Source of the DNA: a virus
Taxonomy: Duplodnaviria > Caudoviricetes
Reading direction: 5' to 3' (one strand)
Length of the DNA stretch: 64,000 nt
IMG/VR virus record: IMGVR_UViG_3300021399_000115
Span: 1 to 64,000 of that record
The position numbers and the translations under genes were made by a program. The notes beneath the pieces were generated by a model. It did not search any database. It was not told where the DNA came from and worked only from the letters and a program-made list of their open reading frames with translations. Positions 1 through 64,000 of this stretch are shown here, piece by piece (within the stretch, counting starts at the first letter, position 1; every line of letters starts with the position of its first letter).

Positions 1-1622
1 TGGATTGTACATTTCTCCATAAGAGGAATCCACTGATTAGAATAAATGAAATATTTGTTCTGCTCATAAATAAGATTGTCTGCCTGACAAATAACCCCAG
101 CGCAGTTCTCAGCGGGAATCATTTCAATGTTAAATGTAAAATCACACTCAAAATTATCCTTAACTTCATTCATTGTATCGAGGATTTTTGTAGCGAATTC
201 TACCGCTTCATCAGAGTAGGACTTACAGCCGAATTCATCCGTATTAATTAATCCGAATAAATCCATAACTTCGTACATTCCGATTCCGCCGATTGTACAA
301 AACTGTTTACTAAGTTCAACAGCTCCATCCTGATAATTGGGAAGCAACCCTTTTTCGATATTTCTCTTAAGGATATGTCTCATTGAATACAACGCTTTAC
401 AATCAAGCAGAACTCTCTGTCTAAGAATTCTCATATATTTCTTCTTATCAAACTCGCTCTCATAAGCAATTCTAACAAGATTAATTGTACTAACTCGACA
501 AGACCCAACGGAAAGAGCGGTACCACCAATGGAATTGATAAATGCATCAAGCTTAGTAGTATCGGAGAGAAGTCTACAACAATTACTTAGTACTCCAACA
601 TTATCGCTACAGAAGAAATTAGAATCATTCCATTCCACGTTATGGTCGGAGCACCATCTGGCAAAATCTTTATCGACAAAAATATCCCAATTTCTTGTTC
701 TAATCATTTCTTCGATTTCGCCGTCTTTAAAATCATTACGCTTAAGAAGAGAGTACGTAAGAACCGGGTATGTAAACATATTCTGTTCTCTCCTAATTTC
801 GGCAACAACTTCCATGAATGCTTTCTGACATTCTATTAAATCTTCGACATGGTCAATAGCAAATGTTCCATCTGGAAATTCAACACCGCCGAAAATACCC
901 TCAAGATACGGTCTATCAAAAATTGATACGTTAGTGAAACTGCTCTGGTCGATTCTTAAAAACGGTTGATTGAGACGGTACACGATCTTCTGGAATTGCT
1001 GTCTGAGATAATAATCTGGGTCTTTAATAAAGTATCCAGTTTCAACGTCTTTCTTCCAGAACCACCATGCCCAAATAAGGACATTTGGCAATCCAACGGC
1101 GCCGGACTGACGGTTAGATAAGAACGAAACAAACTCAATTAAGTCATCAACAAATGTAGTAAGGTGTCTCGGGGGTTCGTTGTTGTAGTTATTCAAAAAG
1201 AATAACCCCTCTGTAGCTAGTCTTGTCAAATCATTCGCCCAACAATATGGGAAATACGATGCCGTTGTGCTATCATTCAGATAAAACCCTTTGCTAAATT
1301 CTTGCTCGAACCACTGTTTTGCGGTTCTTAGTCCCCACTGTTTCTTCATAGTAGAGAATATTTTATTTAGTCCAAAGAGTTTATCTTCACTTTTAGCTTT
1401 TTCTGTCATAAAACTACGGATGTCTCGATTGTTGGCGTTAGCATTCGGATCAATACTGGCATCAGCCAAAGTACCTTTATCCACGAAATTATCAATGAAC
1501 TCAGAGAAGTCTAACTGGCTAGGGTGAATACCGTTAATATATTCAAAATCTTCGCCGTATTTATTCTTGAGTTCATTTAAATATCTTTCAAAATCTTTAG
1601 TTAATTTCAGCTGAATGTCCAT
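1..1622 (-). CDS. nrdD: Anaerobic (class III) ribonucleoside-triphosphate reductase, 3' end outside the window
   Basis: Manual translation from ATG at 1622: MDIQLKLTKDFERYL...FYLNDSTTASYFPYCWA...PPRHLTTFVDDLIEFVSFLSNRQSGAVGLPN...YRLNQPFLRIDQSSFTNVSIFDR, typical of NrdD. Missing from the ORF track because it runs off the window edge. Confidence 0.9.
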   Translation of the reverse strand, partial: MDIQLKLTKDFERYLNELKNKYGEDFEYINGIHPSQLDFSEFIDNFVDKGTLADASIDPNANANNRDIRSFMTEKAKSEDKLFGLNKIFSTMKKQWGLRTAKQWFEQEFSKGFYLNDSTTASYFPYCWANDLTRLATEGLFFLNNYNNEPPRHLTTFVDDLIEFVSFLSNRQSGAVGLPNVLIWAWWFWKKDVETGYFIKDPDYYLRQQFQKIVYRLNQPFLRIDQSSFTNVSIFDRPYLEGIFGGVEFPDGTFAIDHVEDLIECQKAFMEVVAEIRREQNMFTYPVLTYSLLKRNDFKDGEIEEMIRTRNWDIFVDKDFARWCSDHNVEWNDSNFFCSDNVGVLSNCCRLLSDTTKLDAFINSIGGTALSVGSCRVSTINLVRIAYESEFDKKKYMRILRQRVLLDCKALYSMRHILKRNIEKGLLPNYQDGAVELSKQFCTIGGIGMYEVMDLFGLINTDEFGCKSYSDEAVEFATKILDTMNEVKDNFECDFTFNIEMIPAENCAGVICQADNLIYEQNKYFIYSNQWIPLMEKCTI

Positions 1623-1628
1623 AAGTTA

Positions 1629-1841
1629 TCAATCCTCCAGTTCCTCGAGCCAGTCAATAGCTTCTTTAAATGTCTTTACTACTCCATCAACCTCCAGAAT
1701 TGGTGCAGATTTAAATCCTTTCTCAATCATCACATCCGCATCCGTGACGGTTGTATATTTAATATTTTCTGAGTCCAATTTTTTCTCAAGAATATTGCAT
1801 TTCGGACAATGAGTACTATACAGTATCACTTCCATCATCAT
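1629..1841 (-). CDS. Glutaredoxin/NrdH-like redoxin
   Basis: YSTHCPKC CxxC motif and SAPILEVDG; adjacent to nrdD. Confidence 0.85.
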   Translation of the reverse strand: MMMEVILYSTHCPKCNILEKKLDSENIKYTTVTDADVMIEKGFKSAPILEVDGVVKTFKEAIDWLEELED

Positions 1842-2256
1842 TCCCCCTTCACATAATACCTGTCAAAGTCCTCTTCAATAGCTGCACACTTCTCAGAGTA
1901 CTTACCGATAATCACATCAAGTTCCTTAACAATATTGAGTAAGTGCTTCTTAACCAGAATCGCCTGTTTAACAATGCGGTCATTCTTCTTCAGTGCGACT
2001 TTCTGATCGGCGATCTTCTTACCTTTGGTTTCGTCCCAGGAATCATTCTCCCCAAGTTTAGCAACTCCGCGAATAAACTGCGGATAAATCGGAAAAGTGT
2101 TGGATTCAATAATATACTCAATAACACTGCGATAAATCCTCGGACCATGAACGTGCTTCAGCACCTTTTTGTAAAAATCATTTAATCCCCAATCGCCCGA
2201 ATCATAAACACTTACAACAGTACCTTTTTCTTTATTAACATAATACTCGCTCATAA

Positions 2257-2496
2257 TTAACCTCTCGCCAAGAAATCCATAAACAGCATCGTATCTTCGG
2301 GGTTCTCACACTTGAGTTCAAGATTAAGATTGTTAATCTCTTCCTCGTTAATAACTGCAAAAACAACCCTACTCAGCTTACTGGTCAGAACAATGTCGTC
2401 TCCTTCCGGTGATACCACATGTACCTGACCCTTGCACTTATCAACCACGTTGAAGAATCCTTCAATGTTTTTGATGTTAAAAATCTTCATAATCAC
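2257..2496 (-). CDS. Small HPr-like fold protein
   Basis: NIEGFFNVVDKCKGQVHVVSPEGDDIVLTSKLS pattern resembles clostridial HPr-like proteins. Confidence 0.45.
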   Translation of the reverse strand: MIMKIFNIKNIEGFFNVVDKCKGQVHVVSPEGDDIVLTSKLSRVVFAVINEEEINNLNLELKCENPEDTMLFMDFLARG

Positions 2497-2504
2497 ATGC
2501 TCCT

Positions 2505-3110
2505 TTAATAATTAATCTTTGATAAAGTGTCTAATCTATATATAACGATTCCTCCGATAGTATTGCCGAGAATATTCAGTAACAAGAACGGAATATATCT
2601 AATGGAGAAACCGGCAACAAAAAAGTAGTAGGCATTAGCCACGCAATGCTCGAAACCGCAGAATACAAATATTGTTACACCGAGAATAATCCCCAGATAT
2701 TTGCCGAGTGAATGAGGATTTTCTCCGTAACTTGTAACCGCATAATGAATCATCACATTGCACATAATTGCCAGCGGAATTACCGCAAGTCCCTCGGATA
2801 ATTTAGCCGAGCAAACAGCAGCTGCCTTATCTATCAGAAGCGGACGCCCTGCCCTTGTCAGCATTGCCACAATAAATGTGCCGAGAAAATTTCCCAGTAG
2901 CATCCACGGAAATAAAATAAATTTGGGGCCACCGATTGTAAACGCCTTACAGATTTTGCCGGTATACAAGTTGTATCCCATTGTACAAACCAACAGCAGT
3001 CCAACAGAAAAAAGAATAGATCCCACTAATTTGTTTTCAGATGCGAGAAATGCCCATCCGCCAATACCGATTGCAATTCCCGCCATAATTGATTTAATAA
3101 AATTGCTCAT
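2505..3110 (-). CDS. Formate/nitrite transporter (FNT) family channel
   Basis: SIMAGIAIGIGG, LFSVGL, LYTGK, GNFLG, AIMCNV, FVFCGFEHCVAN and GNTIGG are FNT family motifs. Confidence 0.9.
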   Translation of the reverse strand: MSNFIKSIMAGIAIGIGGWAFLASENKLVGSILFSVGLLLVCTMGYNLYTGKICKAFTIGGPKFILFPWMLLGNFLGTFIVAMLTRAGRPLLIDKAAAVCSAKLSEGLAVIPLAIMCNVMIHYAVTSYGENPHSLGKYLGIILGVTIFVFCGFEHCVANAYYFFVAGFSIRYIPFLLLNILGNTIGGIVIYRLDTLSKINY

Positions 3111-3343
3111 GCCTGATACGCCCCAATCGAAGTTAATTTATCAAAAAAGTCATACACTTGTCGCTGATCGTATGCACCTACGGGATTAATCATGACTGTT
3201 CTACCGATTAAAGAAGCAACTCCCATAGCGCTAGTGCCGTCAACAACGTACTTATCACAAATAATATCTACATCAAATGGAGCGGCTTCGCAGATGGCAC
3301 ATAATTTATTAACTTTGTCGAATTGAATTTGTAGTTTAATCAT
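3107..3343 (-). CDS. HPr-family phosphocarrier-like protein (Ser46-like site, no His15)
   Basis: FDVDIICDKYVVDGTSAMGVASL matches the HPr DAKSIMG region. Confidence 0.7.
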   Translation of the reverse strand: MIKLQIQFDKVNKLCAICEAAPFDVDIICDKYVVDGTSAMGVASLIGRTVMINPVGAYDQRQVYDFFDKLTSIGAYQA

Positions 3344-4267
3344 CGTACTTACCCCATTTTCAAATCTGTATAATAATGCGGAAATCCGCCGAGTTCCTCA
3401 ATCTGTTTTTCATTACACCATTCGCTAATGAAATTGATATTGCCGGCATTTTCAAGGCAGTGAAGCACATCGCCGACATCAAGATGATGTCCCTGGATGG
3501 CAATTTCATTGTTGATATACAGCCCTTCCCAATCATTTACTCGGCAAATCCTAACCTCACAACCGGGCATTCCGGTTCTAATATAAGAAAAACCATCAAT
3601 GTTTTTTAGTCTGTCATATAGCATCTGGAGAGCAATAGAATTACCGAGATTTTCATCCGCAGCATTCACAGATAATTGCCCATGAAAAGTCACATTAACG
3701 TTCATTGTACTCTCCTCCTATAATTTTGCCGTCTACCCATAATGCTGCTTTACCAATGTACTCAAATTCGGTAGCCGAACCGAGGGAATAAATATAAGCA
3801 ACTCCGCCGTTCAGCATCGGCACTCCGATTCTATACTTGACGTCACCGCCGTCAATTTGTTTAATCTCGGTGATGATACCAATTACTCCGCGCCAGTCAT
3901 GTTTTTCATTAAACTGGACAACATCACCGATTTCAGTCCACCAACTCATTCTGCACTCTCCTCATTATCGCCAAGTTTAAACTTACGAATTGTTCTAATA
4001 AGTTGATCCAGAGTAAGAATGCCCGGATTGTCTTCTTCCACAATCGTGGCTTTCATATCATCAAACCAAGACAGTAAGAAATCACAGCAAGTGTTCCATC
4101 CTGTTTCGAACGAATGTTGGATATGATATCTTGTACGAGCGTATAGCTTGTCAAAAGTTTTATCGTCAATATTCTCTGCCGAACGAATATCGGCGAGTTC
4201 TTTAATCTCATCAGCTTCGAGATTAGTGATTGTATTAATAACATCAACAGGTTTCATGGTTCCCTCC

Positions 4268-6187
4268 TTATTTAATAAGTTCCAAAAATTGTTCCTCAGT
4301 GATAATCGGAATGCCGAGCGATTTCGCCTTTTTATTCTTACTACTGTCGCTGGTGGCATCATTGTTAATTAAATAACTGGTGCTTTTACTAACAGAACCA
4401 ACCACTTTACCGCCGAGATCTTCGATTGTTTTCTGTAGTTCCGCACGATTCTTATAATGATGAACAGAGCCGGTAACAACAAATGTTTTATCAACCAGCG
4501 GATAATTCCCATCCGGCTTATTCATGAAATCATCGCCAATAAACGATACAATGTTGGCGATATCAATCATCTGCATATGGTTCAGCATCCACCACTTATT
4601 AATGTTTCGGCTAAGCACCGGACCGATGCCGGGGATATTTGAGAAATCATACTGGTTGTCACAAGCTTTACTGAACGCATCGAATGTCTTGAAGAATTTT
4701 GCCAGTAGTTTACTCTGACCTTCGCCGATTCCGGGGATTGAAAATGCGGTAATAAAGTGAACTAAGTCGCACTCCTTACTTGACTCGATTGCAGCTAACA
4801 AATTGTCGATTGACTTCTTACCGAAACCGTCAATCTTATAGAGTTCGTTCTTATACAAATGAAGAGAATATACGCTCTCAAACATATTGGTTAAATAACC
4901 GAAGTTAATCAGTTTATCCAGTGTCTGCTCCGAAAGTCCGTCAATATCCATACCCTTTTTCGACACGAATGTAACCCATTTGCCGAGAGTTTTTCCAGGG
5001 CATTCGTCATTGGTACAGTAGAGAACTTCAGATTTATTCTCCTTGATGATACGTGTCGGAGCTCCACAAATTGGACAAAATTCGGGGATTTCAATTTCGC
5101 CGTTGCCGTCATCATCTACTGAATCTACACCCGGGATTACTTGGTGGAGTTTCTTTATATAGCAAGTACAACCGTTAGTAATGCCAAGCTGTTTCATTAT
5201 TGTAATATTATGAAGCGTGGCCTTAGTAATTTCTGAACCATCAATTTCCACTGGCTCAAAATTAGCCACGGGGGTAAGCTGCGCAGTCTTCCCAATTTGC
5301 CAATCCACGGAAATAAGTTTCGTAGGATATGAATCATCTGCGAATTTTAAAGCTTGAGCTCCACGCGGATGATGAGCAGTTGCGCCAAGTGAATTCCTAA
5401 ATTTTTGATCGTCATATTTAATTACAATACCATCAATTGGGAACCCCATATCTTCGGCTGTTTTCTTTAACGTGTCGATTGCATTTTGAATTTGATCTGC
5501 ATTGCTATTAGCGTAAAGATAAGTGGCATCAACAATATCAAATCCCAACGAATAAGCCTTGGCTAAATCTACAAACAGTTCACCTTCGCCGCCTTCAATA
5601 ACATCCCAAGCAAAGAATTTAAGATGACGTTTGGCGGATATTGAACCATCTAGCAAATTAAGCGACCCAGCCGCGAGATTCCTCGGATTCTTATATTTCT
5701 CAGTATCAACAATCTTGGAATTAATTTTCTCAAAATCCGGATAAAGGATAACGCACTCACCGTCAATAACATACTTCCCAGGCTTGTTAATAGTCATCGG
5801 CAGATTCTCAATGGACATAGCATGATGCATAATATCATTACCAACAGTACCGTTACCGCGAGTTTCAAGCCGAGTAAGTTTACCGTCAATGTAGGTAGCC
5901 GAACAAGTCAAGCCGTCCGCTTTCCACATTGCCACGCTATCATATTTAAGGAATGATTTAACCTCGGTAATAGTGTGTATTTTATCCAATGATAACATCG
6001 GATGTTCGTGTTTAATTTTTTCAATAGCGTCAATCGGAGCAGAACCGACGGTCTCTACATAACCAAGCTTTTCTGCTCTGGTAACAAGTCTGTCATACTC
6101 CTGATCGGACATGATTGTCTCGCCGGAACCGTAATATGCTTCTTTAGCTCGGTTAATTAAATCTACCATTTCAGCATATGTAGCCAT
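4268..6187 (-). CDS. ligA: NAD-dependent DNA ligase
   Basis: HPMLSLDK, KADG, NPRNLAAGS, DGIVIK, C4 zinc finger, HhH repeats and C-terminal BRCT (FVVTG...GSVSKST). Confidence 0.97.
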   Translation of the reverse strand: MATYAEMVDLINRAKEAYYGSGETIMSDQEYDRLVTRAEKLGYVETVGSAPIDAIEKIKHEHPMLSLDKIHTITEVKSFLKYDSVAMWKADGLTCSATYIDGKLTRLETRGNGTVGNDIMHHAMSIENLPMTINKPGKYVIDGECVILYPDFEKINSKIVDTEKYKNPRNLAAGSLNLLDGSISAKRHLKFFAWDVIEGGEGELFVDLAKAYSLGFDIVDATYLYANSNADQIQNAIDTLKKTAEDMGFPIDGIVIKYDDQKFRNSLGATAHHPRGAQALKFADDSYPTKLISVDWQIGKTAQLTPVANFEPVEIDGSEITKATLHNITIMKQLGITNGCTCYIKKLHQVIPGVDSVDDDGNGEIEIPEFCPICGAPTRIIKENKSEVLYCTNDECPGKTLGKWVTFVSKKGMDIDGLSEQTLDKLINFGYLTNMFESVYSLHLYKNELYKIDGFGKKSIDNLLAAIESSKECDLVHFITAFSIPGIGEGQSKLLAKFFKTFDAFSKACDNQYDFSNIPGIGPVLSRNINKWWMLNHMQMIDIANIVSFIGDDFMNKPDGNYPLVDKTFVVTGSVHHYKNRAELQKTIEDLGGKVVGSVSKSTSYLINNDATSDSSKNKKAKSLGIPIITEEQFLELIK

Positions 6188-6471
6188 ATTCCTTCTCCTT
6201 AAAGTTTATTGTTATAATAGTTAACAGCAGCGTCTAAATAATTAAAATGAACCGACTTCTTTTTGTTCTTAACATAATGAACAACGCCATATTCCACACT
6301 CGAATTATCTAGGTCTATCAACGCACTCAGGGTAACTCGTCCATTTTTGTTGATATCAGAAGCCAGTTCAATTTCGGGTGTCCACCCTTCAAAATCTTTT
6401 ACATTAATCATAATCGTTTTAGCGCAAGATACCTCACTTCTATAAGTGGTGGGAGGAATGCGCTATCGCCG

Positions 6472-7716
6472 TTAGGCGATACTCCTTTCTTCAGTCAAAT
6501 AGTGTTTACTCTTCTCAAGCAGTTTCAACTTCTTATAACTTGCACATGGACTGATCTTTGTGCCATCCAATGTGCGAAGATCAAAATACCCGCTAGTACG
6601 CCTGCCAAAAATGAAACACTCTTGGTTTTCGTACAGCACTTTGTCGAAAAGACGGAACCCTTTGACTAGATATGCTGCTTGGTTGCATTTGCGTTTGCCG
6701 CCTTTTCCGATGGACATTTTATGGATCTTCCGATTGTGGCAACGCACCTTTCTTTGATAGTACAATGTACCATCAGATTTCGCATTTGGATGTCCACTAA
6801 TGCAGCGAGCGTCAATGTAATGTTCCTTCGGCAAATGATTTTTGATTCTCGTATTTTTGGTAATATAGCCATATGTCATCGACACATTGGGATACGTTTC
6901 TTTGAGCTTGTTATAGAACGCCCAGCGCATAATACCCATGAAGGTGGCCTCCCTGAAGGACATACCCCTGCGAATACTTTTTGGCAGTTGTACTGTTCCC
7001 TTGTGATATCCGGTGTGGCAGACCTCACAGAGTGTGATCAAATTATTTGGAGCATTTCCGCCGGTTTTCCGACTCTCAATGTGATGGACATTAAGTACTT
7101 TGTCTTTGGATTTACCTTTACAGCATTGACAGGTATGTCCATCACGGAAGAGTATATACTCTCTAACGTTCCAGAAACCAAGTTGATCGCCTTCCTGATA
7201 TTCTTTCCCACTGATATCTGGGTTCTTGATCTTCTGGATATCAAATGATGCTGTTTCTACAACAATTTTCGTAATTGGCAAAATCTCATGAATTTTATCC
7301 ACTACACGAATATGAGTATCCACCTTATGCTGAACAGAAGGTGCAAGCCAACCTTTTTTCTTAAAGGCTGTCCTGTTGTTGAATTTGGGCTTCCGGTATC
7401 TGATTTTGCGATTTCTTCTTGTACGGCGGCATTCTCTCCGTGTGGAAAGTAGGTCTGTGATATCGTTTCTCAGCCCCACTTCAGCTTCGTAGAACACTTT
7501 GTCCTCAGTGGTAGCTGATACTCCAATATGTTTAAATCCTGCATCCACACCTAGAGTGATATCCTGCGCGTAGGAAGTTGTGTCATATAATAATTTAATG
7601 GTAAACGGACAGCGTCGGACCACAGATGCTTTTCCTTCCTTTAAAAGGATGCGAACCTTAGTGTGGTTCGACGTAGGCATCAATGGATTACCGTCTTTGT
7701 TTAAAACATAGACCAA
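6472..7716 (-). CDS. iscB: IscB RNA-guided endonuclease
   Basis: PLMP, RuvC-I LGVDAG, RRxRR bridge helix, VVE, HNH (CQCC..HHI..NLITLCEVCH), RuvC-III HYIDARCI. TTG start at 7716 follows GAAAGGAG. Confidence 0.95.
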   Translation of the reverse strand: MVYVLNKDGNPLMPTSNHTKVRILLKEGKASVVRRCPFTIKLLYDTTSYAQDITLGVDAGFKHIGVSATTEDKVFYEAEVGLRNDITDLLSTRRECRRTRRNRKIRYRKPKFNNRTAFKKKGWLAPSVQHKVDTHIRVVDKIHEILPITKIVVETASFDIQKIKNPDISGKEYQEGDQLGFWNVREYILFRDGHTCQCCKGKSKDKVLNVHHIESRKTGGNAPNNLITLCEVCHTGYHKGTVQLPKSIRRGMSFREATFMGIMRWAFYNKLKETYPNVSMTYGYITKNTRIKNHLPKEHYIDARCISGHPNAKSDGTLYYQRKVRCHNRKIHKMSIGKGGKRKCNQAAYLVKGFRLFDKVLYENQECFIFGRRTSGYFDLRTLDGTKISPCASYKKLKLLEKSKHYLTEERSIA

Positions 7717-7719
7717 GAT

Positions 7720-7998
7720 TCTCACTCCTTTCAAAAGTAACCCAAACATGGTTAATAACTCTCCCCGAAGGGAGGTAAAATACCTTCGCCAATGTTATAG
7801 GAGGTTTGTATGTCAGCAACACTGCCCCTACCCATCAGGGCTGTTTAATCACTGACCTCAGAGCCGCAGACTAGGTATAACATCCACGGGTGACTATATA
7901 TTCTCCCATAACGTAGTTCTCGAAGAACTTAGGCTAGTCAACAATGGCTTTTTCAAGCCCCCACTTCAAGGCGTTAGCCTAAGTGGTGGGTTATTGAC
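7720..7998 (-). ncRNA. omegaRNA (HEARO-type) scaffold
   Basis: Typical 5' GTCAATAACCC, GTTGACTAGCCTAAG, CTACGTT and AACATTGGCGAAGG segments directly upstream of iscB. Confidence 0.85.
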
Positions 7999-8828
7999 AA
8001 ATTACCTCAATCCCATAAGTTCCAAAAATGTTTGGAAAGTAACTCAAATGCCCGGTCTTTGTATTTATCAACAGAATTGTCGATGTTTAGAATGTTATTG
8101 TTAATAGTGTCAAAACAAGAAATCATTTCGTCCAGTATCATATTCCAACGATGCTCGCTGTCTGGGTCAAGTTCCCCATTATCCAGCATAAACACCGGAT
8201 GACTATGAAAATTATCTCGGAAATACTTCAACATCTGAGGAACAACATTCAGAAACCATGTATCAATGTCGAATGTGTCTTTCTCACACCAACCGTATTT
8301 AATTCGTTGATATGCATATTTAATATTTAATCCAATATCATGAAGCCGTTCAATTGGGTGAAGCAACCTATAACGTAATGGAAATTTGTAACAAAACGGT
8401 GTATATGGTTTATATTTCATTTCTCATCTTCCTCATCAATTCGCAGCGGAAATTTTGTCGCCCTATATGATTTCTTAGTTCCGAAAATATCCATCCATGT
8501 GACAAGCACCAGTATCCAGAAAAACACATAAAAAAGAATTGCCGCGGGAATTGATAATATAAACAATACAATTCCGTAAATCCATCCCAGAACATTCCTT
8601 ACGCTAAAGAAATCAATCCAAAAACGTATCGGCGCTTTTAATAATATATATGTAACTAGGAATCCGATATTATAAATCGCTAATAACACTAACAAAATTT
8701 TAATCCAAGTTACCATCGTTTCCTCCTGTTACGAAAAATTCTTGGGATAATCCATTCATAGCCAAGCCAGACTATCATGATTACATCCCTACAGATATAC
8801 ATCCTTGGCATATTGTGTACCCCCTTCG

Positions 8829-8902
8829 TTTAATAATTAATTAGTATAGATATACTATATCACAGGTTTATCATTTTTGCAACACCTATTTAATAATTAA
8901 TT
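8829..8902 (-). promoter_or_regulatory. Sigma-A promoter flanked by two AATTAATTATTAAA boxes
   Basis: TTGCAA (8882-8877), 17 bp, TG-extended TATAGT (8859-8854); boxes at 8829-8842 and 8889-8902. Confidence 0.8.
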
Positions 8903-10702
8903 ATAATTTTCTCCGGACATCGGCGCTATATATTCTCTCAAATATTCCAACATTCTTGACTCTTCCGGGAAGAACAGATCTACTCCTTTAGCACTGACAA
9001 GCCATCCAAAAAAGTTACTACATAATTGTCCATATCTCCAGTCTGAAAAATATTCCTTATGGATATTTTTCACTTCTTCGTAAAAGCTATCTAATCTATT
9101 GGGATCTCTCATGACGTCCACTCCTCATAATCTTTATTATTATTCTTTTCTTCAAAACATTTCTTACATATTGGGTAGAGCCAATAGCCCTTAGTTACCA
9201 TCTTGCCCTGTTTGCCACAACAAATACAAGTCATTTCTGATAGATCTTCATACTTATTTATCCAATAATCATATTGAATGCTAATTTTCTCCGGCACTCC
9301 GCAATCATACCAGGTTAGCCGACCCCATTTCTCCTTAATCTCAAGGATTTCATACTTATCAAGATAATCACCCTCAATAAGTATATTGCGCAGTTCCTCG
9401 CACATCTGAAGTCCGAAAGCAGCATACCAACCCTCGGGCAATTCATCCAATTTCGTCCAACCATAATCATAATGAGAATTGTGGGGCTTCAAGAACGGAT
9501 ATCGTTCTATTAATTTTTTATTTTCTTCTCGAATGTTGTGACCGTCATACTTCATCATTTCATCCAGGAATTCATCCCAACTCATCATATCAATCACCAC
9601 CATTATCCACGGAGCAATATTTCTCAATAGCATCCTTCATGATATCTTTTAATTCATCTTCCTCGAATGTTGAACCTACAACAGTTGAATGCCAGATACT
9701 ATCTCTATGTGATATCATCAACATAAACACATATTTACCTGTATACTGATACGACTTTAGTGTAACATTAGATATCCAAGGAACTTCCAATATCCAATTA
9801 TGACCATGCGAAGAAAACTCAATGTTCTTGCCTTGACTATAATTATAGTCCAATATATTTGTAATTTCGAAGTCTTCTAGGCTTAATAATCTTTTAATAA
9901 TATCATGGATATAAATAAATGCATCCTTCTCTTCATATTTTTTGCGTTTATCCAGTTTGTTGCCATTGGTGTCTTTGTTTTTCTCTATCATGCCTAGCCA
10001 TTTTGCAGCTTTGCCGATAGTAGCACAATCCAACATATAGTATTCTACTCTAGATTTATATAAGCCAAAAGCTTGTTTCTCCAGGAGTTCATACTCATTC
10101 TGAATATCTTCAAGAGCTTCTTTTTTCTTAGCTACCCTTTGCTCAGCTTTGGCAATTACATCTAATGTTATATCATCATTAAATTCATTTCTGATTTTTA
10201 AAATAGCCATATGTTTTCTCCATTAATCCATATTTCTATAATCCCATAGTAGAAAAGAATAAATAATAATTAAAAGCACTCCTAAAACAATATTGGAGGG
10301 TCTCGTTAACTTTATGCCAATAAGAATTGATGTTACTCCGTTAGCTATCATTACAACATAATACCAAAACCAAAATCCTAGTTCATGTTTCATTGTTTTT
10401 CCTCGACTTTTTCTCATGTGGATATCTTTTGTAGTGCTGCATCGGCAAACCATGCATTTTGCGCCAGTTATTCCTTCCCTTAAGAATAAATCTTTTCATA
10501 TTTCTTATATCGACGCTATCTACATCTATCGTAGTTCTAAATGTTTTATCGCTGTCAAACCTACATATTACTTTATCTTTTTTCCCAGATGCAATATCAT
10601 TAAGACTCGGGACTTTCATATTAAACATGCCGCTCCCAATAACATTACCAAAACCATCAAGTATATAACCAATATTTTCAACTACCTTCATATTGTTCCT
10701 CC

Positions 10703-11812
10703 TTATGAAGCCATGCCAATCATTTTTTCTCCATACCATTTATTCCATTTGTCAATAGCATCTTGCTGTAATTCAGTGACAGGATCGTTAAACTTCTGGC
10801 GAGCCTGGACAATTTTATTGTTTCTTACCTCAATAGTTACCAACGATTTATCAGGTAATTCTTTATATCTGAGGAATAAAATATCGCACTCCCCATCAAG
10901 GACGCGCTGTATATATGAGGCTACACAGTTATTTTGCATTACTGCTTCATCCTTAATGTCTTGAGTGGAACGAGGATAATAGAATTTATAATCGCCAAAG
11001 GTTTTCTCCATATCTGGATTAATTCTTTTCTTAAAAGCAATTTCATCAAACTGATGTTTTAATCTATTATAATTTCTTGCAGCAATTTGATGAGTAGTTA
11101 GTAAATGGCGTGGATATTTATCAAATTTGGGGGATATTTTTTTCATCATATATGCATAGTCTATTAATGTTCCTAAAGCGCTAACTATACTATTAAAAGC
11201 CTCATATGTCTTGCAATAATCTAAATATTTCAGTAATCCTTTTGCAGTATATCCATAGTCTTTTATGGCTCTATTATATGAACTTTTATAACCGCCCGAT
11301 TGATAATATGTATCAGTAAATAAGTATCGAATGTCTTGTTTATCCAATGAGACAAAACTCATTGAAAATACAATATTGTAAGCATCCGGTATTTCTTTAT
11401 ATGACTTTACAAGAGTATCACGGAGAGGTATATCATATTCGCGGCATATTTTTATTAACCCTTTAGGGATATGTTTTATATCATATGACAATGCGTTTTC
11501 TGATAGTACATCAACTCCCGCAGAGAAGAACTGCTCAAATCGAGAATATTCCGGGACATGAGACAAAACAGTTCCAATATTGGTAATATAACAACTGCTA
11601 TTATAACGTACCCACTGCAAGAATTTTGCATAGTTTTTATCCTCACAACTATTAAAAACCTCGTCCAAGCTTTTTCCGGATAGCTGTGTTCTTAGATCTT
11701 TAACAACCTTTCCGCTTTTGCCAATAGCAACCTTATTAGCAAAATCATATTTTACGGTTTTCCCATCATCAAGTTCGAACACGAGATACTGTTTCTGCTT
11801 ATATACTTTCAT
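10703..11812 (-). CDS. PcfJ-like domain protein
   Basis: C-terminal PRSTQDIKDEAVMQNNCVASY...ILFLRY...SLVTIEVRNNKIVQAR. Confidence 0.8.
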   Translation of the reverse strand: MKVYKQKQYLVFELDDGKTVKYDFANKVAIGKSGKVVKDLRTQLSGKSLDEVFNSCEDKNYAKFLQWVRYNSSCYITNIGTVLSHVPEYSRFEQFFSAGVDVLSENALSYDIKHIPKGLIKICREYDIPLRDTLVKSYKEIPDAYNIVFSMSFVSLDKQDIRYLFTDTYYQSGGYKSSYNRAIKDYGYTAKGLLKYLDYCKTYEAFNSIVSALGTLIDYAYMMKKISPKFDKYPRHLLTTHQIAARNYNRLKHQFDEIAFKKRINPDMEKTFGDYKFYYPRSTQDIKDEAVMQNNCVASYIQRVLDGECDILFLRYKELPDKSLVTIEVRNNKIVQARQKFNDPVTELQQDAIDKWNKWYGEKMIGMAS

Positions 11813-11826
11813 ATTTGCTCCTATTA

Positions 11827-12858
11827 TTATAAATCTCCTTTTACAACCCTTGAATTTACGTCTACAACAAACTCATTTATTCTTTTATAATTCGGTTTAT
11901 CCGGCAGATCCGTGTTTTCTTTGTCATATTCCAGACGTTTTTCTAGTTCATCTACCATCTCGAAAAATTCCGGTATAGGTTGTTTATTGTCATCCAGATA
12001 TTTGCCATTACGGATATCCATTAGCAAATCATGTTCTTTTTCTCGATATGTAATAACCCGATGATTCTCCAAAATATCAAAACACATGTAGAATAGCCTT
12101 ACCAAATGCATCATATGTTTTCCAAGTTTATTGTGTTCTATGGCATGAGCATTACGCTTACCAATTTTTGAATAATCCTTAACAATGTTGTTCATTTCTG
12201 ACCACATCGCTTTATAATCACGCAATGGATAATGATGTAAGTTGATATCCATGAAAATTTCGGAATCGTAATCCTCTCGTGGAGACTTATCAATATATAG
12301 ATTGATAGAATCTTCTGGATAATAAAAATATTTTTCCGGAAATGTATATCTTGCGTTCATGATACTGTTCAAGATATGTTTCTCTCTCTGTTCTTGATTT
12401 ACAAGACGAACTGCTTTATTATCCAAACGTCTCAACTGGCTGTTAGCATAACCTCCAAATGAATTAACAGCTTTTTTAGATAAAAACATATCCGTATTGT
12501 CAATCAGTTCTCGCCCAATGTCGGAAAGATATAAATAATGTTCCGGTTTTAATCCAAGTATTTCAATAGTATTTGGATTGCAATTACTGAGTAGGCTTAT
12601 CAGTTTATTAAAAGCATAAACAACTGTGTCTGTTTCCTCATTAATAAACTGTTCAAAATTGGCATTTGTCAATAACTCCTCTTTCGAATTGAGAGCGCAG
12701 CCGCGAACATCCAAATCCGAAGTTTCTACGTTAGTCCCATATGACCATGATCCGCCCAAACCGAGGAGAATTATTTTGTTTCCCAGATGTTCATTTGTGC
12801 GTAGAAAATCATATTGTTCTGATGCAATTACATCTTTAAAATTCATAATTATCTCCAA
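11827..12858 (-). CDS. Pol-beta superfamily nucleotidyltransferase (RlaP-like)
   Basis: GGSWSYGTNVETSDLDVRG, NCNPNTIE and KHMMHLVRL motifs. Confidence 0.85.
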   Translation of the reverse strand: MEIIMNFKDVIASEQYDFLRTNEHLGNKIILLGLGGSWSYGTNVETSDLDVRGCALNSKEELLTNANFEQFINEETDTVVYAFNKLISLLSNCNPNTIEILGLKPEHYLYLSDIGRELIDNTDMFLSKKAVNSFGGYANSQLRRLDNKAVRLVNQEQREKHILNSIMNARYTFPEKYFYYPEDSINLYIDKSPREDYDSEIFMDINLHHYPLRDYKAMWSEMNNIVKDYSKIGKRNAHAIEHNKLGKHMMHLVRLFYMCFDILENHRVITYREKEHDLLMDIRNGKYLDDNKQPIPEFFEMVDELEKRLEYDKENTDLPDKPNYKRINEFVVDVNSRVVKGDL

Positions 12859-13300
12859 TCAAATTTTATTTTCATCGGGTGTACATTTTTCCATCACCAT
12901 GAAGCTGCATTCGTCCTGGCCATATAGTCCGCCGAGGCATACAAAAAGTCCAGTGTTTTCAAGGGTTTCAATAAGCTGTTTTGCTGTTTTTCTATCAATT
13001 GTCTGAATATCTGCAATTCTTTCAAATCTATCCATTTTTTCCTCCTTTTCCAATGAAACTCAGATTTCATTGTTGCTCACAGGGCGGAAGCAAATCGTAT
13101 CTTCCGATCCTTTTCATTACCTCAACACTCATTGCTGATACATCTTCGCCACTATAACCACACATATGAACGGCTGTCGCTATTGCATTCCATAGTTCCC
13201 AATCTCTCCGCTCTTTTTCATTCTTCGGAAAGACTGGATGAACCGGAGTTATTTCATTAAAAAAATTCTTCTCAGTTGCCATTTATGATATATCTCCAAT

Positions 13301-13526
13301 ATATAGGTGTGCTATTACGCCAAAAACTCCACAGTGGATTGACTTCGGGGCGATGATAAGCAACAACAATCCACGATCTATAACTTATAATCTGTCTTTC
13401 GACTCAGCCCATGTGATGCTACATCACATTCCGGATAGCTATCACGTTCTATGTGCTTACTCACTTCCGGACTCGTTGCGATTTATTCCTTAGATGATGG
13501 CTGCTTCTAAGCCTACATTCCTATAT
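13301..13526 (-). ncRNA. Putative ncRNA: 23S rRNA H43/H44 (L11-binding) mimic with a ~160-nt structured insert
   Basis: Closing stem ATATAGG/CCTATAT; AGGAATGTAGGCTTAGAAGCAGCCATCATCTAAGGA ... GGCGTAATAGCACACCT matches the GTPase-associated-centre sequence. Confidence 0.75.
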
Positions 13527-14715
13527 GAAATCAATTTCCTATCTTAGCTGCTTCTTCTGCTAATTCCTTTAAAATCATGGCGAGTTCTTTATCGTCCGGT
13601 TCAATTATGTAAAAATTAAAAGGGAATAGTTTTTTTAAACCATACCTATTGTCTTCAAGAGAATAAACAGCCTCAATGACACTAACCATAGATTGTTCCA
13701 TATATTTCCTGGTTAACTCTTTTTCGGTTTCTCCTGAAATTTTAAACCAGTAGTCTTTGTGGGGTTCTGTCATAGTATAAAATTCAAAATCTTCTTTTCG
13801 CATAAATATCTCCTGGAATCAATTTTTGATCACCACGTATATTGTATTGTCATTTTTTTAATTTTGGTACTATAACCAGGTCTATTTAAAATATCTCCCT
13901 TAAGGATGAGGAGACCTTTTTCATCATACCACTCAGTACTCCAGTCATAAGAAATCAAAATCTCTTTTGCTCTATTGTACTTATACTTCCACGCTTTTAA
14001 AGGATCCCTGACAAGTACGTTTTCGTGAGTTACAAAATCAGCATGCCCGACATAAAAAGTCTCTCCGGCATCTTCAAAGTATACTTCAATAATATATTTT
14101 TCCTCAGTCTTATTCATTATTCCTCCTAATCAAATCGGTTTTTATTTCATCATCGGACACATCTGGAATTCCGCTTTTTGGTATCACATAAAAATCATTT
14201 AATAATTCTTCAATATGTGCTTCAGTCCATATCGGCGCCTGAGTATTATCGACACTATTTATATACCAATCTGCCAATGTTCCAAAATCGTATGCGTCAT
14301 TTACTCGTAGAAATTTTTTCTCCATTTTTATCCTCTAACCATTTCTCATTTAAAGATACTTAACCTTAACTTTCCTCATCCTATTTTTCTTTTCACAAAT
14401 TTCAATAGCTTTGTTAAGATTTTCTTTGTCATATCTGAACACGGTTTGACCAAGTTCGTCGCTCATAAACGTCCAACCATTATCCATGCGCCATCCCCAG
14501 ATATTAGTGAACCAAACCGCAACAACCTCGCATTGTCTAATCTTATATTTACCAAATAGTCCTTGATAAATCACATAACAATATCTGTCAAGTCCACCAC
14601 CGGGGAACGGAACAAATGGAGAATCAAACTCTTTATTAAATTCTTTTATTTCAGTACCATCATAATCAACAGCTGCATCTTTGTGCGCGGTAAATAACAT
14701 ATTATTAATTCCTTT

Positions 14716-14855
14716 ACAGACAAGTTTATTTATAATTTGAGCCGTTTTACACTCCGCTTCAGACTCTGATTAGTACACGGAGAAACCAGGCATATTTGTC
14801 CCTTATGTTATTATCCACGTTCGGTTGTGGCAAGTCTTTCCTTACATTTGTCTGT
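14716..14855 (-). ncRNA. Putative structured ncRNA
   Basis: Intergenic; closing stem ACAGACAA/TTGTCTGT; internal hairpins including GTAAG-GAAAGA-CTTGC. Confidence 0.5.
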
Positions 14856-14890
14856 GAGCGGAAAGGAAACCTTTTAATGAAATTGCTCAC

Positions 14891-15072
14891 ATCTGCGGGC
14901 AAAGATTTGCACCTTGCAGTTCATCTTTACAAGTAGCCTCAGACTATCTAAGCATAACCCGTTAATGTGTTTTTATTGACTTTTTTCACCTGTCATCTCA
15001 CCAGCTATGGTCGTTATGCTGACTACTATATGATCGGTGTTTCCGAGCAATACCTATTCTGCCACCGCAGAT
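14891..15072 (-). ncRNA. tRNA-like RNA with acceptor, D and T arms and a long insert in place of the anticodon arm
   Basis: ATCTGCGG TG GCAG AATAGGTA TTGC ... GCAAGG TGCAAAT CTTTGC CCGCAGAT. Confidence 0.7.
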
Positions 15073-18000
15073 GAAATACTTATTTTATCGGTTCTTATCC
15101 TCAAAGAAACTTTTAGTATCAAACCATTTATCTTCAACAATGTTTCCTATAATTTTAATAGTATCTCCCCAGCCCATTGTTGCCACTCTAATAAATTTAC
15201 CGGTCATTTGATTATATTTACTAACACCGACGGTATCCATAATTCGCATTATATATTCTGTCCCTAGTTCACAGCCTTTGAATTCTTTGGCTCCAAGATA
15301 ACCAGTTCCGATTTTAAAGCCCCCATATACGCAGGCCCATCCATTACCTTCAAGAACTATTTCGGCACATAAACATCCATGGTCAGCCATCGAAAGATCT
15401 ACTTTAGTGATTTTGGCATTCTCGATTTTATAGCCGGCTTGTTCAAGTAATTCTTTATTCCATTCTTTCATTTTTTCTCCTATCAACTAATTTTACGTAG
15501 TATTCTCTATCAAAAAAACTGCCATTAGATATTTGTAATTTTATACTATTACCATTAATAATAGCTTCAGCAATTTCGCGCCTTAACCATTCTGGACGTA
15601 TAGAATCAACTACTATTTCATTTTTTATATCAATCATGCCATAACCCTCTACGATAAAACTTAGTTTTCAAGATATCGTCTATTTGTGTTCTCAAGAAAA
15701 ACACAATCAGTATTCCAATCATTAATAAACATGTCGCTCATTAATTTTTCTTCTACATCAATGAAGTATTGAATCTGATGCTCAAAGAAATATATTCCAG
15801 CTTCTTCTGATTCAAATTCTTCTTCGGATTCCCAGTAGAATGCCCTCTGATTGGTGACAAAGAACGAATCTGTATCTGGGCAAAAGGCAATAATCCAAGT
15901 ATCATGTGGTTGCATTGCATCTGGTGGCATCTCTCTATACATATTTTTTCCTCATCAAAAACTTCTTTCAGCTTCACACCAATCACGAAGTGCTATTACT
16001 TGCCTACTTGTTCACTTCTCAAGTCGTGCTTTAAATAGGTTAATTTTCCTCTGCACTTGCTATAATCACATAATCCTTTGTCGGATAATATTTTCTTTCG
16101 TCACCCTTCCAGATGCCGTAAATATTATCATGACAATCTATCCGCTCTATTACCCAGCCATATTCAAGTAAACTGCTTATCTCTCTATTTAGATCTTCGC
16201 ATGTATTTGCCGGTCGGCCATTCCCGATGACACAAAAAGATCTGTATATTCGTTTGGGAGTATTAGACGGTTGAGCAATGTATCCATCTGTTTTTATTTT
16301 TGGCATTGGCAGAATTGTCGGTTTATCTGGTATGTTCATCGGCTTTTCTCCAATCAATCCTCAATTTCATTCGCTGGTGCCACAAGTAATTCTAGCGCCT
16401 TTATTCATGTAAAGAGGTGCTGTTGTTTCATCACTCGTAAGCATCGCCGATGATGGCCACCAGTAACAAGAACTACGTCCGTCTTCCCACACTTCGTTTA
16501 ATAATTTTTCCAACTCATCTTTAGTAAATTCAATTTTGCCATCACTGTTTGTTGTAAATACTTTAACCATATTCCTCATGCCTCCTCAAAATACTCTAGA
16601 AACTCTGGCTTATAATCTTCCAGCAATTGTTCAAAGATATAAGTCAACGGCTGCGCCCAAACAACATCATCAGCTTCATATGGTGCATCGTCCCATAATC
16701 TCCTAATAACAAACTCCGTAAATTTAATCGGATCTTTTACTTTACAAATTGGATTCTCACCATCAAAATTTGTCGGGGCTTCATCAAATAACTTTACCAG
16801 GTCATCAACATCTATTCTTGCTACCAATTGCAGCGGATGATTTTGCTGCGAACCACGACTGTCTTCTCGTTCTATTGTAAATTTACAAATACTGTCCTCG
16901 TTATAACTCATATTTTTTCTCCAATCAAATCTTTTCATTATCTCCCTAATTAAACTATATCCAATTTTTGGCGGACAAGTAATCCAACACGTATGCTTTG
17001 TATCTTGATTTGATAACCATTTAAGATATTCTTTTTGATACTGGAGTAATTCAATCCCTAAATATTCTTCTACAAAAGTTACTATATCCATATCGTTCTT
17101 CTCATAAAATCTAATTTTCGTCTGTTACTAGCGTTGCCCACTCATTAACTCGATGACATAGACAACCATTATTTTTATCCGCATATTCCTGAAGTTTCGG
17201 TAAAATATTACCAACGCACCAAGAACTTTCATTTACATGAAATTCAATCATATCTTTGTCCCAATCCTCTGGAACTTCAATTTCAACATCAATTGGAAAT
17301 CTAATAGTTACATTTTTCCAGTTCATATTTTTCCCTCATCAATGACTTAGTTCATCCCCACCATAAGCCATGTCCATTAGTATATTTTGAAGCTTCTTTC
17401 TCCGACATTACTTGATCTTTATAAAAGTACTTCTCCATATCAGGATGTCCGTCTTCGTTAATAGCCCATTTTAGCCATTGAATAATTTCACGTATTTCAT
17501 TTTTGCTATAAACAACGAATCTGGCATCCTCATCAAAATCATAATCGGCGGTATCTACAGTTGCCCAATTAGTAATACGCTCCGCATGGTCACTATCCCA
17601 ATTAAAATTTGCTTCCAGATCAAGCGTACCATTAAATCCATCACCATGGCTGCCGGTTATAATTTCAAATCCTTCAATATTGTAACCATCAAATGTGGAG
17701 AACACCGTGCCATTTGGCATCTTGGCTAACTCATTACGATTAATTATCCTCATTATGTTTCTCCTCATCAACTACAACTTCGAGTTCAACCGTCTTATAC
17801 TTTGATCCATCTTTCGGAATAAACCCCAAACAAGGTTCTTCATTGCCGCGACAATCATGATAAAAGCAATCACATTCTACACAATATTCAGAAACTTTTG
17901 ATGCAGATTCATTCCCAGCTACCATAAAGCTACCATACACTTCGCACTTATTCATTGCCACGGCGCTTCCATAAATTTTACAGAAGTGCCGATAGCAAGA

Positions 18001-18895
18001 ATTCGCTGCAAATGGATTATCAAATATCATCATTTGTAGTTCGTTGTTTTTATCTATGTAAGTAACCGCCCAAACAGTATGCATTACTCCTCAACCTTTT
18101 CAGTGCAATAGCAAACCCCATCAAAAGTTCCAAACACCTCTTTGGCAAGATCCTGGTAAATCGTAGTGCGAATACCGTTCAGATCAAAGAGTGTGTCATT
18201 ATAATACTGAACAACCTTCGGAGCAAAAACCACGAAGCTGAGTGGTCCCCAGAGAGTTTCTACTGTAGTGATTTCCGATACTGCCGGATTTCCGGAAAAT
18301 GCCTTACAGAACAAATCAATCTTGTCTTCTCCGAGTTTATTAGCCGGAATAACTTTAACCTTTACGGTGATATTTCCAAACTGTTTCTCGGTCGGAAGAA
18401 GTTTGGAAATGGCCTCGGCTTTGTCGTTGCCATTTACTCGCAGCGTAATGGTCTTACTGAGATCATCATAATCGAACTTAATATCTTTATCTTCTTTAAA
18501 CATCGCTTCTATCTGATTTGCAAACTCTGTCCAAGGGGCTACCAGTTTTGCATTCTTTGTCATATTAATATCGTAACTCTTCATATTTGTTTCTCCTTTA
18601 ACATTATATTTGTTATTATAGTCAATGTTGGTTTTCATAGCACTTCTCCTTTAATAATTAATTGTTTATGCTTATTATCTATGATAAGTAACTCGTTTAT
18701 TGTCGCTAAACACCACCGTTATTTTGTCAGGATATCCATCTGGATTTGACTTCAAGCTTCTATACTTAGCCGATTCGATGCTTTCAATCGTTTTGTGAGA
18801 CTTCTCACATTCTTGGGCAATCTTGCTCGATGCATATTGAGTGCCACAAATCTCACATTGATACAAGTTCACTTCTTTCATAATTATCTCCTGCG

Positions 18896-18967
18896 TTTAA
18901 TAATTAATTAGTACTCTATTATAATAGCACACATGCTCGATTATTGCAAGCCATTTAATAATTTATT
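18896..18967 (-). promoter_or_regulatory. Sigma-A promoter flanked by AATTAATTATTAAA-type boxes
   Basis: TTGCAA (18949-18944), 17 bp, TG-extended TATTAT (18926-18921). Confidence 0.75.
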
Positions 18968-21569
18968 TTAAATTATATATCTGCCAACCGAATATAGCAA
19001 GGATCATGATCATAACTCTTACCTTTTTGCCAGCCGTCTGAATTGTATTTTTTTGTATAGTTACCAAAATCAACGGTAATATCTCCACGTTTTTTGCTTA
19101 TACTAATAATTGTTCCTATTCTTTTTGAGCCAAAACCAGAAGCCTGTTCTTCAATAACTTTATCTCCGATATTAAATTTTTGAATGTCCATATCATCCGA
19201 ATCCTCATCTATAAACTTTTCGCAACCTTCTTGATGTAGATCTTTACTGATAAACATCGATCTTAATCGACATGCATAACCATGGTCGCCATTCATATGT
19301 ATGTTCCAGGCTTTTAAATTGGCGCATCGTTGACATTCACTGTGTATATCTTTAAGTATCATGGCATCTCCTCCGGTTCATAAAAATCCAGTCCTAGTTC
19401 CTTAGCTCGCCCAATATACTCTTCCGGACAGTCCGTACTTATTCCCGCGACAGGATGAGTATATCCTTGCTCCAAAAAGTATGTACATCTATCGCAGTAA
19501 TAATGCTGTTCAACTATTCCCCAGCCAAATTCCGAGTAGTATTCATACTCGTTCTCCTTACCGCAGACAGGGCATTTTTTTATCTCTTTAATCATCTTCC
19601 TCATCTATACTCTCAGTCGTAAACTCATCAAACCAATATCTAATATCATCCAACAAACATGAACCGTCGCATTCGGCACCGTCATAATAAACGGTTTCCG
19701 CTAAAATATTTAATACATAATATGAATCCTCTTGCTTTTTAAGTAATTTCCCGGCAGCTTTGAGAAGTGTCTTGACTCTGTTTAATGCTTCTTGTGCGTT
19801 GTCCATAATATATCTCCTATTTATATAGTTATTAACCAGCTAATTATTACTTATATCAAATAATCTTTTTATTAGTACGCCCATTGTAATGCAGTAGGAA
19901 TAAATGACACACCAGAATCAGTTTCACAGTAAAAATCATCGCCCTCATCATTAATATAAAAAATTTTACTGTCTTTAAGAGCCTTAAATATTTCTTCGCA
20001 TTCCCTAATCTCTTCTTCGTCCATGCCATAGAAACGTTCTTCGTATGGATCTCTTACATCCTCATAATTGATGCTTGGCATACCATCGTCTGGAGCATAG
20101 ATTATAACCTCTTTGTCTGGGTGCATTTTTACAAATGCAATCAGCTCTTCTAATGTATTAATTTCTGCTTCTAATCCTTCTTCCCAAAACGAAAAATCTT
20201 CGGCTTTTATTGGAACGCTTTCAACTCTCTTCCCCATTTTATTTCTAATTTCTTCGGCAAGTTTTTCGTCATAGTCTTTTATACCATCAAGATATATTTC
20301 AAATCTCATTTTATTTACCCCTATCAAAAACTCTTTCTATCAACTGTCCAGCTGTTCCGCTTCATTGTTTAATATTTCCAAAATCTTTTCTGCTTGGTCT
20401 GCGGTCAGATTCTTCTTTTTTTCAAAGGCATCCCGGCATTTTCTAACTAAATTAACCTGACGGATTCGTTCTTCAATTTCTGGTGTTAATAACTGAATAT
20501 GTGATCTACTCCATATATCTCCACCTCTTTGCCATCCATCACATCTATACGTTTCTTTATAATTTCCATAATCAACAACATAATCGCCACGCTTTTCAGT
20601 AATGTTAACTACGATGCCAATTGATGTCGGGAGCGAGTTCCCATAATTTCTGATTACCCTATCTCCGATTTTTAAATTTAGATTATTGTTCATTTCATAA
20701 CTCCATCAAAAACTCATTTTAATGCTATTGCATCTATTATTTGTTTCTCATCACAGCCTTCTGTTTTAAGATATTCAACGTAAGCTTTTAAATCATATAT
20801 ATACTTTGTTAATTTATCTTTCCAATACTGTTCAGAATAATTGTCTGCATTGACTGTTCTAACAACAACTAGTTCTTCCTCAGTATCAATGTAATTACTA
20901 TAAAAATTATCATTATAATCTGATTCGCAATCTTTCCATGATCTTGCAATTAGTTTTTCTTCTTTATTTGGATACCATTTAAGACTAATTCTGACTTTGT
21001 ATAACTTATTTATAACATCATCATCAGAAGTATCATATTCTTCAACATTGTTACTATTTGGAAGCCACTTTTTGTACTCTTCAGCCTTATCTTTATTTAG
21101 AAAAATCTTTCGTATCATATAATCCGAATATACGCCAGAAGTAACTACATATACTTTCATATACCCCTCCATTAAAACTCATTTATAACCATTAACATTT
21201 CATGACGTCATTCAATCTGATTACTTGTTCTATTGAATTAATAGCAATCTTAATCATCTCTGGGTTAATCGTTCCAACAAACAGATGATTATCTTTATCT
21301 ATGTCATTATATAAATTCTTAAATCCTTCGAGAGCTTTTTCTTCCGTCATTATTACTTCCTCCAACAAATAATCGTCCTATACAAAGTAGATTAACATCT
21401 CTCAATTATATCTTGTCCGCGACATACTTCTTTCCAATAATCAATATACTCAATACTTTCTTCAAGATCGTGTGAATATTCACTGAAGATTGATTTTAAC
21501 AAATTTCTTACATCATCATTTGGGATTTTAATGTTATCATATCCAAGATTTATAGCCCCAATTATCTCA

Positions 21570-22766
21570 TCACATATCTTTTTCTCTTCCTTCAGTTTCA
21601 TATGCTATTCTCCTTTGAATATCATTTCTTGTTTTGCCATCTGAAATATAAGTGTTGTGGTTGTCCATGATACTATTCAGACAACATGTACCGTCGCTTT
21701 CATTATAATGGGTGAAAAAGAAGCTCATTTTCCAATCACGGTTCCCATAGGTAGTAAAATCCTTCAGCACTCTGGATTCTAAATCGTTCCAATCCAAAAT
21801 ACCATAGCGCAAACTACCTTGCCATTCGTTCCAGATATTTGTTTTATCGGTAGCAATATAATGACTAATTTTTCCAGGCTCACATTCTGTATCAAATCTG
21901 CCGACGCCATGTCTGGTAAGATAAGTACGACTTACATATACTACTTCTACATCTATATCATCAGGCAAATTATCGCGTATCATTTGTGCCGGATTTTGTA
22001 ACCCAGTATTACTCGGAGTGGTGTTTTTACCGTACCCCTCTACATTCTGATCCAGTAGCAATCCCTGACCGTTTTCAAAGATGATATAATCATAAACTCG
22101 CAAGATAGAATCATCAGTAAATATTGAGTTATTAATCAGTAAATCAAAATCGTAAATATAATTTGGTATAAGATTAGGAGAGTAAATAATGCTATCCCAT
22201 TTCGTATGATTGCCGATACCCTTTGAGTTAATTCTACGGCGGAAATAATCATCGCGCACGAACTCAAGATACTGAGTTTTTTCTTCCGGCGATTTTGCCG
22301 CAAACTCCCCGACCGTAATACCATTTCGTAAAATTGTTTCCCAGATTCCGCAACCACAACTTCCATGGCGATTTGGGCCGCGAGATTCCTCGATCATCAT
22401 ATTTGCTATCATGTCAAACGGGGTAGTTAATGGACAATCTTCGTTAATCAATATCGGATAAAATCTTATCCCAATGGTTAACAACTCTCTATATTCCTTT
22501 GCGAAATTCATAGGATTAACAATAAAATATGACGGCAAATATGTCTTTGCCCCAACAAATGTTCCAGAACCAAGGTGATGAAATACGTGAGATGTTTCGC
22601 TACCTGGCAGTGTAACAGTATGACCACGCTGACTTCCGCCGTTAGTTAACACGTTGAGACAACTTCTGTGTAATCGATAAGACTCGGCTGCAAAATAATC
22701 CGTAACCAATCCTTTTCCCTCATCCCCCGCTGACGCTCCTATAACAACTTTAACCTTCGTGGTCAT
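21570..22766 (-). CDS. Adenylosuccinate synthetase-like (PurA-family) protein, divergent
   Basis: GDEGKG, NGGSQRGHTV, HGSCGCG, IFENGQGLLLD, TPSNTG, YLTRHG, TN..NEWQGSLRYG. Confidence 0.85.
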   Translation of the reverse strand: MTTKVKVVIGASAGDEGKGLVTDYFAAESYRLHRSCLNVLTNGGSQRGHTVTLPGSETSHVFHHLGSGTFVGAKTYLPSYFIVNPMNFAKEYRELLTIGIRFYPILINEDCPLTTPFDMIANMMIEESRGPNRHGSCGCGIWETILRNGITVGEFAAKSPEEKTQYLEFVRDDYFRRRINSKGIGNHTKWDSIIYSPNLIPNYIYDFDLLINNSIFTDDSILRVYDYIIFENGQGLLLDQNVEGYGKNTTPSNTGLQNPAQMIRDNLPDDIDVEVVYVSRTYLTRHGVGRFDTECEPGKISHYIATDKTNIWNEWQGSLRYGILDWNDLESRVLKDFTTYGNRDWKMSFFFTHYNESDGTCCLNSIMDNHNTYISDGKTRNDIQRRIAYETEGREKDM

Positions 22767-22785
22767 ACTGATTTATCCTTTCTGT

Positions 22786-23649
22786 TTACCAGCTAATACC
22801 TTCGCCATTGGCTGTAGCAACATTCTGTGTATCGTTATTAGTGATAATATTGATAATCGTGTCGGCAATATTATCCATGTTGGCTTCATGATAATTATCT
22901 CCGAGAAACTCCCAGGACTTTTTAATTCCATCAATGTCCCAATCTCTCCCATGGTTAACCTGGATATGATAGATGTTGAATTTCTGAGAAGCTTCATCGT
23001 AAAGATTTTTTGTTTCAACGTCGCCTTCGAGAGTGTCACCGGTTAACTTCTGGAGTTTTACCATTGGCAAATATGGATTACATCGCTCATCTCCGATTGT
23101 GATAATGATTCCTTTTTCGCCACGCTTCCAGCAATCAAGGTCGCAGTGTCGAGATCCCATATACCATGCGGCGGTATACGATTCGCTATAGTTTCCGCCA
23201 CCGCCGAATTCGAACCAGACTTTATCAAGCTGCTCCGCAATACGGATATCCGATTCAAACTGTGAAATCTGAATTGGTGACCTATCACAATAAAGATCGC
23301 CAATTCCCATAATACAAAATTCAACATCTGTGATTTTATCATACAGATTCGTCATGATAGTATTGAGTTTCTTAGCTACTTCAACTGCTGCTTGGCCCAT
23401 ACTTCCTGTAACGTCCGTACATAGCAACACGGGCAACGTATTCGGATGTTCTTCCGAATCTCGACATTCTCTAATTACATTCATAGGGTCAAGTTCAGGT
23501 TCGATGCGTGTATTTTTAAACATATCTTGATTTGTTGCCGTGGTTACAACATTACCTAAAGAATCCAATGTTGCGGAATACCCACGCGAAACAGCACTGG
23601 TTGTTACATAGTTAGCAAATGTACTTGTACTCCAACTTCCGGAACCCAT
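22786..23649 (-). CDS. vWA-domain protein
   Basis: MIDAS-like DVTGSM, GIGD, QFESD, GGGGNYSESY and ITIGDE. Confidence 0.85.
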   Translation of the reverse strand: MGSGSWSTSTFANYVTTSAVSRGYSATLDSLGNVVTTATNQDMFKNTRIEPELDPMNVIRECRDSEEHPNTLPVLLCTDVTGSMGQAAVEVAKKLNTIMTNLYDKITDVEFCIMGIGDLYCDRSPIQISQFESDIRIAEQLDKVWFEFGGGGNYSESYTAAWYMGSRHCDLDCWKRGEKGIIITIGDERCNPYLPMVKLQKLTGDTLEGDVETKNLYDEASQKFNIYHIQVNHGRDWDIDGIKKSWEFLGDNYHEANMDNIADTIINIITNNDTQNVATANGEGISW

Positions 23650-24263
23650 TACTCCTCATCCTCACTTTCTTCTTCAGCATCATCTACATCAATATTAAAA
23701 TCGAACATGCCGTCAAACATATTTTCAAAACCGCCATTACCCATCATCATGAGCGGGAGCAGATTCCCCATTCCAGATGATCCAGATCCAGATCCAGATC
23801 CAGATCCGCCTTTCATCATTTCTGACATCATCATATATTTGAAGATATTATTCATGCCGCCTTTTTTGCCATTCTTAAAGCTATCGCCGAACATGCTGAC
23901 AATTTTACCGTAGAAATATACGGAGCCCATAAACACATGTCGTTCCGGCAGGATAGTGTCAATCGTGCTGTCCTCATAGTTAATAACAGTGATTTTATTA
24001 TCTTCTACTCCAATTACGCATTTCGGCTTGCCATTAACCAGAATGATATCGCCTTTATGAACTTTATTCGTTGGGATTAAGAAAAAGAAATCTTCTCCGA
24101 TGTCGAAGACGAAGTTGCTGCAATTAACAAGTCGTCCCGTTTTCATGTTGTAAGTTTTATAACCATTACTCGTCTTAACGGCAATATCCCCATTCATACC
24201 AAGTCTGCACATTCCAGGTGCAATTTTTCCAAACATATTGTTCATAAAATTAGTAGCGTTCAT
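23649..24263 (-). CDS. Hypothetical protein of the PurA/vWA module with Gly/Met-rich tail
   Basis: ORF track; translationally coupled to vWA; contains a (GATCCA)n repeat at 23779-23808 encoding GSGSGS. Confidence 0.6.
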   Translation of the reverse strand: MNATNFMNNMFGKIAPGMCRLGMNGDIAVKTSNGYKTYNMKTGRLVNCSNFVFDIGEDFFFLIPTNKVHKGDIILVNGKPKCVIGVEDNKITVINYEDSTIDTILPERHVFMGSVYFYGKIVSMFGDSFKNGKKGGMNNIFKYMMMSEMMKGGSGSGSGSGSSGMGNLLPLMMMGNGGFENMFDGMFDFNIDVDDAEEESEDEE

Positions 24264-26752
24264 ATTTATTTCCTCCTTTTATAACAGATCTATAAATCGT
24301 TTTAATATTTTTAGAGCATCAAGGCCAGATTCTTCAGACGGCTGAAATCCATCCCAGGAATCTTGTAATAACCAAAATTCATTATCGTCAATCAACACAC
24401 CGTAGTCCTCAAAGTCCATTCCGACATTGCTAACCACTACTTCAGGTTCATCATATATCGCATACATGCCACTCTCTGCATCATCAAACGGAACAAGAAC
24501 TAAATCATTTTTCCAAACACACAATATTTTTCTATCATCCATAATATCGTACCTCCATGAAAGAATCGTTTTACTCTATTTGTTCCCACTCATCATCTGT
24601 CATTCTAAATTTATTCCCATCAAAAAATATTTCAGTAGAATAAAATTTCCTAGTAGCTTTGTCATAAATAACAGTTTTACATTCATCAACAATTTCGTTA
24701 ATAATATTCTGAGCAGTTATTCTGCAAATATCACCGGATGAATATCCATTAATCTTTGGCGGGACACGATTGCAATTTGAGCAAATTCCAATACCGCTGG
24801 CATTACAGATCTCCATTTTCTACCTCATTAATATTTTCTGCGATCAAAGAATCCTCTCATTAAAATTCAAGCATAGACTCATGTTGTCTATAGTACTCGA
24901 TATTAAATTTATTACAATTTCGTTTAATATTTACTTCATATCCATTCGCTAGAAGAATAGAAACAAAGTCAGATACGCATCCCTCGCTGTAACTTCTATT
25001 CCCCATTATGATATTAGCCTCGCCACATTTTTCTCGATCATAAATCGTAGGTGCATCATTAATCATTTTGGCTATCAATTCTCTTGAATTAAGATTATCT
25101 CGCCACACATGTTCCATTAGTTCGTTGGCATCAATCAGTCTCATTCTATTATTATTAACCATTATCATCTTTCCTTAGCCCCATCGGCAAAATACTTTGC
25201 GTTATATTATCTATACATAATTTTCGATCGGTAAATTCCCAAGTTTTTTCTACTGTATTAAAATCACAAGAGTGCTGAAGTGTCTTACCGCTGTCCATTA
25301 AAATACAATACCAATTCAATTCCGTATCTATATATGTAACTACCCCATATATATTTGAATTTTTTAAATGAATTACGTCTCCAACTTGAAAAGTTGTTGC
25401 GGGACATTTGTTTTCCAAATAATCTTTTATGGCTTCGTTATCTATATATCCGCCTGGATCATGCCAGTTTGCAAAATCTTCTAACCATTTATACAATCCA
25501 GCATCAGAAGTATTGATTACTCTTCTAAGTTTTTCTATATTTGTCATTTAAACCTCTCTAGAATTCAATTATTAAAAAATCCGTTTATTGATTATTTTTT
25601 TAATCTATTCCATTCTTCATAATTTAAGAATCTATTATATAAAAACTCTTCAATCTCTTTCTGAGTTTCTTCGTCTGGAATACTTCCTCCATGATAATAG
25701 TATTTAAAATCATGATATCCATATCTTTCAACTATCATATCATAGGATTGATTTTTATAAAAAAGAATTATATATACCGGATCGTTTTCAAGATAAATAC
25801 TTTCTATATTCATTATCTCTATATTGCTCATTATCAAATAACCCTTTCATTCCCATTCAACAGATCTTTTTACGACAATCTTTGGTTCACGATTACCCCA
25901 GTCAAAATATGCTCCGCACTTATCACATGAAGTTTCTTGTTTATATCCCATGATCCAATTATTGCAAACTGGACATCTGTACTCTATGTAATATCTCATA
26001 TCTCTTCCATCGCATCCATAATCCACTTTAACTCTTGCATTTGGTCTTCTCTTTACTATATCATTCATATAACGCCCTTTCATTGTACTTTTAACCACCG
26101 ACACGATGTACATGTAACTGGATGATCTTCGTCTAAATTGCAGTTTTTACGGTCTTTTTTACAGATATATCTGCCGGTCTCTTCAATAAATGGCGGATAA
26201 GGCTCCCATTCTGAATAATCGCAATCTTTTTTAGTTTTAGGCAGTTCATCTACAATATATTTCATACTTTGTCCTTTCGTTCCATATCATCTCTTATTAT
26301 CGGGCATTTACCCTGAAATAATCCAATACACCGTTCGTCAACTTGTGGCTCAAAATAACACCATAATGTGTTGTCATTTGGATCTTCTTCCAGAAACGGA
26401 CAATCTAAACGATTTTTAGGCATTTCAAGATCTAATTTAATCATCGTTGCCACCTTTCATTCTGCTTCGACAATCGTAGGCGCATCATAAATCTCTTTTG
26501 TATCCACATATCCATAAGCACCATCTTTAAGTGATTCCGCAGCTAGAACATCTGCATCAATCAATCTGCCGTGATGTTCCGGGAGTTCTACGAGTGGACA
26601 ATCATAAAGCCTTTCATCGTCACAATCGAAATCCACTAGAACCATTGTATCACTCCACCATCTTGTCCCCGTGACAGAACATGCCATCTGTTCAAGGTTC
26701 AATTGGCAATCAGAACACGACTTTGGCATTTCCATACCTTTAACCACTATAC

Positions 26753-27151
26753 TCATCCGATAACCTCCATCATCTCTGTCATTAAAGCCCACGTTGCAAA
26801 AATCTGGCATACATGAATTATTTGATCAACTACCAAACTGCAATTCTGCACATTGGCTTTTAAATGATCCACCCATCCGTGGATAATCCAATTAATAACA
26901 AATGCTATACTCCATGGAATTATCAATATATTATTGTTAACCGCCATCATCACAGTTATTGGCAGCATAATCATAAACGTCCAGCTAAATGCATGTTCAA
27001 TCAACGCAACCTTGTAATCGTTTTTATAAAGCGGATCTGGCGCATTTTTTTCCCACCAGGATTTCTGCTTCATTTGTGCCAGGATTCCTTGAAGATAATA
27101 GTCATCTACAATATGGAGGAATACCATGGCGTATAGTAAAATGGTTCTCAT
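26753..27151 (-). CDS. DUF3307-like membrane protein
   Basis: HIVDDYYLQ, L.EH, IHGWVDHLK and DQIIH motifs. Confidence 0.75.
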   Translation of the reverse strand: MRTILLYAMVFLHIVDDYYLQGILAQMKQKSWWEKNAPDPLYKNDYKVALIEHAFSWTFMIMLPITVMMAVNNNILIIPWSIAFVINWIIHGWVDHLKANVQNCSLVVDQIIHVCQIFATWALMTEMMEVIG

Positions 27152-28014
27152 AAAACAATCCCTTTCTTCCTTCTAAAAGATGTTTTAACATCAAATCCAT
27201 GGCTTTCAATTTTATCAATATCAGTATTACCAATTGGTTCTCGCCTCTCGGAAGAACTTTTTTCTAAAGAAAAATATTCCTCGAATGCTAGATATACATC
27301 AAGCGGATTAATCCATTCAGCAATCCCACATGCTTTCAATAGCGGAATATGTTTCTCGATTTTTCTGTTCGAATCATTACCAGGATAAATAAAAAATCTA
27401 TTTATACTCCTCCAAATTTGATAGTTATTAGTATCGATTGCCTGAATTTGTGAATCAATCATTTTCTCCGGATCTTTAAGTTTATAATATCCGGGAATAA
27501 ATCCAAAGTATATAACGTCTAAACTGATCAGCTTCCTAGCCTTATCGTAGTTTTTCCATGATCTTAGCAATTCTATATTATAATCAGATGGGCGATAATC
27601 ATCGAACTTGATTATATCTACGCCAAATAACCAAAAGGAATTACAGATTTGAAGTAATAGATAGTTTTTATTGCTATAATTAGCAAATCGCCAGCTATTA
27701 ACTTTTAAACTCTCACAAAGAAGTTTCTTAGTTAGTAAAAATGAATCTCTCCGATCAAACACCAAAGAATTATCTCGGTATATGTTCTGAAGGTAATCAT
27801 AGTAATCTGTATTTGTATCTATTATTCGCATATCAGTCCTCTACTCCAATACATAGACCCAACAAAAGTAGCAGAATAAGACCCATCTTGTTTGACATTC
27901 ACCACATATGTACCAACATAATGTGCATCAAAGTTTATTGAAGCGATTGGTTCCGGAATGTCAATTTCTATATTATCGCCAAGACCAACCACTTTAACAT
28001 CACCGTTAATATAT

Positions 28015-28449
28015 TCAGCCATTACTCTCCTTATGCTCCGAATTCTTAATTGCGTTATTAATAAAATAATTTGCCCACTGTTTATAGCCATCCTCATAAC
28101 TTCCGGCTCCTGCAAGTGCATTAAGCTCTTCTATGGAATAATCCATTAATTCTGCCGGTGGATTACGTTGAAGATATTTGCAAGCGTTGAGAAAAGCTTG
28201 GTTGATTATTTCAAATTTGATCTCTCGTGCTTCTTCTATGGGGGTTGACACCCTCTTGTTCCATATGGGAACGACATTATTAATTGCCTCTTCATCCGAG
28301 CGATATACAGTATCATTTTTCTTATAATCCAACTCACATCCACAGTTAGCACATCGAATTGAATATGAATAACATCCGCCATATCCACGGATAGGCTCCT
28401 TCTTTAATTCAACAGTACTGCCACAAAATGGGCAACATTTTAATTCCAT
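28015..28449 (-). CDS. Lar-like (restriction alleviation) zinc-ribbon protein
   Basis: MELKCCPFCG...CANC...WNKRV; start placed at ATG 28449. Confidence 0.6.
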   Translation of the reverse strand: MELKCCPFCGSTVELKKEPIRGYGGCYSYSIRCANCGCELDYKKNDTVYRSDEEAINNVVPIWNKRVSTPIEEAREIKFEIINQAFLNACKYLQRNPPAELMDYSIEELNALAGAGSYEDGYKQWANYFINNAIKNSEHKESNG

Positions 28450-29075
28450 GATTTCACTTCTCCAATCTCGGGCACCAGTCCGGACGATGTTTTCGATATA
28501 GTTTAATCGGTTCGTAATCCTTAGCTGCGCAATATCCTTCATCGGACATCTCGTTATAATCATAAAGTTCGCATTGACTGCAAACAGGTTTGGCGAGTGC
28601 CGTGGACATTTGCGCAAAAGTTTTAAGACGTACGAGTATTGATTTTATTTCTTCATCACTATAGTTATTCATTACGCATCCCCACCGATTTAGCACGTAA
28701 GCTGCATCGATTCTTCGCCTGGGCTAAGTCTAAGCCCACTAGTAGTCGGCGACGATGTCCACCAAAGTGATGTATTAGAATCATATCCATCTCGCCACAC
28801 TTCGTTGAGCAGCTTCTCAAGTTCATCTTTGGTAAATTCAATTTTACCATTGCTATTTGTCGTAAATACTTTAACCATAATTCTCTCCTTCTCAGAATTC
28901 AAATATCTTATCTCCGATATATTCTGACCTCAACATATCAAGCTGAATTCTTTTGTCGTCTTCTCTAACACTCTTACATGTGCTCTCTAGCAACCAGAAT
29001 GCTGCATATGCTTCGGCAAAATTCTCGAGCCAATCGGCAAACTCTTCCTCTGTCATCTGGCGAATTCTATCAAAA

Positions 29076-29387
29076 TTAGTCATTAGTATTTAACTCCATC
29101 ATATACATCGTAGGCTTCACTATTTTGAACCCGCATTTCTCATAAACATGAATTGCCTGATCATTGTCGGCATTGACCCATAAGTTATTACAACCGTACT
29201 TCTCACAAAGCAATTTAACTACTTGCTGTCCGTAGCCGTGATTTTGATATGGCGGAAAAATACTTAGTCTGGATAACATTTTATTTTTAAGGTCAACTTC
29301 TGCTTCACCGATTTTTCTATCATCATCAAATAATTCAATTTCTTGATATAACTCAGCTTCTTTAATCTTCAACATGTATGCATCCAT
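29076..29387 (-). CDS. GNAT acetyltransferase
   Basis: YQNHGYG and NDQAIHVYEKCGF motifs. Confidence 0.85.
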   Translation of the reverse strand: MDAYMLKIKEAELYQEIELFDDDRKIGEAEVDLKNKMLSRLSIFPPYQNHGYGQQVVKLLCEKYGCNNLWVNADNDQAIHVYEKCGFKIVKPTMYMMELNTND

Positions 29388-30350
29388 CCTTTGTTATTAC
29401 TATTTTGGGACAACAGTTATTCTTTTTTATCTCCTCTATTGTCTCCTTGAGATTTTGTATACATTCCGGGCAGCAATCATATTTAAAATGCCATTCACAC
29501 TTTAATTTTCCCCATTTAGGAGGCAAATCTAATGATTGATCGATTCTTTCTTCTTTGCCACAGATATCGCATATAACTTGTTTATAAGATATGTTCTTAG
29601 TCACGATTTTCACTCCTTATTGCATTTGCTTGCTCGCTAGTAATCGGATATATAGTTTTTAATGTACTACCAGACATTCCATCATCGTCCCATCTTATCC
29701 TTACGCCATCACAATTATAATAAAGATTCTCCGTAATCTGTTCGTCTCGAAGGTATATAATATATGGCTTAGCATGATTATTTCTCACTATCTTCATCGT
29801 AATCCTCGATTTCTTCTACTGAATAATACCAACTGCCACCACTAATCGCTGCATCACTTGCAACTATGAATGCTTCTTCTTTGGAATCCGCAATGATATC
29901 ATCGTACTCTTCTTCAAGCCTAACCCAGACTTTATACCGTTTCATAATATCTTACCATCATTGATGTATGTCTTGACGGCATCCATATATTCATTGCGAT
30001 AGTTATTAATGTCTGATTGCCAGGATTTTATCAACTCTGCTCGTTTTTTATCCATAGTCGATTCAAGTGCCAATTTATCGTCTTTTTTCTTCAGTCGGGT
30101 CAATCTTAATTGATCGAAATACGTTTTCATATAAATGTGAGTATCACCATAGCGTAAATAACAATAATCCCAACCGTCCATAATTTTCCACTTTTTCGGA
30201 GCCATCGATGCCAGTTTAATAAATTCATCATAAGTAATTTTTTGATCATCCTTTTCAAGATAAAAGAAATGATAATATACTAACATCATGGAATAGATAG
30301 TTATTCCCAGTACTATCAACATTATTATAACAAACATAAGTATCTCCTAA

Positions 30351-30522
30351 TTCTGCGGATGTGGATTTGCACCACATATAGCGCCATTGCAATACAACTC
30401 GTCATTGGTCGTTCTGAGTATGCACCTTATGTATAAGCGTCTACAAATGAAGAGCGTTCTGCCACTCCTTTACCATCCGCCCTGTTGCCCAGATTGTGGA
30501 TGTCTATTCCGCCACCGCAGAA
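30351..30522 (-). ncRNA. Second tRNA-like scaffold RNA with inserts in the D-loop and anticodon region
   Basis: TTCTGCGG TG GCGGAATAG [insert] GTAGACGC [insert] ATGTGG TGCAAAT CCACAT CCGCAGAA; ends homologous to 14891-15072. Confidence 0.7.
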
Positions 30523-31770
30523 ACTCATTATTCATAATCCGGAGTTTTCCCATCTATAAAAGCTTTGCAAATTCTCAATCCGTTCCTAAGCCCAACGTGA
30601 TAATTATCATTCTCCCCATATTCCAATCCCAATTCTACATTGATTGACCGCAGCAACTCTTCTTTATATTCTTCAACGTCCATTTCTGGCATTGCGTCTT
30701 TTTCGTTATGCATAATCATGTCTCCTATCAACTAACTGAATTGGGTATTCTGATATTTTTCTCCCGTCATGATACATACTAATCCTGACTTCGTTACCGC
30801 TGCCAATCGCTTTAACTATTCCCTGGCGAAACCACTCGGGTTTTATTGTGTCGATGTACATTATTAGCTTGTTGCTTCTCAGGCGTTTCTTCTCATGTTC
30901 TTTTCGGCATTCTTCTTTCTGCTCATTATGAATGCGAAGCAACTCTCGCAGATCGGGGGCAGAATTATTTTTATCAAGCATATATATCTCCAATCAAAAT
31001 TTTGTTTCATTTGTTATTAACTATAATAATTTTCTTATTATCTGGGTCTAGACTATCTGATTCTTCAGCAATAATATTTCCGAAGTTTTTGATTTCTCGC
31101 TGACCGTACTCACATATAATTTGTGAGGAGCCTAAATCACAATGAATACTAATCATATCAAAACAACTTTCAATGACATCATCGAACTCTCGAGGTTTTA
31201 TTTGGTGACCGGAAACATATAACATTCGATCTGTATTATTACATATAAGCATAATTAATCCTCCGCTTCTCCCAATACTGCTCTGCCGACATACTCAAAC
31301 TCAACATCAGGTTCGCTAGACCATATATACGCAGTACCTTGCTGCGGAATCGGCACTCCAATCAAATAGGAAATATCGCCATCTTGTTCTCGTACATCGG
31401 ATATAATACCGAGTGAAGCCATCCACTTATGATTTTCCGTAAACTGGACTACGTCATTTTTTCTATATTTTGTCATAATTAATCTCCTCATCTAATATGG
31501 CTATGGACCACAAGCCAGCATCATGGTTATAACCAATTCTCATTTTAAAACCGGCTTTTTCTATTTCTTTCATTAGTTCATTGCATCCGTTCTCAGAGTT
31601 ATCCGCAGGATATATTTTCATGCCTGGTTCAACCGCAACAACTCTGATCGACAGTGGTCTACGCGGTGGCCTATAAAATAATTCTACATCTTTCAATTCG
31701 TATATATCGTCATCTTTTGATATACTGCAAGGGAGATAGCCGGGAATTTTAGTTCTCATCATTTTCCTCA

Positions 31771-31849
31771 TTTAATAATTAATTGTTTTCTACATGTCTA
31801 AGAATATCACAGTTTATATATAATGTCAACACATATTTAATAATTAATT
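31771..31849 (-). promoter_or_regulatory. Sigma-A promoter flanked by two AATTAATTATTAAA boxes
   Basis: TTGACA (31829-31824), 17 bp, TG-extended TATTCT (31806-31801). Confidence 0.8.
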
Positions 31850-31853
31850 ATTA

Positions 31854-32357
31854 TCAATTATATTCCTCGGTATATTCACCGCGCAATATCATAATAGCTT
31901 TGAGAGCATCAAGATCCGTGAGTCCAACATTATAATCAGTAATTACCAGATGACCGGCGAACTCCGGGCGAGAAAAATCCTCAAACATAATATCATCCAA
32001 CACCACCCATGAAGTAACTTGCGGATGTCGCCCGAGCCAAGCAAGTATCTCTTGTCCGCGACGTCGCCAGTCAATATCCGGGGTTTTACCATAAATACGA
32101 ATACCGCCCTTGTACCATAACTTGTTCTCTAGGTACTTATAATCACGATTTTCTGGTTCACATAGTCTCCAATCGCTACTGAGAACAACTTTGGCATCTG
32201 TAAGATTAATAATCGTTCTCAGTAGTTTAATCTTGGAATCCATAACACCCAATGCTCCGCTCGGTGCAAGTGCTTTAGCAGAATCGCAATTTAGAACGCC
32301 GTCAACGTCTAAGAATATAATGCTGGTAGCTACCTCATTACTCATCATATTAATCAC
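31854..32357 (-). CDS. HAD-family phosphatase (Swiss-army-knife RNA-repair type)
   Basis: FLDVDGVLN, VLSSDWR and VVLDD. Confidence 0.8.
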   Translation of the reverse strand: MINMMSNEVATSIIFLDVDGVLNCDSAKALAPSGALGVMDSKIKLLRTIINLTDAKVVLSSDWRLCEPENRDYKYLENKLWYKGGIRIYGKTPDIDWRRRGQEILAWLGRHPQVTSWVVLDDIMFEDFSRPEFAGHLVITDYNVGLTDLDALKAIMILRGEYTEEYN

Positions 32358-33038
32358 TCTCTCTCCAATCTAGCGTCTGACCGCATTTAGGACAGCATTC
32401 AAACTTGTACAGCATATACGCACCGCAGTTAGGACACAGAGGTTCATTATGATACCACGATGGGTCGGTGGGTTTGGTAGGGATTATCTTCTTTAAAGCC
32501 TCATCGTCAAAAGAAAATCCCCTCGGATACCCCGGGATACCCTTCTGGTTAATTTCGCCGTAGTTGAATGCACCGGTATCATTAAATTCGAAATACAAAT
32601 CCTGTTTAGTAGCTTCGTTAATAATTATTTCAAGATAGTGATCTTTTTGTAATTCACTATATTGTTCTTCAGTCAGCACTATCTTCATTAGATTCCTCCT
32701 GGACGAATTTAACATCATATCGACTACTCGCTTCCATCACGCTCGCCATAGAATGATTATTTAAATCATCCATGAACTTCTGAGTAAGACCGTTAACCTT
32801 ATAAGCAAACTGCGAACCAAAATATACATGCGCACAATCAGCTTCTTTCTTCGGAATAAGCACATATGTGGTAGCTTCCGTCATCGCAGAACCGCCGACT
32901 CCCGGGAATCCCAGTGCGGTACTTCCCCAAATCTGTTCAAACATGTAAATTGTAAAATCAGTACTATATACCTTTTCTCGTCTAAGAAGGTCGTCCTGGA
33001 TTAACATTAATTCCATTGCGGTTGTTAAAACTTTCATA

Positions 33039-33593
33039 TTATTTTTCCTCCATATTTTTTTCAGTAGCATTATCAATAGTTATACGATGGATATCTTGAA
33101 CGTAAGATAACAAACCATCCTTAATTAATTTACCGAGATTTACTGGATCATAATTAATAACATTGGCAGCTACATTCAGATGGCGACCATCAGTAAGACC
33201 GCTGTCATTGTGATTATGCCCATGTATATTGAACGCCCAGGGTACATCCACCGGTTCATGAGACAAAATCAGCTTGCGACTGATTATCAACGGTCCCTCA
33301 TAAATCTCATCAAAATACGGTTTAAATCGACTAGCTGATTCATCATGGTTCCCCATAATCAGAACTTTGTATCCTCGGATTAATTTAAAATATTCCGGAT
33401 TACCGACGTCCCCCAAATGAATGAGAGTATCGGGCTTATGAACAGTACATTTAATAACATCAACATGGTCTTGTGTAGATATTGTATATCCCATAAGTTC
33501 CCGATCCGGATCGTCAAAATGTGTATCTGAAACAATGTATACCGAGCCAAACTCTGACCATTGCTCAGCGAATTTATATAATCCTCTAATCAT
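33039..33593 (-). CDS. Calcineurin-like metallophosphoesterase
   Basis: SDTH, HLGD, GNHD, SHEP and HGHNH. Confidence 0.9.
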   Translation of the reverse strand: MIRGLYKFAEQWSEFGSVYIVSDTHFDDPDRELMGYTISTQDHVDVIKCTVHKPDTLIHLGDVGNPEYFKLIRGYKVLIMGNHDESASRFKPYFDEIYEGPLIISRKLILSHEPVDVPWAFNIHGHNHNDSGLTDGRHLNVAANVINYDPVNLGKLIKDGLLSYVQDIHRITIDNATEKNMEEK

Positions 33594-33606
33594 AATTTCT
33601 CCTTGG

Positions 33607-33775
33607 TTCGGCGGGTGTGCAGTCAGAGCGGTTTATCCCACTCCTCAATCACACGCATCCTCTTCCGGGTTGCAACGATAGTTCTGGGGAACTTCCCCGA
33701 TGGTGTCTCTCCCCTGTGTCCCTTTCCCGAGGCTAACATTGTCTTCTCGACTTTGAGTGCTTGTCTACCGCCGGA
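33607..33775 (-). ncRNA. GC-rich putative structured ncRNA
   Basis: Intergenic; closing stem CGGCGG/CCGCCG; hairpins GGGGA-AGT-TCCCC and GAGTGG-GATAAA-CCGCTC. Confidence 0.55.
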
Positions 33776-34434
33776 AATTATCTATTATTATTCTTCGTAA
33801 GCCGACTTCTTAATAAATACTTTAACCACCGACCCGTCAAATGGCCCATCGCCTTCGAAATAATCACTGGTTACTCCCGTTACGTCCCACTCCGCATACT
33901 GAACAGGATAACTTTCAGCTTCAAATATACCGACATACTCACCGTCTTCAATGTCTAGTAGCGTAATTGCATTAGACAAAAGGACATTCTCGAATAAATC
34001 CTTAACTTTCATAATCTTCACAACAATTCCTCCTTACCACTGTCGCCCTTGCAGACAGGTCATGATATATTTTCCGAGTTTGCTACTTTGTGAGCAATAA
34101 AAATACTTCCTTTTGCCACATTCGGCACACATCTTGAGACCCTCTATAAACGGCGGATTATTATTTATCGGGCCATGAGTATAATGCCAACGGATTATGT
34201 GATACTCATGGTGACACATTAGTTGTTTAATAAATCGTTTAATTCTGTTTACCATTACCATATCTCCCCTCAGTGATTTTATTCAAGCGATCTGCTCCCA
34301 AATCTTTATCACCAATATCATAGTATTGAAGAATATATATTAATCCGCCCAACGTTCCGGCCCTTGTCCAGCCGTCAGTGCCATGGTTAATCTCTTCAAC
34401 ATATCTGTTGATATAATAATCAATCAATTCCCAA

Positions 34435-34833
34435 TCAATCGGCTTCGACATCATCGTCCTCCTCAATTACATAAACCTCAAGTCCATACTGATTAGCAAT
34501 GCTTACCATATTGCGAGTTCCGCGAGAACTTCCAATCGGAAAAGCAACTACAATACCTTCATCAGCCCGGGCAGCATATTTAGCTATCTGGTGATTACGG
34601 ATTGATTCGGCGAAATTATTATATGTTTTCCTGTCGGCTTCAAGCACTTTCAACGGATACCCATACTGATTGGCAAATTTTTCGCCTAGCATGTCCGCTC
34701 CTCTCGCATGACCGCTGATGATTTCGACATAATCGTTGTTAGCAATGGAATGGATGCCAATATTATCCATTACCCGGCAAAGTTTGGCATAATCATTAAA
34801 TTCTCGTGAACCACAAATAATAATTCTTACCAC
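34435..34833 (-). CDS. SLOG-family (DUF2493/YspA-like) protein
   Basis: RIIICGSREF, ISGHARGAD, RNHQI and SRGTRNM; GTG start at 34833 after GGAGG. Confidence 0.8.
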   Translation of the reverse strand: MVRIIICGSREFNDYAKLCRVMDNIGIHSIANNDYVEIISGHARGADMLGEKFANQYGYPLKVLEADRKTYNNFAESIRNHQIAKYAARADEGIVVAFPIGSSRGTRNMVSIANQYGLEVYVIEEDDDVEAD

Positions 34834-35993
34834 GGGTAAATCCTCCTTATATGCATCCGCCACAGCTACCATAGCGGAAATCGCTCTCATTAAATGCGAA
34901 GTAAATCTGGGATTTGAGGTTATAATCATCAGTTATTGTGCTCAACCACTCGTCATTAGCGGCAATCCAATCAACTGAGGATAATCCGTCTTCGTAATCT
35001 TCAAATTCCTCTTGCCATTCGTCATTAAAATACCACTGGGAATATGTACCAAATGTGTACATCGGCTCATTAACAATCTCCCGAGGTATATGGTCAGTAT
35101 AATCCTTACCGTCAATAGTCAGTGTCCAGGTACCGCTACATAAGCATGGGTACTGCCCGGACCAAGTGGCGTTTACTTTGTGATTATTTTTATTCATGGG
35201 GTTCCTCCTCAAGAATTGCAATTATTCTGGCTGCCTGATCGGCATTAATTGATGTGGTATCTTTCATCATTTCTACACATTTGGCTATCACCAAATCATC
35301 TCGTACAGTTTGTTCAATCTCGGGAGTGAGTAATTCAATACGGCAGCCATAGAATTCGTCCCAAGATTTACTGTAGTGAGTATAAAGATCGAAATCACAC
35401 ATAGTTCCATTAAAATCTACGGATATTGCCCCTTGCTCATCATTAACTTTAATAACTTTGCCAATAACCGGATGTTTACGGTAGTTAAGCACTACCTTAT
35501 CTCCTATAGTAAATTTTGATTTATTCATAGCGATTATCTCCTTGCATTCGGTTCATAAAACTCAAAAGAATTTGTTTTACCATTATACCTAATAAATCCA
35601 TCCATACTCTCACGAAGACGTTCTCGGTTCTTTATGCAACACTGCATGAGGTCATCCATTAGCTTTGGGGTAAGTCGTTTTTTGTGGTGGGCTAAATCCG
35701 GCTGGATGTATTTGAGCACGTCCTGAACGGCAAGCAGTCCTTGTGTAAAACCGCGATTGTATTCTCCGGATAATCGTTCCATGGCAAAATCTCCTTATAC
35801 AATTTTGAAGTAATAATTAAACTGTTGGTTAGTTAGTAACACTGTGCAGTAATCACTTACATAGATTACATAATCTTCGCCGGCTTTGGAGTATTGGTAT
35901 AATTCTCCGCTAGTAAATAGTTCAGTTGGTGGATTGATGCATTCTGCATACATGAGGTGTCCTCCTTGGGAAAATAATAATAAAATTCAATTT

Positions 35994-36410
35994 TTACGCC
36001 ATACCAATAATATCTTTTTCGCTGACCGCAAATTTTTCATCGCCTATATTGCTGACGAAGCACTGACTATTTGTTCTTTTATATCCTTGCAAAATATAAA
36101 ATGTTGGTGCTTCTGCGGATGAAATTACCTCGATAACTTTGCCATATCTATGACGTCCGCCATAATCAACCTTGACCATATCACCTTTAGTAGGTATGAA
36201 CACTTTAATGTCATCATTAATAAATTCAACTACATCGCTAATATTACAATTTAATCCTCTACAAATTTTATCAATCATTGTAAGCGTCAAGGATTCATTC
36301 CGTTTTAGTTTGGCTGCCGTTGCTGTTGCAATGTCTGCAACTTTTCTCAAATCACGGATGTTCATATTTTTCTTTTTTAAGGTTTTCCATAACGGCGCGT
36401 ATGAAATCAT
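35994..36410 (-). CDS. Cro/C1-type HTH transcriptional regulator with C-terminal extension
   Basis: MISYAPLWKTL...TAAKLKRNE..IDKICRGLNCNISDVVEF. Confidence 0.85.
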   Translation of the reverse strand: MISYAPLWKTLKKKNMNIRDLRKVADIATATAAKLKRNESLTLTMIDKICRGLNCNISDVVEFINDDIKVFIPTKGDMVKVDYGGRHRYGKVIEVISSAEAPTFYILQGYKRTNSQCFVSNIGDEKFAVSEKDIIGMA

Positions 36411-37596
36411 TTTGTATTATCCTCTTCATTTAATAATTTATTGTCTATCGGTGCGAGCCTATAAATATCTCCGCGTTCCTTGGTTATTTCATACTCTTCT
36501 AATAATGATGCTGGTATTTCATCCTCGGTAAATATCACCTCTTTGTATCTAACCTTGTCGGTCATTTCGCAGCTATTTGAAATTATAATTACCAAAGTTG
36601 CGACAACAATAACCATCGCCACAAATGCTCCAAAGTACTCACCTTGTTGTGATAATGCTATCGAAAGTATAGTTCCAATTACAACAGTTAAGAAAAATAA
36701 CACCACAACAATATCTGGAAATTGATCCAGCTTTCTCAAATACTCAACATTAACTACCTGCATTATTATTCTCCTCAGCTAATCTTTCCTTAACCCTATT
36801 CCAATGTCTCCGCCAACCAAAGCACCATTCATAAGCCCTATCATCATTCCATCCGGCAGCAACCATATCTTCATAGAGCCGCTGTCTCATAGTATCACAG
36901 TACGGAATGTGAATATCTTCTATGGTAGCTTTTTCGCCGAGTTCTCTGACACGGTTAACAAGTTCCTTCTTGTACTCGGCATCGTTATAAAAAAAACTTA
37001 TCTTCTTCAACGCTTCGTTAGTATCAAATTGCTCATGTCTACGTTTCTGAGATCGCCAATACTGTTTTAAACTATTCAATGCCCATGTAAGATGTCCTTC
37101 TTCTTCTATGTCTACGTAGGATTTTTTACTGAGATATACTATCATATTACCTTCGCCGTCAGATACATGCATACCAATTATATATGGGTAATACGGCATT
37201 AGGTCTTTTTGTGAGTCGATACGTAACGGTATAATTGTATTATTAGCTGCATAAATTTTTATTTTACTAAAATCCGTGACCTCACGAATATCTACAAGAA
37301 CATCGTATAGATCACATTTACCACTGTAGCGGCTGATAATAATCACCACCTTATATTGCGGTACTATTCGGCGACCGCTTATTAAACTCATCAATAGCTA
37401 CATGAACATTACCCGACAGCTTTACAACCGAGCCGTCCGGATACTTGCAGTAGTACCACTCAATGTGGTTAAACAAATCTCGGAACAGTCCGAATGTCAT
37501 CAGTCGTTTGTCCGTATATAAGTCCATCATCGTATTCGTCCACTGGAGTACATGCTCCTGGGTTAGGGTTCCGGGTTCTGCCATATAATCGCCTCC

Positions 37597-37648
37597 TTTA
37601 ATAATTAATTGATTATCTATACATTACCACACATTTAATAATTAATCA
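37597..37648 (-). promoter_or_regulatory. Putative promoter overlapped by two AATTAATTATTAAA boxes
   Basis: TTGATT, 17 bp, TG-extended TAATGT; boxes at 37597 and 37634. Confidence 0.55.
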
Positions 37649-39465
37649 AGCACTTATTTCTTGATAATGTAACATTTTTTCAATCTGGTCGTCACTCATA
37701 TCATTCCACTTGCGGATGCCGGCGATATCAAGCTGCGAGAAAATGCCCATGAGAACCGATCTGACAATGCCGTTGCCGGCCTCCTTAAAGAGCTGGCTGT
37801 TCGAATTCGTTGTTTCTGCTCTATTAAAATACTCATCATTTGGACCGGCTATATCCATTAAACGCCAACATTCTTTTGGCGTGAGTTTTCGAATTCGATA
37901 TCTATACTTAGTTTCTTCCATAATATCAATCAATCCCTTCCTTCGTTATTACTATATATCTCAAACACCCAATTATCCTTAGCTACCGAAGTTATTGTAT
38001 GGGCGAGTTCATCCTCAGCAAGTTCCAGACGTTGCACGAGAATACCGCCACCAGTCTTGGATCGATCATTTGGATTATTCGGGTTACGTCCTCTCGACGC
38101 GCATATTATTTGTTTGATTAGTTTCATAATTTATCTCTTTAATAATTACTATCGGTTCACGGTTACCACCGCCGGCAGTGTTAATCGCAGGACATAATCC
38201 GCGATGGGAATATACATTGCCGGCATATGATCCACCGGTGAAACCGTATATATTACCTAATCTGATTAGTTCTTTCATTGTTCTCATGTCCTACCACTAT
38301 CATCGGCTGAGTATTACCGCCCGAGTTCGCCTTGATTGCCGGACACAGCCCTTGTACTCCAAACACTGCGCCGGCATAGGCGTCTTTATGACCGTAAATA
38401 TTGCCGATAAAAATACTACTCGTTAGATTGATTGTTTTCTTCAATTTCAAGTACTGCATTAGCCCAATTACTCATTCCTTTATAGTCGCGAACTAAAAGT
38501 GATGTTGCCACATCAACAAAATATATGTTGGGGTCACTTGGTTTACCCTTCGCTCGCTGAATATCTTTAATTATTATTGATGTAAATCGCTTCTTTGTCA
38601 TATTTTTTCAACATTGTATAACACCAGATCCCTCAGATCTGCGGTTACTGATTCCGCGGTCTGTCCTTGCGCTGACGCAATTTGCGATATCAAGAGTGTC
38701 TGGGTTATTAACAGATAAATCAACGGCTTCGAGAATTGTCTCCTCATCAAGTTTGCCGTCTGCAATAAGTTGCTTGATGAGAGCATCAGCTTTTTCATTG
38801 TTGATGTAGAACTTCTCATCTACAACCGGATCGAGTCGGTCTTTCATAACTTCATGGAGCGGAATCGGTCGCGGAAATTCGAAGTTGATTTCTTCTAGGC
38901 TACTAACCATAAAACAACGGTTGCGGTGCTGTGGTACTCCATACTCACTGGCTTCGAGATCTTGCCAGTAGTTGTGATAACCCTTGGATTCAAGAAACGA
39001 AATCCAGTTTTGGAAATTCTCTAAATTTTTCTTACTGTGAACCTGTGTGACATTCTCCATGATGAGTATTTGAGGAAGTTCTTCCAGTTCATTCAACAGA
39101 CGCTCAACTTCCCAAAGTAATGATGATCTAGTTCCGCTATCCTTATCCATTCCGGCTTGCTTACCGGCAACTGAAAGGTCATGCTATTGGCAGGGAAAAC
39201 TATAAGTCATAATATAAGTATACTTATCAGTATCCCTGATCCCTAAATCATCACCTCCAATCTCTTTAATATCCATTGTTTCGAAGTTAGTACCGTGAAT
39301 TGCGTTATAGCTTTTAACCGGGAATTTATCGAATTCTACTAAACGATAATGCTCGAATACGTCATCCGGATTAAGACCATTTGCAATAGCCAAATCCCTC
39401 AAACCTATCGACTGGCAGCCAATACCGCCAAATAGCTCAATCAATCTAATTTTATTAGTTATCAT
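37646..39465 (-). CDS. C5-cytosine DNA methyltransferase locus split into several ORFs
   Basis: 39184-39465 has motif I (ELFGGIG) and IV (FPCQ); 38608-39183 has DLSVAG, ENV and QHRNRCF; four TRD-like mini ORFs at 37930-38601; 37646-37933 has motifs IX/X (RKLTPKECWRLM, EAGNGIV). Confidence 0.85.
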
Positions 39466-39728
39466 ATTACTCCTTTAATAATTAATCGGTTTGTTATTGT
39501 TACTTTTATCACCAAAGTGATATCGATTTAAGAAATCCACATACGACAAACCGGACATATCCACATCTGTCCGGAAGCCGCAGCTACATTTAAAAATCCT
39601 TTTAGGTACTTGACCGTGTGCATATGTACTGCACAGGATCATTGCTCTTCCACAGATAGGACATGTCCGATAATTCATAATGTCTCCTTCCTTCTTATTT
39701 AATTATCTCAGTGATTATTACATTGAGT

Positions 39729-39776
39729 ACTATATCACGGTTTGATTATTACGTCAATACTATTTAATAATTAATT
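39729..39776 (-). promoter_or_regulatory. Sigma-A promoter with upstream AATTAATTATTAAA box
   Basis: TTGACG (39757-39752), 17 bp, TG-extended TATAGT (39734-39729); box at 39763. Confidence 0.78.
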
Positions 39777-40528
39777 TATGGAAAATTTTTGAGTAAACTT
39801 CTAGCCGGCTCCTTCTCCATATTTTCTTTCGCCCACTTGATATAACCCGGATCGAGGGCATATACTTCCGGGATTGTCTGGCCAAAATGCTTTCCAAAAT
39901 TGAATTTCCAGCTTTCTATATCCGGAAGCTGTTCTGCTGGCGGTGTGGTCACCGGAATTGCTACATCATCAAATTTCATCTCAATATCTTTGCGAGACGC
40001 GAGATAATCTGCAAGATGAAGAATAATCTGATATTTATCAGTAGGTTTTGGTAGAATAACATCTGGATGACGCTTATCCTGACACCATTGGCCCATGTGC
40101 GACTCAATTACATGTGCGCAAAAATTTCGCTCTACTTCCGGTATTCCGTCTATATGTTTAATCATCTCGGCTGCTCTGAGCGGATGGTCAAATTTTGTAT
40201 ACTTGTTATGTTCGTACTCCTCTTGTGTTCCACTTTTCATCATATCATGAGCAATACCTGAAACTCTAAGCAAATCTCGTTCTCTGGAAGTAAAATTCTG
40301 AGCTATAGACTCTACTCCAAACATATGGTTAAGCAATTTTACCAAAGCAACCGTATGTTTTGCCAGTCCGAGCGGAGTTTCACAGGCATATTGCGGATGA
40401 TAACGAAGCGAAGATGAAGCAGGCACAAGGAAAAAATACGGAGGTGCTGCGTCAATAACATTTTTTGCAAACTGCTTTATGTCTTCGTTCTCGAACGTTT
40501 CTAATATGCAATCAAAAATTTCTTTCAT
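39776..40528 (-). CDS. HD-domain phosphohydrolase with short C-terminal FGKH domain
   Basis: HT, AHDMMK, HP, SHMGQW and HLADYLASR; FGKHFGQTI..DPGYIKW. Confidence 0.85.
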   Translation of the reverse strand: MKEIFDCILETFENEDIKQFAKNVIDAAPPYFFLVPASSSLRYHPQYACETPLGLAKHTVALVKLLNHMFGVESIAQNFTSRERDLLRVSGIAHDMMKSGTQEEYEHNKYTKFDHPLRAAEMIKHIDGIPEVERNFCAHVIESHMGQWCQDKRHPDVILPKPTDKYQIILHLADYLASRKDIEMKFDDVAIPVTTPPAEQLPDIESWKFNFGKHFGQTIPEVYALDPGYIKWAKENMEKEPARSLLKNFP

Positions 40529-41285
40529 TGGATATTCTCCTCTATATATTGTGGTCTATGTTGTTATTCAAACACTATATATTGTGTTATGATTATTCTG
40601 TTAGTCCATTCTTACGAGCCAACTCTTCTGCTCTCATATCTTGGGCGATTTTGATAGCTTGATTAGGAGAATTAGCGTATATGATGTAGGAGCCGGAAGA
40701 TTCATGGGAGTTTTCTTTGTAATTACTCCATAAATCATACTCATCATATTCTGCCTCCCAGTCACCGGTATAATCAGTAACATTGTATCTAAATCGTTTA
40801 TCAATAAATTGATGAGTGTCGTATTCATCGTAGCTAATTGAGTCATCATTATAACTGCCGCACTTAATAGCTTCGATGACATTTTTCGCCTCTGTTTCAG
40901 ATTCAACAATACCAATTATATGACGATCGGAATAATAACCCTTTTCAATAACATAAACTTTCATTGTCTCTTCACCTCACTTGAATACCACACGGTGATT
41001 TCATCGCTACCGCAAATTCGGCAGCATAACAAGTCGCCATCTATATCAAGTACTTCCGCACGAATACCATTGTTGGTAACTAAATCCCCGATTTGGATTG
41101 GCGGTTTATCATCCTTGTGTTTCTTAAATCGTAGCTTACCGCGAGATTTCTCCAACATCGAAATATCATTTAGTCGATTAGCAATATTAGGATTTTCCCC
41201 CAGAAGAAGAGTATCTTTGATAAGATAGGTATAAACATCATCCAGGAGAAAATTATCAGTTTCTATTACACAATTACTCATATTA

Positions 41286-42527
41286 TTACCTTAGTTCCAC
41301 CAGATATTTAATAGTTACTTGATCCACGTTGTAAAAAACAATCTCATCGTTTCTGAGCATAGAGCCAGCATGAGCGTGGAGACAATTTGCTCCAGGACAA
41401 TCTTCTCTTAATCTTTTATAGTTATAGTTGTAATATTTACTATCAAAAGAATAAACATCGTATGGCTTACCATAATGAAAATTCATTAATGCCATAAAAG
41501 CAGATGAAGAATTCCCCCTTGCCCAGTAAGAACCGCTTAATGAAGTATATCCAAGAGATTTCCGTGCAGTTGGCGAGGCATAGATCGCATCTCCAAACAT
41601 CGAGCCTGTGTATACGGCATTAGAAGGTCTTATCATTAGTCCATTGTTAATAATTGACCACCAGTTCTCATTTCTGCTTCCATGCCAAAACAATCTAACG
41701 TCTTTAATATTTTCTTTTTCTACAAAATCATCAAATCGTTTTTGTGTAGCCAAGTTGGTTACTCTCCATGCTTGATAGAATTTATCTTTGCAATCACCCA
41801 ACATATCTTTAATGACTTCAATTTCGGTATCGTTAACGGGTTCCATCACAATACCCATGGCTTCAAGAATTGTTTTGTCATTAATCGGAGAATTTTCAAC
41901 GCTATCATCTCGAACCGTCTGCTCATCATCCAGAGCCGAGTGAGTGATTACCTGGCCTCGCATAACATCAAGCAGATCTTGCTCATCTTTAATAATACGG
42001 GCAAAATCATCGGTTGACTTAGCCAAATAATCATTAACATTACTCATCTTTCGGGGAATTGTGGTAAACAATTTCATCAATTCCTCATTAAACGGCTTAA
42101 TCGTTGTTATCGTTGTAAGGCTATCAATTATTTTCTGTGCCTCGTCAACCATCGCCTGGGTAACTTGATTTGATTCCACACGGTAATTTTGCTGGACCTT
42201 CTTTTTAGCCATACTCATTAGGCGATCAACAATCTCTGCTATGGCAGCATTTTCGATTGCTTTATACTCCGGAGTATCCGGCTTCGTGTCTACCACGGAT
42301 ATTAAATCTTCCATCAGATGTGTCTGATCTACATAACCTTTGCGGATTTTCTCATTATATTTTTTATCCCAGTCGCGCAGAGGGTAAGTCCTCGTCTGAG
42401 AACTCGCCCCTACTCTGCCGTACTGAACCGTAAAAGTTTCGCCGTCGGTATTCGCCAGCATCCGATAGTATTTATTGTTATTGTTTGACGACACCATCAC
42501 TAAATATACAGGCTTATAATCACTCAT
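41286..42527 (-). CDS. WGR-domain PARP-like ADP-ribosyltransferase
   Basis: NNNKYY..QYGRVG..KIRKGY (WGR), helical domain with IPR, catalytic WHGS, GSMFGDAIYAS and NDEIVFY (H-Y-E triad). Confidence 0.9.
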   Translation of the reverse strand: MSDYKPVYLVMVSSNNNNKYYRMLANTDGETFTVQYGRVGASSQTRTYPLRDWDKKYNEKIRKGYVDQTHLMEDLISVVDTKPDTPEYKAIENAAIAEIVDRLMSMAKKKVQQNYRVESNQVTQAMVDEAQKIIDSLTTITTIKPFNEELMKLFTTIPRKMSNVNDYLAKSTDDFARIIKDEQDLLDVMRGQVITHSALDDEQTVRDDSVENSPINDKTILEAMGIVMEPVNDTEIEVIKDMLGDCKDKFYQAWRVTNLATQKRFDDFVEKENIKDVRLFWHGSRNENWWSIINNGLMIRPSNAVYTGSMFGDAIYASPTARKSLGYTSLSGSYWARGNSSSAFMALMNFHYGKPYDVYSFDSKYYNYNYKRLREDCPGANCLHAHAGSMLRNDEIVFYNVDQVTIKYLVELR

Positions 42528-42529
42528 AA

Positions 42530-42982
42530 TTAACCCTCATATGCGGAACAAACATACCTAAATACTTCATCACCTACATACATTACAATATTGATATTAG
42601 TGTCGAAAAATATCTCATCGATTGCCTGGAGGACATCATCAACGGCAAAACCATTTTTCCCGGTACAAATTGCCGGCATGGCAACTTTTGTGATACCGTT
42701 CTTTTTACATTTTGCCTTAAACTCCTCAAGACAAGCAATAAGATTATCAAACACCGGTTTATCATAACTCATATCTTTAACAAGCAGCATATATAAATTA
42801 TCAAGTCGGGCAAGCTTACCGCCCTTAAATACTTTAATATTGGATTTACGTTTCTCAATATTAAACATCTGATCCATTACTTTATTGATACCGACGCTAC
42901 AATTAAAGTCGGCTGAAAACGCACTGACGATTGTATAACCCTGGGGTGCGAGTTTTATATCTGCATTAATAAAATTAATCAT
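42530..42982 (-). CDS. Macrodomain protein (Poa1p/TARG-like), degenerate
   Basis: SAFSADFNCSVGI, LLVK and KVAMPAICTG resemble the HCISAD..MGAGIA / AMPRIGCG pattern. Confidence 0.7.
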   Translation of the reverse strand: MINFINADIKLAPQGYTIVSAFSADFNCSVGINKVMDQMFNIEKRKSNIKVFKGGKLARLDNLYMLLVKDMSYDKPVFDNLIACLEEFKAKCKKNGITKVAMPAICTGKNGFAVDDVLQAIDEIFFDTNINIVMYVGDEVFRYVCSAYEG

Positions 42983-42993
42983 AATCTTTCTCC

Positions 42994-43527
42994 TTATTTA
43001 ATCATATTCCTTAAGTGATAGCAGAAATGTCCATAGATAAAGTAACCGCTGTATTTAGGGTCTTTCATAAAAACAAACGGTACATTAAACTCATGCCAAA
43101 AACTATGGACAGTGCCATAATAACTTTTGGCTGCGTATTGTGATCTGTAATTCCCCAGAATCATATCCTCATAGCTTGCATTTTCGATGAGGATTAATTT
43201 ATTAGCCGGAGCAAGTGTGAGTTCTTTTTTGATTCTGTCTCGTTCCTTCGTAACGTTACCGGCAAACTCGTCCAAATTTGCTTTTCGCTCTATGCAAATT
43301 TCGCGGTCAAACCATAAATCACGCGGTATTCCGAGGGCTTCGTTCTTTTTCAGGTAATAGCTGTAATCGCCGTAATTAAGCTTAGTGCTGACCCAGGGGA
43401 TTCCTTTGCTATCGAAGTAATCCGTAATATGGGAATTCTTCTGCTCACGGGTATCGCAAATAACTATTATATTTTTAAGTAGTTCCTTCTCCTCAGCCTA
43501 TGTGTAGTGATAATTTTCTAATATCAT
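42994..43527 (-). CDS. ERCC4-domain nuclease with an in-frame TAG at codon 10
   Basis: Manual translation MILENYHYT*AEEKELLKNIIVICDTREQ...GDYS...IERKANLDE; RBS GAGGAG precedes ATG 43527; TAG at 43498-43500. Confidence 0.85.
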
Positions 43528-43540
43528 TGTTATCTCCTCA

Positions 43541-44245
43541 TTAAATGTGACAATCTACTATGGTCAATATCCAATTTGGATCTGAGCCGCTAATGAATCT
43601 ATCATCATAGTTACTAACCCAATCAATCCATGACTGGTCGGACTCATCACTCATACCGAACCATCCCATGTTGCCCGGAGCATGCCATTCACCGTCTGGG
43701 GTAACTACTGCATATGTGGAAAATGTCGCCATAAGTCTGGCATATGTTTCCGCATCCCTATAACGGCGAGTATAATACTCTTTCTTGAACCCGTTGAAAA
43801 AGGATTCCTTAGTTTCTCCAGATGTCAGCGGTGAATCGTTGACTACGACATCCCAGTATCTCAAACGATATTGGTATTCCGCTTCGTCTACATCAAGATC
43901 AAAATCTTTAATTCTGCCCTCATCGATTGGAGTTCCATTTTTATTCTTTAGCAATCCAGAATACCTTCCGCCCGGTTCCCACCAATCCCATTTGGATTTT
44001 GGATTATACATGGAAATCAAGTTGCCGTTGATATCAACTTTATAATCGTCTGCCATATACTCATAACAAGCTTCATCTGAGGCATTTTTGTCCATATAAT
44101 GTTCTCTGGCATATGCTATTGCTTCATCTCGGGTGTATTCTATATATGGTTCAACTTCGAGATTTTCATTATATGGTGCTAGTAATTCTTCTACTGATTG
44201 ATCGTCACGGTGTATAACCGCTACCGCAAAATGGCTCATAATCAT
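43541..44245 (-). CDS. Conserved phage hypothetical protein
   Basis: YNPKSKWDWW..GGRY, AVVTPDGEWH..GWFG and terminal DCHI; 234 aa. Confidence 0.6.
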   Translation of the reverse strand: MIMSHFAVAVIHRDDQSVEELLAPYNENLEVEPYIEYTRDEAIAYAREHYMDKNASDEACYEYMADDYKVDINGNLISMYNPKSKWDWWEPGGRYSGLLKNKNGTPIDEGRIKDFDLDVDEAEYQYRLRYWDVVVNDSPLTSGETKESFFNGFKKEYYTRRYRDAETYARLMATFSTYAVVTPDGEWHAPGNMGWFGMSDESDQSWIDWVSNYDDRFISGSDPNWILTIVDCHI

Positions 44246-44260
44246 ATTCTCCTTTAATAA

Positions 44261-44962
44261 TTAATCATTAGGTTCTTTAAAAAGCGGCGGTTTCTCGCCA
44301 CTAGAAATAACCTTTAAACATTCGTCAACAATGTCCTTGCAAAGTTCCGGCGGATATATAGCCTTTAGTGCCGGGTCTTTGATAGCCTGGAGACCGGTTC
44401 TGGCGCCTCGACTTGCCGGTTCATGACATGGGTCACCATTTTTGCAAGGTGGTTTTAAATGAAGGTCGATGTTGCTAAAAAAGTCTGTAGCCTTGCGGTA
44501 ACTGAAACCGTACTGGCAATATGTGGTAGTATTGATATACGGAATACACTTCATGAAATCCATCTTGCGGAGAGCGCCGACAGGATTCTCCCAAATCTGG
44601 ATTGTGGGATTAAGTTCCTTAACTAACTCTATGCAATGGATATTGAGTTCGTCCGCAAGACGGGCTTTGTCAGTCTTAGGTGCGAGATTTCCGCTGGGTT
44701 CCTTGGTTCGGTGACGACCGATTGCAGCCACGGAGTATGTGGTGCAATCAGTGCCGAGAAAAATTATATCGGGCTTGCCGAATACTTCCAGTATTTCTTC
44801 GGCAGTTATGTCCCGAATGTCCTTGTGAAGGTCACTCGGAAAACGTTCGTCATAATCAACGGTAAAGCACTGACATCCTCGTTCTCTGAATGCATTACTC
44901 ATGCACTCAAAGCCGGAGAATAGTTCCAGTACTTTAATCGGTTCTTTAAGTGGTTTGTTCAT
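44261..44962 (-). CDS. C5 DNA methyltransferase-like protein (short phage type)
   Basis: VLELFSG, TDC in place of PC, ENP, YCQYG..RKAT. Confidence 0.7.
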   Translation of the reverse strand: MNKPLKEPIKVLELFSGFECMSNAFRERGCQCFTVDYDERFPSDLHKDIRDITAEEILEVFGKPDIIFLGTDCTTYSVAAIGRHRTKEPSGNLAPKTDKARLADELNIHCIELVKELNPTIQIWENPVGALRKMDFMKCIPYINTTTYCQYGFSYRKATDFFSNIDLHLKPPCKNGDPCHEPASRGARTGLQAIKDPALKAIYPPELCKDIVDECLKVISSGEKPPLFKEPND

Positions 44963-44979
44963 CTATTTGTTACTCCTCT

Positions 44980-45026
44980 ATTATAGCATTATAATTCAGT
45001 ATTTACAAGGGATTTAATAAATTATT
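44980..45026 (-). promoter_or_regulatory. Sigma-A promoter with variant upstream box
   Basis: TTGTAA (45008-45003), 17 bp, TG-extended TATAAT (44985-44980). Confidence 0.75.
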
Positions 45027-45569
45027 TCACTGTTTCTCCCAATCTGAATCAGTAGGTAATTTTCCGCCAAATCGATAATGATCGGCACTCCATTTTAATT
45101 CTAATAATTCGTCAGTGTGTTTTCGCGCTGCGGTATTATATTCGTCGTTCGTAATTTCTTTCATTGTATTTAAAGTTCTATTCCATATATCATCTACATA
45201 AAACCCATAAAAATCAAAGTTACCTAAAAAATAATCCCCAGGACGACTTATGGCTGACCTTTTATAATCAAACCAATATAATGGATGTTCATAGAATATA
45301 AGCGCCGAAACATAATCATCATTGTTTGATCTTTCTGAAATTATTTTGTAATATTTTTTCATTTTAGGGAATATACCATTTTTCGGGCGCGTATCTTCAC
45401 AATAACATTTTCCAACATATTTCCTATTAGTGTTGACATTTTCTCGAATTTGGCTATTGTATTTTTCTTCGATTACTTTTCTTAATTCGGCTAATATTTT
45501 TTGTTTATATTCATCGGAAAGACTATTAATTTCATTTAATATTTCATCTATTTTCATAATGATTACTCC

Positions 45570-48500
45570 TTATAAATTGTCGATCATGTCGTAATCATAC
45601 ATCCAAGCATACATAACCGATGGGTCACTCTCCCAACCGGTATCCGTCTTTTTAATCTTGGGTTCTTTCCCCCAAGATATTAGATATAAAATATCTCCAT
45701 TCGCAAACGGCTGATCGGTAAATGATTTCTTGCATTTGTCATTGCGATTCTTGGGATTACGCTTTTTACGCACTCTCATTTCGGCGGTCGAACCATTATT
45801 TAAGCAGTATGCGGTAAACTTCGGCGAGTACTTATCGTCAAGCTGCGTGACTACGAAATAATTCTTGGGAAGTTTTGGGTCTTTATAATCAATATAGCCG
45901 AGAAGTTCTTCTTCGTATTTGATTTTCTGTTTAACAGAACACGGCGGATACTGACATATGTTTAATAAATATTTCAGTAGTTGCCTAGTATGAATACCAT
46001 CAAATTTGCCGTATACGGTTTTGGTTGCATACTTCTGTTTTTCTTCATCGGTTATCTCATACTTCTTAAAAATCTTTGCGAAGCTATAGCCGTTGGGGAT
46101 TTTATCCTTAGTGCCGTCATCATGTTTCTCATGCTTATATTTGATACAATCCTGAAGTTCTTCTTCGATATTAACTATGCCGAGTGAACGTAGATACAGA
46201 TTGTAGTCAATTTCGTCAACATGTGTCGGTGTTTCGGAATCGCAGAATTTACGGAGTGTTTCCTCTGTGAGTAACTTTACGAATGGGGAATCCTTTTTGA
46301 TGGATTTTTTGCCGTATAATTTATCAAACTGCCCGGTAATTTGTAATAACTGATTTATATCACCAAAATCGCTAAAAAATCCTAGCTTTATAAGAATATC
46401 CAACTGAGTTTTATTTACCGATGTATTTTCTTTTATATCAAATAGAAGATCAACAAAATCGTTATAATGATTCTTGCTCAATTCATATAACTCTTCTGCC
46501 ATTTTTGCATTGCACTCTTTGATAGATTCAATATCATTGTAAATACAATTCTCATCTACATCCATAAAATAGTCTGCACGAGATTTTCCGAATCTAATAG
46601 GTCTAATCTGAATACCTTTTGATTTAACATATGATTTAATCTCTATCATCTTGGATTCATTCGCTTTATATACATTTAAAGCAGCAGTAAAAAGCTGAAG
46701 CGGATAATAGTAGCGTAAATATCCAATATACCATCCAATCATGCTGTAAGGTACCGAATGATTTTTTGAAAAAATATATGACGAGGCATCCTCTATTACA
46801 CCAAGAAAATACTCAATACTTTTTTCAGCATGTTCTTTTGTCATACCATATTTTTCTTGTGCTATATGTATATATCCAGGAACATATCTATCATCTTTAT
46901 TACCGTGAATATCATCCATATATCCACCATCTTTAATAATAGGTATATATTTTTCAGTACCAGTTTTTTTGGCAAATCCTCTTCTAATAATATCGGCTTG
47001 ACCCATTGTAAAACCACAGAAATCATGTAAAAAATCTATAATCTGCTCTTGGTAAACGAGGTACCCCAGTGTAGAAACTAAAAAATTATTTAGGGCTTCT
47101 TCACCGTTATCGTGATACTCACCATTGAATAATGCATCTCTATATGATTCACCAGCCGGTCGAATTGCACCTGACGCCATTGCCATAATATCCAAATATG
47201 ATATGTTTTTATTTTTCTTCTTAATTTTGTCAACAGTCTTTGGGCTAAATACTTTGCCCAATGCTTCTCCAGCATAATCAGACTCGAACTGGAATATCAT
47301 TGTTGCATCTTCAGCAATTGATTTAATAATATTCTCGTCCGTGAAATCAACCATATCTGGAGTAAGATTTGGTATCCCGGCCAACTTACATGCTTTGTTT
47401 ATTAACCCGACAGCATTTAATCCAAGAAGATCCATCTTGACATAATTTAAAGAATCAATTTCATGCATGTCAATCTGACTAACAGGACGGGGGTCTGTAT
47501 CAACCGTAAGAGTCCCAAAATCATATCTTAAATCAGTTGGAGAAACTACTATTCCGGCTGCGTGTCGCCCAAGCGATACTATTGTTCCCATGACCATATC
47601 CACATAAAAAAATAGTTCTGGATATTTTTTTCTTATTTCATCTGGAACGAACTCATTTTTTTTGTCATCTTCATAGACGGTATTAGAAATTTTTTGTGCT
47701 TCATCAATTGGCATATCAAATGCCCTTGCAACGTCTTTAATGGCGCCTCTCATTTTTATTGTATTAAAAGTAAGAATGTTACAACAATATACGTCAGGAC
47801 GATTAAAGAAATATTCTCGCACCTTATATCTATCTTCGGCATAAATATCGGTATCCACGTCAGCCAACGATTGGCGGTCTGGGTTCATAAACCTGGAAAA
47901 ATTTAAATTATATTTTACAGAATCGACATCAGTGCTATGTATAAGCCATGCAATTAAACTGCCTGACACAGATCCTCTTGATGGTCCATAATACATGCCT
48001 TGTTCTCTCATCCAATTTTTATAATCAGAGTCAAGCAACATAAAATCTATAGCATCATTATGCTTATATGTGTCGAATTCTTCTTTTATCCTCGGAAGAT
48101 AATCAGTCTCATAATTTGGCAGCTCTTCAAGTTTATGTTCTTTAATTCCATCCTTGATACGTTTTTTAAATTCCTCTTCCGCATTTTCTCTTCTAGGATA
48201 TTTATTACTATAATCAAGTTTATAATCTTCAACTAACTCTGCAATATGATTTGTTTCAGCTATAGCGGCAAGATAAACTTCTTCTTGGAGCGAGTCCTGT
48301 GTTTTAAAAACATTAATCATTTCGTTATAATCATGCCAGCTTAAATCACATTCATCCTCATCATGAAACACAATTTTTTTTGATTTTTGCATGACGGCTC
48401 TTCCCATTAAGTGATCTTTAGATACTGCATGCACATCACTCGTGGCAACAAGAGGGATATTGAATTCCTGTGATATTTTATAAAGATACTGATTATACTG

Positions 48501-49055
48501 AATTTGAGTATCGAACTTATGCGGTTGTATTTCTAACCAACAACGATGTTTATTATTGATTATAAATGTGAGAAATTTTTCTTTTACTGAAGATGTCCCC
48601 CTACATAAAATGCCGGCACAACAAGCGGTAAGTATTAAAACATTATCAGAAGTATTAAGGACATCAGATAATTCAATCCTTGGTGTGTAATAATAATGTC
48701 CATCCTCCCGGTTATTAGCTATTGATGAGAGATAATTAATCTCTCTAACGCCCTCTTTATTTTTAGCAAGCATTATAAGATGATAATTATCTCTCACTAA
48801 ATTTTCTTTATCGATTGTTTCTGTTATATAAAATTCTTGACCGTGGATGTATTTTATTCCATTCTTTTCACACATCTGCTTTTTAGCAACGTTATGTAGT
48901 ACCGCGCCATGTTCTGTAAAAGCGATAGCTGTCATACCACATTCTTTTGCTTTTAATATATAATCCTGAAACGGTGTTACTGAATCTATTGTTAAACCAC
49001 TTTTAGGGTTGGAATCCATACTATGTAAATGAAGCACGGTATAATTATTACCCAT
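45570..49055 (-). CDS. dnaE: DNA polymerase III alpha subunit (family C)
   Basis: PHP domain (HLHS, TEHG, SDVH), RGSVSGSL, DVDTD, GRHAAG, KMDLLGL, FQFES and FSKNHS. Confidence 0.97.
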   Translation of the reverse strand: MGNNYTVLHLHSMDSNPKSGLTIDSVTPFQDYILKAKECGMTAIAFTEHGAVLHNVAKKQMCEKNGIKYIHGQEFYITETIDKENLVRDNYHLIMLAKNKEGVREINYLSSIANNREDGHYYYTPRIELSDVLNTSDNVLILTACCAGILCRGTSSVKEKFLTFIINNKHRCWLEIQPHKFDTQIQYNQYLYKISQEFNIPLVATSDVHAVSKDHLMGRAVMQKSKKIVFHDEDECDLSWHDYNEMINVFKTQDSLQEEVYLAAIAETNHIAELVEDYKLDYSNKYPRRENAEEEFKKRIKDGIKEHKLEELPNYETDYLPRIKEEFDTYKHNDAIDFMLLDSDYKNWMREQGMYYGPSRGSVSGSLIAWLIHSTDVDSVKYNLNFSRFMNPDRQSLADVDTDIYAEDRYKVREYFFNRPDVYCCNILTFNTIKMRGAIKDVARAFDMPIDEAQKISNTVYEDDKKNEFVPDEIRKKYPELFFYVDMVMGTIVSLGRHAAGIVVSPTDLRYDFGTLTVDTDPRPVSQIDMHEIDSLNYVKMDLLGLNAVGLINKACKLAGIPNLTPDMVDFTDENIIKSIAEDATMIFQFESDYAGEALGKVFSPKTVDKIKKKNKNISYLDIMAMASGAIRPAGESYRDALFNGEYHDNGEEALNNFLVSTLGYLVYQEQIIDFLHDFCGFTMGQADIIRRGFAKKTGTEKYIPIIKDGGYMDDIHGNKDDRYVPGYIHIAQEKYGMTKEHAEKSIEYFLGVIEDASSYIFSKNHSVPYSMIGWYIGYLRYYYPLQLFTAALNVYKANESKMIEIKSYVKSKGIQIRPIRFGKSRADYFMDVDENCIYNDIESIKECNAKMAEELYELSKNHYNDFVDLLFDIKENTSVNKTQLDILIKLGFFSDFGDINQLLQITGQFDKLYGKKSIKKDSPFVKLLTEETLRKFCDSETPTHVDEIDYNLYLRSLGIVNIEEELQDCIKYKHEKHDDGTKDKIPNGYSFAKIFKKYEITDEEKQKYATKTVYGKFDGIHTRQLLKYLLNICQYPPCSVKQKIKYEEELLGYIDYKDPKLPKNYFVVTQLDDKYSPKFTAYCLNNGSTAEMRVRKKRNPKNRNDKCKKSFTDQPFANGDILYLISWGKEPKIKKTDTGWESDPSVMYAWMYDYDMIDNL

Positions 49056-49967
49056 TTATGCCACCTTTAATACCTTATATTTAATAATATCTAAATTACT
49101 CGGTACATTCTCTAAAATTATTTTATTCATTATATCGCTTGATTCTTTATCAAGTGTGATATATCTTGTGTCTTTTTGATACCATGCAATAGCATTAAAA
49201 AGTTCTTTTAATTTTCTAATATATAAATCCTTCTCTTCCTTACTCCACTCAGCTAAACATATTTCCCAGTCATATCCATTATAATAACCATCGTCCAAAA
49301 AATGAGTTGAAAATCCAAAATCATCCAGATAATCAATTTTATCATATCGTGTCATATCTCTAATTTTAGCCAACTGGTCGATTTCTCTAGTTGTTATTCT
49401 ATATGATGCTTGACATTCATAAGACTTATTATTAAACCATTTTATTTTCGCTGGATAACACGTTGGCCCTTTTAATTTACACATGTTTTTTAATATATTA
49501 AACTTCCAAAACATATAATCCTTCTGATTTTCCGCATGTGACTCAATATATACAGAATGCTTTTTTGCTATATGCCCATCACCAAGACATCCAGAAATAA
49601 CCAACATTTTTTGTAAATCATTTAATCTAAAATCTCGTTTATAGTCTAAGCGATGCTTCTCATATAGCCATTTTTCAATTACTCTCTTTGAGTATCCAGA
49701 TTCTTCTGCTATTTCTTCGGCTGACATACATCTATTAATAAAACGTTCATAGCACCAATCATAATCATTATAATCGGCACTATATTTTGCGTTATTTGTT
49801 TTAATGTATTTTTTTGTTAATCCAATTTTTTTAGCCTTTGAAGAAATAGCTCCAGTCGTTCTTTTCGGAAGCATTTTAATAACTTCGGACATTGGCATAT
49901 ATTTGCTATAACACTCTTCTAGTATTTTTATCTCTTCATCTGTCCATTCAGATCCTTTCTTTGCCAA
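49056..49967 (-). CDS. LAGLIDADG-type homing endonuclease with N-terminal HTH-like region
   Basis: VISGCLGDGHI and THFLDDGY motifs. Confidence 0.8.
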   Translation of the reverse strand: MAKKGSEWTDEEIKILEECYSKYMPMSEVIKMLPKRTTGAISSKAKKIGLTKKYIKTNNAKYSADYNDYDWCYERFINRCMSAEEIAEESGYSKRVIEKWLYEKHRLDYKRDFRLNDLQKMLVISGCLGDGHIAKKHSVYIESHAENQKDYMFWKFNILKNMCKLKGPTCYPAKIKWFNNKSYECQASYRITTREIDQLAKIRDMTRYDKIDYLDDFGFSTHFLDDGYYNGYDWEICLAEWSKEEKDLYIRKLKELFNAIAWYQKDTRYITLDKESSDIMNKIILENVPSNLDIIKYKVLKVA

Positions 49968-50837
49968 TCAATCACCACCCTCATTCATTATCCTCAACAT
50001 CTCCAACTGTTCATATTTATACGGGCAATGATACCTAATAGAACACAAATTCATGCAGTAAAACGGCGGGTATTTATTCTCCTCTTGGGCTTTAATAAGT
50101 TCTTTATTTATACCCCATTCAGTCTCATTCTCAATTCTATTAATCGTATCAGCTGCCCAGGTAATACTGGCTTCATATTCCTTCTGATCAAACGGTATTT
50201 CAATAAATCGTTGTTCCTTGAATAAATTCCATTTTAATTTATCCACATGACCATATTCTTCAATTATTGGTTTTGCATACAGGTATAACTGTTTCTTAAA
50301 TGATTCAAAATGCTCTCTGTCTTTCTTGGAAACTGCGCCTGATTTAAGAATTTTTATCGAAGCACTTTTGTGGTCTTCGATAATAATCTCACCAGTGTCT
50401 TTATCCTGGAGCAACAAATCTATGAATCCGATACAATCATAACCGTTGATGTCGAAGTTTACCTCACGTTCCACGCCGAGTATATTATAGCGGTCAAGGT
50501 CTAGATTAATGTTATCCAGGTAATCTAAACCTTGTTCATAATACTTCTGGCGAAGGTCAACGTATTTATTCGGCGGAAAATCATAGGTCACCACTTCATT
50601 AAAATGTTCTTCGTAGTACTGGCTCAATTCAAATATATCAAGTTCACCTTTAGCGTATTTTTCCAAAATAGAATGGATTAGCGAACCAAACTGTGCCATT
50701 GCGGAATCATCTTTTTCGGTAGTAGCATCAATGTAAACTCTATACCACTCGTATGGGCACGTATCGAAGCTATTTAGCCGTGAAAAGCTCCACTTCATCG
50801 TTGATATAACAAAATCATCACAATTGTATTCATTCAT
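49968..50837 (-). CDS. PD-(D/E)XK (RecB/Cas4-like) exonuclease
   Basis: SFSRL..CP, GSLIH, GFIDL, IEDHKS, QLYLY and C-terminal cysteines. Confidence 0.88.
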   Translation of the reverse strand: MNEYNCDDFVISTMKWSFSRLNSFDTCPYEWYRVYIDATTEKDDSAMAQFGSLIHSILEKYAKGELDIFELSQYYEEHFNEVVTYDFPPNKYVDLRQKYYEQGLDYLDNINLDLDRYNILGVEREVNFDINGYDCIGFIDLLLQDKDTGEIIIEDHKSASIKILKSGAVSKKDREHFESFKKQLYLYAKPIIEEYGHVDKLKWNLFKEQRFIEIPFDQKEYEASITWAADTINRIENETEWGINKELIKAQEENKYPPFYCMNLCSIRYHCPYKYEQLEMLRIMNEGGD

Positions 50838-50864
50838 CCGGTGATAATTCTCCTTTATTGTGTT

Positions 50865-50905
50865 ATGTGGTACATGAACTATAGTTTATAATCCATGTAC
50901 CACAT
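50865..50905. terminator. Inverted-repeat hairpin (terminator-like)
   Basis: ATGTGGTACATG ... CATGTACCACAT, 12-bp perfect arms, intergenic. Confidence 0.5.
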
Positions 50906-50913
50906 CGTTAATA

Positions 50914-51900
50914 TTATTTGCTAATCAAATCGTTAATATCTACCAGCATTTCGCCGGAACTGCCGGACACTGTCGGAACATCACCATTCCACTTATCAAT
51001 TTTAGATTTCTCAATAAGTTCGTCAGTAAGACTTTCGGCAATTAATTTGTTAGCTTCAGCTTCTGCCTCAGCTTTGATTTTCTTTGCTTCCGCCTCACCT
51101 TCGGCTTTAATTTTTGCTTGTTCCGCATTAATAACAGCCGTCTCTTTTTCCTGTTCCGCCAGAATAATTGCTGTTTCCTTATCTTGCTGTGCCTTAGTAA
51201 GAGCAACTTCTTTTTCTTGGTCGGCTTTTACCTGTGCAGTTTTCTTCTCAGTCTGAGCAAGTTCTAGCTCCTGGATTGCATTCACTCTACGCTGAACTTG
51301 AGCTCTCGTCTCTTCATCGGCATCAATATTTATCAAACTGGTATTTTCGACAATAATCCCATAAGGAGCAAATTTGTCTCTGATATAATTTGACACATCA
51401 ATATTAAGGTTGGCCCTTTCCTCTCCGAGAATTTCTGTAACCGGATATTTTGCGGTAACCTCTTTGACCCATGAGATAATATTCGGCTTAATAAACGAAT
51501 CGCGAACTTCTTTACCGGACTGCCCTTTAAATTTGGTGAACAGCGTTGTTACCTTTTCCGGATCATATCTATAAGTAAATGTAAAATCTACTCTAAGACC
51601 TTTACCGTCACTAGTGGGCGCCTCGAAGCTATCATCGTCCGTAGAATCTCCATCTTTTCCGGATGTTAAATAACTCTGTTCAATTCCGATAGAATATAAT
51701 GTAACTTGTTTAGTAGGACCAACAACATGCCATCCTTGCGTAAGCACCTCATCGGAAACACCACCGCTCATGTTATAAACTATTCCTACATATCCAGCAG
51801 GGACTTTCTCCATCATCATAAAAAATACAATTACCGCAAAAAGTAACAAAACTCCGGTTACTATTGCTCCTACTTTAGCTTTCATCGTCATCCTCCTCAT
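50914..51900 (-). CDS. SPFH/prohibitin (band 7) membrane protein
   Basis: N-terminal TM helix, VPAGYVGI, coiled coil AEAEAEAN and KWNG.VP. Confidence 0.9.
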   Translation of the reverse strand: MRRMTMKAKVGAIVTGVLLLFAVIVFFMMMEKVPAGYVGIVYNMSGGVSDEVLTQGWHVVGPTKQVTLYSIGIEQSYLTSGKDGDSTDDDSFEAPTSDGKGLRVDFTFTYRYDPEKVTTLFTKFKGQSGKEVRDSFIKPNIISWVKEVTAKYPVTEILGEERANLNIDVSNYIRDKFAPYGIIVENTSLINIDADEETRAQVQRRVNAIQELELAQTEKKTAQVKADQEKEVALTKAQQDKETAIILAEQEKETAVINAEQAKIKAEGEAEAKKIKAEAEAEANKLIAESLTDELIEKSKIDKWNGDVPTVSGSSGEMLVDINDLISK

Positions 51901-52047
51901 TATCCTTTGTTATATATTTAAAGCACTCTATCCATGTCACGATTGCCTTCCCAATTATTGGAAATAACATTGCACTTGCAACCCATATTAAAAATGCTCC
52001 TATCAACACGCACAATATAAAAACAGGGTTAATAATTATCACCTACT

Positions 52048-53052
52048 TTATAATTTTATTTTGTTGTTATATAAATATGTCCAAGTATCTTTCCCCTGAT
52101 CACATGGCGAATCCTTATCTTGTAGCAATCTCCATCTATCATAAACAACATAAACGTTAGTAAATCTTTTTAATAATTCTGTACATTCACGTATTTTTTT
52201 CATCTGAACGTCTTTATCGAACGCAATAACCACATCTCGAACCTTCATTCGAATTAATAACTCAATCTGGTATTCATTCAGCTTGGACGTTTCGGCAGAT
52301 ACTGTATTATGAAATCCCCACTGGTCGAGTTTCATGACCGATTTGATACCCTCAACAATAATTATTTCTTGTGTTTCTTTTATATATTCATCTGCTTGCA
52401 TTGCACATGTAAAATAATCAAGAATTCCAATTTTGTGATAATTCATATACTTCATAATTCCTAACGTTTTGAAATCCTTATACATAGTACGACCCTTTAC
52501 AGCTATAAAATTAAAATTTGCGTCTCTTACTGGATAAACAATTCTATTACTACATGGGTCGATTCGTATTTCGTATTTCTTCATTTCCTCCGCCGAAATA
52601 CCTTCGTCTAACCATTCTTGTGGAACTTCGTCTAAATATTTTTGGTTATAATCTGCCTCAATATCTAATATTTTTCTGTTATTAACCAAATGATTATTGC
52701 CTAGATGATTTAATCTATTGAGAAGCTTATAAAATGACATCGTTTCTGACTCAATATAATATTGAATATCAGACCCCGTCATATTTATAACTTTTTTAAC
52801 TGCTTGGTCAAATGTCAATCCTTCTGTCATCATTATCCATGTAAAGATATTTCCAGACCTTCCACAACCAAAGCAATGAAAAAAGTTCTCGTTAGTATTC
52901 AATGCAAAACTTGCCGTGTCCTCATTATGAAATGGACAAATTGCAAAATATGTATTTCCAGAATGTTTAACAAAATCTAACGTGTTTGATACATAATCAA
53001 AAAGATCCACTTTCTCAGCTAGTTCTTCAAGTGCTTCTTGGGAATATTTCAC
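52048..53052 (-). CDS. dnaG: DNA primase
   Basis: CHC2 zinc finger (CPFH..HCFGC), KGR, Toprim VEG and AFDKD. Confidence 0.92.
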   Translation of the reverse strand: MKYSQEALEELAEKVDLFDYVSNTLDFVKHSGNTYFAICPFHNEDTASFALNTNENFFHCFGCGRSGNIFTWIMMTEGLTFDQAVKKVINMTGSDIQYYIESETMSFYKLLNRLNHLGNNHLVNNRKILDIEADYNQKYLDEVPQEWLDEGISAEEMKKYEIRIDPCSNRIVYPVRDANFNFIAVKGRTMYKDFKTLGIMKYMNYHKIGILDYFTCAMQADEYIKETQEIIIVEGIKSVMKLDQWGFHNTVSAETSKLNEYQIELLIRMKVRDVVIAFDKDVQMKKIRECTELLKRFTNVYVVYDRWRLLQDKDSPCDQGKDTWTYLYNNKIKL

Positions 53053-53064
53053 ATGTAATCTACC

Positions 53065-54156
53065 TCACTTATCAATAACTATTGCTTGCGAATTATCATA
53101 TGATCTATCTTTAAAATACACTTCTTCGGCAGCTTTCCTTGCTTTTACAGCATCTTCAAATTTATTAAAATCACCAAGATGATAAACAACATAATCTTTT
53201 GTTATTACTGCTCTCCAGCGATTAGTATCTTGCCTATAATATACACCAGGAACACCAGAAGTATTATTTGACGCAATTTTTCTATTCATGCTGTTTTGAG
53301 ACTGAGTTGCTAATCTTAAATTTGACTTTCGATTATCATTTTTTCTTTCCGTATGTATGTGATCCACTTGTAAATTATTGTCTTTTAAATAATCTGACAT
53401 AATGACTCTATGCATAAAAACTGTGCGCTGTTTATCACTTAAATGCTCTTTTGAAACAACGTATCCTTTCTTATCACTTTCTACAAACCAATATCTATCT
53501 TTTATTTTGTCATAATCTTCTAAATCAAAATAAAATTCTCTTCCGCTTGTATCAAATCCGATTCCATAATCGCCATCTAAACGATACTCATTTTTAACTG
53601 GGTTTCTAAAATTTTCCCCCAGTAAACATCCGCAAGATTTAACACCGCCACTTCTTAGGTTTCCAGTAGAGACTGTTTTTATATTTCCACATTGACAAGA
53701 ACATATCCATCTACGATTATGTTTGTCTTTAACTTTGCTGTAGTCAAAATTAGTGTCCAATCCTATAACTGTCAATCTACCAAATTTATGACCGGTTAAA
53801 TCCTTTTTATATAAACAACCGCATGATTTTGTATTACCAGATTTTAAATTATCACCAGAAACAATAACATGATTTAAGTTCTCACAAGAGCACTCACATT
53901 CATATTTTGTTTTTTTACTTTGTTTATCTGATATTTTTTTGACCACAGTTAATAATCCAAATTTTCGCCCGACCATATAATCAAAATCTGGATATTTTTT
54001 ATTTAAACCAAGTGCCACGGCCATTCTAGCTAATGATCGATCATCCTTGTCTTCTAATTCTTTAATAGTCCAAATTGGTGTTTTATTAGTATATGCCGTT
54101 ATCAATATATTCTTTTCTTTTTCAGACCATCCCGTATACATCACCTCAATCTTCAA
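53065..54156 (-). CDS. HNH homing endonuclease with AP2 domain
   Basis: Repeated KFG.LTV/CxCxC/SCGC units, MHR..VDHI..DNRKSNLR and NTSGVPGV..WRA..ARKAAE. Confidence 0.9.
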   Translation of the reverse strand: MKIEVMYTGWSEKEKNILITAYTNKTPIWTIKELEDKDDRSLARMAVALGLNKKYPDFDYMVGRKFGLLTVVKKISDKQSKKTKYECECSCENLNHVIVSGDNLKSGNTKSCGCLYKKDLTGHKFGRLTVIGLDTNFDYSKVKDKHNRRWICSCQCGNIKTVSTGNLRSGGVKSCGCLLGENFRNPVKNEYRLDGDYGIGFDTSGREFYFDLEDYDKIKDRYWFVESDKKGYVVSKEHLSDKQRTVFMHRVIMSDYLKDNNLQVDHIHTERKNDNRKSNLRLATQSQNSMNRKIASNNTSGVPGVYYRQDTNRWRAVITKDYVVYHLGDFNKFEDAVKARKAAEEVYFKDRSYDNSQAIVIDK

Positions 54157-55510
54157 ACGGGGTTGCTCCCGGTATTTTATGTTTTTTGGCTTCTTTTATG
54201 TTCATCAGATCACCGACAAACTGCACGTCAACGTAATCGTCATCGCCGCCATGAATACTTCCGTTACGATTTTTAGCAACTTGAATACAATAATTGCCAC
54301 AATCAATCCCATCTTGTTTAAGCTGTTCAACAGTTTTGTCTTTCCAATACATTAAGACATCCGCATATCTTTCTGGTTTTTGCGAATCCGAGACATTTCC
54401 AGTCATCTTGTTTAATTGAAGACCGGCTAGTATCGGTATTTCCAATGTTCCGGCAATTGATTTAAGAAAGTCAGCCATCAAGCCCAGGCTTTGAGATATT
54501 TCAGCCGCTCCTCTCATTTCGGATGGTTTTATATAATCGTATATTGCGAATCCTAACTGACTTTTGTTGTGCCACTTGCGGAATGTCTGCTCAACCACCG
54601 TTCTACTAAAAATTGGCTGATATTCATGGACAAATCCGGGAGATTTTTTAATAAATTCCATCGCTTTTTGAATGCGGTCAAATTCCTCATTGGTGTATTT
54701 ACCAGACTTGATTTTTTTGACCGTAACTCCACTTAAACATGCAATCGCTCTTGGCAAAAACACTTTATCGGTTAGCTCGGTGTCAATAATTACAATTGGT
54801 ATTCCATTTTTTAGCGCATATAATCCTTGGTTCATAAAATAACTAGACTTACCTCGACCGGTTGCCCCGGCAACGAGTACAAGTTCGCCCTTGCCAAATG
54901 TAAAATAATCGTCTAACGTCGGAATTAAATTTGGTATGCCGATGCTACCGTCCTCATTCCTGTCCTCACAAATTTCTTCCCATATAGCATCAATTTTTTC
55001 ACCAAGTTGGACGCTGTCTCCGCCAAAGATAAACTTTTCAGCAATTTTATCTATTCCATTATTAACATAGTCATTCAGCGTATCTAACGTAATCTCCTTG
55101 TTAAAACATTCTTTTCCAATATCAACCGAAAACCCACATAGATCACGTCGAAATGCTAAACTGACAACGGTGTTAGCTAATAATTTATACTCCTCATATG
55201 TTCCTCTGGCTGCAATTTTAGATAATTCGATATATTCCTGAAGGTTTGTTAGTCCGTATTTGTCTGCAATTTTTTGGCAACCAGGGCTACTATAAATAAC
55301 ATTGTGCAGATTTAAACTATCAATTTTAGTAACTCCGCTTTTTACTAGTTCTTCAATTCCCCAAAACAGGAGTTGATTTTCTTGATTGTAAAAAAAACGA
55401 GGGCGTAAGTTGTTGTCACTAAGAAGATATTCGGGATGATGGATTAATGAGGCAATTACGCCACCCTCTGCCGAATTATCCACTAACTCCGATATACTTC
55501 TTGCCAACAA
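54146..55510 (-). CDS. dnaB: Replicative helicase
   Basis: Walker A GATGRGKS, DTE, YDYIK, QLN and AKNRNG. Confidence 0.92.
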   Translation of the reverse strand: MLARSISELVDNSAEGGVIASLIHHPEYLLSDNNLRPRFFYNQENQLLFWGIEELVKSGVTKIDSLNLHNVIYSSPGCQKIADKYGLTNLQEYIELSKIAARGTYEEYKLLANTVVSLAFRRDLCGFSVDIGKECFNKEITLDTLNDYVNNGIDKIAEKFIFGGDSVQLGEKIDAIWEEICEDRNEDGSIGIPNLIPTLDDYFTFGKGELVLVAGATGRGKSSYFMNQGLYALKNGIPIVIIDTELTDKVFLPRAIACLSGVTVKKIKSGKYTNEEFDRIQKAMEFIKKSPGFVHEYQPIFSRTVVEQTFRKWHNKSQLGFAIYDYIKPSEMRGAAEISQSLGLMADFLKSIAGTLEIPILAGLQLNKMTGNVSDSQKPERYADVLMYWKDKTVEQLKQDGIDCGNYCIQVAKNRNGSIHGGDDDYVDVQFVGDLMNIKEAKKHKIPGATPFED

Positions 55511-56065
55511 TTACACCCCCAATACACTTGAAAATCTTGACTTTTTGTTATTCGTTGTTTTTGATTGCGGAATTTTTTCCATATCCAAATCGGGTAAATC
55601 TAACTCAAACTCATTTGCCAAAAACACCTCTTCCTGTTGTTTCAACTGGTTGCGAATCTTCCACTCTTGTTCCTTATCCCAGGCGTCCTTAACATCCTTA
55701 TCCTGGATAATGTAATGTAATCCGGGCGGATGGTTAAGTTTGCCGGGTTTATAGTTAATAAAATACTGTAGTGCAAACTTTAAGTAGTCTACATCCACAT
55801 GTTTGTCTAAAACCAAGTAATTTATAGTAGATACGAGCCCGCCGATTTGTTTTCCGGTCAATGTCGGGTCTATATATTTATAGAATAAATCCCTAATTTC
55901 ATTGACCGTCTGCATGACGTGATAACAGTCCGGGTGGTAGTAATGTTTCTGCTTCCCACCCTGAACTGCCTCATCTTTAAGTAGCTGGGTACTCTCATGG
56001 AGTTTACGGCATTTGGGGTATCTACAATTCACCATTTTAGGCGGTCGTTTTTTAGCCATAGCCAA
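55511..56065 (-). CDS. Zn-finger protein preceding the helicase (possible loader/initiator)
   Basis: CRYPKC..HPDC; position between ssb and dnaB. Confidence 0.4.
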   Translation of the reverse strand: MAMAKKRPPKMVNCRYPKCRKLHESTQLLKDEAVQGGKQKHYYHPDCYHVMQTVNEIRDLFYKYIDPTLTGKQIGGLVSTINYLVLDKHVDVDYLKFALQYFINYKPGKLNHPPGLHYIIQDKDVKDAWDKEQEWKIRNQLKQQEEVFLANEFELDLPDLDMEKIPQSKTTNNKKSRFSSVLGV

Positions 56066-56079
56066 CCTCCGTAGTTTTC

Positions 56080-56499
56080 TCAGAACGGAAGTTCTTCTTC
56101 GACAGTATCCGGAATGTTCATAAAACCGTTCATGTCCGGAGTTGTCGGCTGCGACGGAGCCGTAGCTGTTGCACCTTTGCTTGCAACAAATTCGGCATCA
56201 TCAACATATACATCCGTGGTATAGACTTTGATTCCATCTTTGTTTGTGTAGCTACCGGTTCTAATGTTTCCGCTGATCCCGATAGGATCGCCCTTGTGGA
56301 ACCACTTGGAGATAAACTCTGCTGTCTTTCCGAAGGCTACGCAACCAATAAAATCTGCGTCATACTGCCCAGTTTCTTTATTTTTAAATTTTCTATTAAC
56401 GGCAACCGTGAAACGACAATTTGCATTTGCGTTTTCTCCAGTAGAGTATCTCACTTCTACGTCCTTCGTAATTCTACCAACAAGATCAACTTTATTCAT
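56080..56499 (-). CDS. ssb: Single-stranded DNA-binding protein
   Basis: MNKVDLVGRIT, ADFI.CVAFGKTAE and C-terminal EELPF. Confidence 0.95.
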   Translation of the reverse strand: MNKVDLVGRITKDVEVRYSTGENANANCRFTVAVNRKFKNKETGQYDADFIGCVAFGKTAEFISKWFHKGDPIGISGNIRTGSYTNKDGIKVYTTDVYVDDAEFVASKGATATAPSQPTTPDMNGFMNIPDTVEEELPF

Positions 56500-56531
56500 A
56501 ATATCTATTCTCCTTTAATAATTAATTTGTT

Positions 56532-56550
56532 GGGCGGATTTGCTCCGCCC
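56532..56550. terminator. GC-rich hairpin
   Basis: GGGCGGA-TTTGC-TCCGCCC between the AAA ATPase and ssb. Confidence 0.45.
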
Positions 56551-56577
56551 GTATGTGAGTGATGGATTTGTTAATGG

Positions 56578-57516
56578 TTACTGCGCAAGAGCCTGGAGTT
56601 TAGTCAGAAGCTCCTTTGCTTTATTAATATCTCTGATGGCATTAGGGTTGCCACTCGGAGCATATTCCTTAATCGTGGTCATAACGGCTTCATTACCAGA
56701 CCCGCCGGCTGCTTTGGCAGCGTTGATGATTTCGGTTTTAACGGCTTTGAGATCGTCGGCAGAAGCCATTGCTACATCAGCGGATTTCTGGATAACGGGT
56801 TTCGGAGCTGGAATGGTACCAACTTCGCACCAGTCATAAAGTGCCTCCCCATCCTTTGCGGTAATCACAGAATATCTGGTTTCTGGCCATAAATTCGTAT
56901 TGTCCTTGTCAGAATGGGCTAAATGAGTATCCTGTTCAATCTGTAGTGACAGCATGACCTCATAAGAAATGTCCTTATCCGTCTGACTTCCCATTCCTAC
57001 CTTTCTCGGAACGGATTTACCGTTTCTTTCTTCCAGGAGCCACTCGTCCTTACCTCTTGCACAGCAAATAATATGCATCGGAGCGCTAAGAATTTTATCA
57101 AGAAGTGCGCGGTGCTTGGGCTTGAGCCGGCCCCAATTAGTAAACGAATTCCCAGGCATCTTATCATGGGTATCATTTAGCCATTTCCATTCTGCACTAA
57201 GACCGTCAATAATACACACCTGATAACCCTCGTCAACCGCCTCGTCAATAGCTGCTATATATTTATCAGTTGTAAAAGGATCACTCAACTGAAGCAAATC
57301 ATATTCAAATGTATAATCTCCATGTTTTGATTTTGTCTGAGCATATAATTTATCTCGGTCACCTTCTGTCCCAATGTATGCAATACCTGGGCCACCACAC
57401 TTTCTATAAATTCCCGTTGCTAGTTCACAAGCACTCAGACTTTTTCCGGCTCCACTCGGACCGGAAAGAAGCACCTTAGCCTTAACTTTTTCACGTACAG
57501 CTTTTACAAATGCCAT
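56578..57516 (-). CDS. AAA ATPase, Sak4-like recombinase
   Basis: GPSGAGKS, IIDGLS.EW, NSFTNW and KDNT; next to ssb. Confidence 0.85.
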   Translation of the reverse strand: MAFVKAVREKVKAKVLLSGPSGAGKSLSACELATGIYRKCGGPGIAYIGTEGDRDKLYAQTKSKHGDYTFEYDLLQLSDPFTTDKYIAAIDEAVDEGYQVCIIDGLSAEWKWLNDTHDKMPGNSFTNWGRLKPKHRALLDKILSAPMHIICCARGKDEWLLEERNGKSVPRKVGMGSQTDKDISYEVMLSLQIEQDTHLAHSDKDNTNLWPETRYSVITAKDGEALYDWCEVGTIPAPKPVIQKSADVAMASADDLKAVKTEIINAAKAAGGSGNEAVMTTIKEYAPSGNPNAIRDINKAKELLTKLQALAQ

Positions 57517-58651
57517 TTAATCATTCTCCTTTACTCATTCATCATATTTAATCAACAGATACATCAAATCTTCCAAAGCGGAAGCTTTTCCTCGATAGAA
57601 ATCTCGTTCTTTATCGGAGATGCTCTCATCGTATTTAATAATTTTTTCATATAGTGCTTTTCTCCTACCTAACTCAAGTTTTATCTCGTTTGTCTTGTCG
57701 CTCATATTTACCTTCATATTTGTTCTTGCACCAGGGCTTATCGTCATCCTCAACAAAATATCCCAACAGATCGCAAAGTCCACACTCATTATTCACACAG
57801 TTACCGCAAGTAATTTCCATAGTCTTTACCCCATTATCCGACATAAACTCCACTCCAGACTGCAACCGCTAATATTAATACTCCAATGATCTTAATCACC
57901 ATCATAATCATACTCATCAGGTTTAATGTTACCAATTGCCTTATATACGCCTTGCATAACATCGTCAAATGCTTCGTTATATATTTGATTTAACACATCT
58001 TTTTTAACCTTGGATGCTTTCCCATCGTAGTATCCTCGCCTATAACTCGGATACATCATAAAGAACGTAAACACAGACCCCACAATAAGTCCAATAGCTC
58101 CAGCCCCCAGATAAATCATAATTTCTTGTCCTCGTCGTACTCATCCCACAAAAATAAACATATTCCCAACACATGTGCGGTAGCCAACATCATAACCGCC
58201 GAAACCATCAGTGAATTCATTCCCAAACTACACATAATTGCTGTAACGTCTACTAATAGTGCAACTACCAAGACAACCATTGTTAGCTTACTCAATATCG
58301 ACATTAGGCTCCTCATCATCAGGTACTCCCCATCGTTTACGCTGCTCTGCCCAGCATTTGTCACAATCCTCATTTGATGCACCGAAACAACCACGGCAAT
58401 TTGGATGCCAGTATGCTTCTTCGGCATCATCAGCATTACTTGCTGCAATCAGTAAACAGTACATTCCGATTGTGTTTATTGCACATAAGATTGTTACTAC
58501 TATTAATAACTTAATCATCAGAACTCTCGTTCAGCCTCCCCATAAGTAATCCCAATTCTCCACTAGTTACGCTCGAGTAGACTAACCCAAATAACAACAA
58601 TCCCATAGTTGTGATAACAATTACTCCCATGGTGGACTCCTCCCGTTTGCA

Positions 58652-58727
58652 TTTAATAATTAATTGCTACTCTAAGAGTATAGCACGTTGCTTTCTGTTT
58701 TGCAATACCTAAATTTAATAATTAATT
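58652..58727 (-). promoter_or_regulatory. Sigma-A promoter flanked by two AATTAATTATTAAA boxes
   Basis: TTGCAA (58705-58700), 17 bp, TG-extended TATACT (58682-58677). Confidence 0.8.
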
Positions 58728-60402
58728 ATATTCTTTTTCACGGACAAGGATGATAATCCAAATGATGATTAATAATATCGGCAGCATTATATTCCTCCTT
58801 ATCCCAATAATATTTTTGCAAACTCTTTCGGTGACGTATTCTTAACAACATAATCCGGTATGGTTACACTTTTTAAACAAAGTGAAATCTCATCTATTGA
58901 TAAAGCACCGATTCTTGTTAAATATCTTAGCAGAACCGTTAATTCTGCCATAAGTTCTGTTGTAGTTCCTTCTATAGCAATACCATCTTTTGCGTTTATT
59001 GATATCATTTTTCTCCTCCTAAATAATCCAGTTCATAATTCATCAGTTCTTCCATAGTTAATGGTCTCTCATACGTAAGGATATCATAATACCGACCACT
59101 CGGGTCATTTTCTCTTCCAATAAAACCATCTTTTGGTTGGCATCCCGGCGAAAATCCGCGCAGTCTCATTCCGTACTTATAAACGCTCATTGTTCGTCAC
59201 CTACCTCCAATTGCTTCTTTGTCAGCAGAGTTCCGTCCGCATTGTATGCAGGAGTGATAGCTGTTCCATGAGTGACATTGCAAACCACATAAACAACTCC
59301 TGTTATATTGTCGATTAAATGATATTGTTCTGAACTCCAAATGCTACTCTCATATATTGTGAATCCAGAACGGCTTCCCGTATCCGCTTCCATTTCAGAG
59401 CATCCCACGAAGCATAGCGTTAATATCACCGCAATGGTCAGTATTATTCGTTTGATATGTTTGCTCATTGTGTGTCCCCGTCCTCCCGCTCACGCCATAA
59501 CGGACAATTATATCTAATCGGATCGTACCATTTTGGCTTTACTTCACAGTCTTTAATTCCGCAATCATTACAATTTGGCATATTTATGATTCTGCGGTAT
59601 GCCAATATGCAATCTGTAATATGCTTCAAATCTGTAAAGATATCGTCTAGTTCGCTCATCTGTCACCATTCCCTTCCTTCAAATTCGGATAATACTCGAT
59701 AACATCTCCGTTATCTAACCAAATAGTTATCCCGGGTTTCCCGTCCGCAAAAATTTCATGACATATCGGTCTGTAATCAGCAACATGAGCAAACGGGAAT
59801 GTATCATTAAATCGGTCGAGGACATCGTTAAATGTAATATCTTTCATTTATTCTTCCCCTTCCTTCAACATCTCCGCACCACAGTTCGGGCAGAAATCAT
59901 AATCTCCATTGCAAATGCAAATCTCCCCGCAAGCTGTGCAGTGAAAGTTTCCAAAACCACCGTAGTCCAAGTATTCCCACCGCCCTATCTTGCGTTCGAG
60001 CTGTGCGGAGGGCAAGGCTTTAAGGACATCTTCGCACCGCCCAAAAACGCCTCGCAATTCAAAACACGCATCGCTTACGGCATCAATAGCGGCTTGTCTG
60101 CTGATTAAGTCACTCATAAATTCACCTCTCCATTTTTGCACCGCAATGATAACAGAAGAAATTTCTGTATTTCTCATTGATATCTATCATCGCTCCACAT
60201 TCCGAACACTTACACATAGTTTTAAGCCAATCGCCATCATATCCGACCCACTTCCCTGTCTTCCGCTCTGGCAGTGCGGATGGAATGTTCTCAACGATTG
60301 ATATTGCCACTCTTAACCCATCCCAATCATCTACCTTATCCGTGCATCTGTATTCAGTATCAAGTGCTTTGATTACTTCTTTTCGACTTATCAATTCGTC
60401 CA

Positions 60403-60648
60403 TCATTTTACTTTTCCTCGATTCCAAGCATTTGTCGCTTCTTCCATTGAACCATAATGTTCTGTCCTTGCTCTACAGTCTCGCTTCGTACATTCTGCCG
60501 TATAATCAACGCCATCAACCTTGACATGGTAATCCCTTGCAAAGCCCTCGTTGTAAATATGGAATAGTTTCACAATTCCTTCACTACCACAAACAGGGCA
60601 AGGCCTTAATCCATCTATTGTCAACATTTCATTCTCCTTCCGGCTCAT
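60403..60648 (-). CDS. Lar-like zinc-ribbon protein
   Basis: LRPCPVCG...C..C...EEATNAWNR. Confidence 0.65.
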   Translation of the reverse strand: MSRKENEMLTIDGLRPCPVCGSEGIVKLFHIYNEGFARDYHVKVDGVDYTAECTKRDCRARTEHYGSMEEATNAWNRGKVK

Positions 60649-61478
60649 ACCTCGTCAGCTTTTCGAGCAAGTCGGTCTTTACATACAGGTCAGTGCCGAC
60701 GATTTCAAACTCACCAAACATCCTTCTTTCTTGCCCGAGTTCCAAGATAAATTTGTCCCCTGGCTTGAAATTGGTCTTTCCGACATCCATGACGGTGACA
60801 TTTTGCTGTTTATACTCTCTCAGTTCCTTCAGCCATTCTGCAAGCTGTCGATGCTCTGCGGCACATTTACCCGACTTGCAAGCTATCTCTTTTTCTACCC
60901 TATCATCAAGGTCACAACCGCGAGCTGATTCTTCCAACAGTTCAGCTTGCTCTTCCGCATGAATAATAGCTTCATCTAACGTCATATCATTCACTCCAAT
61001 CGCTTTTATCGACATTGTTGTCGGTACCATCATCTCGACTCATCCGTGACCTAATGTAATTTTTCCACCATTCATCGCTACTATTCATTTCAGATTCACC
61101 ATCCTCTGACAGCTCTTCCGAAGCCATAGTGATGGAAAATGATCCTTCAATCATATCAATTGCCTGCCGCAATCTACAATCTGGATTGCATTGCCCACAA
61201 TGCTCCATCAGATAGCACCCATCACACAATTTTTTCGCTTTAGTAAGGATTTCTTGTTTATCCAATAATTCTCTCATTTTAGGTCGTCCTCCAATTTGAT
61301 AGCATCCTTCAATGCATATGTAGCAACTCCTAATGCCTGGATTAACAACCTATTCATAGCATCCAAATCTTCTGCGTATGCAACCGGACAACCGACACAG
61401 TTATCATATTTTTCGCAGCTATCCATTCGGTATATTTGACATTCAATTTCTTTTGTAAGGACGCGGAGTGCTTCTACT

Positions 61479-62099
61479 TTATCCATTAGTTATCTCCTTA
61501 ATATATGGAAGGTCTTTGAGGATGGTTACGAAGTTTCTCCATTCAGAAAGTTTATGTCCGGAACGCTGATGTATCATTGTAATAACATTTTCGTAGTTCA
61601 TATCAATTGTTCTTCGATAATTATATGACATAGGTAAGCCCTGGATAAGAGATCTCCAGTTTTCCTCGGTCTTGTCCTCGAGATAATTTAGTCTACGTTT
61701 TTCATTATGTTCTACAATTGCATTTGCTTCTTCCAGATTCATATCTTCCAGCGAAAAACAATCAATTGTTAGCGGTTTACTCGTCAGCTTATGCATTGTA
61801 GAAGTGGAACTCTCCGTAACTCCAACGCGGTAGGTATCAAATTCCTTGAAAAAATAATCTGGAGCAGTAATATCCATACTTACATGAATCATTCTCAAAT
61901 ACTTGCGGTGTTCCGGACCGGCTTTATATAACCTTCTCATTAAATCCAGGTCTTTCTCTCCGATTACAAACTTGGTTGTGTTGTTAGCGTAATCAGTTTC
62001 CATATGGCTGTCAGATTTGGACCAACTATTGAGCGGATTGCGCATCCCTCTAATTGCTCCTTCGAAGTTAAACACTTCAATGTTTTCTACTTTTATCAA
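61479..62099 (-). CDS. ThyX-like (flavin-dependent thymidylate synthase family) phage protein
   Basis: AIRGMRNP, HRKYLR, EFDTY, STSTMH and QRSGHKLSEW; TTG start at 62099 after GAGGT. Confidence 0.7.
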   Translation of the reverse strand: MIKVENIEVFNFEGAIRGMRNPLNSWSKSDSHMETDYANNTTKFVIGEKDLDLMRRLYKAGPEHRKYLRMIHVSMDITAPDYFFKEFDTYRVGVTESSTSTMHKLTSKPLTIDCFSLEDMNLEEANAIVEHNEKRRLNYLEDKTEENWRSLIQGLPMSYNYRRTIDMNYENVITMIHQRSGHKLSEWRNFVTILKDLPYIKEITNG

Positions 62100-62149
62100 T
62101 TGGTTTACCTCACTTTTAATAAGTTGTTTTTTTGTTGTAATTACTAGAA

Positions 62150-62221
62150 CAGGGAGTATAGGTGCTGCCCCTATGTACCCAGATTCAAGGTCTGGTTCAC
62201 TAGCTGTTGTGATAACCCCCC
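62150..62221 (-). tRNA. tRNA-Gln(TTG), atypical
   Basis: Cloverleaf GGGGGGT/ACTCCCT, TCAC/GTGA, CCAGA-CCTTGAA-TCTGG, ATAGG-GGCAGCA-CCTAT. Confidence 0.7.
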
Positions 62222-62648
62222 CTAAATTTCTCAAACAAGGCCGTGTTCCACGAAATTAATTTGCGCATCGTGCGGGGTTGATTAAGCCAAAAACCCGTCT
62301 TATGGCACCTTGCTTAAGATTGCATGTGGCGAGAAAATACCCTCGCCACAAAACCTCACTTTAAGTTATTTCATTTCTGTTTCTGTTAAGTAATATTGCA
62401 ATGCTCGTCTTTCCGAGCCGTCGGGGTTTTGTAACGAAAGTTACGGGATAAAAAGCTGTTTGATCAATCACATAGTTACAAGTACGTACTTCCCAGTCTT
62501 TCCCAGGTGTCACCAGTTTTTGACAGCTATGTCCTTCGCATATTATTCTGTCACGTGCATCAGACATGTGTGGAATATGTCATTTTGCCTTTCTGCTTTC
62601 GCTTATCTTATCCACAATCAGATAAGCCGGAATCCTGGACAACCATGA

Positions 62649-62721
62649 TATCCGCAGGCCGATTCGAACAACCACTTCCCGTCGGCGGACGGGACGTACT
62701 CACCAATTATACGATACGGAT
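62649..62721 (-). tRNA. tRNA-like gene, anticodon not assignable
   Basis: ATCCGTA/TGCGGAT acceptor, D-loop AATTGGTGA, T-loop TTCGAAT; anticodon arm TCCCGTC-CGCC-GACGGGA. Confidence 0.7.
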
Positions 62722-62786
62722 AACCAATTACACATGTGCTTTCACTATTTCGGACAGCTTGTACTTCACCGACCTACTTTAGCTAG

Positions 62787-62879
62787 TGGGAACGGCAAGA
62801 TTTGAACTTGCATCTCTTTTGCGCTAAAGTGTTTTACCATAAGGATTTATTTTTTGGCACCTTATTAAACTACGTTCCC
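62787..62879 (-). tRNA. tRNA-like gene with D-loop insertion and shortened anticodon arm
   Basis: GGGAACG/CGTTCCC acceptor, GTTT/AAAC D-stem with inserted ATAAGG..CCTTAT hairpin, GCAAG-TTCAAAT-CTTGC T-arm. Confidence 0.7.
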
Positions 62880-62883
62880 TTAT

Positions 62884-63250
62884 TATTGCGGCTATATCAG
62901 CCTCGTACAATTCGCTGGGTCAAATAAGCGATACCCATAAACTTTGATCGAGGATTTTATCGAAAATTAATAAATGAATTCCCTAAGCCCTACATAAAAA
63001 GAATTCTAAATTCTAAATCGCCACATCACCAGTGGCATCCACTAAACAATAATCAATGATAACTGAGCGCTTAAGCCAATTTACATTTGATTTCTCATCC
63101 CATCAGCATTGCAATATTGATGCTGCTCATATGAGAAAACACTGTATAATATCATATCGCTTCATCTCGATATTATGATGTTTTAAATGGAGCCGGGATA
63201 ACCCTCCCGGCGAGGGGCTTAAGTTTGCGAATTTCGATATAGTCGCAATA
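62884..63250 (-). ncRNA. Putative 367-nt structured ncRNA with heptad repeats
   Basis: 15-bp closing stem TATTGCGACTATATC/GATATAGCCGCAATA, nested AATTCGC/GCGAATT and AAACTT/AAGTTT pairings, several hairpins. Confidence 0.7.
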
Positions 63251-63263
63251 GATTATTTAATAA

Positions 63264-63897
63264 TTAAAAATCAATTTCTATTGTAGTCAGAGCATTCGAC
63301 ACATTCAGCTTCGTATCAACCTCTGCTTCAAACGCGTCAATTCTGGACTCCAACTCAGCAATTTTCTTCTCAATATCGAGCGGATCGACAATGGCAAATT
63401 CCCTTTGCTTTCTATACGGCGCTGTAAAGGCTTCTATGTCAACTTTGTCAATTTTTTGCTTATTGTCTCCGGAAAGCTGTGTTTCGATCAATCTGTCGCA
63501 CTGAGCGTCCACTTTTGCGTTCTCACGAGCAACGGTGGAAACAGCCGAATCAAACTGCTCTTTCATCGCATAGAGGAATCTTTTGTCATACTCAATCGAA
63601 CTCTTCTTTTCTATAGCAGCTGCGACAGTCATCGTTACTCCGCCGATTTCTACCTTAGTAATTGCGTTAGAATTGACAATTGCACTCTTGAGAGCATCTC
63701 GGTTATCAATCATAGCCGTGATAGAATCAAACGAGGACTGTGCATCATTCTCGTAAGCTTTCCTTTTTCTTGTGACCGATTAAATCCGAATTCTTCTTGG
63801 CTGCTCCGACAAATTCGGCACGACCGATTGCCTTATAAATTTTGTCGTCATAGAGTTTCAGTTCTTTCAATGCTTCTGTTACTGTAATTTTTCTCAT
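63264..63897 (-). CDS. Coiled-coil protein (resembles DIP1984/DUF6847-like family); one-base frameshift near 63760
   Basis: MRKITVTEALKELKLYDDKI... joins ...KEAYENDAQSSFDSITAMIDNRDALKSAIVNSNA... if one A is removed from AAGGAAAGC; C-terminal EVDTKLNVSNALTTIEIDF. Family name is from recall and unverified. Confidence 0.6.
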
Positions 63898-63943
63898 AGT
63901 TAATTCTCCTTTGTTTAATAAATGAATTTACATGATTCCTTAG

Positions 63944-64000
63944 CTGAAGCGGTACGATTCGAACATACATCTTCTCGATTGGCGCCGAGACGTTTTACCA
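63944..64000 (-). tRNA. Partial tRNA/tRNA-like gene (5' end outside the window), irregular anticodon loop
   Basis: TGGTAAAAC G TCTCG-GCGCCAAT-CGAGA AGAT GTATG-TTCGAAT-CGTAC CGCTTCA. Confidence 0.65.

Follow-up and report, generated by a model that had tools for sequence, protein, structure and literature searches.

The junction element in the accessory array

The window analysed here, a stretch of 64,000 nucleotides, belongs to the 132-kb record of a gut phage (G000). Its accessory array, between 10222 and 35997, holds 72 genes, with coordinates taken from our own ORF-scoring script rather than from a standard gene caller, and some of the junctions between them carry an 18-bp dyad, ATNAAA-N6-TTTNAT, on the minus strand. 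Eight exact copies are found in the window; 100 shuffles gave 1.01 on average and never more than four, so that none reached eight. The whole record has 18, and none of the pattern read backwards. The fixed 6-bp spacer of the preliminary description is borne out, given that only this spacing is enriched (18 exact copies in the genome, eight in the window and six in the array, versus 0-6 in the genome at each other spacer from 0 to 30), and the copies that it quoted at 13053, 15071 and 25833 are present as written. Its count of more than 20 copies in the array is too high. When at least nine of the ten fixed positions are required, the array gives 25 hits at the 6-base spacing versus 7-12 at other spacings, which means that about 10 of the 25 are background. 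Apart from exactness, 14 copies are credible at junctions, 11 of them selected by a start-distance rule together with those at 15071, 19855 and 25833. These copies do sit at junctions, as had been described; nonetheless, with 14 of them among 72 genes, most junctions (about 58) have no motif.

All ten fixed positions proved conserved when each was left out in turn (26/27 to 26/33), while position 18 is looser (T in 26 copies, A in 12, C in four). The variable arm bases, A or G at position 3 of the coding strand and mostly G at position 16, do not pair. The inverted repeat that had been described is therefore a dyad of the fixed positions only, with five conserved bases per arm and no conservation outside the arms. 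The arms are invariant in every copy, and the 6-base centre is particular to each.

The copies lie between the upstream stop codon, which is often within the left arm, and the next ribosome-binding site (RBS), in agreement with the first account of the locus. The stop occupies motif positions 2-4 in 8 of 19 junction copies of G000 and ends at position 1 in three of the 19, and in other copies it is found within spacer or right arm, the motif being kept regardless. GGAG follows at positions 20-23; of 66 copies drawn from five phages, 51 have G at position 20. No general pre-RBS signal was found across 188 genes. The RBS begins within 1-2 bases of the motif, and no sequence is conserved at the place that a -35 element would take. 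From one to about a dozen genes lie in the slots between copies. The copies are restricted to accessory arrays, and the replication and structural blocks are without them; the interval from 31 to 74 kb has no junction copy, so the replication block is free of clear copies, as had been noted. Two exact copies of the window are outside the junction set, one at a gene start (40511) and one intragenic (63549).

The 14 junction copies, all on the minus strand, differ in centre and in immediate context. The exact copy at 12858..12875 (ATGAAA-ATAAAA-TTTGAT) has the stop of gene 12859..13035 in its right arm, followed by GGAG; homology with the related phage G002 spans motif and RBS and ends there, and contigs of run X3 have joints at 12854 and 12871. 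That at 13053..13070 (exact, ATGAAA-TCTGAG-TTTCAT) has fully complementary arms and the upstream stop at positions 2-4, and it is one of the 3 of 12 copies that fold stably, at -8 kcal/mol. The copy at 14129..14146 (nine of ten positions, AATAAA-AACCGA-TTTGAT) precedes the RBS of gene 13830..14117. The exact copy at 15071..15088 lies at the stop of 15085..15471 and is followed by an ORF-free stretch; homology with G002 starts exactly at motif base 1 and the upstream flank is unrelated. Next come three copies with nine of ten positions, at 15654..15671 (TTGAAA-ACTAAG-TTTTAT, with the stop within the spacer), 15954..15971 (CTGAAA-GAAGTT-TTTGAT) and 16353..16370 (ATGAAA-TTGAGG-ATTGAT); the centres of the first and the third recur in G002, at 62719 and 62515, beside unrelated flanks. 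The copy at 17104..17121 also matches nine positions (ACGAAA-ATTAGA-TTTTAT).

Further along, the exact copy at 19855..19872 (ATAAAA-AGATTA-TTTGAT) abuts the stop of 19872..20309; its centre recurs with unrelated flanks in G002 (58852) and in a third gut phage, G003 (98054), and a contig of run X9 has a joint at 19864. The copy at 20323..20340 (nine of ten, ATAGAA-AGAGTT-TTTGAT) has the same 18-mer in G003 at 97810, and the AGATTA copy comes next in both phages. At 20705..20722 (nine of ten, TTAAAA-TGAGTT-TTTGAT) the copy folds at -5.1 kcal/mol, and at 24557..24574 (nine of ten, GTAAAA-CGATTC-TTTCAT) the centre recurs in G002 at 58465 with unrelated flanks. The exact copy at 25833..25850 is of a compact type (GGGTTA type, A-TGA-AAGGG-TTATTTG-AT(G)), for which stop, RBS and next start all lie within the motif in relatives; the identical 18-mer occurs in G003 and G005 beside unrelated flanks, and a contig of run X1 has a joint at 25850. 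The last exact copy, at 30993..31010 (ATGAAA-CAAAAT-TTTGAT), has its stop at positions 2-4 and lies in a block conserved with G002, so that it is a motif copy without a breakpoint. All evidence from sequencing runs is at the level of Logan contigs rather than reads.

Conserved centres beside replaced genes

In twelve families of near-identical 18-mers, blastp found no counterpart in the other phage for the gene on either side, and sequence identity extends over the motif alone or over motif plus RBS. The 66 junction copies include 13 pairs from different genomes that share an identical centre despite unrelated flanks, while by our own arithmetic chance would give at most about 0.6 (1614 pairs, spacer base composition). 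The flanking genes are not paralogous, with just seven paralogue pairs in G000. The centres also keep their order. Both G000 and G002 have GTCGGA, ACCGAG, CAACGA, CGGTTA, GATAGG and, further on, GACACG and ATCAAG, and G003 keeps this order from CAACGA on; the genes between the centres differ among the three phages. Within the window, CGATTC is followed by GAGTTT and then by AGATTA. One-sided homology stops exactly at the motif at 12858, 15071 and 81119. For the GGGTTA type in IMG/VR, one upstream class is joined to four downstream sequences and one downstream class to two upstream sequences. The families fam153 and fam154 occupy slots in G003 that differ from those in G000, which indicates that exchange has not always been in register.

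Homology breakpoints are about three times commoner at motif junctions than at gap-matched junctions without the motif. Among G000, G002 and G003, for gaps of 5-200, 28 motif junctions have a breakpoint and 39 do not, versus 78 and 367 for the other junctions (odds ratio 3.4, p 3e-5); with gaps matched at 18-50 the counts are 17 and 26 versus 25 and 122 (odds ratio 3.2, p 0.003). These tests pool non-independent pairwise comparisons and use our own gene calls, and because motif junctions cluster in plastic arrays the effect of the region is only partly controlled. The set of SPbeta-like Bacillus phages, which is a single array and mitigates this effect, gives 44 motif junctions with and 11 without a breakpoint, versus 61 and 43 (odds ratio 2.8, p 0.008). 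In a neighbourhood test against G002, eight motif junctions were broken, one was kept and ten had both genes absent, and the comparison junctions numbered 91, 103 and 44, respectively.

The fact that relatives differ in gene content at the motifs more than at other junctions makes the copies look like fixed joints at which genes are swapped. The preliminary description had asked whether gene gain and loss in relatives coincide with the motif, and its proposal was not refuted by this comparison, given the enrichment in both matched sets (odds ratios 3.2 and 2.8). The part of it that treats the motif copies as boundaries of exchangeable gene units is supported, since the same 18-mer and centre stand beside unrelated genes and the order of centres is kept. 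The association is not exclusive in either direction: in the three gut phages a breakpoint is missing from 39 of the 67 motif junctions (30993 is an example), and genes are gained or lost at motif-free junctions as well, as at 27822..28022 versus G002 and in a motif-free single-gene loss (28892..28083-type) at 28890>29087 in contigs of two runs.

Distribution among SPbeta-like phages and candidate proteins

The gut phage is, judging from its genes, a distant relative of SPbeta. Its lysogeny module is of the yopP-yopQ-yopR type and its replication module of the DnaE type, and it has homologues of YorL, YorI, YorJ and YomM. One of its proteins matches MrpR_N_CB (E 3e-11), for which B. subtilis was the only match among 14 control genomes, and matches the solved YopR/MrpR chains at an E value of about 3e-10. 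A YopQ homologue is present in G000 (E 4e-24) and likewise in G001-G003. Exact copies of the dyad at the 6-base spacing number 12 in G001, 28 in G002, 10 in G003 and three in G005, versus 0-7 at other spacings; in G003 the count of junction-placed copies with nine of ten positions is not specific for the spacing (10 versus 8-9 at spacers of 3-5). SPbeta has 14 copies versus 1-6 at other spacings, and four cultured SPbeta-like phages have 5-10 copies per 20-26 kb versus 0-3. The dyad is a junction element found throughout the SPbeta-like family, the laboratory phage SPbeta among them. Of the 14 SPbeta copies, 13 have full complementarity between the arms (ATAAAA/TTTTAT), and some copies are within annotated stem-loops. 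Copies occur there also in divergent or convergent intergenic regions (57147, 128076 and 39885), which points to reading at the DNA level rather than to a role tied to the stretch from stop to RBS.

Tyrosine recombinases are encoded in all five phage records, with two in G000 and four in G002. As stated in the preliminary description, the window has none: no PF00589 match was found within it, and the search of the rest of the genome that was suggested there places the nearest at record positions 69.5 kb and 128 kb. The gene at 69504-70466 aligns with the XerC-like 4a8e with the Arg, His-x-x-Arg, His and Tyr motifs kept, and its best family matches are Xer-type; against the integron-integrase model it scores 64.6 bits, with a cut-off of 265.

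Proposed crossover at the dyads and other explanations

Our reading, held tentatively and at somewhat less than an even chance, is that the copies are in-register crossover joints for homology-dependent exchange, with the arms bound by a putative phage protein. Co-resident relatives, whether a prophage with an infecting phage or a pair of infecting phages, would cross over at the copies, the left arm supplying the stop, and RBS and start lying to the right. Given that the partners would have to share a centre, exchange would occur in register and leave both genes intact. The crossover itself, in our view, most likely depends on homology over the 18-27 bp that the partners have in common, although this identity is short for homologous recombination. 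The arms would be invariant because a dimeric phage protein binds them; among proteins that the family conserves, candidates are the YopQ/SroE-like protein and the Xer-like recombinases.

A first alternative is site-specific exchange, in which an Xer-type tyrosine recombinase, encoded by phage or host, would occupy the 6-bp arms and swap strands over the 6-bp centre, with only copies of like centre being compatible, as in heterospecific lox/FRT and pdif/xrs sites, so that co-resident phages swap genes in register. This appears doubtful. Xer/dif-type core sites have recombinase-binding arms on either side of a 6-8 bp central region, to which the two arms and the 6-bp centre of the dyad may correspond. 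The layout of two invariant 6-bp arms and a copy-specific 6-bp centre, the conserved order of centres beside unrelated flanks, the presence of tyrosine recombinases in all five phages (one Xer-type with the motifs named above kept) and the confinement to accessory arrays, which suits gene swapping better than general silencing, all agree with it. Nonetheless, the five conserved bases per arm are fewer than the 7-13 bp of known core-site arms, no recombinase adjoins the arrays, and the Xer-like gene is located in the yopP-yopQ-yopR-like lysogeny module, its second Arg aligning with Lys in SPbeta YopP. A tandem pair in G000 overlaps by 2 bp (78299/78283), unlike an excision product, no circular or cointegrate joints were seen in the Logan contigs, and the crossover positions are indistinguishable from those of homologous exchange in these data. 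Compatibility set by the site sequence is described for the xrs sites of Acinetobacter in part of PMC11705084, in favour of a recombinase. A dimeric repressor or nucleoid-type protein that binds the dyads and silences or tunes the accessory arrays, like the stoperators of mycobacteriophage L5, is also unlikely; on this view breakpoints would be linked with the dyads only because junctions in plastic regions are roomy. Dyad-symmetric fixed positions around a free centre are a feature of sites for many dimeric DNA binders, and the SPbeta copies beyond the stop-to-RBS context and the YopQ homologues of G000-G003 fit such a protein. SroE, which gene order suggests to be YopQ, is a second repressor of SPbeta-like phages whose targets are unassigned in the part of bioRxiv 10.1101/2025.11.27.690993 that covers it, and analogous start-associated repeats of Cluster K mycobacteriophages are left unexplained in the corresponding part of PMC3203893. 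Binding by a repressor leaves the ordered centres beside replaced genes unexplained; moreover, the breakpoint excess survives gap matching and holds within a single array, the replication and structural operons have no sites, and the sites lie away from promoters, where a different 14-mer is found.

A signal in the polycistronic mRNA, be it a hairpin, a processing site or an element coupling stop and RBS, is improbable. Every copy falls in a transcribed spacer, its distance to GGAG is constant and the left arm often contains the stop; the complementary arms of SPbeta, some in annotated stem-loops, would suit a hairpin, as would the three window copies that fold at -5 to -8 kcal/mol. The other nine of the 12 are no more stable than shuffled sequence (0 to -1.6 kcal/mol), so that the RNA hairpin offered as an alternative in the preliminary description fails for them; positions 3 and 16 do not covary and the A at position 18 is uncompensated. 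The GGGTTA type has its RBS inside the motif and not after it, which separates the arms from any single role in translation. It is scarcely credible that the motif is a by-product of composition, namely of stop codon, A/T-rich spacer and RBS, or of start codons (ATGAAA being Met-Lys). TGA or TAA is contained in ATGAAA and ATAAAA, the copies at 40511 and 63549 are a gene start and intragenic, and the one-mismatch hits include the background estimated above; against this, the spacing and shuffle controls had already tested composition, the peak is sharp at the 6-base spacing only, the motif is kept wherever the stop falls, pre-RBS regions have no general signal and whole 18-mers are conserved between phages.

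Comparison with known repeat systems

The array resembles an integron in being a one-directional series of small promoterless genes separated by recombination-type repeats, and integron-like capture of cassettes had been proposed. In integrons an IntI-type integrase gene stands beside attI and a cassette promoter where the array starts, and each cassette has one attC site, an imperfect inverted repeat of about 55-140 bp that folds as a single strand. Here the sites have 18 bp, 9 of 12 are unfolded and the slots may hold more than one gene; no IntI, attI or Pc adjoins the array and genes are gained and lost without the motif, and the proposal is therefore rejected. Heterospecific lox/FRT sites have identical arms and differing centres, as does the dyad, and only like centres recombine, so that exchange is in register, a property used in recombinase-mediated cassette exchange. 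That use is engineered, with 34-bp sites and 13-bp arms, and we know of no natural phage counterpart. The pdif/xrs sites of Acinetobacter Rep_3 plasmids are 28 bp long, with distinct 11-bp XerC and XerD arms. According to part of PMC11705084, they too are two-armed with a 6-bp centre and bound variable modules, XerCD has been shown to act on them, exchange takes place between replicons rather than by excision, and site sequence sets compatibility. The dyad differs in having five conserved bases per arm, arms that are alike and an enzyme that is only putative.

Promoter-early stem-loop (PeSL) cassettes of T4-type phages are described, in part of PMC2839356 (see also PMC4122927), as short, conserved non-coding elements that separate small, non-essential genes in hyperplastic regions and bound insertions, deletions and replacements between related phages; exchange is ascribed to recombination between the elements (PMC2839356). 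The dyad likewise bounds such changes between close relatives in hyperplastic regions, and homology-dependent crossover would make it a small analogue of these linkers. PeSL elements carry a sigma-70 promoter and a terminator stem-loop, are much longer and have a known function (part of PMC2839356), whereas the dyad has 18 bp, no promoter, usually no stable hairpin and a copy-specific centre kept in map order. With no conserved -35 and no hairpin in 9 of 12 copies, it is not a PeSL proper.

The stoperators of L5 are sites of repressor binding. The SAS/ESAS repeats of Cluster K are short and conserved, lie just upstream of the start codons of a subset of non-structural genes and, like the dyad, sometimes include the upstream stop and stand beside genes of different families; unlike it, SAS is asymmetric and contains the RBS, and ESAS are 17-bp inverted repeats with variable spacing (part of PMC3203893). 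A copy-specific centre kept in order across phages is not reported for SAS or ESAS in that part of PMC3203893. Within the SPbeta family itself, the SPBRE/SroF (MrpR, YopR) boxes are also a repeated element, read by a protein of tyrosine-recombinase fold that covers 24 bp as a monomer (parts of PMC10516654 and bioRxiv 10.1101/2025.11.27.690993), and G000 encodes a homologue of this reader. SPBRE was derived from seven SPbeta promoter regions (..ATACAAAAAATATGTAT..) and is promoter-located; its sequence differs from that of the dyad, which lies away from promoters and is thus rejected as the MrpR/SroF operator. The junction dyad is an element separate from SPBRE, the role of which is fitted in G000 and G002 by a 14-mer repeat, AATTAATTATTAAA, that brackets promoters.

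The dyad, its spacing and its distribution

The record from which the window is taken (G000; 132,319 bp, CheckV completeness 68%, the window being its first 64 kb) is, judged by its sequence, a distant relative of Bacillus phage SPbeta, with genes on the minus strand up to approximately 90 kb and on the plus strand beyond. Among the related phage records compared with it, G002 is a near relative (202 kb, rated complete, DNA polymerase 97% identical), whereas G001, G003, and G005 are more distant. Megablast of the array region against cultured phages gave zero matches.

The palindrome ATNAAA-N6-TTTNAT occurs eight times in the window, where shuffled sequence gives a mean of 1.01 (none of 100 shuffles reached eight), and 18 exact copies, matching at all ten fixed positions, are found in the whole record against none of the reversed pattern. 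The decisive control for the reality of the dyad is its spacing: the same half-sites occur 18 times in G000 with a spacer of six bases (k=6), and 0 to 6 times at each other spacer length from 0 to 30. When junction copies were counted by requiring at least nine of the ten fixed positions and a 3' end 6-22 bases ahead of a called start, 19 were obtained at k=6 in G000, 15 in G001, and 21 in G002, compared with 0-9 at other spacings. By this rule the excess in G003 is not specific to the spacing (10 at k=6 versus 8-9 at k=3-5), but its exact dyads are still enriched (10 versus 0-6 elsewhere). Taken together, 66 copies give the consensus A-AT[A>G]AAA-N6-TTT[G>T]AT-n-GGAG, whose centre shows no preferred bases; in a leave-one-out analysis all fixed positions were conserved, position 18 being the loosest. 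A strand-specific motif was also considered, given that AT[AG]AAA-N6-TTTGAT is present 12 times on the coding strand and never on the other, but the relatives and the leave-one-out analysis show a true dyad. The asymmetry is limited to the two free arm positions, and at arm position 3 it is accounted for by the constraint that the stop codon imposes there.

The preliminary description had counted more than 20 copies between 10222 and 35997, which is too high: this region holds six exact copies and 14 junction copies among 72 called genes, while at nine of ten positions there are 25 at k=6 and 7-12 at other spacings. Its account of where they lie, at gene boundaries and against the upstream stop, is correct, and the replication block is free of junction copies, as it had noted. 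A compact type, A-TGA-AAGGG-TTATTTG-ATG, is found at window 25833; here the dyad contains the stop and the RBS together with the start of the following gene, so that the arms are not tied to one translational role. Two dyads that overlap by 2 bases with no gene between them, ATGAAA-ACCGAG-TTTGAT and ATCAAA-CAACGA-TTTGAA, lie at G000 78283-78316, outside the window, and at G002 200599-200632. The arrangement is kept in both phages and may represent an empty slot or a double binding site.

The dyad is a real feature and is family-wide. SPbeta carries 14 exact copies at k=6 versus 1-6 at other spacings, nearly all of them ATAAAA-N6-TTTTAT and all intergenic or overlapping a stop; dyad positions 2-4 are occupied by the TAA stops of yoqY, yorT, and yorZ, and some of the intergenic regions that hold a copy are divergent or convergent. 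In Bacillus phages k=7 is enriched as well at nine of ten positions. The SPbeta (NC_001884) dyads at 113663 and 132746 are followed by the same extra repeat, TTAGA-n-TAAAAATAAAAT...GGAGG, and this sharing suggests that there may be a longer composite junction element in Bacillus phages. No description of the dyad was found in the literature searched, which included the accessible portions of SPbeta papers (PMC10516654, PMC8270828, PMC5467207, bioRxiv 10.1101/2021.11.22.469490, and bioRxiv 10.1101/2025.11.27.690993); it may have been described elsewhere.

Gene replacement at the dyads

The dyad is protein-sized, its centres are specific to each copy and conserved in order, and it is positioned at the edges of replaced genes. 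G000 and G002 are mosaic within the arrays. In 12 families of near-identical 18-mers from G000, G002, G003, and G005, the genes on either side have no blastp match between phages, and the aligned identity is restricted to 16-18 bases of the motif, at times reaching the RBS. Identical centres with unrelated flanks occur in 13 inter-genome pairs of the 66 junction copies; by arithmetic, at most approximately 0.6 such pairs would be expected given the spacer composition and a total of 1614 pairs. A permutation of the centres over the sites (22 observed versus a permuted mean of 23.3) is uninformative, because the same set of centres is retained. Paralogy of the flanking genes was rejected, given that G000 contains only seven paralogue pairs.

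The order of the centres is seen in a second array (G000 73.5-82 kb), where the series GTCGGA, ACCGAG, CAACGA, CGGTTA, GATAGG ... GACACG, ATCAAG is found again in G002, and its part starting with CAACGA also in G003, while the genes between the conserved centres and their numbers differ among the three phages. In the window, the order CGATTC (24557), GAGTTT (20323), AGATTA (19855) is kept in G002 and partly in G003. Homology on one side ends at the dyad at 12858, 15071, and 81119. A scan of IMG/VR for the GGGTTA-type 18-mer gave 56 loci, mostly chance matches on unrelated contigs, from which those with shared flanks or many dyads were kept; in these, one upstream class of the compact type is joined to four downstream sequences.

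As the preliminary description had anticipated for gene gain and loss among relatives, BLAST homology ends are commoner at dyad junctions than at non-dyad junctions. Among G000, G002, and G003, junctions with and without a breakpoint numbered 28 and 39 at dyads versus 78 and 367 elsewhere (odds ratio 3.4, p 3e-5; junction gap 5-200, both genes shorter than 300 aa), and 17 and 26 versus 25 and 122 for same-strand junctions matched for a gap of 18-50 (odds ratio 3.2, p 0.003). In the yorM-yotN array of SPbeta, phi3T, Goe11, Goe13, and SPbetaL2 the numbers were 44 and 11 versus 61 and 43 (odds ratio 2.8, p 0.008); all of these tests are pairwise, non-independent comparisons on custom gene calls. 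A gene-neighbourhood test against G002 gave the same direction. The majority of dyad junctions in the gut phage set (39 of 67) have no breakpoint, and gene gain and loss occur at non-dyad junctions too. Logan contigs from four gut-metagenome runs contain many structural variants of the region. Of the approximately 24 distinct contig joints in the listed sample (84 more exist), four have an end in a dyad or within 5 bases of one (12854, 12871, 19864, and 25850), and others, such as 28890>29087, have no dyad at either end, so that this evidence is anecdotal.

Phage genomes are mosaic, yet to our knowledge there are few cases in which the determinant of joint position has been established. The PeSLs of T4-type phages are the main worked example of fixed joints; the dyad is much smaller than these and is strictly spaced. 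It marks accessory-array joints throughout a broad family that takes in uncultured gut phages as well as SPbeta, phi3T, and the Goe phages of B. subtilis, and the question can therefore be addressed by direct genetics in a standard laboratory system. Should the arms be read by a protein, the dyad would be either a regulator site of a new kind or part of a new system of site-specific gene exchange, and either would explain how small genes, many of them likely for defence and counter-defence, turn over in these large temperate phages without breaking their neighbours.

Candidate mechanisms and readers of the arms

The dyads may act as crossover joints between co-resident relatives. Since a crossover inside a shared copy would need the same centre, exchange would occur in register and leave both genes whole. 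Homologous exchange within the 18-27 shared bases ranks first among the explanations, as a serious candidate held at somewhat below even probability; the arms would then be retained as the binding site of a dimeric phage protein. The second explanation, which is rather doubtful, is a dedicated site-specific exchange carried out by a recombinase of the Xer type: it would explain the invariant arms and the confinement to accessory arrays, but the arms are short, and nothing connects an enzyme with the sites. Natural recombinase-mediated cassette exchange in SPbeta-like phages, whereby a Xer-type enzyme reads the arms and exchanges across the 6-bp centre as an 'address', is likewise doubtful, the candidate enzymes being a conserved phage recombinase (YopP/SroD-like or YomM-like) or the host Xer pair. 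If it were true, relatives could swap accessory genes scarlessly and only in register, and a function would be found for the orphan tyrosine recombinases of a phage that has served as a model for 50 years. The array is not the integron-like one of the preliminary description: neither an integrase nor an attI is adjacent to it, its sites do not resemble attC, and a slot may hold several genes. What stands of that first reading is the exchange joints, and not the integron.

A purely regulatory operator or roadblock site ranks third and is unlikely; a candidate reader is SroE, described in bioRxiv 10.1101/2025.11.27.690993 as a second repressor with unknown targets, and gene order suggests that SroE is YopQ. 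A role at the RNA level is improbable. Of the 12 window copies, nine have folding energies of 0 to -1.6 kcal/mol and do not surpass shuffled sequence, whereas three fold at -5 to -8 kcal/mol, and the free arm positions are without co-variation; the dyad is thus not an RNA hairpin in general, the alternative raised in the preliminary description. That the motif is a by-product of composition is scarcely credible. A source in stop-codon plus RBS composition is excluded by the spacing peak and by the pre-RBS control, in which no general signal was found across 188 RBS-anchored genes, and the motif persists wherever the stop falls. The YonO promoter was rejected, given that YonO reportedly initiates transcription of the late operon at a single site (PMC5467207), while the dyads occupy early arrays.

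The yopP-yopQ-yopR gene order of SPbeta is reproduced in G000 67305-70466, outside the window. The MrpR N-terminal domain (Pfam) is found in a 297-aa protein at 67305-68198 (E 3e-11), almost all of which also aligns with the solved YopR/MrpR chains (E ~3e-10); in 14 control genomes this family has a match in B. subtilis only. The genes directly upstream encode a homologue of YopQ (E 4e-24) and a tyrosine recombinase that is Xer-like and whose catalytic motifs are intact in the alignment. The YopQ/SroE-like protein, kept in G000 to G003, carries a DGYHR motif, and its DGQHR/DndB-like similarity is sub-threshold. Other SPbeta homologues in G000 are YorL, YorI, YorJ, and YomM, a second tyrosine recombinase resembling the latter being encoded at 127841-128857, also outside the window.

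The box read by MrpR/SroF in SPbeta (SPBRE), derived here from seven promoter regions named in PMC10516654, differs in sequence from the dyad and sits at promoters, and was rejected as its identity. A separate 14-mer, AATTAATTATTAAA, is the better candidate for a putative MrpR/SroF-like repressor box analogous to SPBRE. With at most one mismatch it occurs 28 times in G000, 28 in G002, twice in G003, and never in G001, in the first two almost always on the coding strand. It is often paired approximately 60 bases apart around a TTGACA-like -35 and a TATAAT-like -10, and otherwise lies just before the RBS. On the minus strand of the window, pairs are found at 58727/58665, 37647/37610, 31849/31784, 18967/18909, and 8902/8842, and single copies at 56527, 44266, 39776, 39487, 36442, 18663, and 2517.

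Other features of the window

A HEARO RNA (Rfam RF02033, 154.6 bits; 7775-7998, minus strand) lies directly upstream of a gene for a 425-aa HNH-endonuclease protein (6472-7749, minus strand), and from their sequences the two (6472-7998) are identified as an IscB-type RNA-guided nuclease pair in a phage. A 2.7-kb module at 21570-24282, which includes a PurZ-like gene (phrog_1211, 21570-22766), has 80% DNA identity to the otherwise unalignable G001 and is the sole long stretch common to both; a scan with the PurZ-like protein recovered one distant relative, with sharing at the DNA level limited to 21615-24282. The module may have moved laterally and may hint at modified adenine in the DNA. The contigs of all four metagenome runs omit 162-165 bases (13324-13490) within the ORF-free stretch 13301-13526, flagged in the preliminary description as an ncRNA, which suggests that relatives have this RNA without its large insert. 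Two tRNAs lie on the minus strand, one called by ARAGORN with undetermined anticodon (62647-62722) and one by Rfam (62787-62879).

Follow-up and report, generated by a model that had tools for sequence, protein, structure and literature searches.

A candidate multispecific C5 cytosine methyltransferase encoded as a split core and separate target-recognition modules in a Caudoviricetes virus

Introduction

The temperate Bacillus phages SPR, phi3T, rho11s and SPbeta encode multispecific C5 methyltransferases that carry tandem target-recognition modules (TRDs) in one chain, and phage enzymes of this multispecific kind serve textbooks as the example of a single methyltransferase that overcomes many restriction systems. 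To our knowledge, no structure has yet settled how one catalytic core is shared by several TRDs. In Type I systems, which belong to the N6-adenine class, each HsdS protein contains two TRDs and sets their spacing. Among the C5 enzymes made as more than one chain, M.EcoHK31I has a small chain that is encoded in an overlapping alternative frame.

According to the available text of PMC3404938, M.EcoHK31I consists of two polypeptides, the very small second one being needed for activity, and M.AquI is a two-chain C5 methyltransferase whose smaller chain comprises the remaining variable region and motifs IX-X. The same text describes inactive fragments of M.BspRI, M.BsuRI, M.HhaI and M.SssI that complement each other, and it mentions no enzyme, natural or artificial, that consists of three pieces with a free TRD (PMC3404938). 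A literature search that covered the main texts of mostly open papers gave no description of free-standing C5 TRD genes.

Here we analyse a locus of a large gut phage that, by a cautious reading of its sequence, probably encodes a multispecific C5 cytosine DNA methyltransferase made as separate subunits, with predicted activity.

Organization of the locus and comparison with described systems

The window, which is the whole stretch of 64,000 nt analysed (positions 1 to 64,000 of the IMG/VR virus record IMGVR_UViG_3300021399_000115), contains at 37646-39465 three minus-strand ORFs over which the C5-methyltransferase motifs I-IV, V-VIII and IX-X are spread, with four ORFs of 61-68 aa between them. 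ORF A (39184-39465, 93 aa) visibly contains F-G-G-I-G and F-P-C-Q, which we take to be the AdoMet-binding motif I and the catalytic Pro-Cys motif IV, respectively. Motif VI (E-N-V) and motif VIII (Q-x-R-x-R) are visible in ORF B (38608-39150, 180 aa), the final part of which, at about 38611-38721, is a recognition module, TRD1. Behind the TGA that follows TRD1 lie four mini-ORFs, each a TRD module: C (38416-38601, 61 aa; R-D-Y-K-G type), D (38253-38459, 68 aa; G-N-I-Y-G type), E (38084-38287, 67 aa), which is a paralogue of D, and F (37930-38127, 65 aa; S-R-G-R-N-P type). The C subunit, ORF G (37646-37933, 95 aa), carries motifs IX-X without a TRD. The N subunit (38608-39465) comprises motifs I-VIII with TRD1 fused to its end as its own C-terminal TRD, and is 285 aa long when the TAG between ORFs A and B is taken as sense.

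ORFs A, B and C share a common frame, in which they are separated by the TAG after the catalytic Pro-Cys-Gln (39184-39186), which an extra CAT codon follows, and by the TGA after TRD1 (38608-38610), the true stop of the N subunit. Each of D, E and F lies one step at +1 from the preceding ORF, and G lies at -1 from F; the overlaps are 44 nt for C/D, 35 nt for D/E, 44 nt for E/F and 4 nt for F/G. All modules are separated by stops and frame changes. The division into A and B belongs to the table 11 reading; when TAG is read as Q, these two become one ORF, and everything else is unchanged. Altogether, five TRD-like modules (TRD1, C, D, E and F) are located between motifs VIII and IX, and each has homologues among the in-frame modules of relatives. 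A first-pass annotation, made from the letters of the window, had described the split catalytic parts and the TRD-like modules, and all ORFs that it named were confirmed, on the minus strand. Its count of four mini-ORFs was also correct, but it had missed the fifth TRD at the end of ORF B, and ORF C does not overlap B.

Similar to the Bacillus phage enzymes, the locus combines one catalytic core with several tandem TRDs between motifs VIII and IX, presumably for protection against multiple restriction systems, and its own family includes single-chain multi-TRD relatives (P0060 and the C subunit of L009). The likeness drawn here is one of architecture, and the TRDs of the window are not part of a single polypeptide; they are separate overlapping ORFs of 61-68 aa, beside a core split into N and C parts. 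The split itself, with an N chain carrying motifs I-VIII and an adjacent gene for a C chain with motifs IX-X, recalls M.AquI, and exactly the two-piece layout of that enzyme is found in 17 of 83 related loci. However, the window does not have just two chains sharing the variable region: four further ORFs carry that region, the C chain is without a TRD, and at least six chains are predicted (N, four TRD mini-proteins and the TRD-less C chain). Its variable region is also cut at module borders, unlike in M.AquI, where the cut runs through a module. As far as the available text of PMC3404938 goes, M.EcoHK31I differs in having a single small chain that carries motif IX, neither a TRD nor part of an array, and the complementing fragments resemble the locus in that enzymes severed within the variable region can come together again noncovalently, although those were artificial two-piece cuts. 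Type I HsdS resembles it in its way of working, not by membership, as specificity lies in a separate exchangeable protein serving a common catalytic subunit; its fold and enzyme class are unrelated, and it does not form overlapping mini-gene arrays.

Family assignment and relatives

In Pfam, the PF00145 profile matches ORF A over profile positions 1-72 (E 5.2e-8) and ORF B over 85-186 (E 3.7e-23). The match of ORF G (265-322, E 7.1e-4) has 19.5 bits, below the 22-bit cut-off; this ORF is 69-86% identical to the C subunits of relatives. No Pfam family was matched by any of the four mini-ORFs C, D, E and F, and a PDB sequence search with ORF F gave no chains at E up to 10. A blastn search against named phages revealed no close named relative, the one weak match being Dulem virus 39 (66.5% identity over 21% of the query). 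P0002 is an intact N-subunit relative of 283 aa, which is 87% identical and has the same last residue as ORF B. The TRD1 module also ends P0002, P0017 and P0020 and is internal in the single-chain protein P0060. Using a genome-contig scan, 22 related loci were found in metagenome bins, spread over so many taxa that they point to no particular host.

The in-frame TAG and genetic code use

Compared with intact relatives, the TAG and CAT after Pro-Cys-Gln constitute a 6-nt insert, and none of 98 motif-IV sites in related loci has a stop within 6 codons of the motif. The TAG-CAT form also occurs in a contig of another study (X4 record 30). In the X3 and X2 relatives, two more bases at the TAG site create a GTG start that overlaps the TAG, and this restart form matches P0010, a 192-aa protein; none of the three viral-contig loci returned was a P0010-like locus with the GTG restart. 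In the window, the first start after the TAG is the ATG at 39150, eleven codons on.

Elsewhere in the phage, in-frame TAGs are found in late genes. In the 527-aa portal ORF (L127:6345-7928), TAG stands at residues 73 and 170, and the match to phrog_2739 runs across both, from residue 33 to residue 520 (E 1.3e-83). Other ORFs contain between 2 and 12 in-frame TAGs. A TAG terminates 41 of the 176 long segments of the plus strand versus 8 of the 187 of the minus strand, where only two in-frame TAGs are flanked by two long segments. These patterns indicate that the phage reads TAG as sense in late genes. Because TAG is read as an amino acid there, the catalytic part is probably one 285-aa protein, and the division after Pro-Cys-Gln that the first-pass annotation had accepted as a split of the enzyme is probably an artefact of taking TAG as a stop. 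Read as sense, TAG-CAT adds two residues within the conserved motif IV, and activity may suffer; if TAG were not read through, the N subunit would be cut inside the catalytic loop and the copy in the window would be dead.

The amino acid is assumed to be glutamine only by analogy with gut phages in which, according to the available texts, TAG is recoded as glutamine in late genes (PMC10607447; 10.1101/2021.08.26.457843; PMC9523058). The likeness is that in a large phage the portal gene, terminase-like genes and further late genes carry TAGs in frame, and it concerns only the TAG after Pro-Cys-Gln, not the TRD array. No CUA suppressor tRNA was detected by ARAGORN, with or without introns, in this record, which is 68% complete, and two odd tRNA-like genes (62647-62722 and 62787-62879) have no CUA anticodon on inspection. 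Some recoded phages are described as being without suppressor tRNA genes in the available text of PMC10607447, in which the word methyltransferase does not occur and a methyltransferase gated by a recoded stop is not mentioned. The probable hosts of the phage are Clostridia.

Conservation of the module array

The 83 non-redundant related loci include 15 single-chain, 17 two-piece and 29 multi-piece forms. Conserved mini segments number 137 over 37 loci and have a median length of 63 aa, and arrays of 8-14 modules are present in L023, L001, L010, L064, L022, L027 and L002. The order C-D-E-F recurs with identical frame steps in L023, and the same relative order is found in L001, a 202-kb relative that has one extra module between its C-type and D modules as well as an unrelated 145-aa ORF inside the array. 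Both loci share the breaks and frames of the window despite saturated or high dS, and the module borders that the first-pass annotation had proposed to compare among homologous loci are therein the same. The C-type conserved segment is backed by 14 non-redundant loci, and C subunits without a TRD occur in L001, L022, L023, L071, L095 and L011.

Relatives show every degree of fusion between modules. The F-type module is in-frame within P0060 (448 aa, single chain) and within the C subunit of L009 (446 aa), and in L043 and L050 an E-type TRD is fused to motifs IX-X. A profile search with D/E yielded 1558 clusters with E up to 0.001, and 47 of the best 150 representative clusters are at most 90 aa long; judging by these matches, stand-alone forms of D/E-type modules are common. 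Differences between strains also involve entire cassettes: contigs in X3 and X4 lack a 186-nt stretch that corresponds exactly to module C, and in an X4 contig a 151-nt skip between homologous points of D and E produces a hybrid module. The only direct or inverted repeats flanking the modules are short, chance-like matches, and a shufflon or invertase model was rejected on this ground. G runs break modules in some relatives (G6, G6 and G8 in L001, G7 in L023, G7 in L022, G9 and G8 in L064), whereas 37646-39465 has no G or C run of five or more and only two runs of six A.

Selection acting on the modules

In comparison with L001, dN/dS is 0.43 for D, 0.13 for E and 0.06 for F, versus 0.06 for B and 0.08 for G, and the same DNA read off-frame gives 1.1-13.7 (1.30 and 1.24 for D; 1.12 and 1.23 for E). 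ORF F and its L001 counterpart differ by 17 synonymous and 5 non-synonymous changes over 59 codons. By these ratios, purifying selection acts on the mini-ORFs, on each in the frame that it uses; this per-ORF check had been proposed at first pass, and neutral evolution was not what it revealed. Because the same module order and frame steps recur in relatives and selection acts in each frame, the arrangement is more than chance, and the initial impression of an organised rather than decayed array is borne out by its recurrence in divergent loci.

Start signals and frame steps

An in-frame NTG precedes the conserved core in 161 of 200 conserved segments other than N, versus about 115 expected, and the remaining 39 have none. 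By type, it is present in 14/14 D/E, 7/8 F and 22/24 C segments, the C-type count requiring an NTG at least 8 codons ahead of the motif. Examples without a start include the F module of L001, which has ATA/ATT at the position of the ATG in the window, and a module of L002 (5456-5647) that has neither overlap nor start. These frame and start statistics are built on automatically chosen conserved segments and may include some off-frame noise.

The mean SD duplex energy is -5.3 kcal/mol at the closest NTG versus -3.5 kcal/mol at other NTGs of the arrays (n=3533); for the first ATG of ORFs of at least 200 aa it is -7.05 kcal/mol (n=281). The values in the window are -1.8 for C, -5.5 for D, -4.9 to -5.7 for E and -2.9 kcal/mol for F, compared with -8.6 for A and about -12.5 for neighbouring genes, and the site of G is strong (-8.1 at TTG, -9.5 at ATG). 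The mini-ORFs thus have SD sites of weak to moderate strength, which counts against their separate translation. None of the runs listed as containing this stretch was an RNA run.

At overlapping TRD-to-TRD junctions, +1 steps outnumber -1 steps by 63 to 14 (binomial p 1.4e-8). Within conserved cores, 3715 NTGs are in the +1 frame and 1110 in the +2 frame, of 42347 codons; the +1 frame is favoured because its only requirement is a next codon that begins with G. The step-wise +1 shift fits NTG starts embedded in the upstream coding tail. Non-overlapping junctions account for 26 of 103 TRD-to-TRD junctions (16 in the same frame, 4 at +1 and 6 at -1).

Predicted three-chain complex

A fold was predicted for three chains, namely N residues 1-245, G and mini-ORF E. 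It reached a score of 0.91 versus 0.00 for the best control, with runs agreeing in at least 66% of contacts and a partner pLDDT of at least 67. Of 80 solved complexes, 58 also attained this mark, as did 2 of 110 mismatched pairs. Residues 25-37 of E are predicted to contact N residues 176-180 (motif VIII), and residues 44-53 of E to contact G residues 8-17, so in the model mini-ORF E would fill the space between motif VIII and the strand that precedes motif IX. This outcome may stem only from the joint resemblance of the three chains to solved monomeric enzymes (M.HhaI, HaeIII and 4dkj).

Discussion

We incline, with reservations, to a model in which separately translated TRD subunits plug into one split core. 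The N subunit (38608-39465) would supply motifs I-VIII and one TRD, the C subunit G would supply motifs IX-X, and C, D, E and F (61-68 aa) would each be one complete TRD with its own specificity. Each mini-ORF would start at an NTG embedded in the coding tail of the previous ORF, and its translation would probably be coupled to that ORF. The TRD proteins could then dock one at a time, with motif VIII of the N subunit on one side and the strand that leads to motif IX of the C subunit on the other, and rebuild the small domain of the normal enzyme; one core would methylate several target sequences and may protect the phage from several host restriction enzymes. Among the three mechanisms offered at first pass, namely trans assembly, frameshifting and recombination, assembly in trans is the best supported, given the start signals and a three-chain fold that passes its controls, although this support is predictive and the fold may mirror monomeric enzymes. 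The recombination proposal holds for whole-cassette gain, loss or hybrid formation between strains only, with no flanking repeats to drive it further.

The mini-ORFs might instead be a reservoir of switchable cassettes, of which only TRDs fused to the N or C subunit (here TRD1) are active, the others becoming so after in-frame fusion by recombination or indel and being kept because lineages use them from time to time. Whole-cassette differences between strains (the loss of module C in X3 and X4, the D/E hybrid in X4), the every-degree fusion among relatives, the G-run breaks in L001, L023, L022 and L064 and the weak SD sites of the window are all compatible with such a store. The locus in the window, however, lacks G or C runs of five or more and flanking repeats, and E and F have the same dN/dS as the catalytic core, which would be hard to maintain in silent DNA. 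The enrichment of in-frame NTGs, SD energies better than background and a +1 bias that tracks start-codon availability would likewise not be expected of silent storage, and we regard the reservoir reading as unlikely. That same +1 regularity, together with the A-rich overlaps and the single-chain and long in-frame forms among relatives, could also point to one long SPbeta-like polypeptide made by programmed +1 frameshifts and stop read-through. This is very improbable, as many junctions are in-frame stops or gaps without overlap: B-to-C is an in-frame TGA, F-to-G is a -1 step, 26 of the 103 TRD-to-TRD junctions offer no overlap for a shift, and L001 has an unrelated ORF within its array. The junctions inspected have no shared shift motif, the overlaps include the conserved module heads so that the shift site would differ per junction, and at least four serial shifts would leave very little full-length product; the joining by frameshifting suggested at first pass is disfavoured accordingly.

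The breaks could alternatively be signs of decay in a former single-chain multispecific methyltransferase, given that the 1.8 kb contain two in-frame stops under table 11 and change frame four times and that the catalytic loop bears a TAG-CAT insert at a site broken in none of 98 relatives' sequences. Against this stand the breaks and frames common to L001 and L023 despite saturated or high dS, dN/dS of 0.06-0.43 in the module frames and above 1 off-frame, and the non-random signs of the frame steps (63 versus 14); furthermore, the intact relative P0002 ends normally where the window has the TGA after TRD1, and the phage reads TAG as sense in its late genes. A pseudogene is consequently the reading to which we give least credence. 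More serious, if still rather unlikely, is that the family works as proposed and the copy in the window is inactive, the amber after Pro-Cys-Gln truncating the N subunit once the GTG restart had been lost. The overlap of that restart with the TAG in X3 and X2, the lack of a start before the ATG at 39150, the failure of ARAGORN to find a suppressor tRNA and the mere two in-frame TAGs between long segments on the minus strand all fit this possibility. On the other hand, the portal and other late genes need TAG as sense, the identical TAG-CAT form comes from a different study, ORF B is under strong purifying selection relative to L001, and a suppressor tRNA gene may lie outside a record that is 68% complete.

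Taken further, the model of separate TRD subunits would make the locus a Type I-like C5 methyltransferase, in which a split core is served by an exchangeable library of TRDs of about 60 aa (four here, up to 14 in relatives), changes cassette by cassette and is gated to the late phase by the TAG in its catalytic loop; we hold this extended version to be slightly less probable than its contrary. For annotation, the locus teaches that gene callers and Pfam miss all four mini-genes and split the core at the recoded TAG. If the model is true, the TRD would be a self-sufficient docking module that exists naturally as a free subunit of 60 aa, specificity could be examined and exchanged at the level of single small proteins, and a compact scaffold for programmable cytosine methylation would become available. 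Phages of the gut and rumen that are uncultured could, in that case, tune their protective methylation via the gain and loss of cassettes.

Organization of the methyltransferase locus

The C5-methyltransferase locus of the window (37646–39465) is a real and organised split locus with target-recognition domain (TRD) mini-ORFs. Under the standard bacterial code (table 11), seven ORFs were counted on its minus strand. ORFs A (39184–39465) and B (38608–39150), matching positions 1–72 (E = 5.2e-8) and 85–186 (E = 3.7e-23) of the PF00145 profile, make up the N subunit with motifs I–VIII, and ORF G (37646–37933), matching positions 265–322 (E = 7.1e-4, just under the cut-off), is the C subunit with motifs IX–X. 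The mini-ORFs C (38416–38601), D (38253–38459), E (38084–38287) and F (37930–38127) each hold one TRD-like module, and none of the four matches any Pfam family. When the three frames were read, A, B and C were found in one frame, followed by a +1 step into each of D, E and F and a −1 step into G; the overlaps measure 44 nt (C/D), 35 nt (D/E), 44 nt (E/F) and 4 nt (F/G). ORFs A and B are separated by a TAG and an extra CAT codon directly after Pro-Cys-Gln, and B and C by a TGA. The layout described in the first-pass annotation is thus borne out, as are the TRD modules it listed, but that list was incomplete, with a further TRD-like module at the end of ORF B.

The virus record, a single linear sequence, is 132,319 bases long and is estimated to be 68% complete; the window has its long ORFs all on the minus strand. 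The record's DnaE-like ORF has its closest counterpart in a Clostridioides phage (46% identity), and no close named relative was found by blastn against named phages. Directly upstream of the methyltransferase is a 67-aa zinc-ribbon ORF (39475–39678, minus strand), a position kept in the related locus L001 (3748–3990); it has a weak Pfam match under the cut-off (Cas12f1-like TNB, E = 2.7e-4) and may be a methyltransferase partner or regulator. The minus strand also carries a second, small C5-methyltransferase-like ORF of 233 aa (44261–44962; PF00145 profile 1–126, E = 5e-6) with D-C-T-T where P-C-Q is expected, a 234-aa ORF without Pfam match (43541–44245) in the same frame behind a TAA, and a 150-aa Macro-domain ORF (42530–42982; PF01661, E = 5.7e-6) adjoining a 413-aa ORF (41286–42527).

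Conservation of the layout and selection on the modules

When the A-B-C read-through, with X in place of both stops, was used as a protein query, at least 7525 of 8000 scored candidates matched at E ≤ 0.001, the closest being short ones. The 283-aa protein P0002, with 87% identity, corresponds to an uninterrupted A+B that has no TAG-CAT insert, and its last residue is that of ORF B, which identifies the TGA after ORF B as the natural end of the N subunit. Many further related proteins span 244–309 aa, and in the 448-aa P0060 three TRDs and motifs IX–X are all part of a single chain. Two N-subunit relatives, P0003 (600 aa) and P0015 (605 aa), carry an intein with homing-endonuclease domains just before the motif-IV catalytic Cys. 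With a profile of the D/E module, matches at E ≤ 0.001 were obtained to 1558 representative clusters. The best 150 of these divide by length into 47 of up to 90 aa, 32 of 91–130 aa, 26 of 131–260 aa and 45 longer ones; some short members could be fragments of genes.

We further fetched 20 viral and 80 metagenomic loci (the best 80 of 219 matches), giving 101 sources with the window, of which 92 with visible motif VIII were kept and reduced to 83 by removal of near-duplicates. These comprise 15 single-chain, 17 two-piece and 29 multi-piece loci, as well as 22 without visible motif IX, 11 of which have little DNA downstream. All-against-all BLASTP of stop-to-stop segments identified 137 conserved mini segments (median 63 aa) in 37 loci, and arrays of 8–14 modules were found in L023, L001, L010, L064, L022, L027 and L002. 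The C-D-E-F order of the window is repeated in L023 with identical frame steps, and L001 has the same relative order with one extra module between the C-type module and D. The same module types also occur in-frame, in the 446-aa C subunit of L009 and in L043/L050, whose motifs IX–X are fused to an E-type TRD. L007 has one N subunit with two alternative C subunits behind it (4656–5219 and 5210–5596), each with a TRD and motifs IX–X, apparently a different way to equip one core with two specificities. In L006 (4699–4887) and L009 (4717–4905), the module that ends ORF B in the window (TRD1) is out of frame inside an N-subunit ORF of greater length, and a repeated E-R-T-N linker precedes it.

Selection was assessed by Nei–Gojobori dN/dS between the window and L001. 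The ratio is 0.06 for B, 0.43 for D, 0.13 for E (10 synonymous and 5 non-synonymous changes), 0.06 for F (17 and 5) and 0.08 for G, versus 1.1–13.7 in the other two frames of the same DNA, so neutral decay is ruled out. Picking alignments by protein similarity biases dN downwards, but the window–L001 pairs are unambiguous at the DNA level; in more distant comparisons dS is saturated, with 50–76% amino-acid identity. Together with the conserved layout, these values uphold the earlier view that the locus is organised rather than decayed.

Contigs of four sequencing runs were also compared with the window. The probable source run, X1, is identical to it. Contigs from X3 and X4 skip exactly 186 nt, corresponding to module C, and a contig of X4 omits 151 nt between equivalent positions in D and E, which leaves one hybrid module and marks the two modules as a 3n+1 tandem pair. 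No repeats flanking the modules were found in the window. Its methyltransferase locus has no G or C runs of 5 or more; runs of 6–9 G are present in TRD modules of L001 (4947, 5102, 7056), L023 (1071), L022 (6070) and L064 (6069, 8572), some exactly at a module's frame change (e.g., L001 5019–5205).

Probable translation of the mini-ORFs

At the junctions read by eye, the DNA of a module's conserved closing strand contains GGAG, GAGG or AAGGAG, after which the next frame has ATG, GTG or TTG. Of the 200 non-N conserved segments, 161 have an in-frame NTG ahead of the conserved core, where the off-frame NTG rate predicts about 115; by module type, the counts are 14/14 (D/E), 7/8 (F) and 22/24 (C). 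Overlapping TRD-to-TRD junctions take a +1 step 63 times and a −1 step 14 times (p = 1.4e-8). Such a staircase is what embedded starts predict, since a +1 NTG needs only a next codon beginning with G and a +2 NTG needs TGN; the conserved cores, 42347 codons in all, contain 3715 NTGs in the +1 frame and 1110 in the +2 frame. Several features count against independent translation: 39 of the 200 segments lack a start, the F module of L001 has ATA/ATT in place of the window's ATG, and a module of L002 shows no overlap and no start. The mean anti-Shine-Dalgarno duplex energy is −5.3 kcal/mol at the closest NTG, versus −3.5 at other array NTGs (n = 3533) and −7.05 at long-ORF starts (n = 281). In the window, the sites of the mini-ORFs are weak to moderate (C −1.8, D −5.5, E −4.9 to −5.7, F −2.9), compared with −8.6 (A) and −8.1 to −9.5 (G), which also counts against independent translation.

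Joining of the modules by frameshifting into one fused polypeptide, as had also been proposed, would fit the overlapping frames but is disfavoured: 26 of 103 TRD-to-TRD junctions have no overlap, an in-frame TGA separates B from C, the frame steps by −1 from F to G, an unrelated 145-aa ORF (L001:6366–6800) interrupts the array of this 202-kb relative, and no common shift motif was seen at the junctions read.

The TAG after Pro-Cys-Gln

No stop follows any of the 98 motif-IV sites in the fetched loci, so the break between A and B is peculiar to the window's close lineage. Two additional bases at 39183, in contigs from X3 (depth 35.4 of 35.4) and X2 (4.2 of 11.7), create a GTG on the coding strand overlapping the TAG, a form that agrees with P0010 (192 aa, from a cluster of 18 members); the window's form at the TAG also occurs in an X4 contig, which comes from a different study. 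The break could mean that the window's methyltransferase copy is inactive, which we consider unlikely; with TAG as sense, A+B is one 285-aa ORF with two extra residues in motif IV.

The plus-strand module of the genome has many long same-frame segments linked by TAG, and 41 of 176 long segments end in TAG there versus 8 of 187 on the minus strand. Translation with TAG as glutamine over 104–124 kb, outside the window, yields ORFs with 1–12 in-frame TAGs (e.g., L127:4239–6329 and L127:2942–4300, plus strand). The 527-aa portal ORF (L127:6345–7928, plus strand) matches phrog_2739 over residues 33–520 (E = 1.3e-83), across TAGs at residues 73 and 170. TAG is therefore a sense codon in the late genes of this phage, a known phenomenon in phages according to the available text of PMC10607447. 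A 696-aa ORF with 9 TAGs shows terminase-like Walker motifs by eye; it matches only phrog_15503 (function unknown; residues 49–197, E = 6.6e-5) and no Pfam family. A 397-aa HNH/homing-endonuclease-like ORF (L127:10614–11807; phrog_559, E = 1.8e-24) lies among the late genes.

A search of the record, which is 68% complete and lacks a third of the genome, turned up no suppressor tRNA with a CUA anticodon. A 76-nt tRNA-like gene (62647–62722, minus strand; ARAGORN 'tRNA-???', Rfam tRNA 35.5 bits) has a 7-bp stem and 4-nt loop at the place of the anticodon arm, and a 93-nt one (62787–62879, minus strand; 45.8 bits) has a 26-nt insert in the D region. Just past the window's end, a tRNA-Phe(GAA) (genome 64663–65061, minus strand) contains a 314-nt anticodon-loop intron (ARAGORN, introns allowed).

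Predicted assembly and relation to known enzymes

A three-chain fold of N-subunit residues 1–245, G and E as the partner scored 0.91, 0.93 and 0.91 in three runs versus 0.00 in all three controls; at least 66% of contacts were common to the runs, and partner pLDDT was at least 67. In the tool's calibration, 58 of 80 solved complexes attained the mark, as did 2 of 110 mismatched pairs. E is predicted to take the TRD place of a monomeric enzyme, with residues 25–37 contacting N 176–180 (motif VIII) and residues 44–53 pairing with G 8–17, the strand ahead of motif IX. The fold lends support to N-E-G binding, in line with the suggestion that the mini-proteins assemble in trans with the split core; that suggestion is not thereby established, as N, G and E together resemble the solved monomers 4dkj (E = 6.6e-42), M.HhaI and HaeIII, and the pass may stem from this likeness.

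According to the available text of PMC3404938, both M.AquI and M.EcoHK31I consist of two chains, and fragments obtained by cutting monomeric C5 methyltransferases complement one another. Literature searches found no paper on free-standing C5 TRD genes. The multispecific enzymes of Bacillus phages, as far as the accessible descriptions go, carry their TRDs in tandem within one polypeptide, whereas in the window they are separate ORFs. The locus is a variation on multispecific and split C5 methyltransferases, both of which are known kinds, and its TRD mini-proteins would assemble in trans with the split core.

Follow-up and report, generated by a model that had tools for sequence, protein, structure and literature searches.

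Three tRNA-shaped elements without a readable anticodon in the tRNA cluster of a rumen phage

Results

Features of the locus

The window analyzed here comprises positions 1-64,000 of a 132-kb rumen phage record (68% complete). Toward its end lie three elements on the minus strand, t1 (62649-62721), t2 (62787-62879), and t3 (63944-64030), in a cluster that also holds a tRNA-Met gene and an intron-bearing tRNA-Leu gene. All three elements, two tRNA genes, and the flanking open reading frames share one orientation. The features are as follows:

62649..62721, minus strand: t1, 73 nt, tRNA-shaped, derived from tRNA-Gly(UCC)
62677..62694, minus strand: t1 anticodon arm, a perfect 7-bp hairpin with a CGCC loop, alternatively read as 5 bp with an 8-nt loop
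62787..62879, minus strand: t2, 93 nt, tRNA-shaped; Rfam tRNA score 45.8 bits, above the gathering score
62816..62829, minus strand: t2 anticodon arm, CTTT-AGCGCA-AAAG
62839..62865, minus strand: t2 D-loop hairpin, ATAAGG / 15-nt loop / CCTTAT, 6 bp
63264..63897, minus strand: context gene with t3 and t2 on either side, homologous to phrog_1491 (PHROG label "tail fiber protein"; E 4.7e-63)
63944..64000 in the window and on to 64030, minus strand: t3, 87 nt, with its 3' 57 nt inside the window and 30 bases beyond it
63973..63990, minus strand: t3 anticodon arm, TCTCG-GCGCCAAT-CGAGA, 8-nt loop, no U33

Our analysis confirmed that t1, t2, and t3 are genuine tRNA-shaped elements without a readable anticodon. 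The acceptor, D, and T arms are intact in each of them, as read directly from the sequence. In t1 the stems are ATCCGTA/TGCGGAT (acceptor), GTAT/GTAC (D), and GGTTG-TTCGAAT-CGGCC (T arm); in t2 they are GGGAACG/CGTTCCC, GTTT/AAAC, and GCAAG-TTCAAAT-CTTGC. All 16 body pairs are intact in both t2 and t3, and the acceptor of t3 includes G3:U70. Direct reading further revealed U8, A14, A15, the D-loop GG, T54-T55-C56, and A58 in all three, together with TTCRAAT T loops and a variable region of 3-4 bases ending in T. CCA is not encoded, the 3' tails being ATCA, ACTA, and GCTA in t1, t2, and t3, respectively.

The anticodon arms, by contrast with canonical ones, lack a 7-nt loop in every case, and the arm sequences quoted earlier (TCCCGTC-CGCC-GACGGGA, CTTT-AGCGCA-AAAG, and TCTCG-GCGCCAAT-CGAGA) proved exact. 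Their formats are 7 bp closed by CGCC in t1, 4 bp closed by AGCGCA in t2, and 5 bp closed by GCGCCAAT in t3. U33 is absent from all three loops, and the combination of a 7-nt loop, U33, and purine 37 occurs in none of them. The CGC that had been noted in every arm is present in all three here; it is not a fixed feature, as the t1 loop of the close relative described below is CTTCCAC and the t3 loop is altered in a contig of run X3. The single D-loop hairpin reported earlier corresponds to the insert in t2, where the D loop reaches 32 nt and the Rfam alignment shows a 26-nt insertion, and enlargement is not confined to one element, since the D loop of t3 is also extended (22 nt).

A scanner of our own, built on the T arm, acceptor, U8, and D stem, recovered all three elements and yielded six matches in the real genome versus one across 10 shuffled genomes together. 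Against Rfam tRNA (RF00005; gathering score, 29 bits), t3 scored 22.2 bits when cut at the window end and 34.9 bits in full (64030 to 63944), while t1 gave no match at E ≤ 1, nor did t1 match our own tRNA-body model. No Rfam family other than tRNA matched at t1, t2, or t3. ARAGORN at default settings called neither t2 nor t3; it reported 62647-62722(-), that is t1, as "tRNA-???" with the two-base anticodon "gc," and with tmRNA search it found no tmRNA in the whole genome. Thermodynamic z-scores (t1, -1.8; t2, -2.6; t3, 0.0) were weak and were not counted as evidence. Taken by itself, t1 slightly favors a rod over the cloverleaf (rod-like minimum of -26.2 versus -24.3 kcal/mol), with a T-stem pair probability of 0.2. 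Its arm was flagged as a terminator-like hairpin and has no second copy in the genome; on the minus strand, no other GC-rich terminator-like site was found.

Comparison with related phages

One close relative was readable (L003; DNA identity of ~89%). No closer relative was found by blastn against 50,697 phage records; a search with an exact 18-base pattern returned this relative as its sole match, and a metagenome scan gave 11 loci, none closer than the relatives already known. Proteins 77-99% identical were seen in further relatives (P0001-P0010). Assembly or sequencing error was rejected as a source of the odd arms, because those of t2 and t3 recur in this second, ~89% identical genome.

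The two genomes point to different histories for the elements. The sequence-only reading had named canonical 7-nt loops in relatives as evidence against itself, indicating recent decay or sequencing error; such a loop is found for t1 and not for t2 and t3, whose odd arms are kept. The counterpart of t1 (L003 6997-7071) is a canonical tRNA-Gly(tcc) with the loop CTTCCAC, and differs from t1 at 19 of 73 positions. These differences cluster in the anticodon arm, and both of the two changed acceptor pairs are still paired. Because the counterpart is a normal tRNA-Gly(UCC), the loss of decoding in t1 appears to be recent, and the comparison makes it most likely that t1 is a recently disabled tRNA-Gly(UCC) whose anticodon stem-loop has been rewritten into a closed hairpin. 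Among the variants listed for contigs of public runs, one contig from run X3 shows insertions and deletions across the t1 arm, as expected of the relative's form, whereas a contig from run X7 spans t1 with no gaps and 10 differences over 233 bases, which weakly hints that the hairpin form occurs in another sample.

The claim that tRNA shape is kept while decoding is lost is therefore not supported for t1, canonical in the relative, and is supported for t3, where distant relatives also have non-decoding counterparts at the corresponding place. The L003 copy of t3 differs by 15 substitutions and four inserted bases over 87 nt, so that t3 has diverged faster than its flanks (identities of 94.4% and 91.8%). 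Five of its seven changed pairs are nevertheless still paired. The 8-nt loop and its closing bases are identical in both phages, while the remainder differs at about one position in five; the stem in L003 is one base longer on each side. At least one X3 contig has T as the second base of the t3 loop (place 1984). The case for t2 is weaker. The relative's copy differs at seven of 93 positions and has two broken body pairs, and its identity (92.5%, versus 90.6% in the flanks) indicates divergence like that of the flanks. That copy retains the D-loop hairpin, in which the last pair is disrupted, and its anticodon arm, CTTTT-GCGC-AAAAG, forms a perfect palindrome of 14 bp.

A shared, older ancestry is also suggested by the bodies of t2 and t3. 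Of 41 body positions, t2 shares 35 with the relative's t3, 34 with an element in G002, 30 with the t3 of its own genome, and 28 with the best canonical tRNA; for t3, the best canonical tRNA reaches 29 of 41. The G002 element (L008 1055-1126) has the sealed arm AGCCA-GTGA-TGGTT, and its neighbor protein is only ~50% identical. In an alignment of 10 sequences (A3), pairing holds in 98.1% of cells and both partners have changed in 12 of 16 pairs, values of which neither was reached by any of 500 shuffles. Judged from these sequences, t2 and t3 are paralogues within an older lineage of tRNA look-alikes that do not decode, and the two of them bracket a conserved phage gene.

Similar elements recur next to this gene. 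Of 79 related loci, 18 have a tRNA or look-alike whose end lies ≤200 nt upstream of this gene, in eight cases a non-decoding look-alike; at the other 61, the 200 nt upstream contain neither. Among 80 related loci, the tRNA content beside the gene varies widely. A standard anticodon call was missing for 21 of the 95 matches to the tRNA-body model, and among these 21 are arms capped by GTAA, GTGA, or a 3-nt loop. The anticodon slot in relatives holds contents as different as 2 bp with GTAA, 5 bp with ATA, 10 bp with a 16-nt C-rich loop, and an insert of ~100 nt; larger cargo occurs in relatives only (L059 and L008 1394-1507). Some look-alikes, such as L053 6878-6954, are plain one-base insertions into a normal loop. 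A gapped D-arm motif retrieved 116 stretches, and by eye further sealed arms were recognized among the 80 inspected, including L157 (6 bp with TTCG) and L154 (a D-loop hairpin together with GGCGC-CAC-GCGCC). In the record of Clostridium phage D-1873, a tRNA-Trp is annotated and the look-alike adjoining it is left unannotated.

Gene and transcript context

Both t3 and t2 have a placement like that of plant mitochondrial t-elements, a tRNA-like fold adjoining a coding region on the same strand. The 3' end of t3 lies 46 nt upstream of the start codon of the context gene, with AAAGGAGA in between, and t2 is located 385 nt past the stop codon of that gene. That gene, for which no Pfam family scored above the cut-off, is split here, an A-rich run near 63750 having gained one base, and is intact in L003 (210 aa). 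The stretch from tRNA-Met to t3 contains AT-rich hairpins with T runs behind them, so that one continuous transcript is not certain. A promoter scan gave six promoter-like sites versus 9.6 expected, which is evidence in neither direction, and assembled contigs from an RNA-library run (X18) covered only L002 560-637 and 938-1229, outside t1-t3, a gap in cover that does not argue for absence. Genes for RtcB, CCA-adding enzyme, PTH2, and Pth were not found in the 68%-complete record.

Discussion

The elements described here are derived from tRNAs and do not decode, and they appear to have reached this state by two histories. We give evenly balanced confidence to the reading that, within a tRNA-mRNA operon, they are retained as modules for RNase P/Z processing or for stability. 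Under this reading, t1-t3 would be transcribed together with the neighboring tRNAs and mRNAs. The acceptor/T-arm stack and elbow would then be recognized by host RNase P and the enzymes that trim tRNA 3' ends; because of this recognition, the elements could set transcript ends and yield stable small RNAs, from which the phage would presumably benefit. The anticodon arm would thereby be free for capping or for other sequence. Among the functions proposed by the sequence-only reading, processing signals are the best fit to the context. The loss of decoding is left unexplained by processing, because canonical tRNAs could mark cut sites equally well, as are the identical 8-nt loop of t3 and the D-loop hairpins. 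A D-loop insertion beside G18/G19 could even hinder recognition of the elbow.

The elements share with canonical bacterial and phage tRNAs (RF00005) the 7-bp acceptor, the GG-containing D arm, the 5-bp T stem, the TTCRAAT loop, U8, A14, A15, and the T of the variable region, and differ in lacking a 7-nt loop, U33, and a readable anticodon and, in t2 and t3, in the size of the D loop. tmRNA and YrlA-type Y RNAs likewise carry a tRNA-like acceptor/T-arm module without decoding, whereas t1-t3 keep an anticodon stem and have no messenger-like or Ro-binding part. Natural analogues of a tRNA scaffold are known in the mascRNA of MALAT1, the vtRNAs of gammaherpesvirus 68, and the C4 RNA of P1/P7. In the engineered "tRNA scaffold" used to express RNAs in E. 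coli, the tRNA body is described as providing folding, processing, and stability while the anticodon arm is replaced (PMC3753655); unlike that scaffold and its analogues, the arms of t1-t3 carry almost no cargo (4-8-nt loops). Among phages, a parallel is offered by T4 RNA C (species 1 RNA), a small stable RNA encoded at the end of the T4 tRNA cluster in the orientation of the tRNAs. Its 3' 92 nt match our tRNA-body model (20.1 bits), with the acceptor CGGAACG/CGTTTCG, the T arm CCGGG-TTCGAAT-CCCGG, and an internal hairpin whose loop has 6 nt, a likeness of kind that does not imply common descent. T4 RNA C differs in its length (139 nt with an extra 5' part), and no D stem was recognized in it by the model; PMC3014915 gives its role as unknown. 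T4 RNA D gave no match to the model. The closest match to the favored mechanism is provided by the t-elements of plant mitochondria, non-decoding tRNA-like folds adjoining mRNA ends, where they have been proposed to guide cutting by RNase Z and/or RNase P (PMC1920247). Those elements are organellar and have mapped cleavage, whereas the phage elements are known from their sequence.

Neutral drift, by which t1-t3 would be dead tRNA genes in a fluid tRNA cluster with no function of their own, is in our view unlikely, albeit a reading that several observations would fit: the working-looking tRNA-Gly in place of t1, the broken pairs and flank-like divergence of the relative's t2, the frameshift in the neighboring gene of this genome, the wide variation in tRNA content among the 80 related loci, and look-alikes elsewhere that are plain one-base loop insertions. 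Template switching within a quasi-palindrome can create perfect stems, and could have built the perfect t1 stem in few events without selection. Drift is harder to reconcile with the 16 of 16 intact body pairs in both t2 and t3 of this genome, or with a t3 that has changed at about one position in five and has nonetheless kept five of seven changed pairs paired and its loop untouched. Moreover, the t2 and t3 bodies resemble the sealed-arm element of a relative whose neighbor protein is ~50% identical, and GNRA-type tetraloop caps recur, which is not expected from random decay. Decoding of an unusual kind is close to refuted. The 8-nt loop of t3, on a 5-bp stem, and the one that can be drawn in t1 recall +1 frameshift-suppressor tRNAs, which have 8-nt anticodon loops, and the gene between t3 and t2 does need a +1 shift in this genome, as four-base readers rescuing it would require. 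U33 is found in no loop, however, the loop of t2 has only 4-6 bases, and the matching four-base codons TGGC, GGCG, and GCGG are absent from the 38-base stretch where the shift must occur; the same t3 loop also stands beside an intact gene in the relative.

An anticodon able to pair with a specifier or codon is required for T-box and RelA sensing, and the arms of t1-t3 cannot supply one. If the elements acted instead as decoys or sponges, their tRNA bodies would bind host factors that recognize tRNA shape, such as anti-phage tRNA nucleases, acceptor-end toxins, RNase P, or CCA-adding enzyme. The retention of elbow and acceptor with loss of decoding is in keeping with this, as is a t1 arm that differs at many more positions than the sequence around it does, which pressure on the anticodon loop would predict. 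Phage tRNAs are described as acting against tRNA-cutting defenses (PMC13056530, PMC10264068, PMC11464382, PMC11555353). The defense nucleases in those accounts act on particular tRNAs, which they cleave in the anticodon arm or loop, and the escaping phage tRNAs still decode, whereas the loops of t1-t3 mimic that of no tRNA; no defense or tRNA-repair gene that would tie in was found in the 68%-complete record, and we regard decoys as rather improbable. More doubtful still are trans-acting RNAs on a tRNA scaffold, in which the body would ensure processing and stability, while the working part, held in the anticodon slot or in the D-loop insert, would pair with RNA or bind protein. The very different slot contents of relatives and the t3 loop with its closing bases, identical between otherwise diverged copies, would suit such a role, and the sequence shows self-complementarity in GCGC and in GGCGCC, and pairing of CGCC with GGCG. 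GC-only loop-loop contacts among t2 (GCGC), t3 (GGCGCC), and t1 (CGCC) are a hypothetical example. Yet the loops are very small, and the search for targets gave none: the only other 9-mer complementary to the t3 loop, at 91319(-), lies in a stretch without a clear reading and is at chance level by a rough composition estimate. GCGC is not unusual in the genome (145 seen versus 169 expected), the t3 loop is altered in at least one contig of another sample, and the GC loop motif is absent from the wider family. A broader proposal, to which we attach slightly more weight than to decoys while still thinking it unlikely, is that large gut-Firmicutes phages use the tRNA body as a general chassis, excised and stabilized by host enzymes, with exchangeable parts in the anticodon slot and D loop whose targets in trans would be host or phage RNAs, or tRNA-recognizing immune enzymes; t1 would then be the first step of conversion. 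The parts in question would be the GC-palindromic loops here, C-rich loops of Clostridium phages that resemble the anti-Shine-Dalgarno sequence, and a 100-nt insert elsewhere.

Our literature searches turned up no account of phage tRNA look-alikes whose anticodon arms are sealed, although supplementary files may list such RNAs; tRNA-like processing signals are known from plant mitochondria, and "tRNA or tRNA-like" candidates are reported in bulk in one account (PMC10690425). Standard annotation misses genes of this type, as the behavior of ARAGORN at default settings on t2 and t3 and the D-1873 record illustrate. The small stable RNAs of the T4 tRNA cluster, described as unexplained for decades (PMC3014915), may be of the same kind. 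For t1, this phage and its relative constitute a natural before-and-after case of a tRNA gene losing decoding. That phages carry tRNA genes is usually put down to codon supply or to evasion of tRNA-cutting defenses, both of which need decoding. Genes that keep the tRNA shape without an anticodon suggest that phages use this fold in a third way, as a module for processing, stability, or presentation.

Detection and structure of the tRNA look-alikes

The window spans positions 1-64,000 of a virus record that comprises 132,319 bases and is 68% complete according to CheckV. Three tRNA-shaped elements were identified near the distal end of the window:

t1, 62647-62722, minus strand: ARAGORN "tRNA-???" with a two-base anticodon; no Rfam tRNA match at E ≤ 1
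t2, 62787-62879, minus strand: Rfam tRNA model match of 45.8 bits (gathering score, 29)
t3, 64030-63944, minus strand: Rfam tRNA match of 34.9 bits in full and 22.2 bits when cut by the window end

Our scanner, which relies on the T arm, acceptor, U8, and D stem, recovered all three and found six elements in the genome, compared with one in ten shuffled genomes combined. The anticodon-arm sequences quoted in the sequence-only reading were exact on re-reading, and its claim that t1, t2, and t3 lack a 7-base anticodon loop was borne out, with U33 also absent from all loops. The enlarged D loop that it had ascribed to one element is present in two, namely t2 (32 nt, including a 6-bp hairpin) and t3 (22 nt). 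The t1 arm forms a perfect 7-bp stem in this genome, in which no second copy of that arm was found.

Other RNA candidates were also observed. A full-length HEARO RNA (Rfam RF02033, 154.6 bits) lies at window positions 7775-7998 on the minus strand. Two minus-strand candidates combine a tRNA body with a long middle: a scanner match at 104328-104444 of the record, and window positions 30351-30522, where inspection by eye shows a 7-bp acceptor plus a T-like arm of 6 bp (loop TGCAAAT). Neither was matched by our covariance model of the tRNA body.

Gene order and the neighboring gene

On the minus strand, an intron-split tRNA-Leu(UAA)-like gene and tRNA-Met(CAT), a normal tRNA, are followed by t3, a 634-base gene, a 385-base spacer, t2, a 65-base spacer, t1, small ORFs, and thyX. 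The gene between t3 and t2 (63264-63897) matches phrog_1491 (E 4.7e-63; labeled "tail fiber protein"), with no Pfam family above the cut-off, and its start codon lies 46 bases past the t3 end, with AAAGGAGA between them. Homologues of this gene are held by 745 phage records, T5-like, Bacillus, and Clostridium phages among them. One extra base within an A-rich run (63745-63760, minus strand) splits it into ORFs at 63745-63897 and 63264-63713, and the gene is intact (210 aa) in the close relative (locus L003); the split could be a genuine frameshift, the site of a programmed +1 shift, or an error in the homopolymer. The only GC-rich terminator-like site on the minus strand is the t1 arm itself.

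The spacer from the gene to t2 (window 62880-63263; 880-1263 in L002, the locus covering the window's distal end) has similar-sized counterparts before the first downstream tRNA in relatives, and an RNA-library contig spans L002 938-1229 within it. The tRNA-Leu(UAA)-like gene, which has a long variable arm, lies outside the window at about 64663-65075 of the record (minus strand; L002 2663-3075). Its group I intron of ~330 nt sits between anticodon bases 34 and 35, the position that introns of tRNA-Leu occupy in cyanobacteria and plastids. Its match to Rfam Intron_gpI was 33.5 bits (E 1.4e-5), below the gathering score of 50; a stronger match, at 56 bits, was obtained in the distant relative G002 (L004 11814-12026).

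Comparison with a close relative

The only close relative compared, a 202-kb IMG/VR record (loci L003/L013), aligns collinearly over the cluster, with 89.4% identity across 2,208 aligned columns. The counterpart of t1 there is a canonical tRNA-Gly(tcc), the very outcome that the sequence-only reading had named as refuting selection for tRNA shape without decoding, and for t1 that claim falls. Between the two genomes, 19 of 73 t1 positions changed, with the changes concentrated in the D loop and anticodon arm. Two acceptor pairs changed and both still pair, one of them with changes on both sides. From these sequences, t1 is best seen as a recently disabled tRNA-Gly. Candidate ideas for its clustered changes and perfect stem are that they could stem from template switching within the quasi-palindromic arm, from patchy recombination in a cluster whose counterpart in the relative includes a homing-type HNH gene, or from selection for nuclease escape.

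The relative has no canonical loop at t2 or t3, so the refuting outcome is confined to t1. At t2, 7 of 93 positions changed (92.5% identity vs 90.6% in the spacer); in the relative's copy both changed body pairs and the last pair of the D-loop hairpin are broken, and the arm, CTTTT-GCGC-AAAAG, is a perfect palindrome. The 87-nt t3 differs by 15 substitutions plus 4 inserted bases, between flanks that are 94.4% and 91.8% identical. Pairing is retained in five of the seven changed t3 pairs, the arm is longer in the relative by one base gained on each strand, and the loop GCGCCAAT with its closing bases is identical.

The relative also carries an additional odd look-alike (L003 4877-4958; Rfam, 35.8 bits; 17-nt loop on a CGCCC/GGGCG stem), as well as an HNH-type, homing-type endonuclease ORF (L003 7565-8065) and an extra tRNA-Gln, all absent from this genome. 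As judged from sequence, these additions mark a cluster remodeled by mobile genes.

A wider family of non-decoding look-alikes

The protein encoded between t3 and t2 has 93 homologues at E ≤ 1e-5, and an alignment of 20 of them led to 80 viral loci. ARAGORN called 178 tRNA genes across these loci; therefore, the gene commonly adjoins tRNA clusters. Of 79 loci, 18 have a tRNA or look-alike whose end lies no more than 200 nt upstream of the gene, and in 8 of these it is a non-decoding look-alike; the remaining 61 have neither within that distance.

Our covariance model was trained on ten look-alikes, whose alignment has 98.1% of its cells paired and both-side changes in 12 of 16 pairs (0 of 500 shuffles this high). 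It yielded 95 matches at E ≤ 0.01 in 86 sources. Of these matches, 21 lack a standard ARAGORN call; they are spread over 18 loci, a count that takes in this genome and the two relatives nearest to it. Among their arms are CC-GTAA-GG, CCGCA-ATA-TGCGG, and AGCCA-GTGA-TGGTT; Clostridium phages show a 16-nt C-rich loop on a 10-bp stem, and inserts of 48 and about 100 nt also occur. Of 41 body positions compared, t2 shares 35 with t3 of the relative, 34 with the GTGA-capped G002 element, and 30 with t3 of this genome; the best canonical tRNA matches t2 at 28 and t3 at 29. On this small margin over ~40 positions, we read t2 and t3 as probable paralogues in a line whose loss of decoding would predate the divergence of these phages.

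In Clostridium D-1873-type phages, a look-alike directly precedes tRNA-Trp and the same gene (L047 4774-4863, L051 4750-4840, L056 4751-4838, L058 4750-4838); its arm has a 10-bp stem and a C-rich loop, ACACCTCCCC or CCCTCCCCCC, resembling the anti-Shine-Dalgarno end of 16S rRNA, and it is unannotated in the D-1873 GenBank record. Two related phages differ at a tRNA-Asn-like gene: its loop has 8 nt (CTGTTAAA) at L053 6878-6954, and its arm is broken at L054 6728-6801. This looks like ordinary tRNA decay, unlike the sealed arms.

Possible roles of t2 and t3

Plain tRNA decay, favored by the relative's intact counterpart, fits t1 and may extend to t2. A decoy role is conceivable, but no finding here points to it; anti-phage tRNA nucleases are described as cutting specific anticodon arms (PMC13056530). 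It is possible that the GC-rich self-complementary loops act in trans, but no target stood out in our search and the GCGC frequency in this genome is unremarkable. Four-base decoding is nearly excluded.

The literature searched held no account of phage tRNA look-alikes with sealed arms; candidates termed "tRNA or tRNA-like" appear in one bulk survey (PMC10690425). At the end of the T4 tRNA cluster lie the genes of two small stable RNAs, whose roles are stated as unknown (PMC3014915). One of them, T4 RNA C, matched our body model over its 3'-terminal 92 nt (20.1 bits); the matched part has a perfect T arm, a 7-bp acceptor, and a hairpin whose loop is 6 nt long, and this RNA is therefore the nearest described phage analogue.

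RNase P and 3' tRNA-trimming enzymes read the acceptor/T-arm stack and elbow, not the anticodon. The stack and elbow are conserved in the look-alikes, with the anticodon stem remaining only as a capped helix, and on their strand a coding region has t3 before it and t2 after it. Because the enzyme-recognized parts are kept, the gene is bracketed in this manner, and GC-rich terminator-like sites other than the t1 arm are missing, we favor, from among the options of the sequence-only reading, processing signals, that is, putative tRNA-derived punctuation and stability modules. This interpretation leaves the identical t3 loop, the D-loop hairpins, and the loss of decoding unaccounted for. Plant mitochondrial t-elements, proposed as such tRNA-like signals (PMC1920247), provide a model for the phage elements as punctuation. 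Host RNase P and 3' trimming enzymes would act on t2 and t3 as tRNA-derived punctuation, and the look-alikes would serve as stability modules.

What the first reader, a model, noticed from the sequence alone, without database searches (positions are those of the whole stretch)
62884..63897. Coiled-coil gene followed by a 367-nt closed RNA with 7-nt periodic repeats: candidate ribonucleoprotein system
Seen: 13 nt after the stop codon begins an element closed by a 15-bp stem, with nested long-range helices and hairpins (GCCGGGA/TCCCGGC, CAGCATCAATATTGCAATGCTG, TTTCTCAT/ATGAGAAA, GCCAC/GTGGC). The linkers are runs of heptads with consensus NNNTYAN: GGCTTAA, CGCTCAG-TTATCAT-TGATTAT-TGTTTAG, GATTTAG-AATTTAG, GGCTTAG, AATTCAT-TTATTAA. 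Known: periodic single-stranded repeats are how RNAs wrap oligomeric proteins such as TRAP. Inference: the helical protein oligomerises on this RNA, one heptad per subunit. The gene has a one-base frameshift near 63760 in this sequence.
Basis: partly seen in the sequence, partly recalled or inferred. Interest (0 to 1): 0.8.

Follow-up and report, generated by a model that had tools for sequence, protein, structure and literature searches.

The report
Phage heptad-repeat RNA with partner protein
Right after a small helical-protein gene, this gut phage encodes a real, doubly knotted 367-base non-coding RNA with evenly spaced 7-base units; the same gene-plus-RNA pair recurs in phage T5 and many other large phages, matches no RNA catalogue I searched, and its job is unknown.

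Summary
Observation confirmed. Window 63250-62884 (- strand) is a 367-nt structured RNA that starts 13 nt after the stop of a phrog_1491 / T5.085-type gene.

- **Structure:** in 20 related elements, five helices (one a pseudoknot) are 95.7% paired, against 34-43% in slid controls. A second, 5' H-type pseudoknot also covaries. U-G pairs place the RNA on the gene strand.
- **Heptads:** UYA units recur at 7-nt spacing (6 lag-7 pairs against 0.7+-0.8 in shuffles) and stand in register across relatives.
- **Linkage:** model R1 finds the RNA behind the gene in 50 of 55 fetched loci, in T5-like, Clostridioides, Bacillus and Vibrio phages. It also finds it in 7 of 10 Lachnospiraceae/Clostridiales genome loci. 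No Rfam family matches.
- **Protein:** helical, nearest the unknown-function DIP1984 structure 3KDQ (Z 10.0). It models as a homodimer (0.75, best control 0.00).
- **Frameshift:** one extra base, absent from three relatives.
- **Expression:** two metatranscriptome contigs lie wholly inside the RNA.

That the protein binds the heptads is inferred, not shown, and the function is unknown. This scan had already reported the same module on other genomes.

The parts
63264..63897 (-). Gene of a 210-aa helical protein (phrog_1491; the T5.085 type), split here into ORFs 63897-63745 and 63713-63264 by one extra base within about 63756-63768
   Evidence: ORFs. Both halves match phrog_1491 (E 1.7e-07 and 4.7e-47). 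Intact 210-aa copy at L002:2818-3450. One base is left out at 63758 (X3) and at 63756 (X5).
62884..63250 (-). Whole structured non-coding RNA, 367 nt (RNA position i = window 63251 - i)
   Evidence: Fold. Covariation. Single R1 match in the own 132-kb record at 62885-62976 (-), 77.2 bits. No Rfam match.
63236..63250 (-). P1 closing stem, 5' arm (RNA 1-15)
   Evidence: The 13 core pairs are 98.8% paired in 20 sequences, and 10 of the 13 pairs change on both sides.
62884..62898 (-). P1 closing stem, 3' arm (RNA 353-367)
63227..63233 (-). P2, 5' arm (RNA 18-24); pairs with 62909-62915
   Evidence: 7 pairs, 99.3% paired, 5 with changes on both sides.
63221..63226 (-). P5, 5' arm (RNA 25-30, AAACUU); pairs with 62939-62944
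   Evidence: 6 pairs, 89.2% paired, mostly conserved, only 1 pair with a change on both sides. This is the weakest helix.
63192..63216 (-). 5' H-type pseudoknot: S1 (RNA 35-38 with 46-49) crossing S2 (RNA 40-45 with 54-59)
   Evidence: Own count on alignment A4 after right-justifying ten columns. S1 is 81/100 cells paired against 24-57% when slid. S2 is 129/140 paired against 35-45% when slid, with 55 cells changed on both sides against 5-12.
63091..63176 (-). Two variable hairpins (about RNA 75-105, and RNA 113-160 with the inner stem 126-147)
   Evidence: This region differs in length and sequence between relatives (alignment blocks).
63039..63074 (-). Main heptad array: five UYA units starting at RNA 177, 185, 192, 199 and 206
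   Evidence: The units are in register with invariant T columns 312, 319, 326, 334 and a nearly invariant column 341 of A3.
63020..63036 (-). Hairpin GCCAC/GTGGC inserted in the heptad tract (RNA 215-231); seen only in the window and L011, while L037 carries a different insert here (3 of 20 aligned rows have an insert)
62964..63016 (-). Further UYA units (RNA 235 and 242, then 265, 274 and 281) leading to the 3' domain
   Evidence: invariant T columns 370, 377, 427 and 450 of A3.
62901..62964 (-). Conserved 3' domain: UCGAUAAAAUCC motif; P3 (RNA 298-302 with 346-350), which crosses P2 and P5 and so makes the second pseudoknot; P5 3' arm (307-312); P4 hairpin (315-318 with 331-334); P2 3' arm (336-342)
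   Evidence: P3 is 98.8% paired in 33 diverse sequences, with 4 of 5 pairs changed on both sides. P4 is 68-87% paired. Model R1 was built on this domain.
62787..62879 (-). tRNA-like element starting 4 nt after P1: good acceptor and T arms, aberrant 93-nt body. Probable RNase P site that would make the RNA's 3' end (inferred)
   Evidence: Rfam tRNA, 45.8 bits. Not called by ARAGORN. Fold.

Best explanation
The stretch 63250-62884 (- strand) is the gene of a stable, protein-partnered non-coding RNA of a large phage family that I found described nowhere.

Shown:
- The RNA is read from the gene strand.
- It is clamped by a long terminal stem (P1).
- It has an H-type pseudoknot at the 5' end and variable hairpins in the middle.
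- It has a largely single-stranded tract of UYA units spaced 7 nt apart (7 in two arrays here, up to about 11 with looser ones).
- It has a conserved 3' domain whose P3 helix forms a second pseudoknot with P2 and P5.

Inferred:
1. It is made within the phage's tRNA-gene transcription unit. Its 3' end is released by RNase P cutting at the tRNA-like element that starts 4 nt after P1.
2. It is the dedicated partner of the DIP1984-like helical protein encoded 13 nt upstream, which probably acts as a dimer.
3. The protein holds the UYA heptads, so that several copies line up on one RNA. The two knotted ends fix the tract and protect the RNA.

The biological role of the particle is unknown.

My odds:
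- real conserved RNA on this strand: 0.95
- functional partner of the neighbouring protein: 0.6
- heptads are that protein's binding sites: 0.45

The confidence given for this field is for the whole statement, partnership included.
For: Structure:
- P1, P2, P5, P4 and the pseudoknot helix P3 are 95.7% paired in 20 sequences, against 33.7-43.0% with the 3' partners slid.
- 23 of 35 pairs change on both sides. That is 119 cells, against 13-20 when slid, and 0 of 500 shuffles reach the observed values.
- P3 is 98.8% paired in 33 sequences from T5-like, Vibrio, Pseudomonas, Bacillus, Lactococcus, Clostridioides and gut phages.
- The 5' pseudoknot: S2 has 129/140 cells paired, against 35-45% when slid.

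Strand:
- P1 alone holds 17 U-G and 5 G-U cells. These would be mismatches on the other strand.
- All 51 R1 matches lie on the gene strand.

Heptads:
- Lag-7 excess in the window: 6 against 0.7+-0.8.
- At most 2 of 300 shuffles reach the observed count in 25 of 35 elements.
- The T and A of UYA are invariant or nearly so, in register, while the 2-3 positions between carry 0.04-0.7 bits.
- Among 7 close pairs the UYA positions change least: 5/140, against 13/168 for the positions between, 23/428 in stems and 244/2566 overall.
- Among near relatives the Y positions change only between C and T.

Linkage:
- R1 matches at E <= 0.001 downstream of the gene in 50 of 55 loci and in 7 of 10 bacterial-genome loci.
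- There is one copy in the own record, and it is this one.
- In Bacillus phage KLEB27-3 the RNA lies 1.6 kb further on (E 0.0089, plus P1, P3 and heptads by eye).

Protein:
- AF2 model with pLDDT 90.9.
- Homodimer model: score 0.75 (three runs 0.73-0.75), best of 3 controls 0.00.
- That mark was reached by 20 of 30 proteins solved as pairs of one chain and by 1 of 23 solved as single chains.
- The runs agree in at least 99% of contacts, and the partner's pLDDT is at least 89.
- The related entry 3KDQ holds several copies of one chain, so this pass may partly reflect likeness.

Expression hint: contigs of two RNA libraries from two studies (244 nt at 62993-63236; 294 nt at 62938-63229) lie wholly inside the RNA.

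Ends: a tRNA or tRNA-like element starts 2-6 nt after P1 here and in 5 of 34 other elements, and within 150 nt in 14 of 34.
Against: - No call measures RNA-protein binding, and adjacency alone is weak evidence.
- The dimer model is symmetric and says nothing about RNA.
- One lineage (L024 and L064) keeps a full-length gene but only a central hairpin and 4-5 heptads before a terminator-like hairpin, without the 5' and 3' domains. So the protein can exist without the complete RNA.
- In KLEB27-3 three small ORFs separate gene and RNA.
- Heptad periodicity by the UYA measure is weak in 10 of 35 elements, among them T5_ev219 (38 of 300 shuffles as high) and phiCD211 (164 of 300).
- RNA-library contigs show neither strand, ends nor level, and DNA can be present in such libraries.
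- 33 of the 55 loci were rows the model was built from, and many of the rest are near duplicates, so that count shows consistency more than independent discovery.
- The S1/S2 count rests on an alignment that I re-gapped myself.
- The promoter scan is at chance level: 3 found against 4.0+-2.0. Where transcription starts is therefore unknown.
- Many database records call the protein 'tail fiber protein'. I saw no evidence for or against that name.
Confidence: 0.55

Rival explanations
1. The RNA works without the neighbouring protein, either as an RNA-only particle or as a decoy that soaks up a host RNA-binding factor through its repeated UYA units. On this reading the gene order reflects shared expression only.
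For: - Large ornate phage RNAs beside tRNA genes (ROOL, GOLLD) form RNA-only assemblies. I saw only the abstract of PMC12286853 in the listing.
- The L024/L064 lineage and KLEB27-3 loosen the gene-RNA link.
- No binding has been shown.
Against: - The same motif and architecture occur in phages of Gram-negative and Gram-positive hosts. That fits a co-encoded partner better than a host-specific factor.
- The gene and RNA stay on one strand and nearly always adjacent.
Confidence: 0.2
2. It is a cis-acting 3' untranslated element of the protein's mRNA or of the tRNA operon. It would act as a stabiliser, processing platform or insulator, not as a free RNA.
For: - It starts 13 nt after the stop codon with no convincing promoter of its own.
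- tRNAs abut it.
Against: - About 300-430 nt with two covarying pseudoknots and a conserved repeat tract is far more than known stabilisers need.
- In KLEB27-3 it lies 1.6 kb from the gene.
- The RNA-library contigs cover the element but not the coding sequence. This is only a weak hint.
Confidence: 0.1
3. It is a toxin-antitoxin-like pair in which the repeat RNA holds a harmful helical protein inactive, working like type III systems.
For: - It is a protein plus a repeat-bearing pseudoknotted RNA.
- The L024/L064 remnant keeps the heptads next to the gene.
Against: - The RNA lies downstream of the gene, not upstream.
- The units are 7 nt.
- The protein matches no PADLOC model (0 families) and no nuclease family in Pfam.
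- The carriers are mostly virulent phages.
Confidence: 0.06
4. The heptads are a guide code, as in VIPR. The protein clamps UYA and exposes the bases between, which read a DNA or RNA target in a gapped manner.
For: - The layout is the same as that of vrRNAs: a tract of short units with fixed and free positions, followed by a conserved pseudoknotted 3' part (VIPR preprint, Results read; own data).
Against: - The free positions are not hypervariable among close relatives: 13/168 changed against 244/2566 overall. The window and L011 differ at 0 of 24 such positions.
- There is one RNA per genome here.
- The protein model is helical and nearest 3KDQ, and no RAMP chain appears among the listed fold matches.
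Confidence: 0.04
5. It is a DNA-level element (origin, iterons or a packaging site) and not an RNA.
For: Short repeats and inverted repeats in an ORF-free gap; the + strand also folds well.
Against: - There are strand-specific U-G pairs.
- Two pseudoknots covary.
- A 7-nt spacing does not fit the DNA helical repeat.
- The sequence is present in contigs from RNA libraries.
Confidence: 0.02

Closest known systems
VIPR systems (Vipr protein plus vrRNA; bioRxiv 10.64898/2026.04.26.720920, outline and Results read)
   Same: - Phage-encoded pair of one small protein and an RNA.
- The RNA has a tandem tract of short units with fixed and free positions.
- The tract is followed by a conserved 3' part with a pseudoknot.
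   Different: - VIPR units are 5 nt (YNNGG, 9-16 per RNA) in RNAs of about 100 nt, often several per locus, with hypervariable NN.
- Here the units are 7 nt (UYA plus 4) in one RNA of about 290-430 nt with two pseudoknots and a closing stem.
- The free positions here are not hypervariable.
- Vipr is a RAMP/RRM protein; this protein is helical and nearest 3KDQ.
HutP with the hut leader, and TRAP with the trp leader, of Bacillus (from my own knowledge; no paper read here)
   Same: An oligomeric protein reads evenly spaced short triplets in single-stranded RNA. As I recall, HutP reads UAG triplets 4 nt apart, which is a 7-nt period. In the window 4 of the 7 array units read UUAG.
   Different: - Those are short cis-acting leader sites that control termination. 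This is a large free-standing knotted RNA.
- No HutP or TRAP family matched the protein.
- The family consensus is UYA(R), not a strict UAG.
ROOL and GOLLD large ornate RNAs (abstract of PMC12286853 seen in the listing; the rest recalled)
   Same: Large, intricately folded RNAs of unknown function in phages and prophages, often beside tRNA genes.
   Different: - Rfam models of those families do not match here.
- They are larger and form RNA-only assemblies.
- They are not tied to one protein gene and have no heptad tract.
DIP1984 / DUF6847 proteins (PDB 3KDQ, Corynebacterium diphtheriae, function unknown)
   Same: - Best and only strong fold match: Z 10.0, rmsd 7.6, 151 of 152 residues aligned. 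Foldseek gives probability 1.00, E 0.016.
- Weak profile match, E 0.083, that lines up the conserved SNAxT ... MTxAxA stretch.
- The nearest named Atlas cluster carries PF20935 on 16% of its members.
   Different: - The phage protein is about 55 residues longer.
- It fails the curated cut-offs of PF20935 and NF038048: 1 of 22 members each, at E 0.042 and 0.017.
- I did not test whether cellular DIP1984 genes have a partner RNA.
Type III toxin-antitoxin systems (ToxIN, TenpIN; abstracts of PMC12283969 and PMC13682666 seen in the listing)
   Same: A protein plus a repeat-bearing, pseudoknotted RNA that form a particle.
   Different: - There the repeats are tens of nucleotides long and lie upstream of an endoribonuclease gene (recalled).
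- Here 7-nt units lie downstream of a helical protein with no nuclease or defence-family match.

Membership tests
Any Rfam 15 family (including ROOL, GOLLD, RAGATH-27) | Covariance-model match at the family's gathering score | tested here: not met
   - Whole window: only HEARO (7775-7998) and one tRNA.
- 62200-64000 at E <= 10: only tRNA and chance-level rows.
- 20 related loci at gathering score: tRNAs only.
- 17 loci at E <= 0.5: nothing on the element, and no RAGATH-27.
VIPR | vrRNA of 9-16 five-nt YNNGG units, about 100 nt long | tested here: not met
   The period is 7, the motif is UYA, and the RNA is 367 nt. The definition is taken from the preprint's Results.
VIPR | Partner protein is a RAMP (RRM core, G-loop, thumb) | tested here: inconclusive
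   DSSP of the model shows helices 6-26, 45-79, 91-142, 151-165 and 175-203, and only four short strands. The top fold match is 3KDQ, and no RAMP chain is among the listed rows. An unlisted family is not excluded.
VIPR | Free positions hypervariable between closely related RNAs | tested here: not met
   13/168 changed at the free positions, against 244/2566 over all columns, in 7 close pairs. The sample is small.
HutP / TRAP type RNA-binding attenuation | Protein belongs to the HutP or TRAP family | tested here: not met
   Neither family appears in the Pfam scans at E <= 1: the window's two ORFs, the L002 protein, and the first 25 families shown for the 22 members of A1. HMMER's filters drop most matches above E of about 0.1.
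HutP / TRAP type RNA-binding attenuation | Evenly spaced triplets in single-stranded RNA | tested here: met
   UYA at lag 7. The median longest strict chain is 6 units in 35 elements.
DIP1984 / DUF6847 (PF20935, NF038048) | Profile match above the curated cut-off | tested here: not met
   No family for the L002 protein in NCBIfam. Only 1 of 22 members gives a weak match to each model.
DIP1984 / DUF6847 (PF20935, NF038048) | Fold of PDB 3KDQ | tested here: met
   Z 10.0, 151/152 aligned, and the only chain with Z >= 8 among 48,161. For helical proteins a Z under about 13 can be a common arrangement, so I rest this on rank, coverage and the shared motif.
Type III toxin-antitoxin | Repeat RNA upstream of an endoribonuclease toxin gene | tested here: not met
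   The RNA is downstream. There is no nuclease or PADLOC family. The definition is recalled.
phrog_1491 ('tail fiber protein') | Profile match | tested here: met
   E 4.7e-47 over profile positions 65-210, and E 1.7e-07 over positions 2-49. The functional label is the database's and was not tested.

The most novel reading that the evidence does not exclude
This is a second, RAMP-independent class of repeat-coded RNA-guided particle. Dimers of the DIP1984-like protein would clamp the UYA of each heptad and present the bases between as a gapped reading head. That head would recognise a nucleic acid of the host or of a competing phage, in the manner of VIPR but with a 7-nt code and an unrelated protein.
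Probability: 0.04. Interest if true: 0.95.

Novelty: categorically new. Interest (0 to 1): 0.72.

Why it matters
- **Spread:** a conserved RNA of about 300-430 nt with two pseudoknots and a dedicated protein sits unannotated in well-studied phages. None of the 12 annotated phage records I opened, including a T5 relative and PVP-SE1, lists an RNA there.
- **Family size:** the protein family has 3,751 representative clusters at 50% identity and matches 747 phage records.
- **What it would change:** if the pair is a particle, it is a new ribonucleoprotein of large phages, with a simple periodic RNA-recognition rule. It could be tested directly in T5 or Bacillus phages.
- **Practical gain:** at the least it adds a large RNA family to the catalogues and corrects the 'empty spacer' and 'tail fiber protein' annotations.
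- **Possible lead:** it may also give a first functional lead for the DIP1984/DUF6847 proteins, whose function is unknown.

Tried and rejected
- **blastn against phages.** A search of the 1,171-base stretch found nothing. The RNA is too divergent for DNA search, so I went through the protein.
- **The search for related loci with the 22-row alignment A1.** I made the 10-row A2 and used that.
- **Metagenome scan.** It gave only 11 loci and no new close relative of the window. Fine-scale comparison therefore rests on L002/L011 and on the contigs.
- **The look-up of encoding contigs.** Closed. I could not fetch the 77-95% identical relatives P0002-P0009 that would have given the best covariation set.
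Not reproduced on the window or on 37 locus scans. It may hold for another subgroup.
- **The energy fold's helix CUUAAGCCC/GGGCUUAGG.** 56.3% paired in the family. Rejected as a family feature.
- **Single-sequence search for the 5' pseudoknot against mononucleotide shuffles.** Not decisive: typically 3-50 of 100 shuffles did as well. I replaced it with the column count.
- **Promoter and terminator scan.** At chance level for promoters.
- **Hypervariability test of the free heptad positions.** Negative.
- **PADLOC.** No family.
- **R1 through the genome search at E <= 0.001.** It missed KLEB27-3. The locus search at E <= 1 found a weak match there.
- **Loci without an R1 match.**
  - L041 and L046 are cut by contig ends.
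  - L047 carries P1 and P3 by eye, with a tRNA inside.
  - L024 and L064 are remnants.
  - L069 is cut.
  - L070 is a 29-residue fragment.
- **Runs X6-X16, X19 and X20.** X1 may be the source and was left out, and X2 and X4 are of the same sample; none of these was laid.
- **Coding sequence in RNA libraries.** The RNA-library contigs do not cover it.
- **Paper searches that found nothing on this module.**
  - 'DIP1984': 1 unrelated paper.
  - 'DUF6847': 0.
  - 'RAGATH-27': 0.
  - 'T5.085': 0.
  - A six-term search on phage, noncoding RNA, tRNA, pseudoknot, tandem repeat and ribonucleoprotein: listing read.
  - A T5 RNA-seq search: listing read.
- **Evo-PIN preprint 10.64898/2026.10.21.760802** (passages and section 2.3 read). 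It reports a period-7 cluster in Patescibacteriota with a reverse-complement second array and no partner protein, which is a different thing.
- **Supplements.** Closed for all papers. The VIPR and Evo-PIN supplementary tables could list this family without my seeing it.
Full report
**What is there.** The window is the first 64 kb of a 132-kb phage record in which nearly all long ORFs lie on the - strand. At 63897..63264 (-) lies a gene matching phrog_1491. It is split into a 50-aa and a 149-aa ORF. Thirteen bases after its stop codon a 367-base ORF-free stretch begins (63250..62884, -). Four bases after that stretch comes a tRNA-like element (62879..62787, Rfam tRNA 45.8 bits), followed by a further tRNA (62722..62647).

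**Check of the observation.**
- The terminal stem has 15 positions with one A-C mismatch. That mismatch is a normal pair in the near-identical copy L002.
- The - strand folds better than all 100 shuffles (z -3.27), but so does the + strand (z -5.10). Energy alone does not give the strand.
- T[TC]A recurs at lag 7 six times, against 0.7+-0.8 in dinucleotide shuffles (0 of 300 as high).

**Related loci.**
- The DNA finds nothing by blastn in phage records.
- The intact protein of L002 (210 aa) matches 747 phage records by tblastn, 717 over at least 80% of its length. It also matches 93 protein clusters and 3,751 representative clusters at 50% identity.
- I fetched 5 + 27 loci from viral contigs, 11 from metagenomes, 10 from bacterial genomes and 12 annotated phage records.
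- In 11 of the 12 annotated records the gene is followed at once by the same kind of element: a closing stem, a conserved AAAUCC...GGCUG 3' part and a repeat tract. No RNA feature is annotated there in any of the 12.
- The hosts span Escherichia (a T5 relative), Salmonella (PVP-SE1, whose record names the gene a T5.085 homologue), Erwinia, Pseudomonas, Vibrio, Aeromonas, Bacillus, Lactococcus, Clostridioides and Clostridium.

**Structure.** I worked on 20 of the 35 elements I had delimited: the window, L011, L037 and the group at about 50% protein identity (alignment A3).
- I named five helices and counted them. Cells paired: 95.7%, against 33.7-43.0% when the 3' partners are slid by 1-3 columns.
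- 23 of 35 pairs change on both sides (119 cells against 13-20), and 0 of 500 shuffles reach any measure.
- P1 (13 pairs, 98.8% paired), P2 (7 pairs, 99.3%) and P3 (5 pairs, 97.0%) are strongly supported.
- P5 (6 pairs, 89.2%) is mostly conserved sequence and is the weakest. P4 is a small hairpin (87.2%).
- P3's 5' arm lies inside the span of P2 and P5 and its 3' arm lies outside it, so P3 forms a pseudoknot.
- On 33 of the 35 elements (two near duplicates left out; alignment A5) P3 is 98.8% paired, with all four Watson-Crick types at its two middle pairs.
- The 5' domain forms an H-type pseudoknot. MAFFT placed a gap inconsistently, so I right-justified ten columns in a script. After that, S2 is paired in 129 of 140 cells (35-45% when slid) with 55 cells changed on both sides (5-12 when slid). 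The four core pairs of S1 show CG, GC and TA types.
- The long-range helix drawn by the energy fold (CUUAAGCCC/GGGCUUAGG) is only 56.3% paired in the family. I reject it as a conserved feature.

**Strand, expression and ends.**
- P1 alone holds 17 U-G and 5 G-U cells, which would be A-C mismatches on the other strand.
- All 51 matches of the 3'-domain model R1 lie on the gene strand. The RNA is therefore read in the gene's direction, which is the - strand of the window.
- Contigs of two RNA libraries from two studies lie wholly inside the element: 244 nt at 62993-63236 and 294 nt at 62938-63229. DNA contigs of two other runs run through the whole stretch. This shows presence in RNA libraries. 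It does not show strand, ends or level.
- A tRNA or tRNA-like element starts 2-6 nt after P1 in the window and in 5 of 34 other elements, within 150 nt in 14 of 34, and somewhere in the fetched locus on either side in 27 of 34.
- I infer that the RNA is made with the tRNA genes and that RNase P sets its 3' end here. In three loci (L036 by Rfam; L041 and L047 by sequence) a tRNA-like unit sits inside the element.

**The heptads.**
- In A3 the units stand in register. T is invariant at columns 312, 319, 326, 334, 370 and 377. The next position is C or T, the third is A (19-20 of 20), and the fourth is mostly A or G. The remaining two or three positions carry 0.04-0.7 bits.
- The window has five units at RNA 177-212, then its own inserted hairpin, then two perfect units at 235-248 and looser ones up to the 3' domain.
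- Over 35 elements the median longest strict lag-7 chain is 6 units, with a range of 0-9.
- The lag-7 excess is reached by at most 2 of 300 shuffles in 25 of 35 elements. It is weak in 10, among them T5_ev219, phiCD211 and Deep Blue, whose units follow a somewhat different motif.
- In 7 close pairs the UYA positions change least (5/140). The positions between change at 13/168, stems at 23/428 and all columns at 244/2566. The motif is under constraint, and the positions between are not hypervariable.

**Linkage.**
- R1 (92 positions, built on 33 rows) finds exactly one copy in the own record, the finding itself.
- It matches at E <= 0.001 downstream of the gene in 50 of 55 loci (33 were training rows and many others duplicates) and in 7 of 10 loci from Lachnospiraceae and Clostridiales genomes. 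The host group follows from this by inference.
- Exceptions:
  - Contig ends (L041, L046, L069).
  - A 29-residue fragment (L070).
  - L047, where P1 and P3 are visible by eye.
  - Bacillus phage KLEB27-3, where the RNA lies 1.6 kb further on behind three small ORFs.
  - One lineage (L024, L064) that keeps the gene but only a hairpin and 4-5 heptads before a terminator-like hairpin.

**The protein.**
- No Pfam, NCBIfam or PADLOC family passes a cut-off.
- The AF2 model (pLDDT 90.9, pTM 0.70) is five helices with four short strands.
- Its best match in both fold searches is 3KDQ, the DIP1984 protein of Corynebacterium diphtheriae, whose function is unknown. VIA gives Z 10.0, rmsd 7.6, 151/152 aligned, and it is the only chain with Z >= 8 of 48,161. 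Foldseek gives probability 1.00, E 0.016.
- A weak profile match (E 0.083) lines up the conserved SNAxT...MTxAxA stretch. The Atlas's nearest named cluster carries PF20935 on 16% of its members.
- Two copies model as a symmetric dimer:
  - Score 0.75, best of 3 controls 0.00.
  - That mark was reached by 20 of 30 solved one-chain pairs and by 1 of 23 single chains.
  - The runs agree in at least 99% of contacts, and pLDDT is at least 89.
  - This supports self-association in the model's eyes only, and likeness to 3KDQ may contribute.

**The frameshift.** L002 (99% identical over the C-terminal 149 aa) has one open 210-aa frame. DNA contigs of a second sample (X3) and of an independent study (X5) each lack one base, at 63758 and 63756. 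The window therefore has one base more than three relatives in the run-rich stretch 63756-63768. I could not decide between a sequencing error and a real mutation.

**How it most likely works.**
- Shown: a conserved RNA on the gene strand with two pseudoknots, a constrained 7-nt repeat tract and a nearly constant place behind one protein gene.
- Inferred: protein dimers hold the UYA units, several per RNA. The knotted ends fix the tract and protect the RNA. RNase P frees the 3' end.
- The role of the particle is open. The rivals are an RNA-only or decoy function, a cis element, a toxin-antitoxin-like pair, a VIPR-like guide and a DNA element. Each is given above with its evidence.

**Comparison and novelty.**
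- The nearest described system in layout is VIPR (Results read). The unit length, motif, RNA size, lack of hypervariability and protein fold all differ.
- HutP and TRAP (recalled) share only the periodic triplet reading.
- ROOL and GOLLD share only size, ornateness and tRNA neighbourhood.
- No Rfam family matches, and the seven searches of the held papers listed under Tried and rejected found no description of the module. Supplements were closed.
- This scan had already reported the same module on other genomes, including a near-identical copy. Those notes gave me the VIPR, DIP1984 and RAGATH-27 leads. I tested each here: the first two hold as resemblances, and the third was not reproduced on my loci.

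**Limits.**
- There is no binding, expression-level or phenotype data.
- The covariation sets contain related sequences, so shuffle counts overstate significance. The slid controls are the fairer comparison.
- One helix set rests on my own re-gapping.
- The close relatives that would sharpen the analysis could not be fetched.

Noticed in passing
window 7775-7998 (-): A full-length HEARO RNA (Rfam RF02033, 154.6 bits against a gathering score of 83) lies directly upstream of a 425-aa ORF at 7749-6472 (-). It looks like an IscB/HNH-type mobile unit inside the phage. I did not scan the ORF.
   Followed up: no
window 62787-62879 (-): A tRNA-like element of 93 nt with perfect acceptor and T arms but an aberrant middle part. 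Rfam scores it 45.8 bits, with a 26-nt insert at the D-loop position, and ARAGORN does not call it. It is conserved in L002/L011 and abuts the RNA's 3' end.
   Followed up: partly
window 62647-62722 (-): ARAGORN calls a tRNA of unknown identity here. The homologous site in L002 is a normal tRNA-Gly(tcc). The two differ mainly in the anticodon arm (88% mean column identity overall). Either the specificity has changed or the window has another indel.
   Followed up: partly
L036:2203-2266; L047 about 690-765; L041 about 1320-1395: In some relatives a tRNA or tRNA-like unit is inserted inside the heptad RNA, between the 5' pseudoknot and the repeat tract. Normal tRNA processing would then cut the RNA into two pieces held together by P1 and P2.
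   Followed up: partly
L024 and L064:3130-3300: A lineage with a full-length protein gene but only a remnant of the RNA: a hairpin, 4-5 heptads and a terminator-like hairpin. It lacks the closing stem, both pseudoknots and the 3' domain.
   Followed up: partly
L040:2072-2155 and L009:3907-4014: Other orphan phage RNAs lie in the same tRNA neighbourhoods. One is RAGATH-33 (58.5 bits, cut by the locus end). The other is a drum RNA (47.7 bits against a gathering score of 43).
   Followed up: no
P0108 (474 aa): One representative of the protein family is about twice the normal length, with two matched stretches. It looks like a tandem duplication or a fusion of two copies.
   Followed up: no
window 63944-64000 (-): A weak, window-truncated tRNA-like match (22.2 bits, E 0.12) lies about 50 nt upstream of the protein gene's start. 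ARAGORN finds a tRNA-Met further upstream, outside the window (L001:2879-2954).
   Followed up: no
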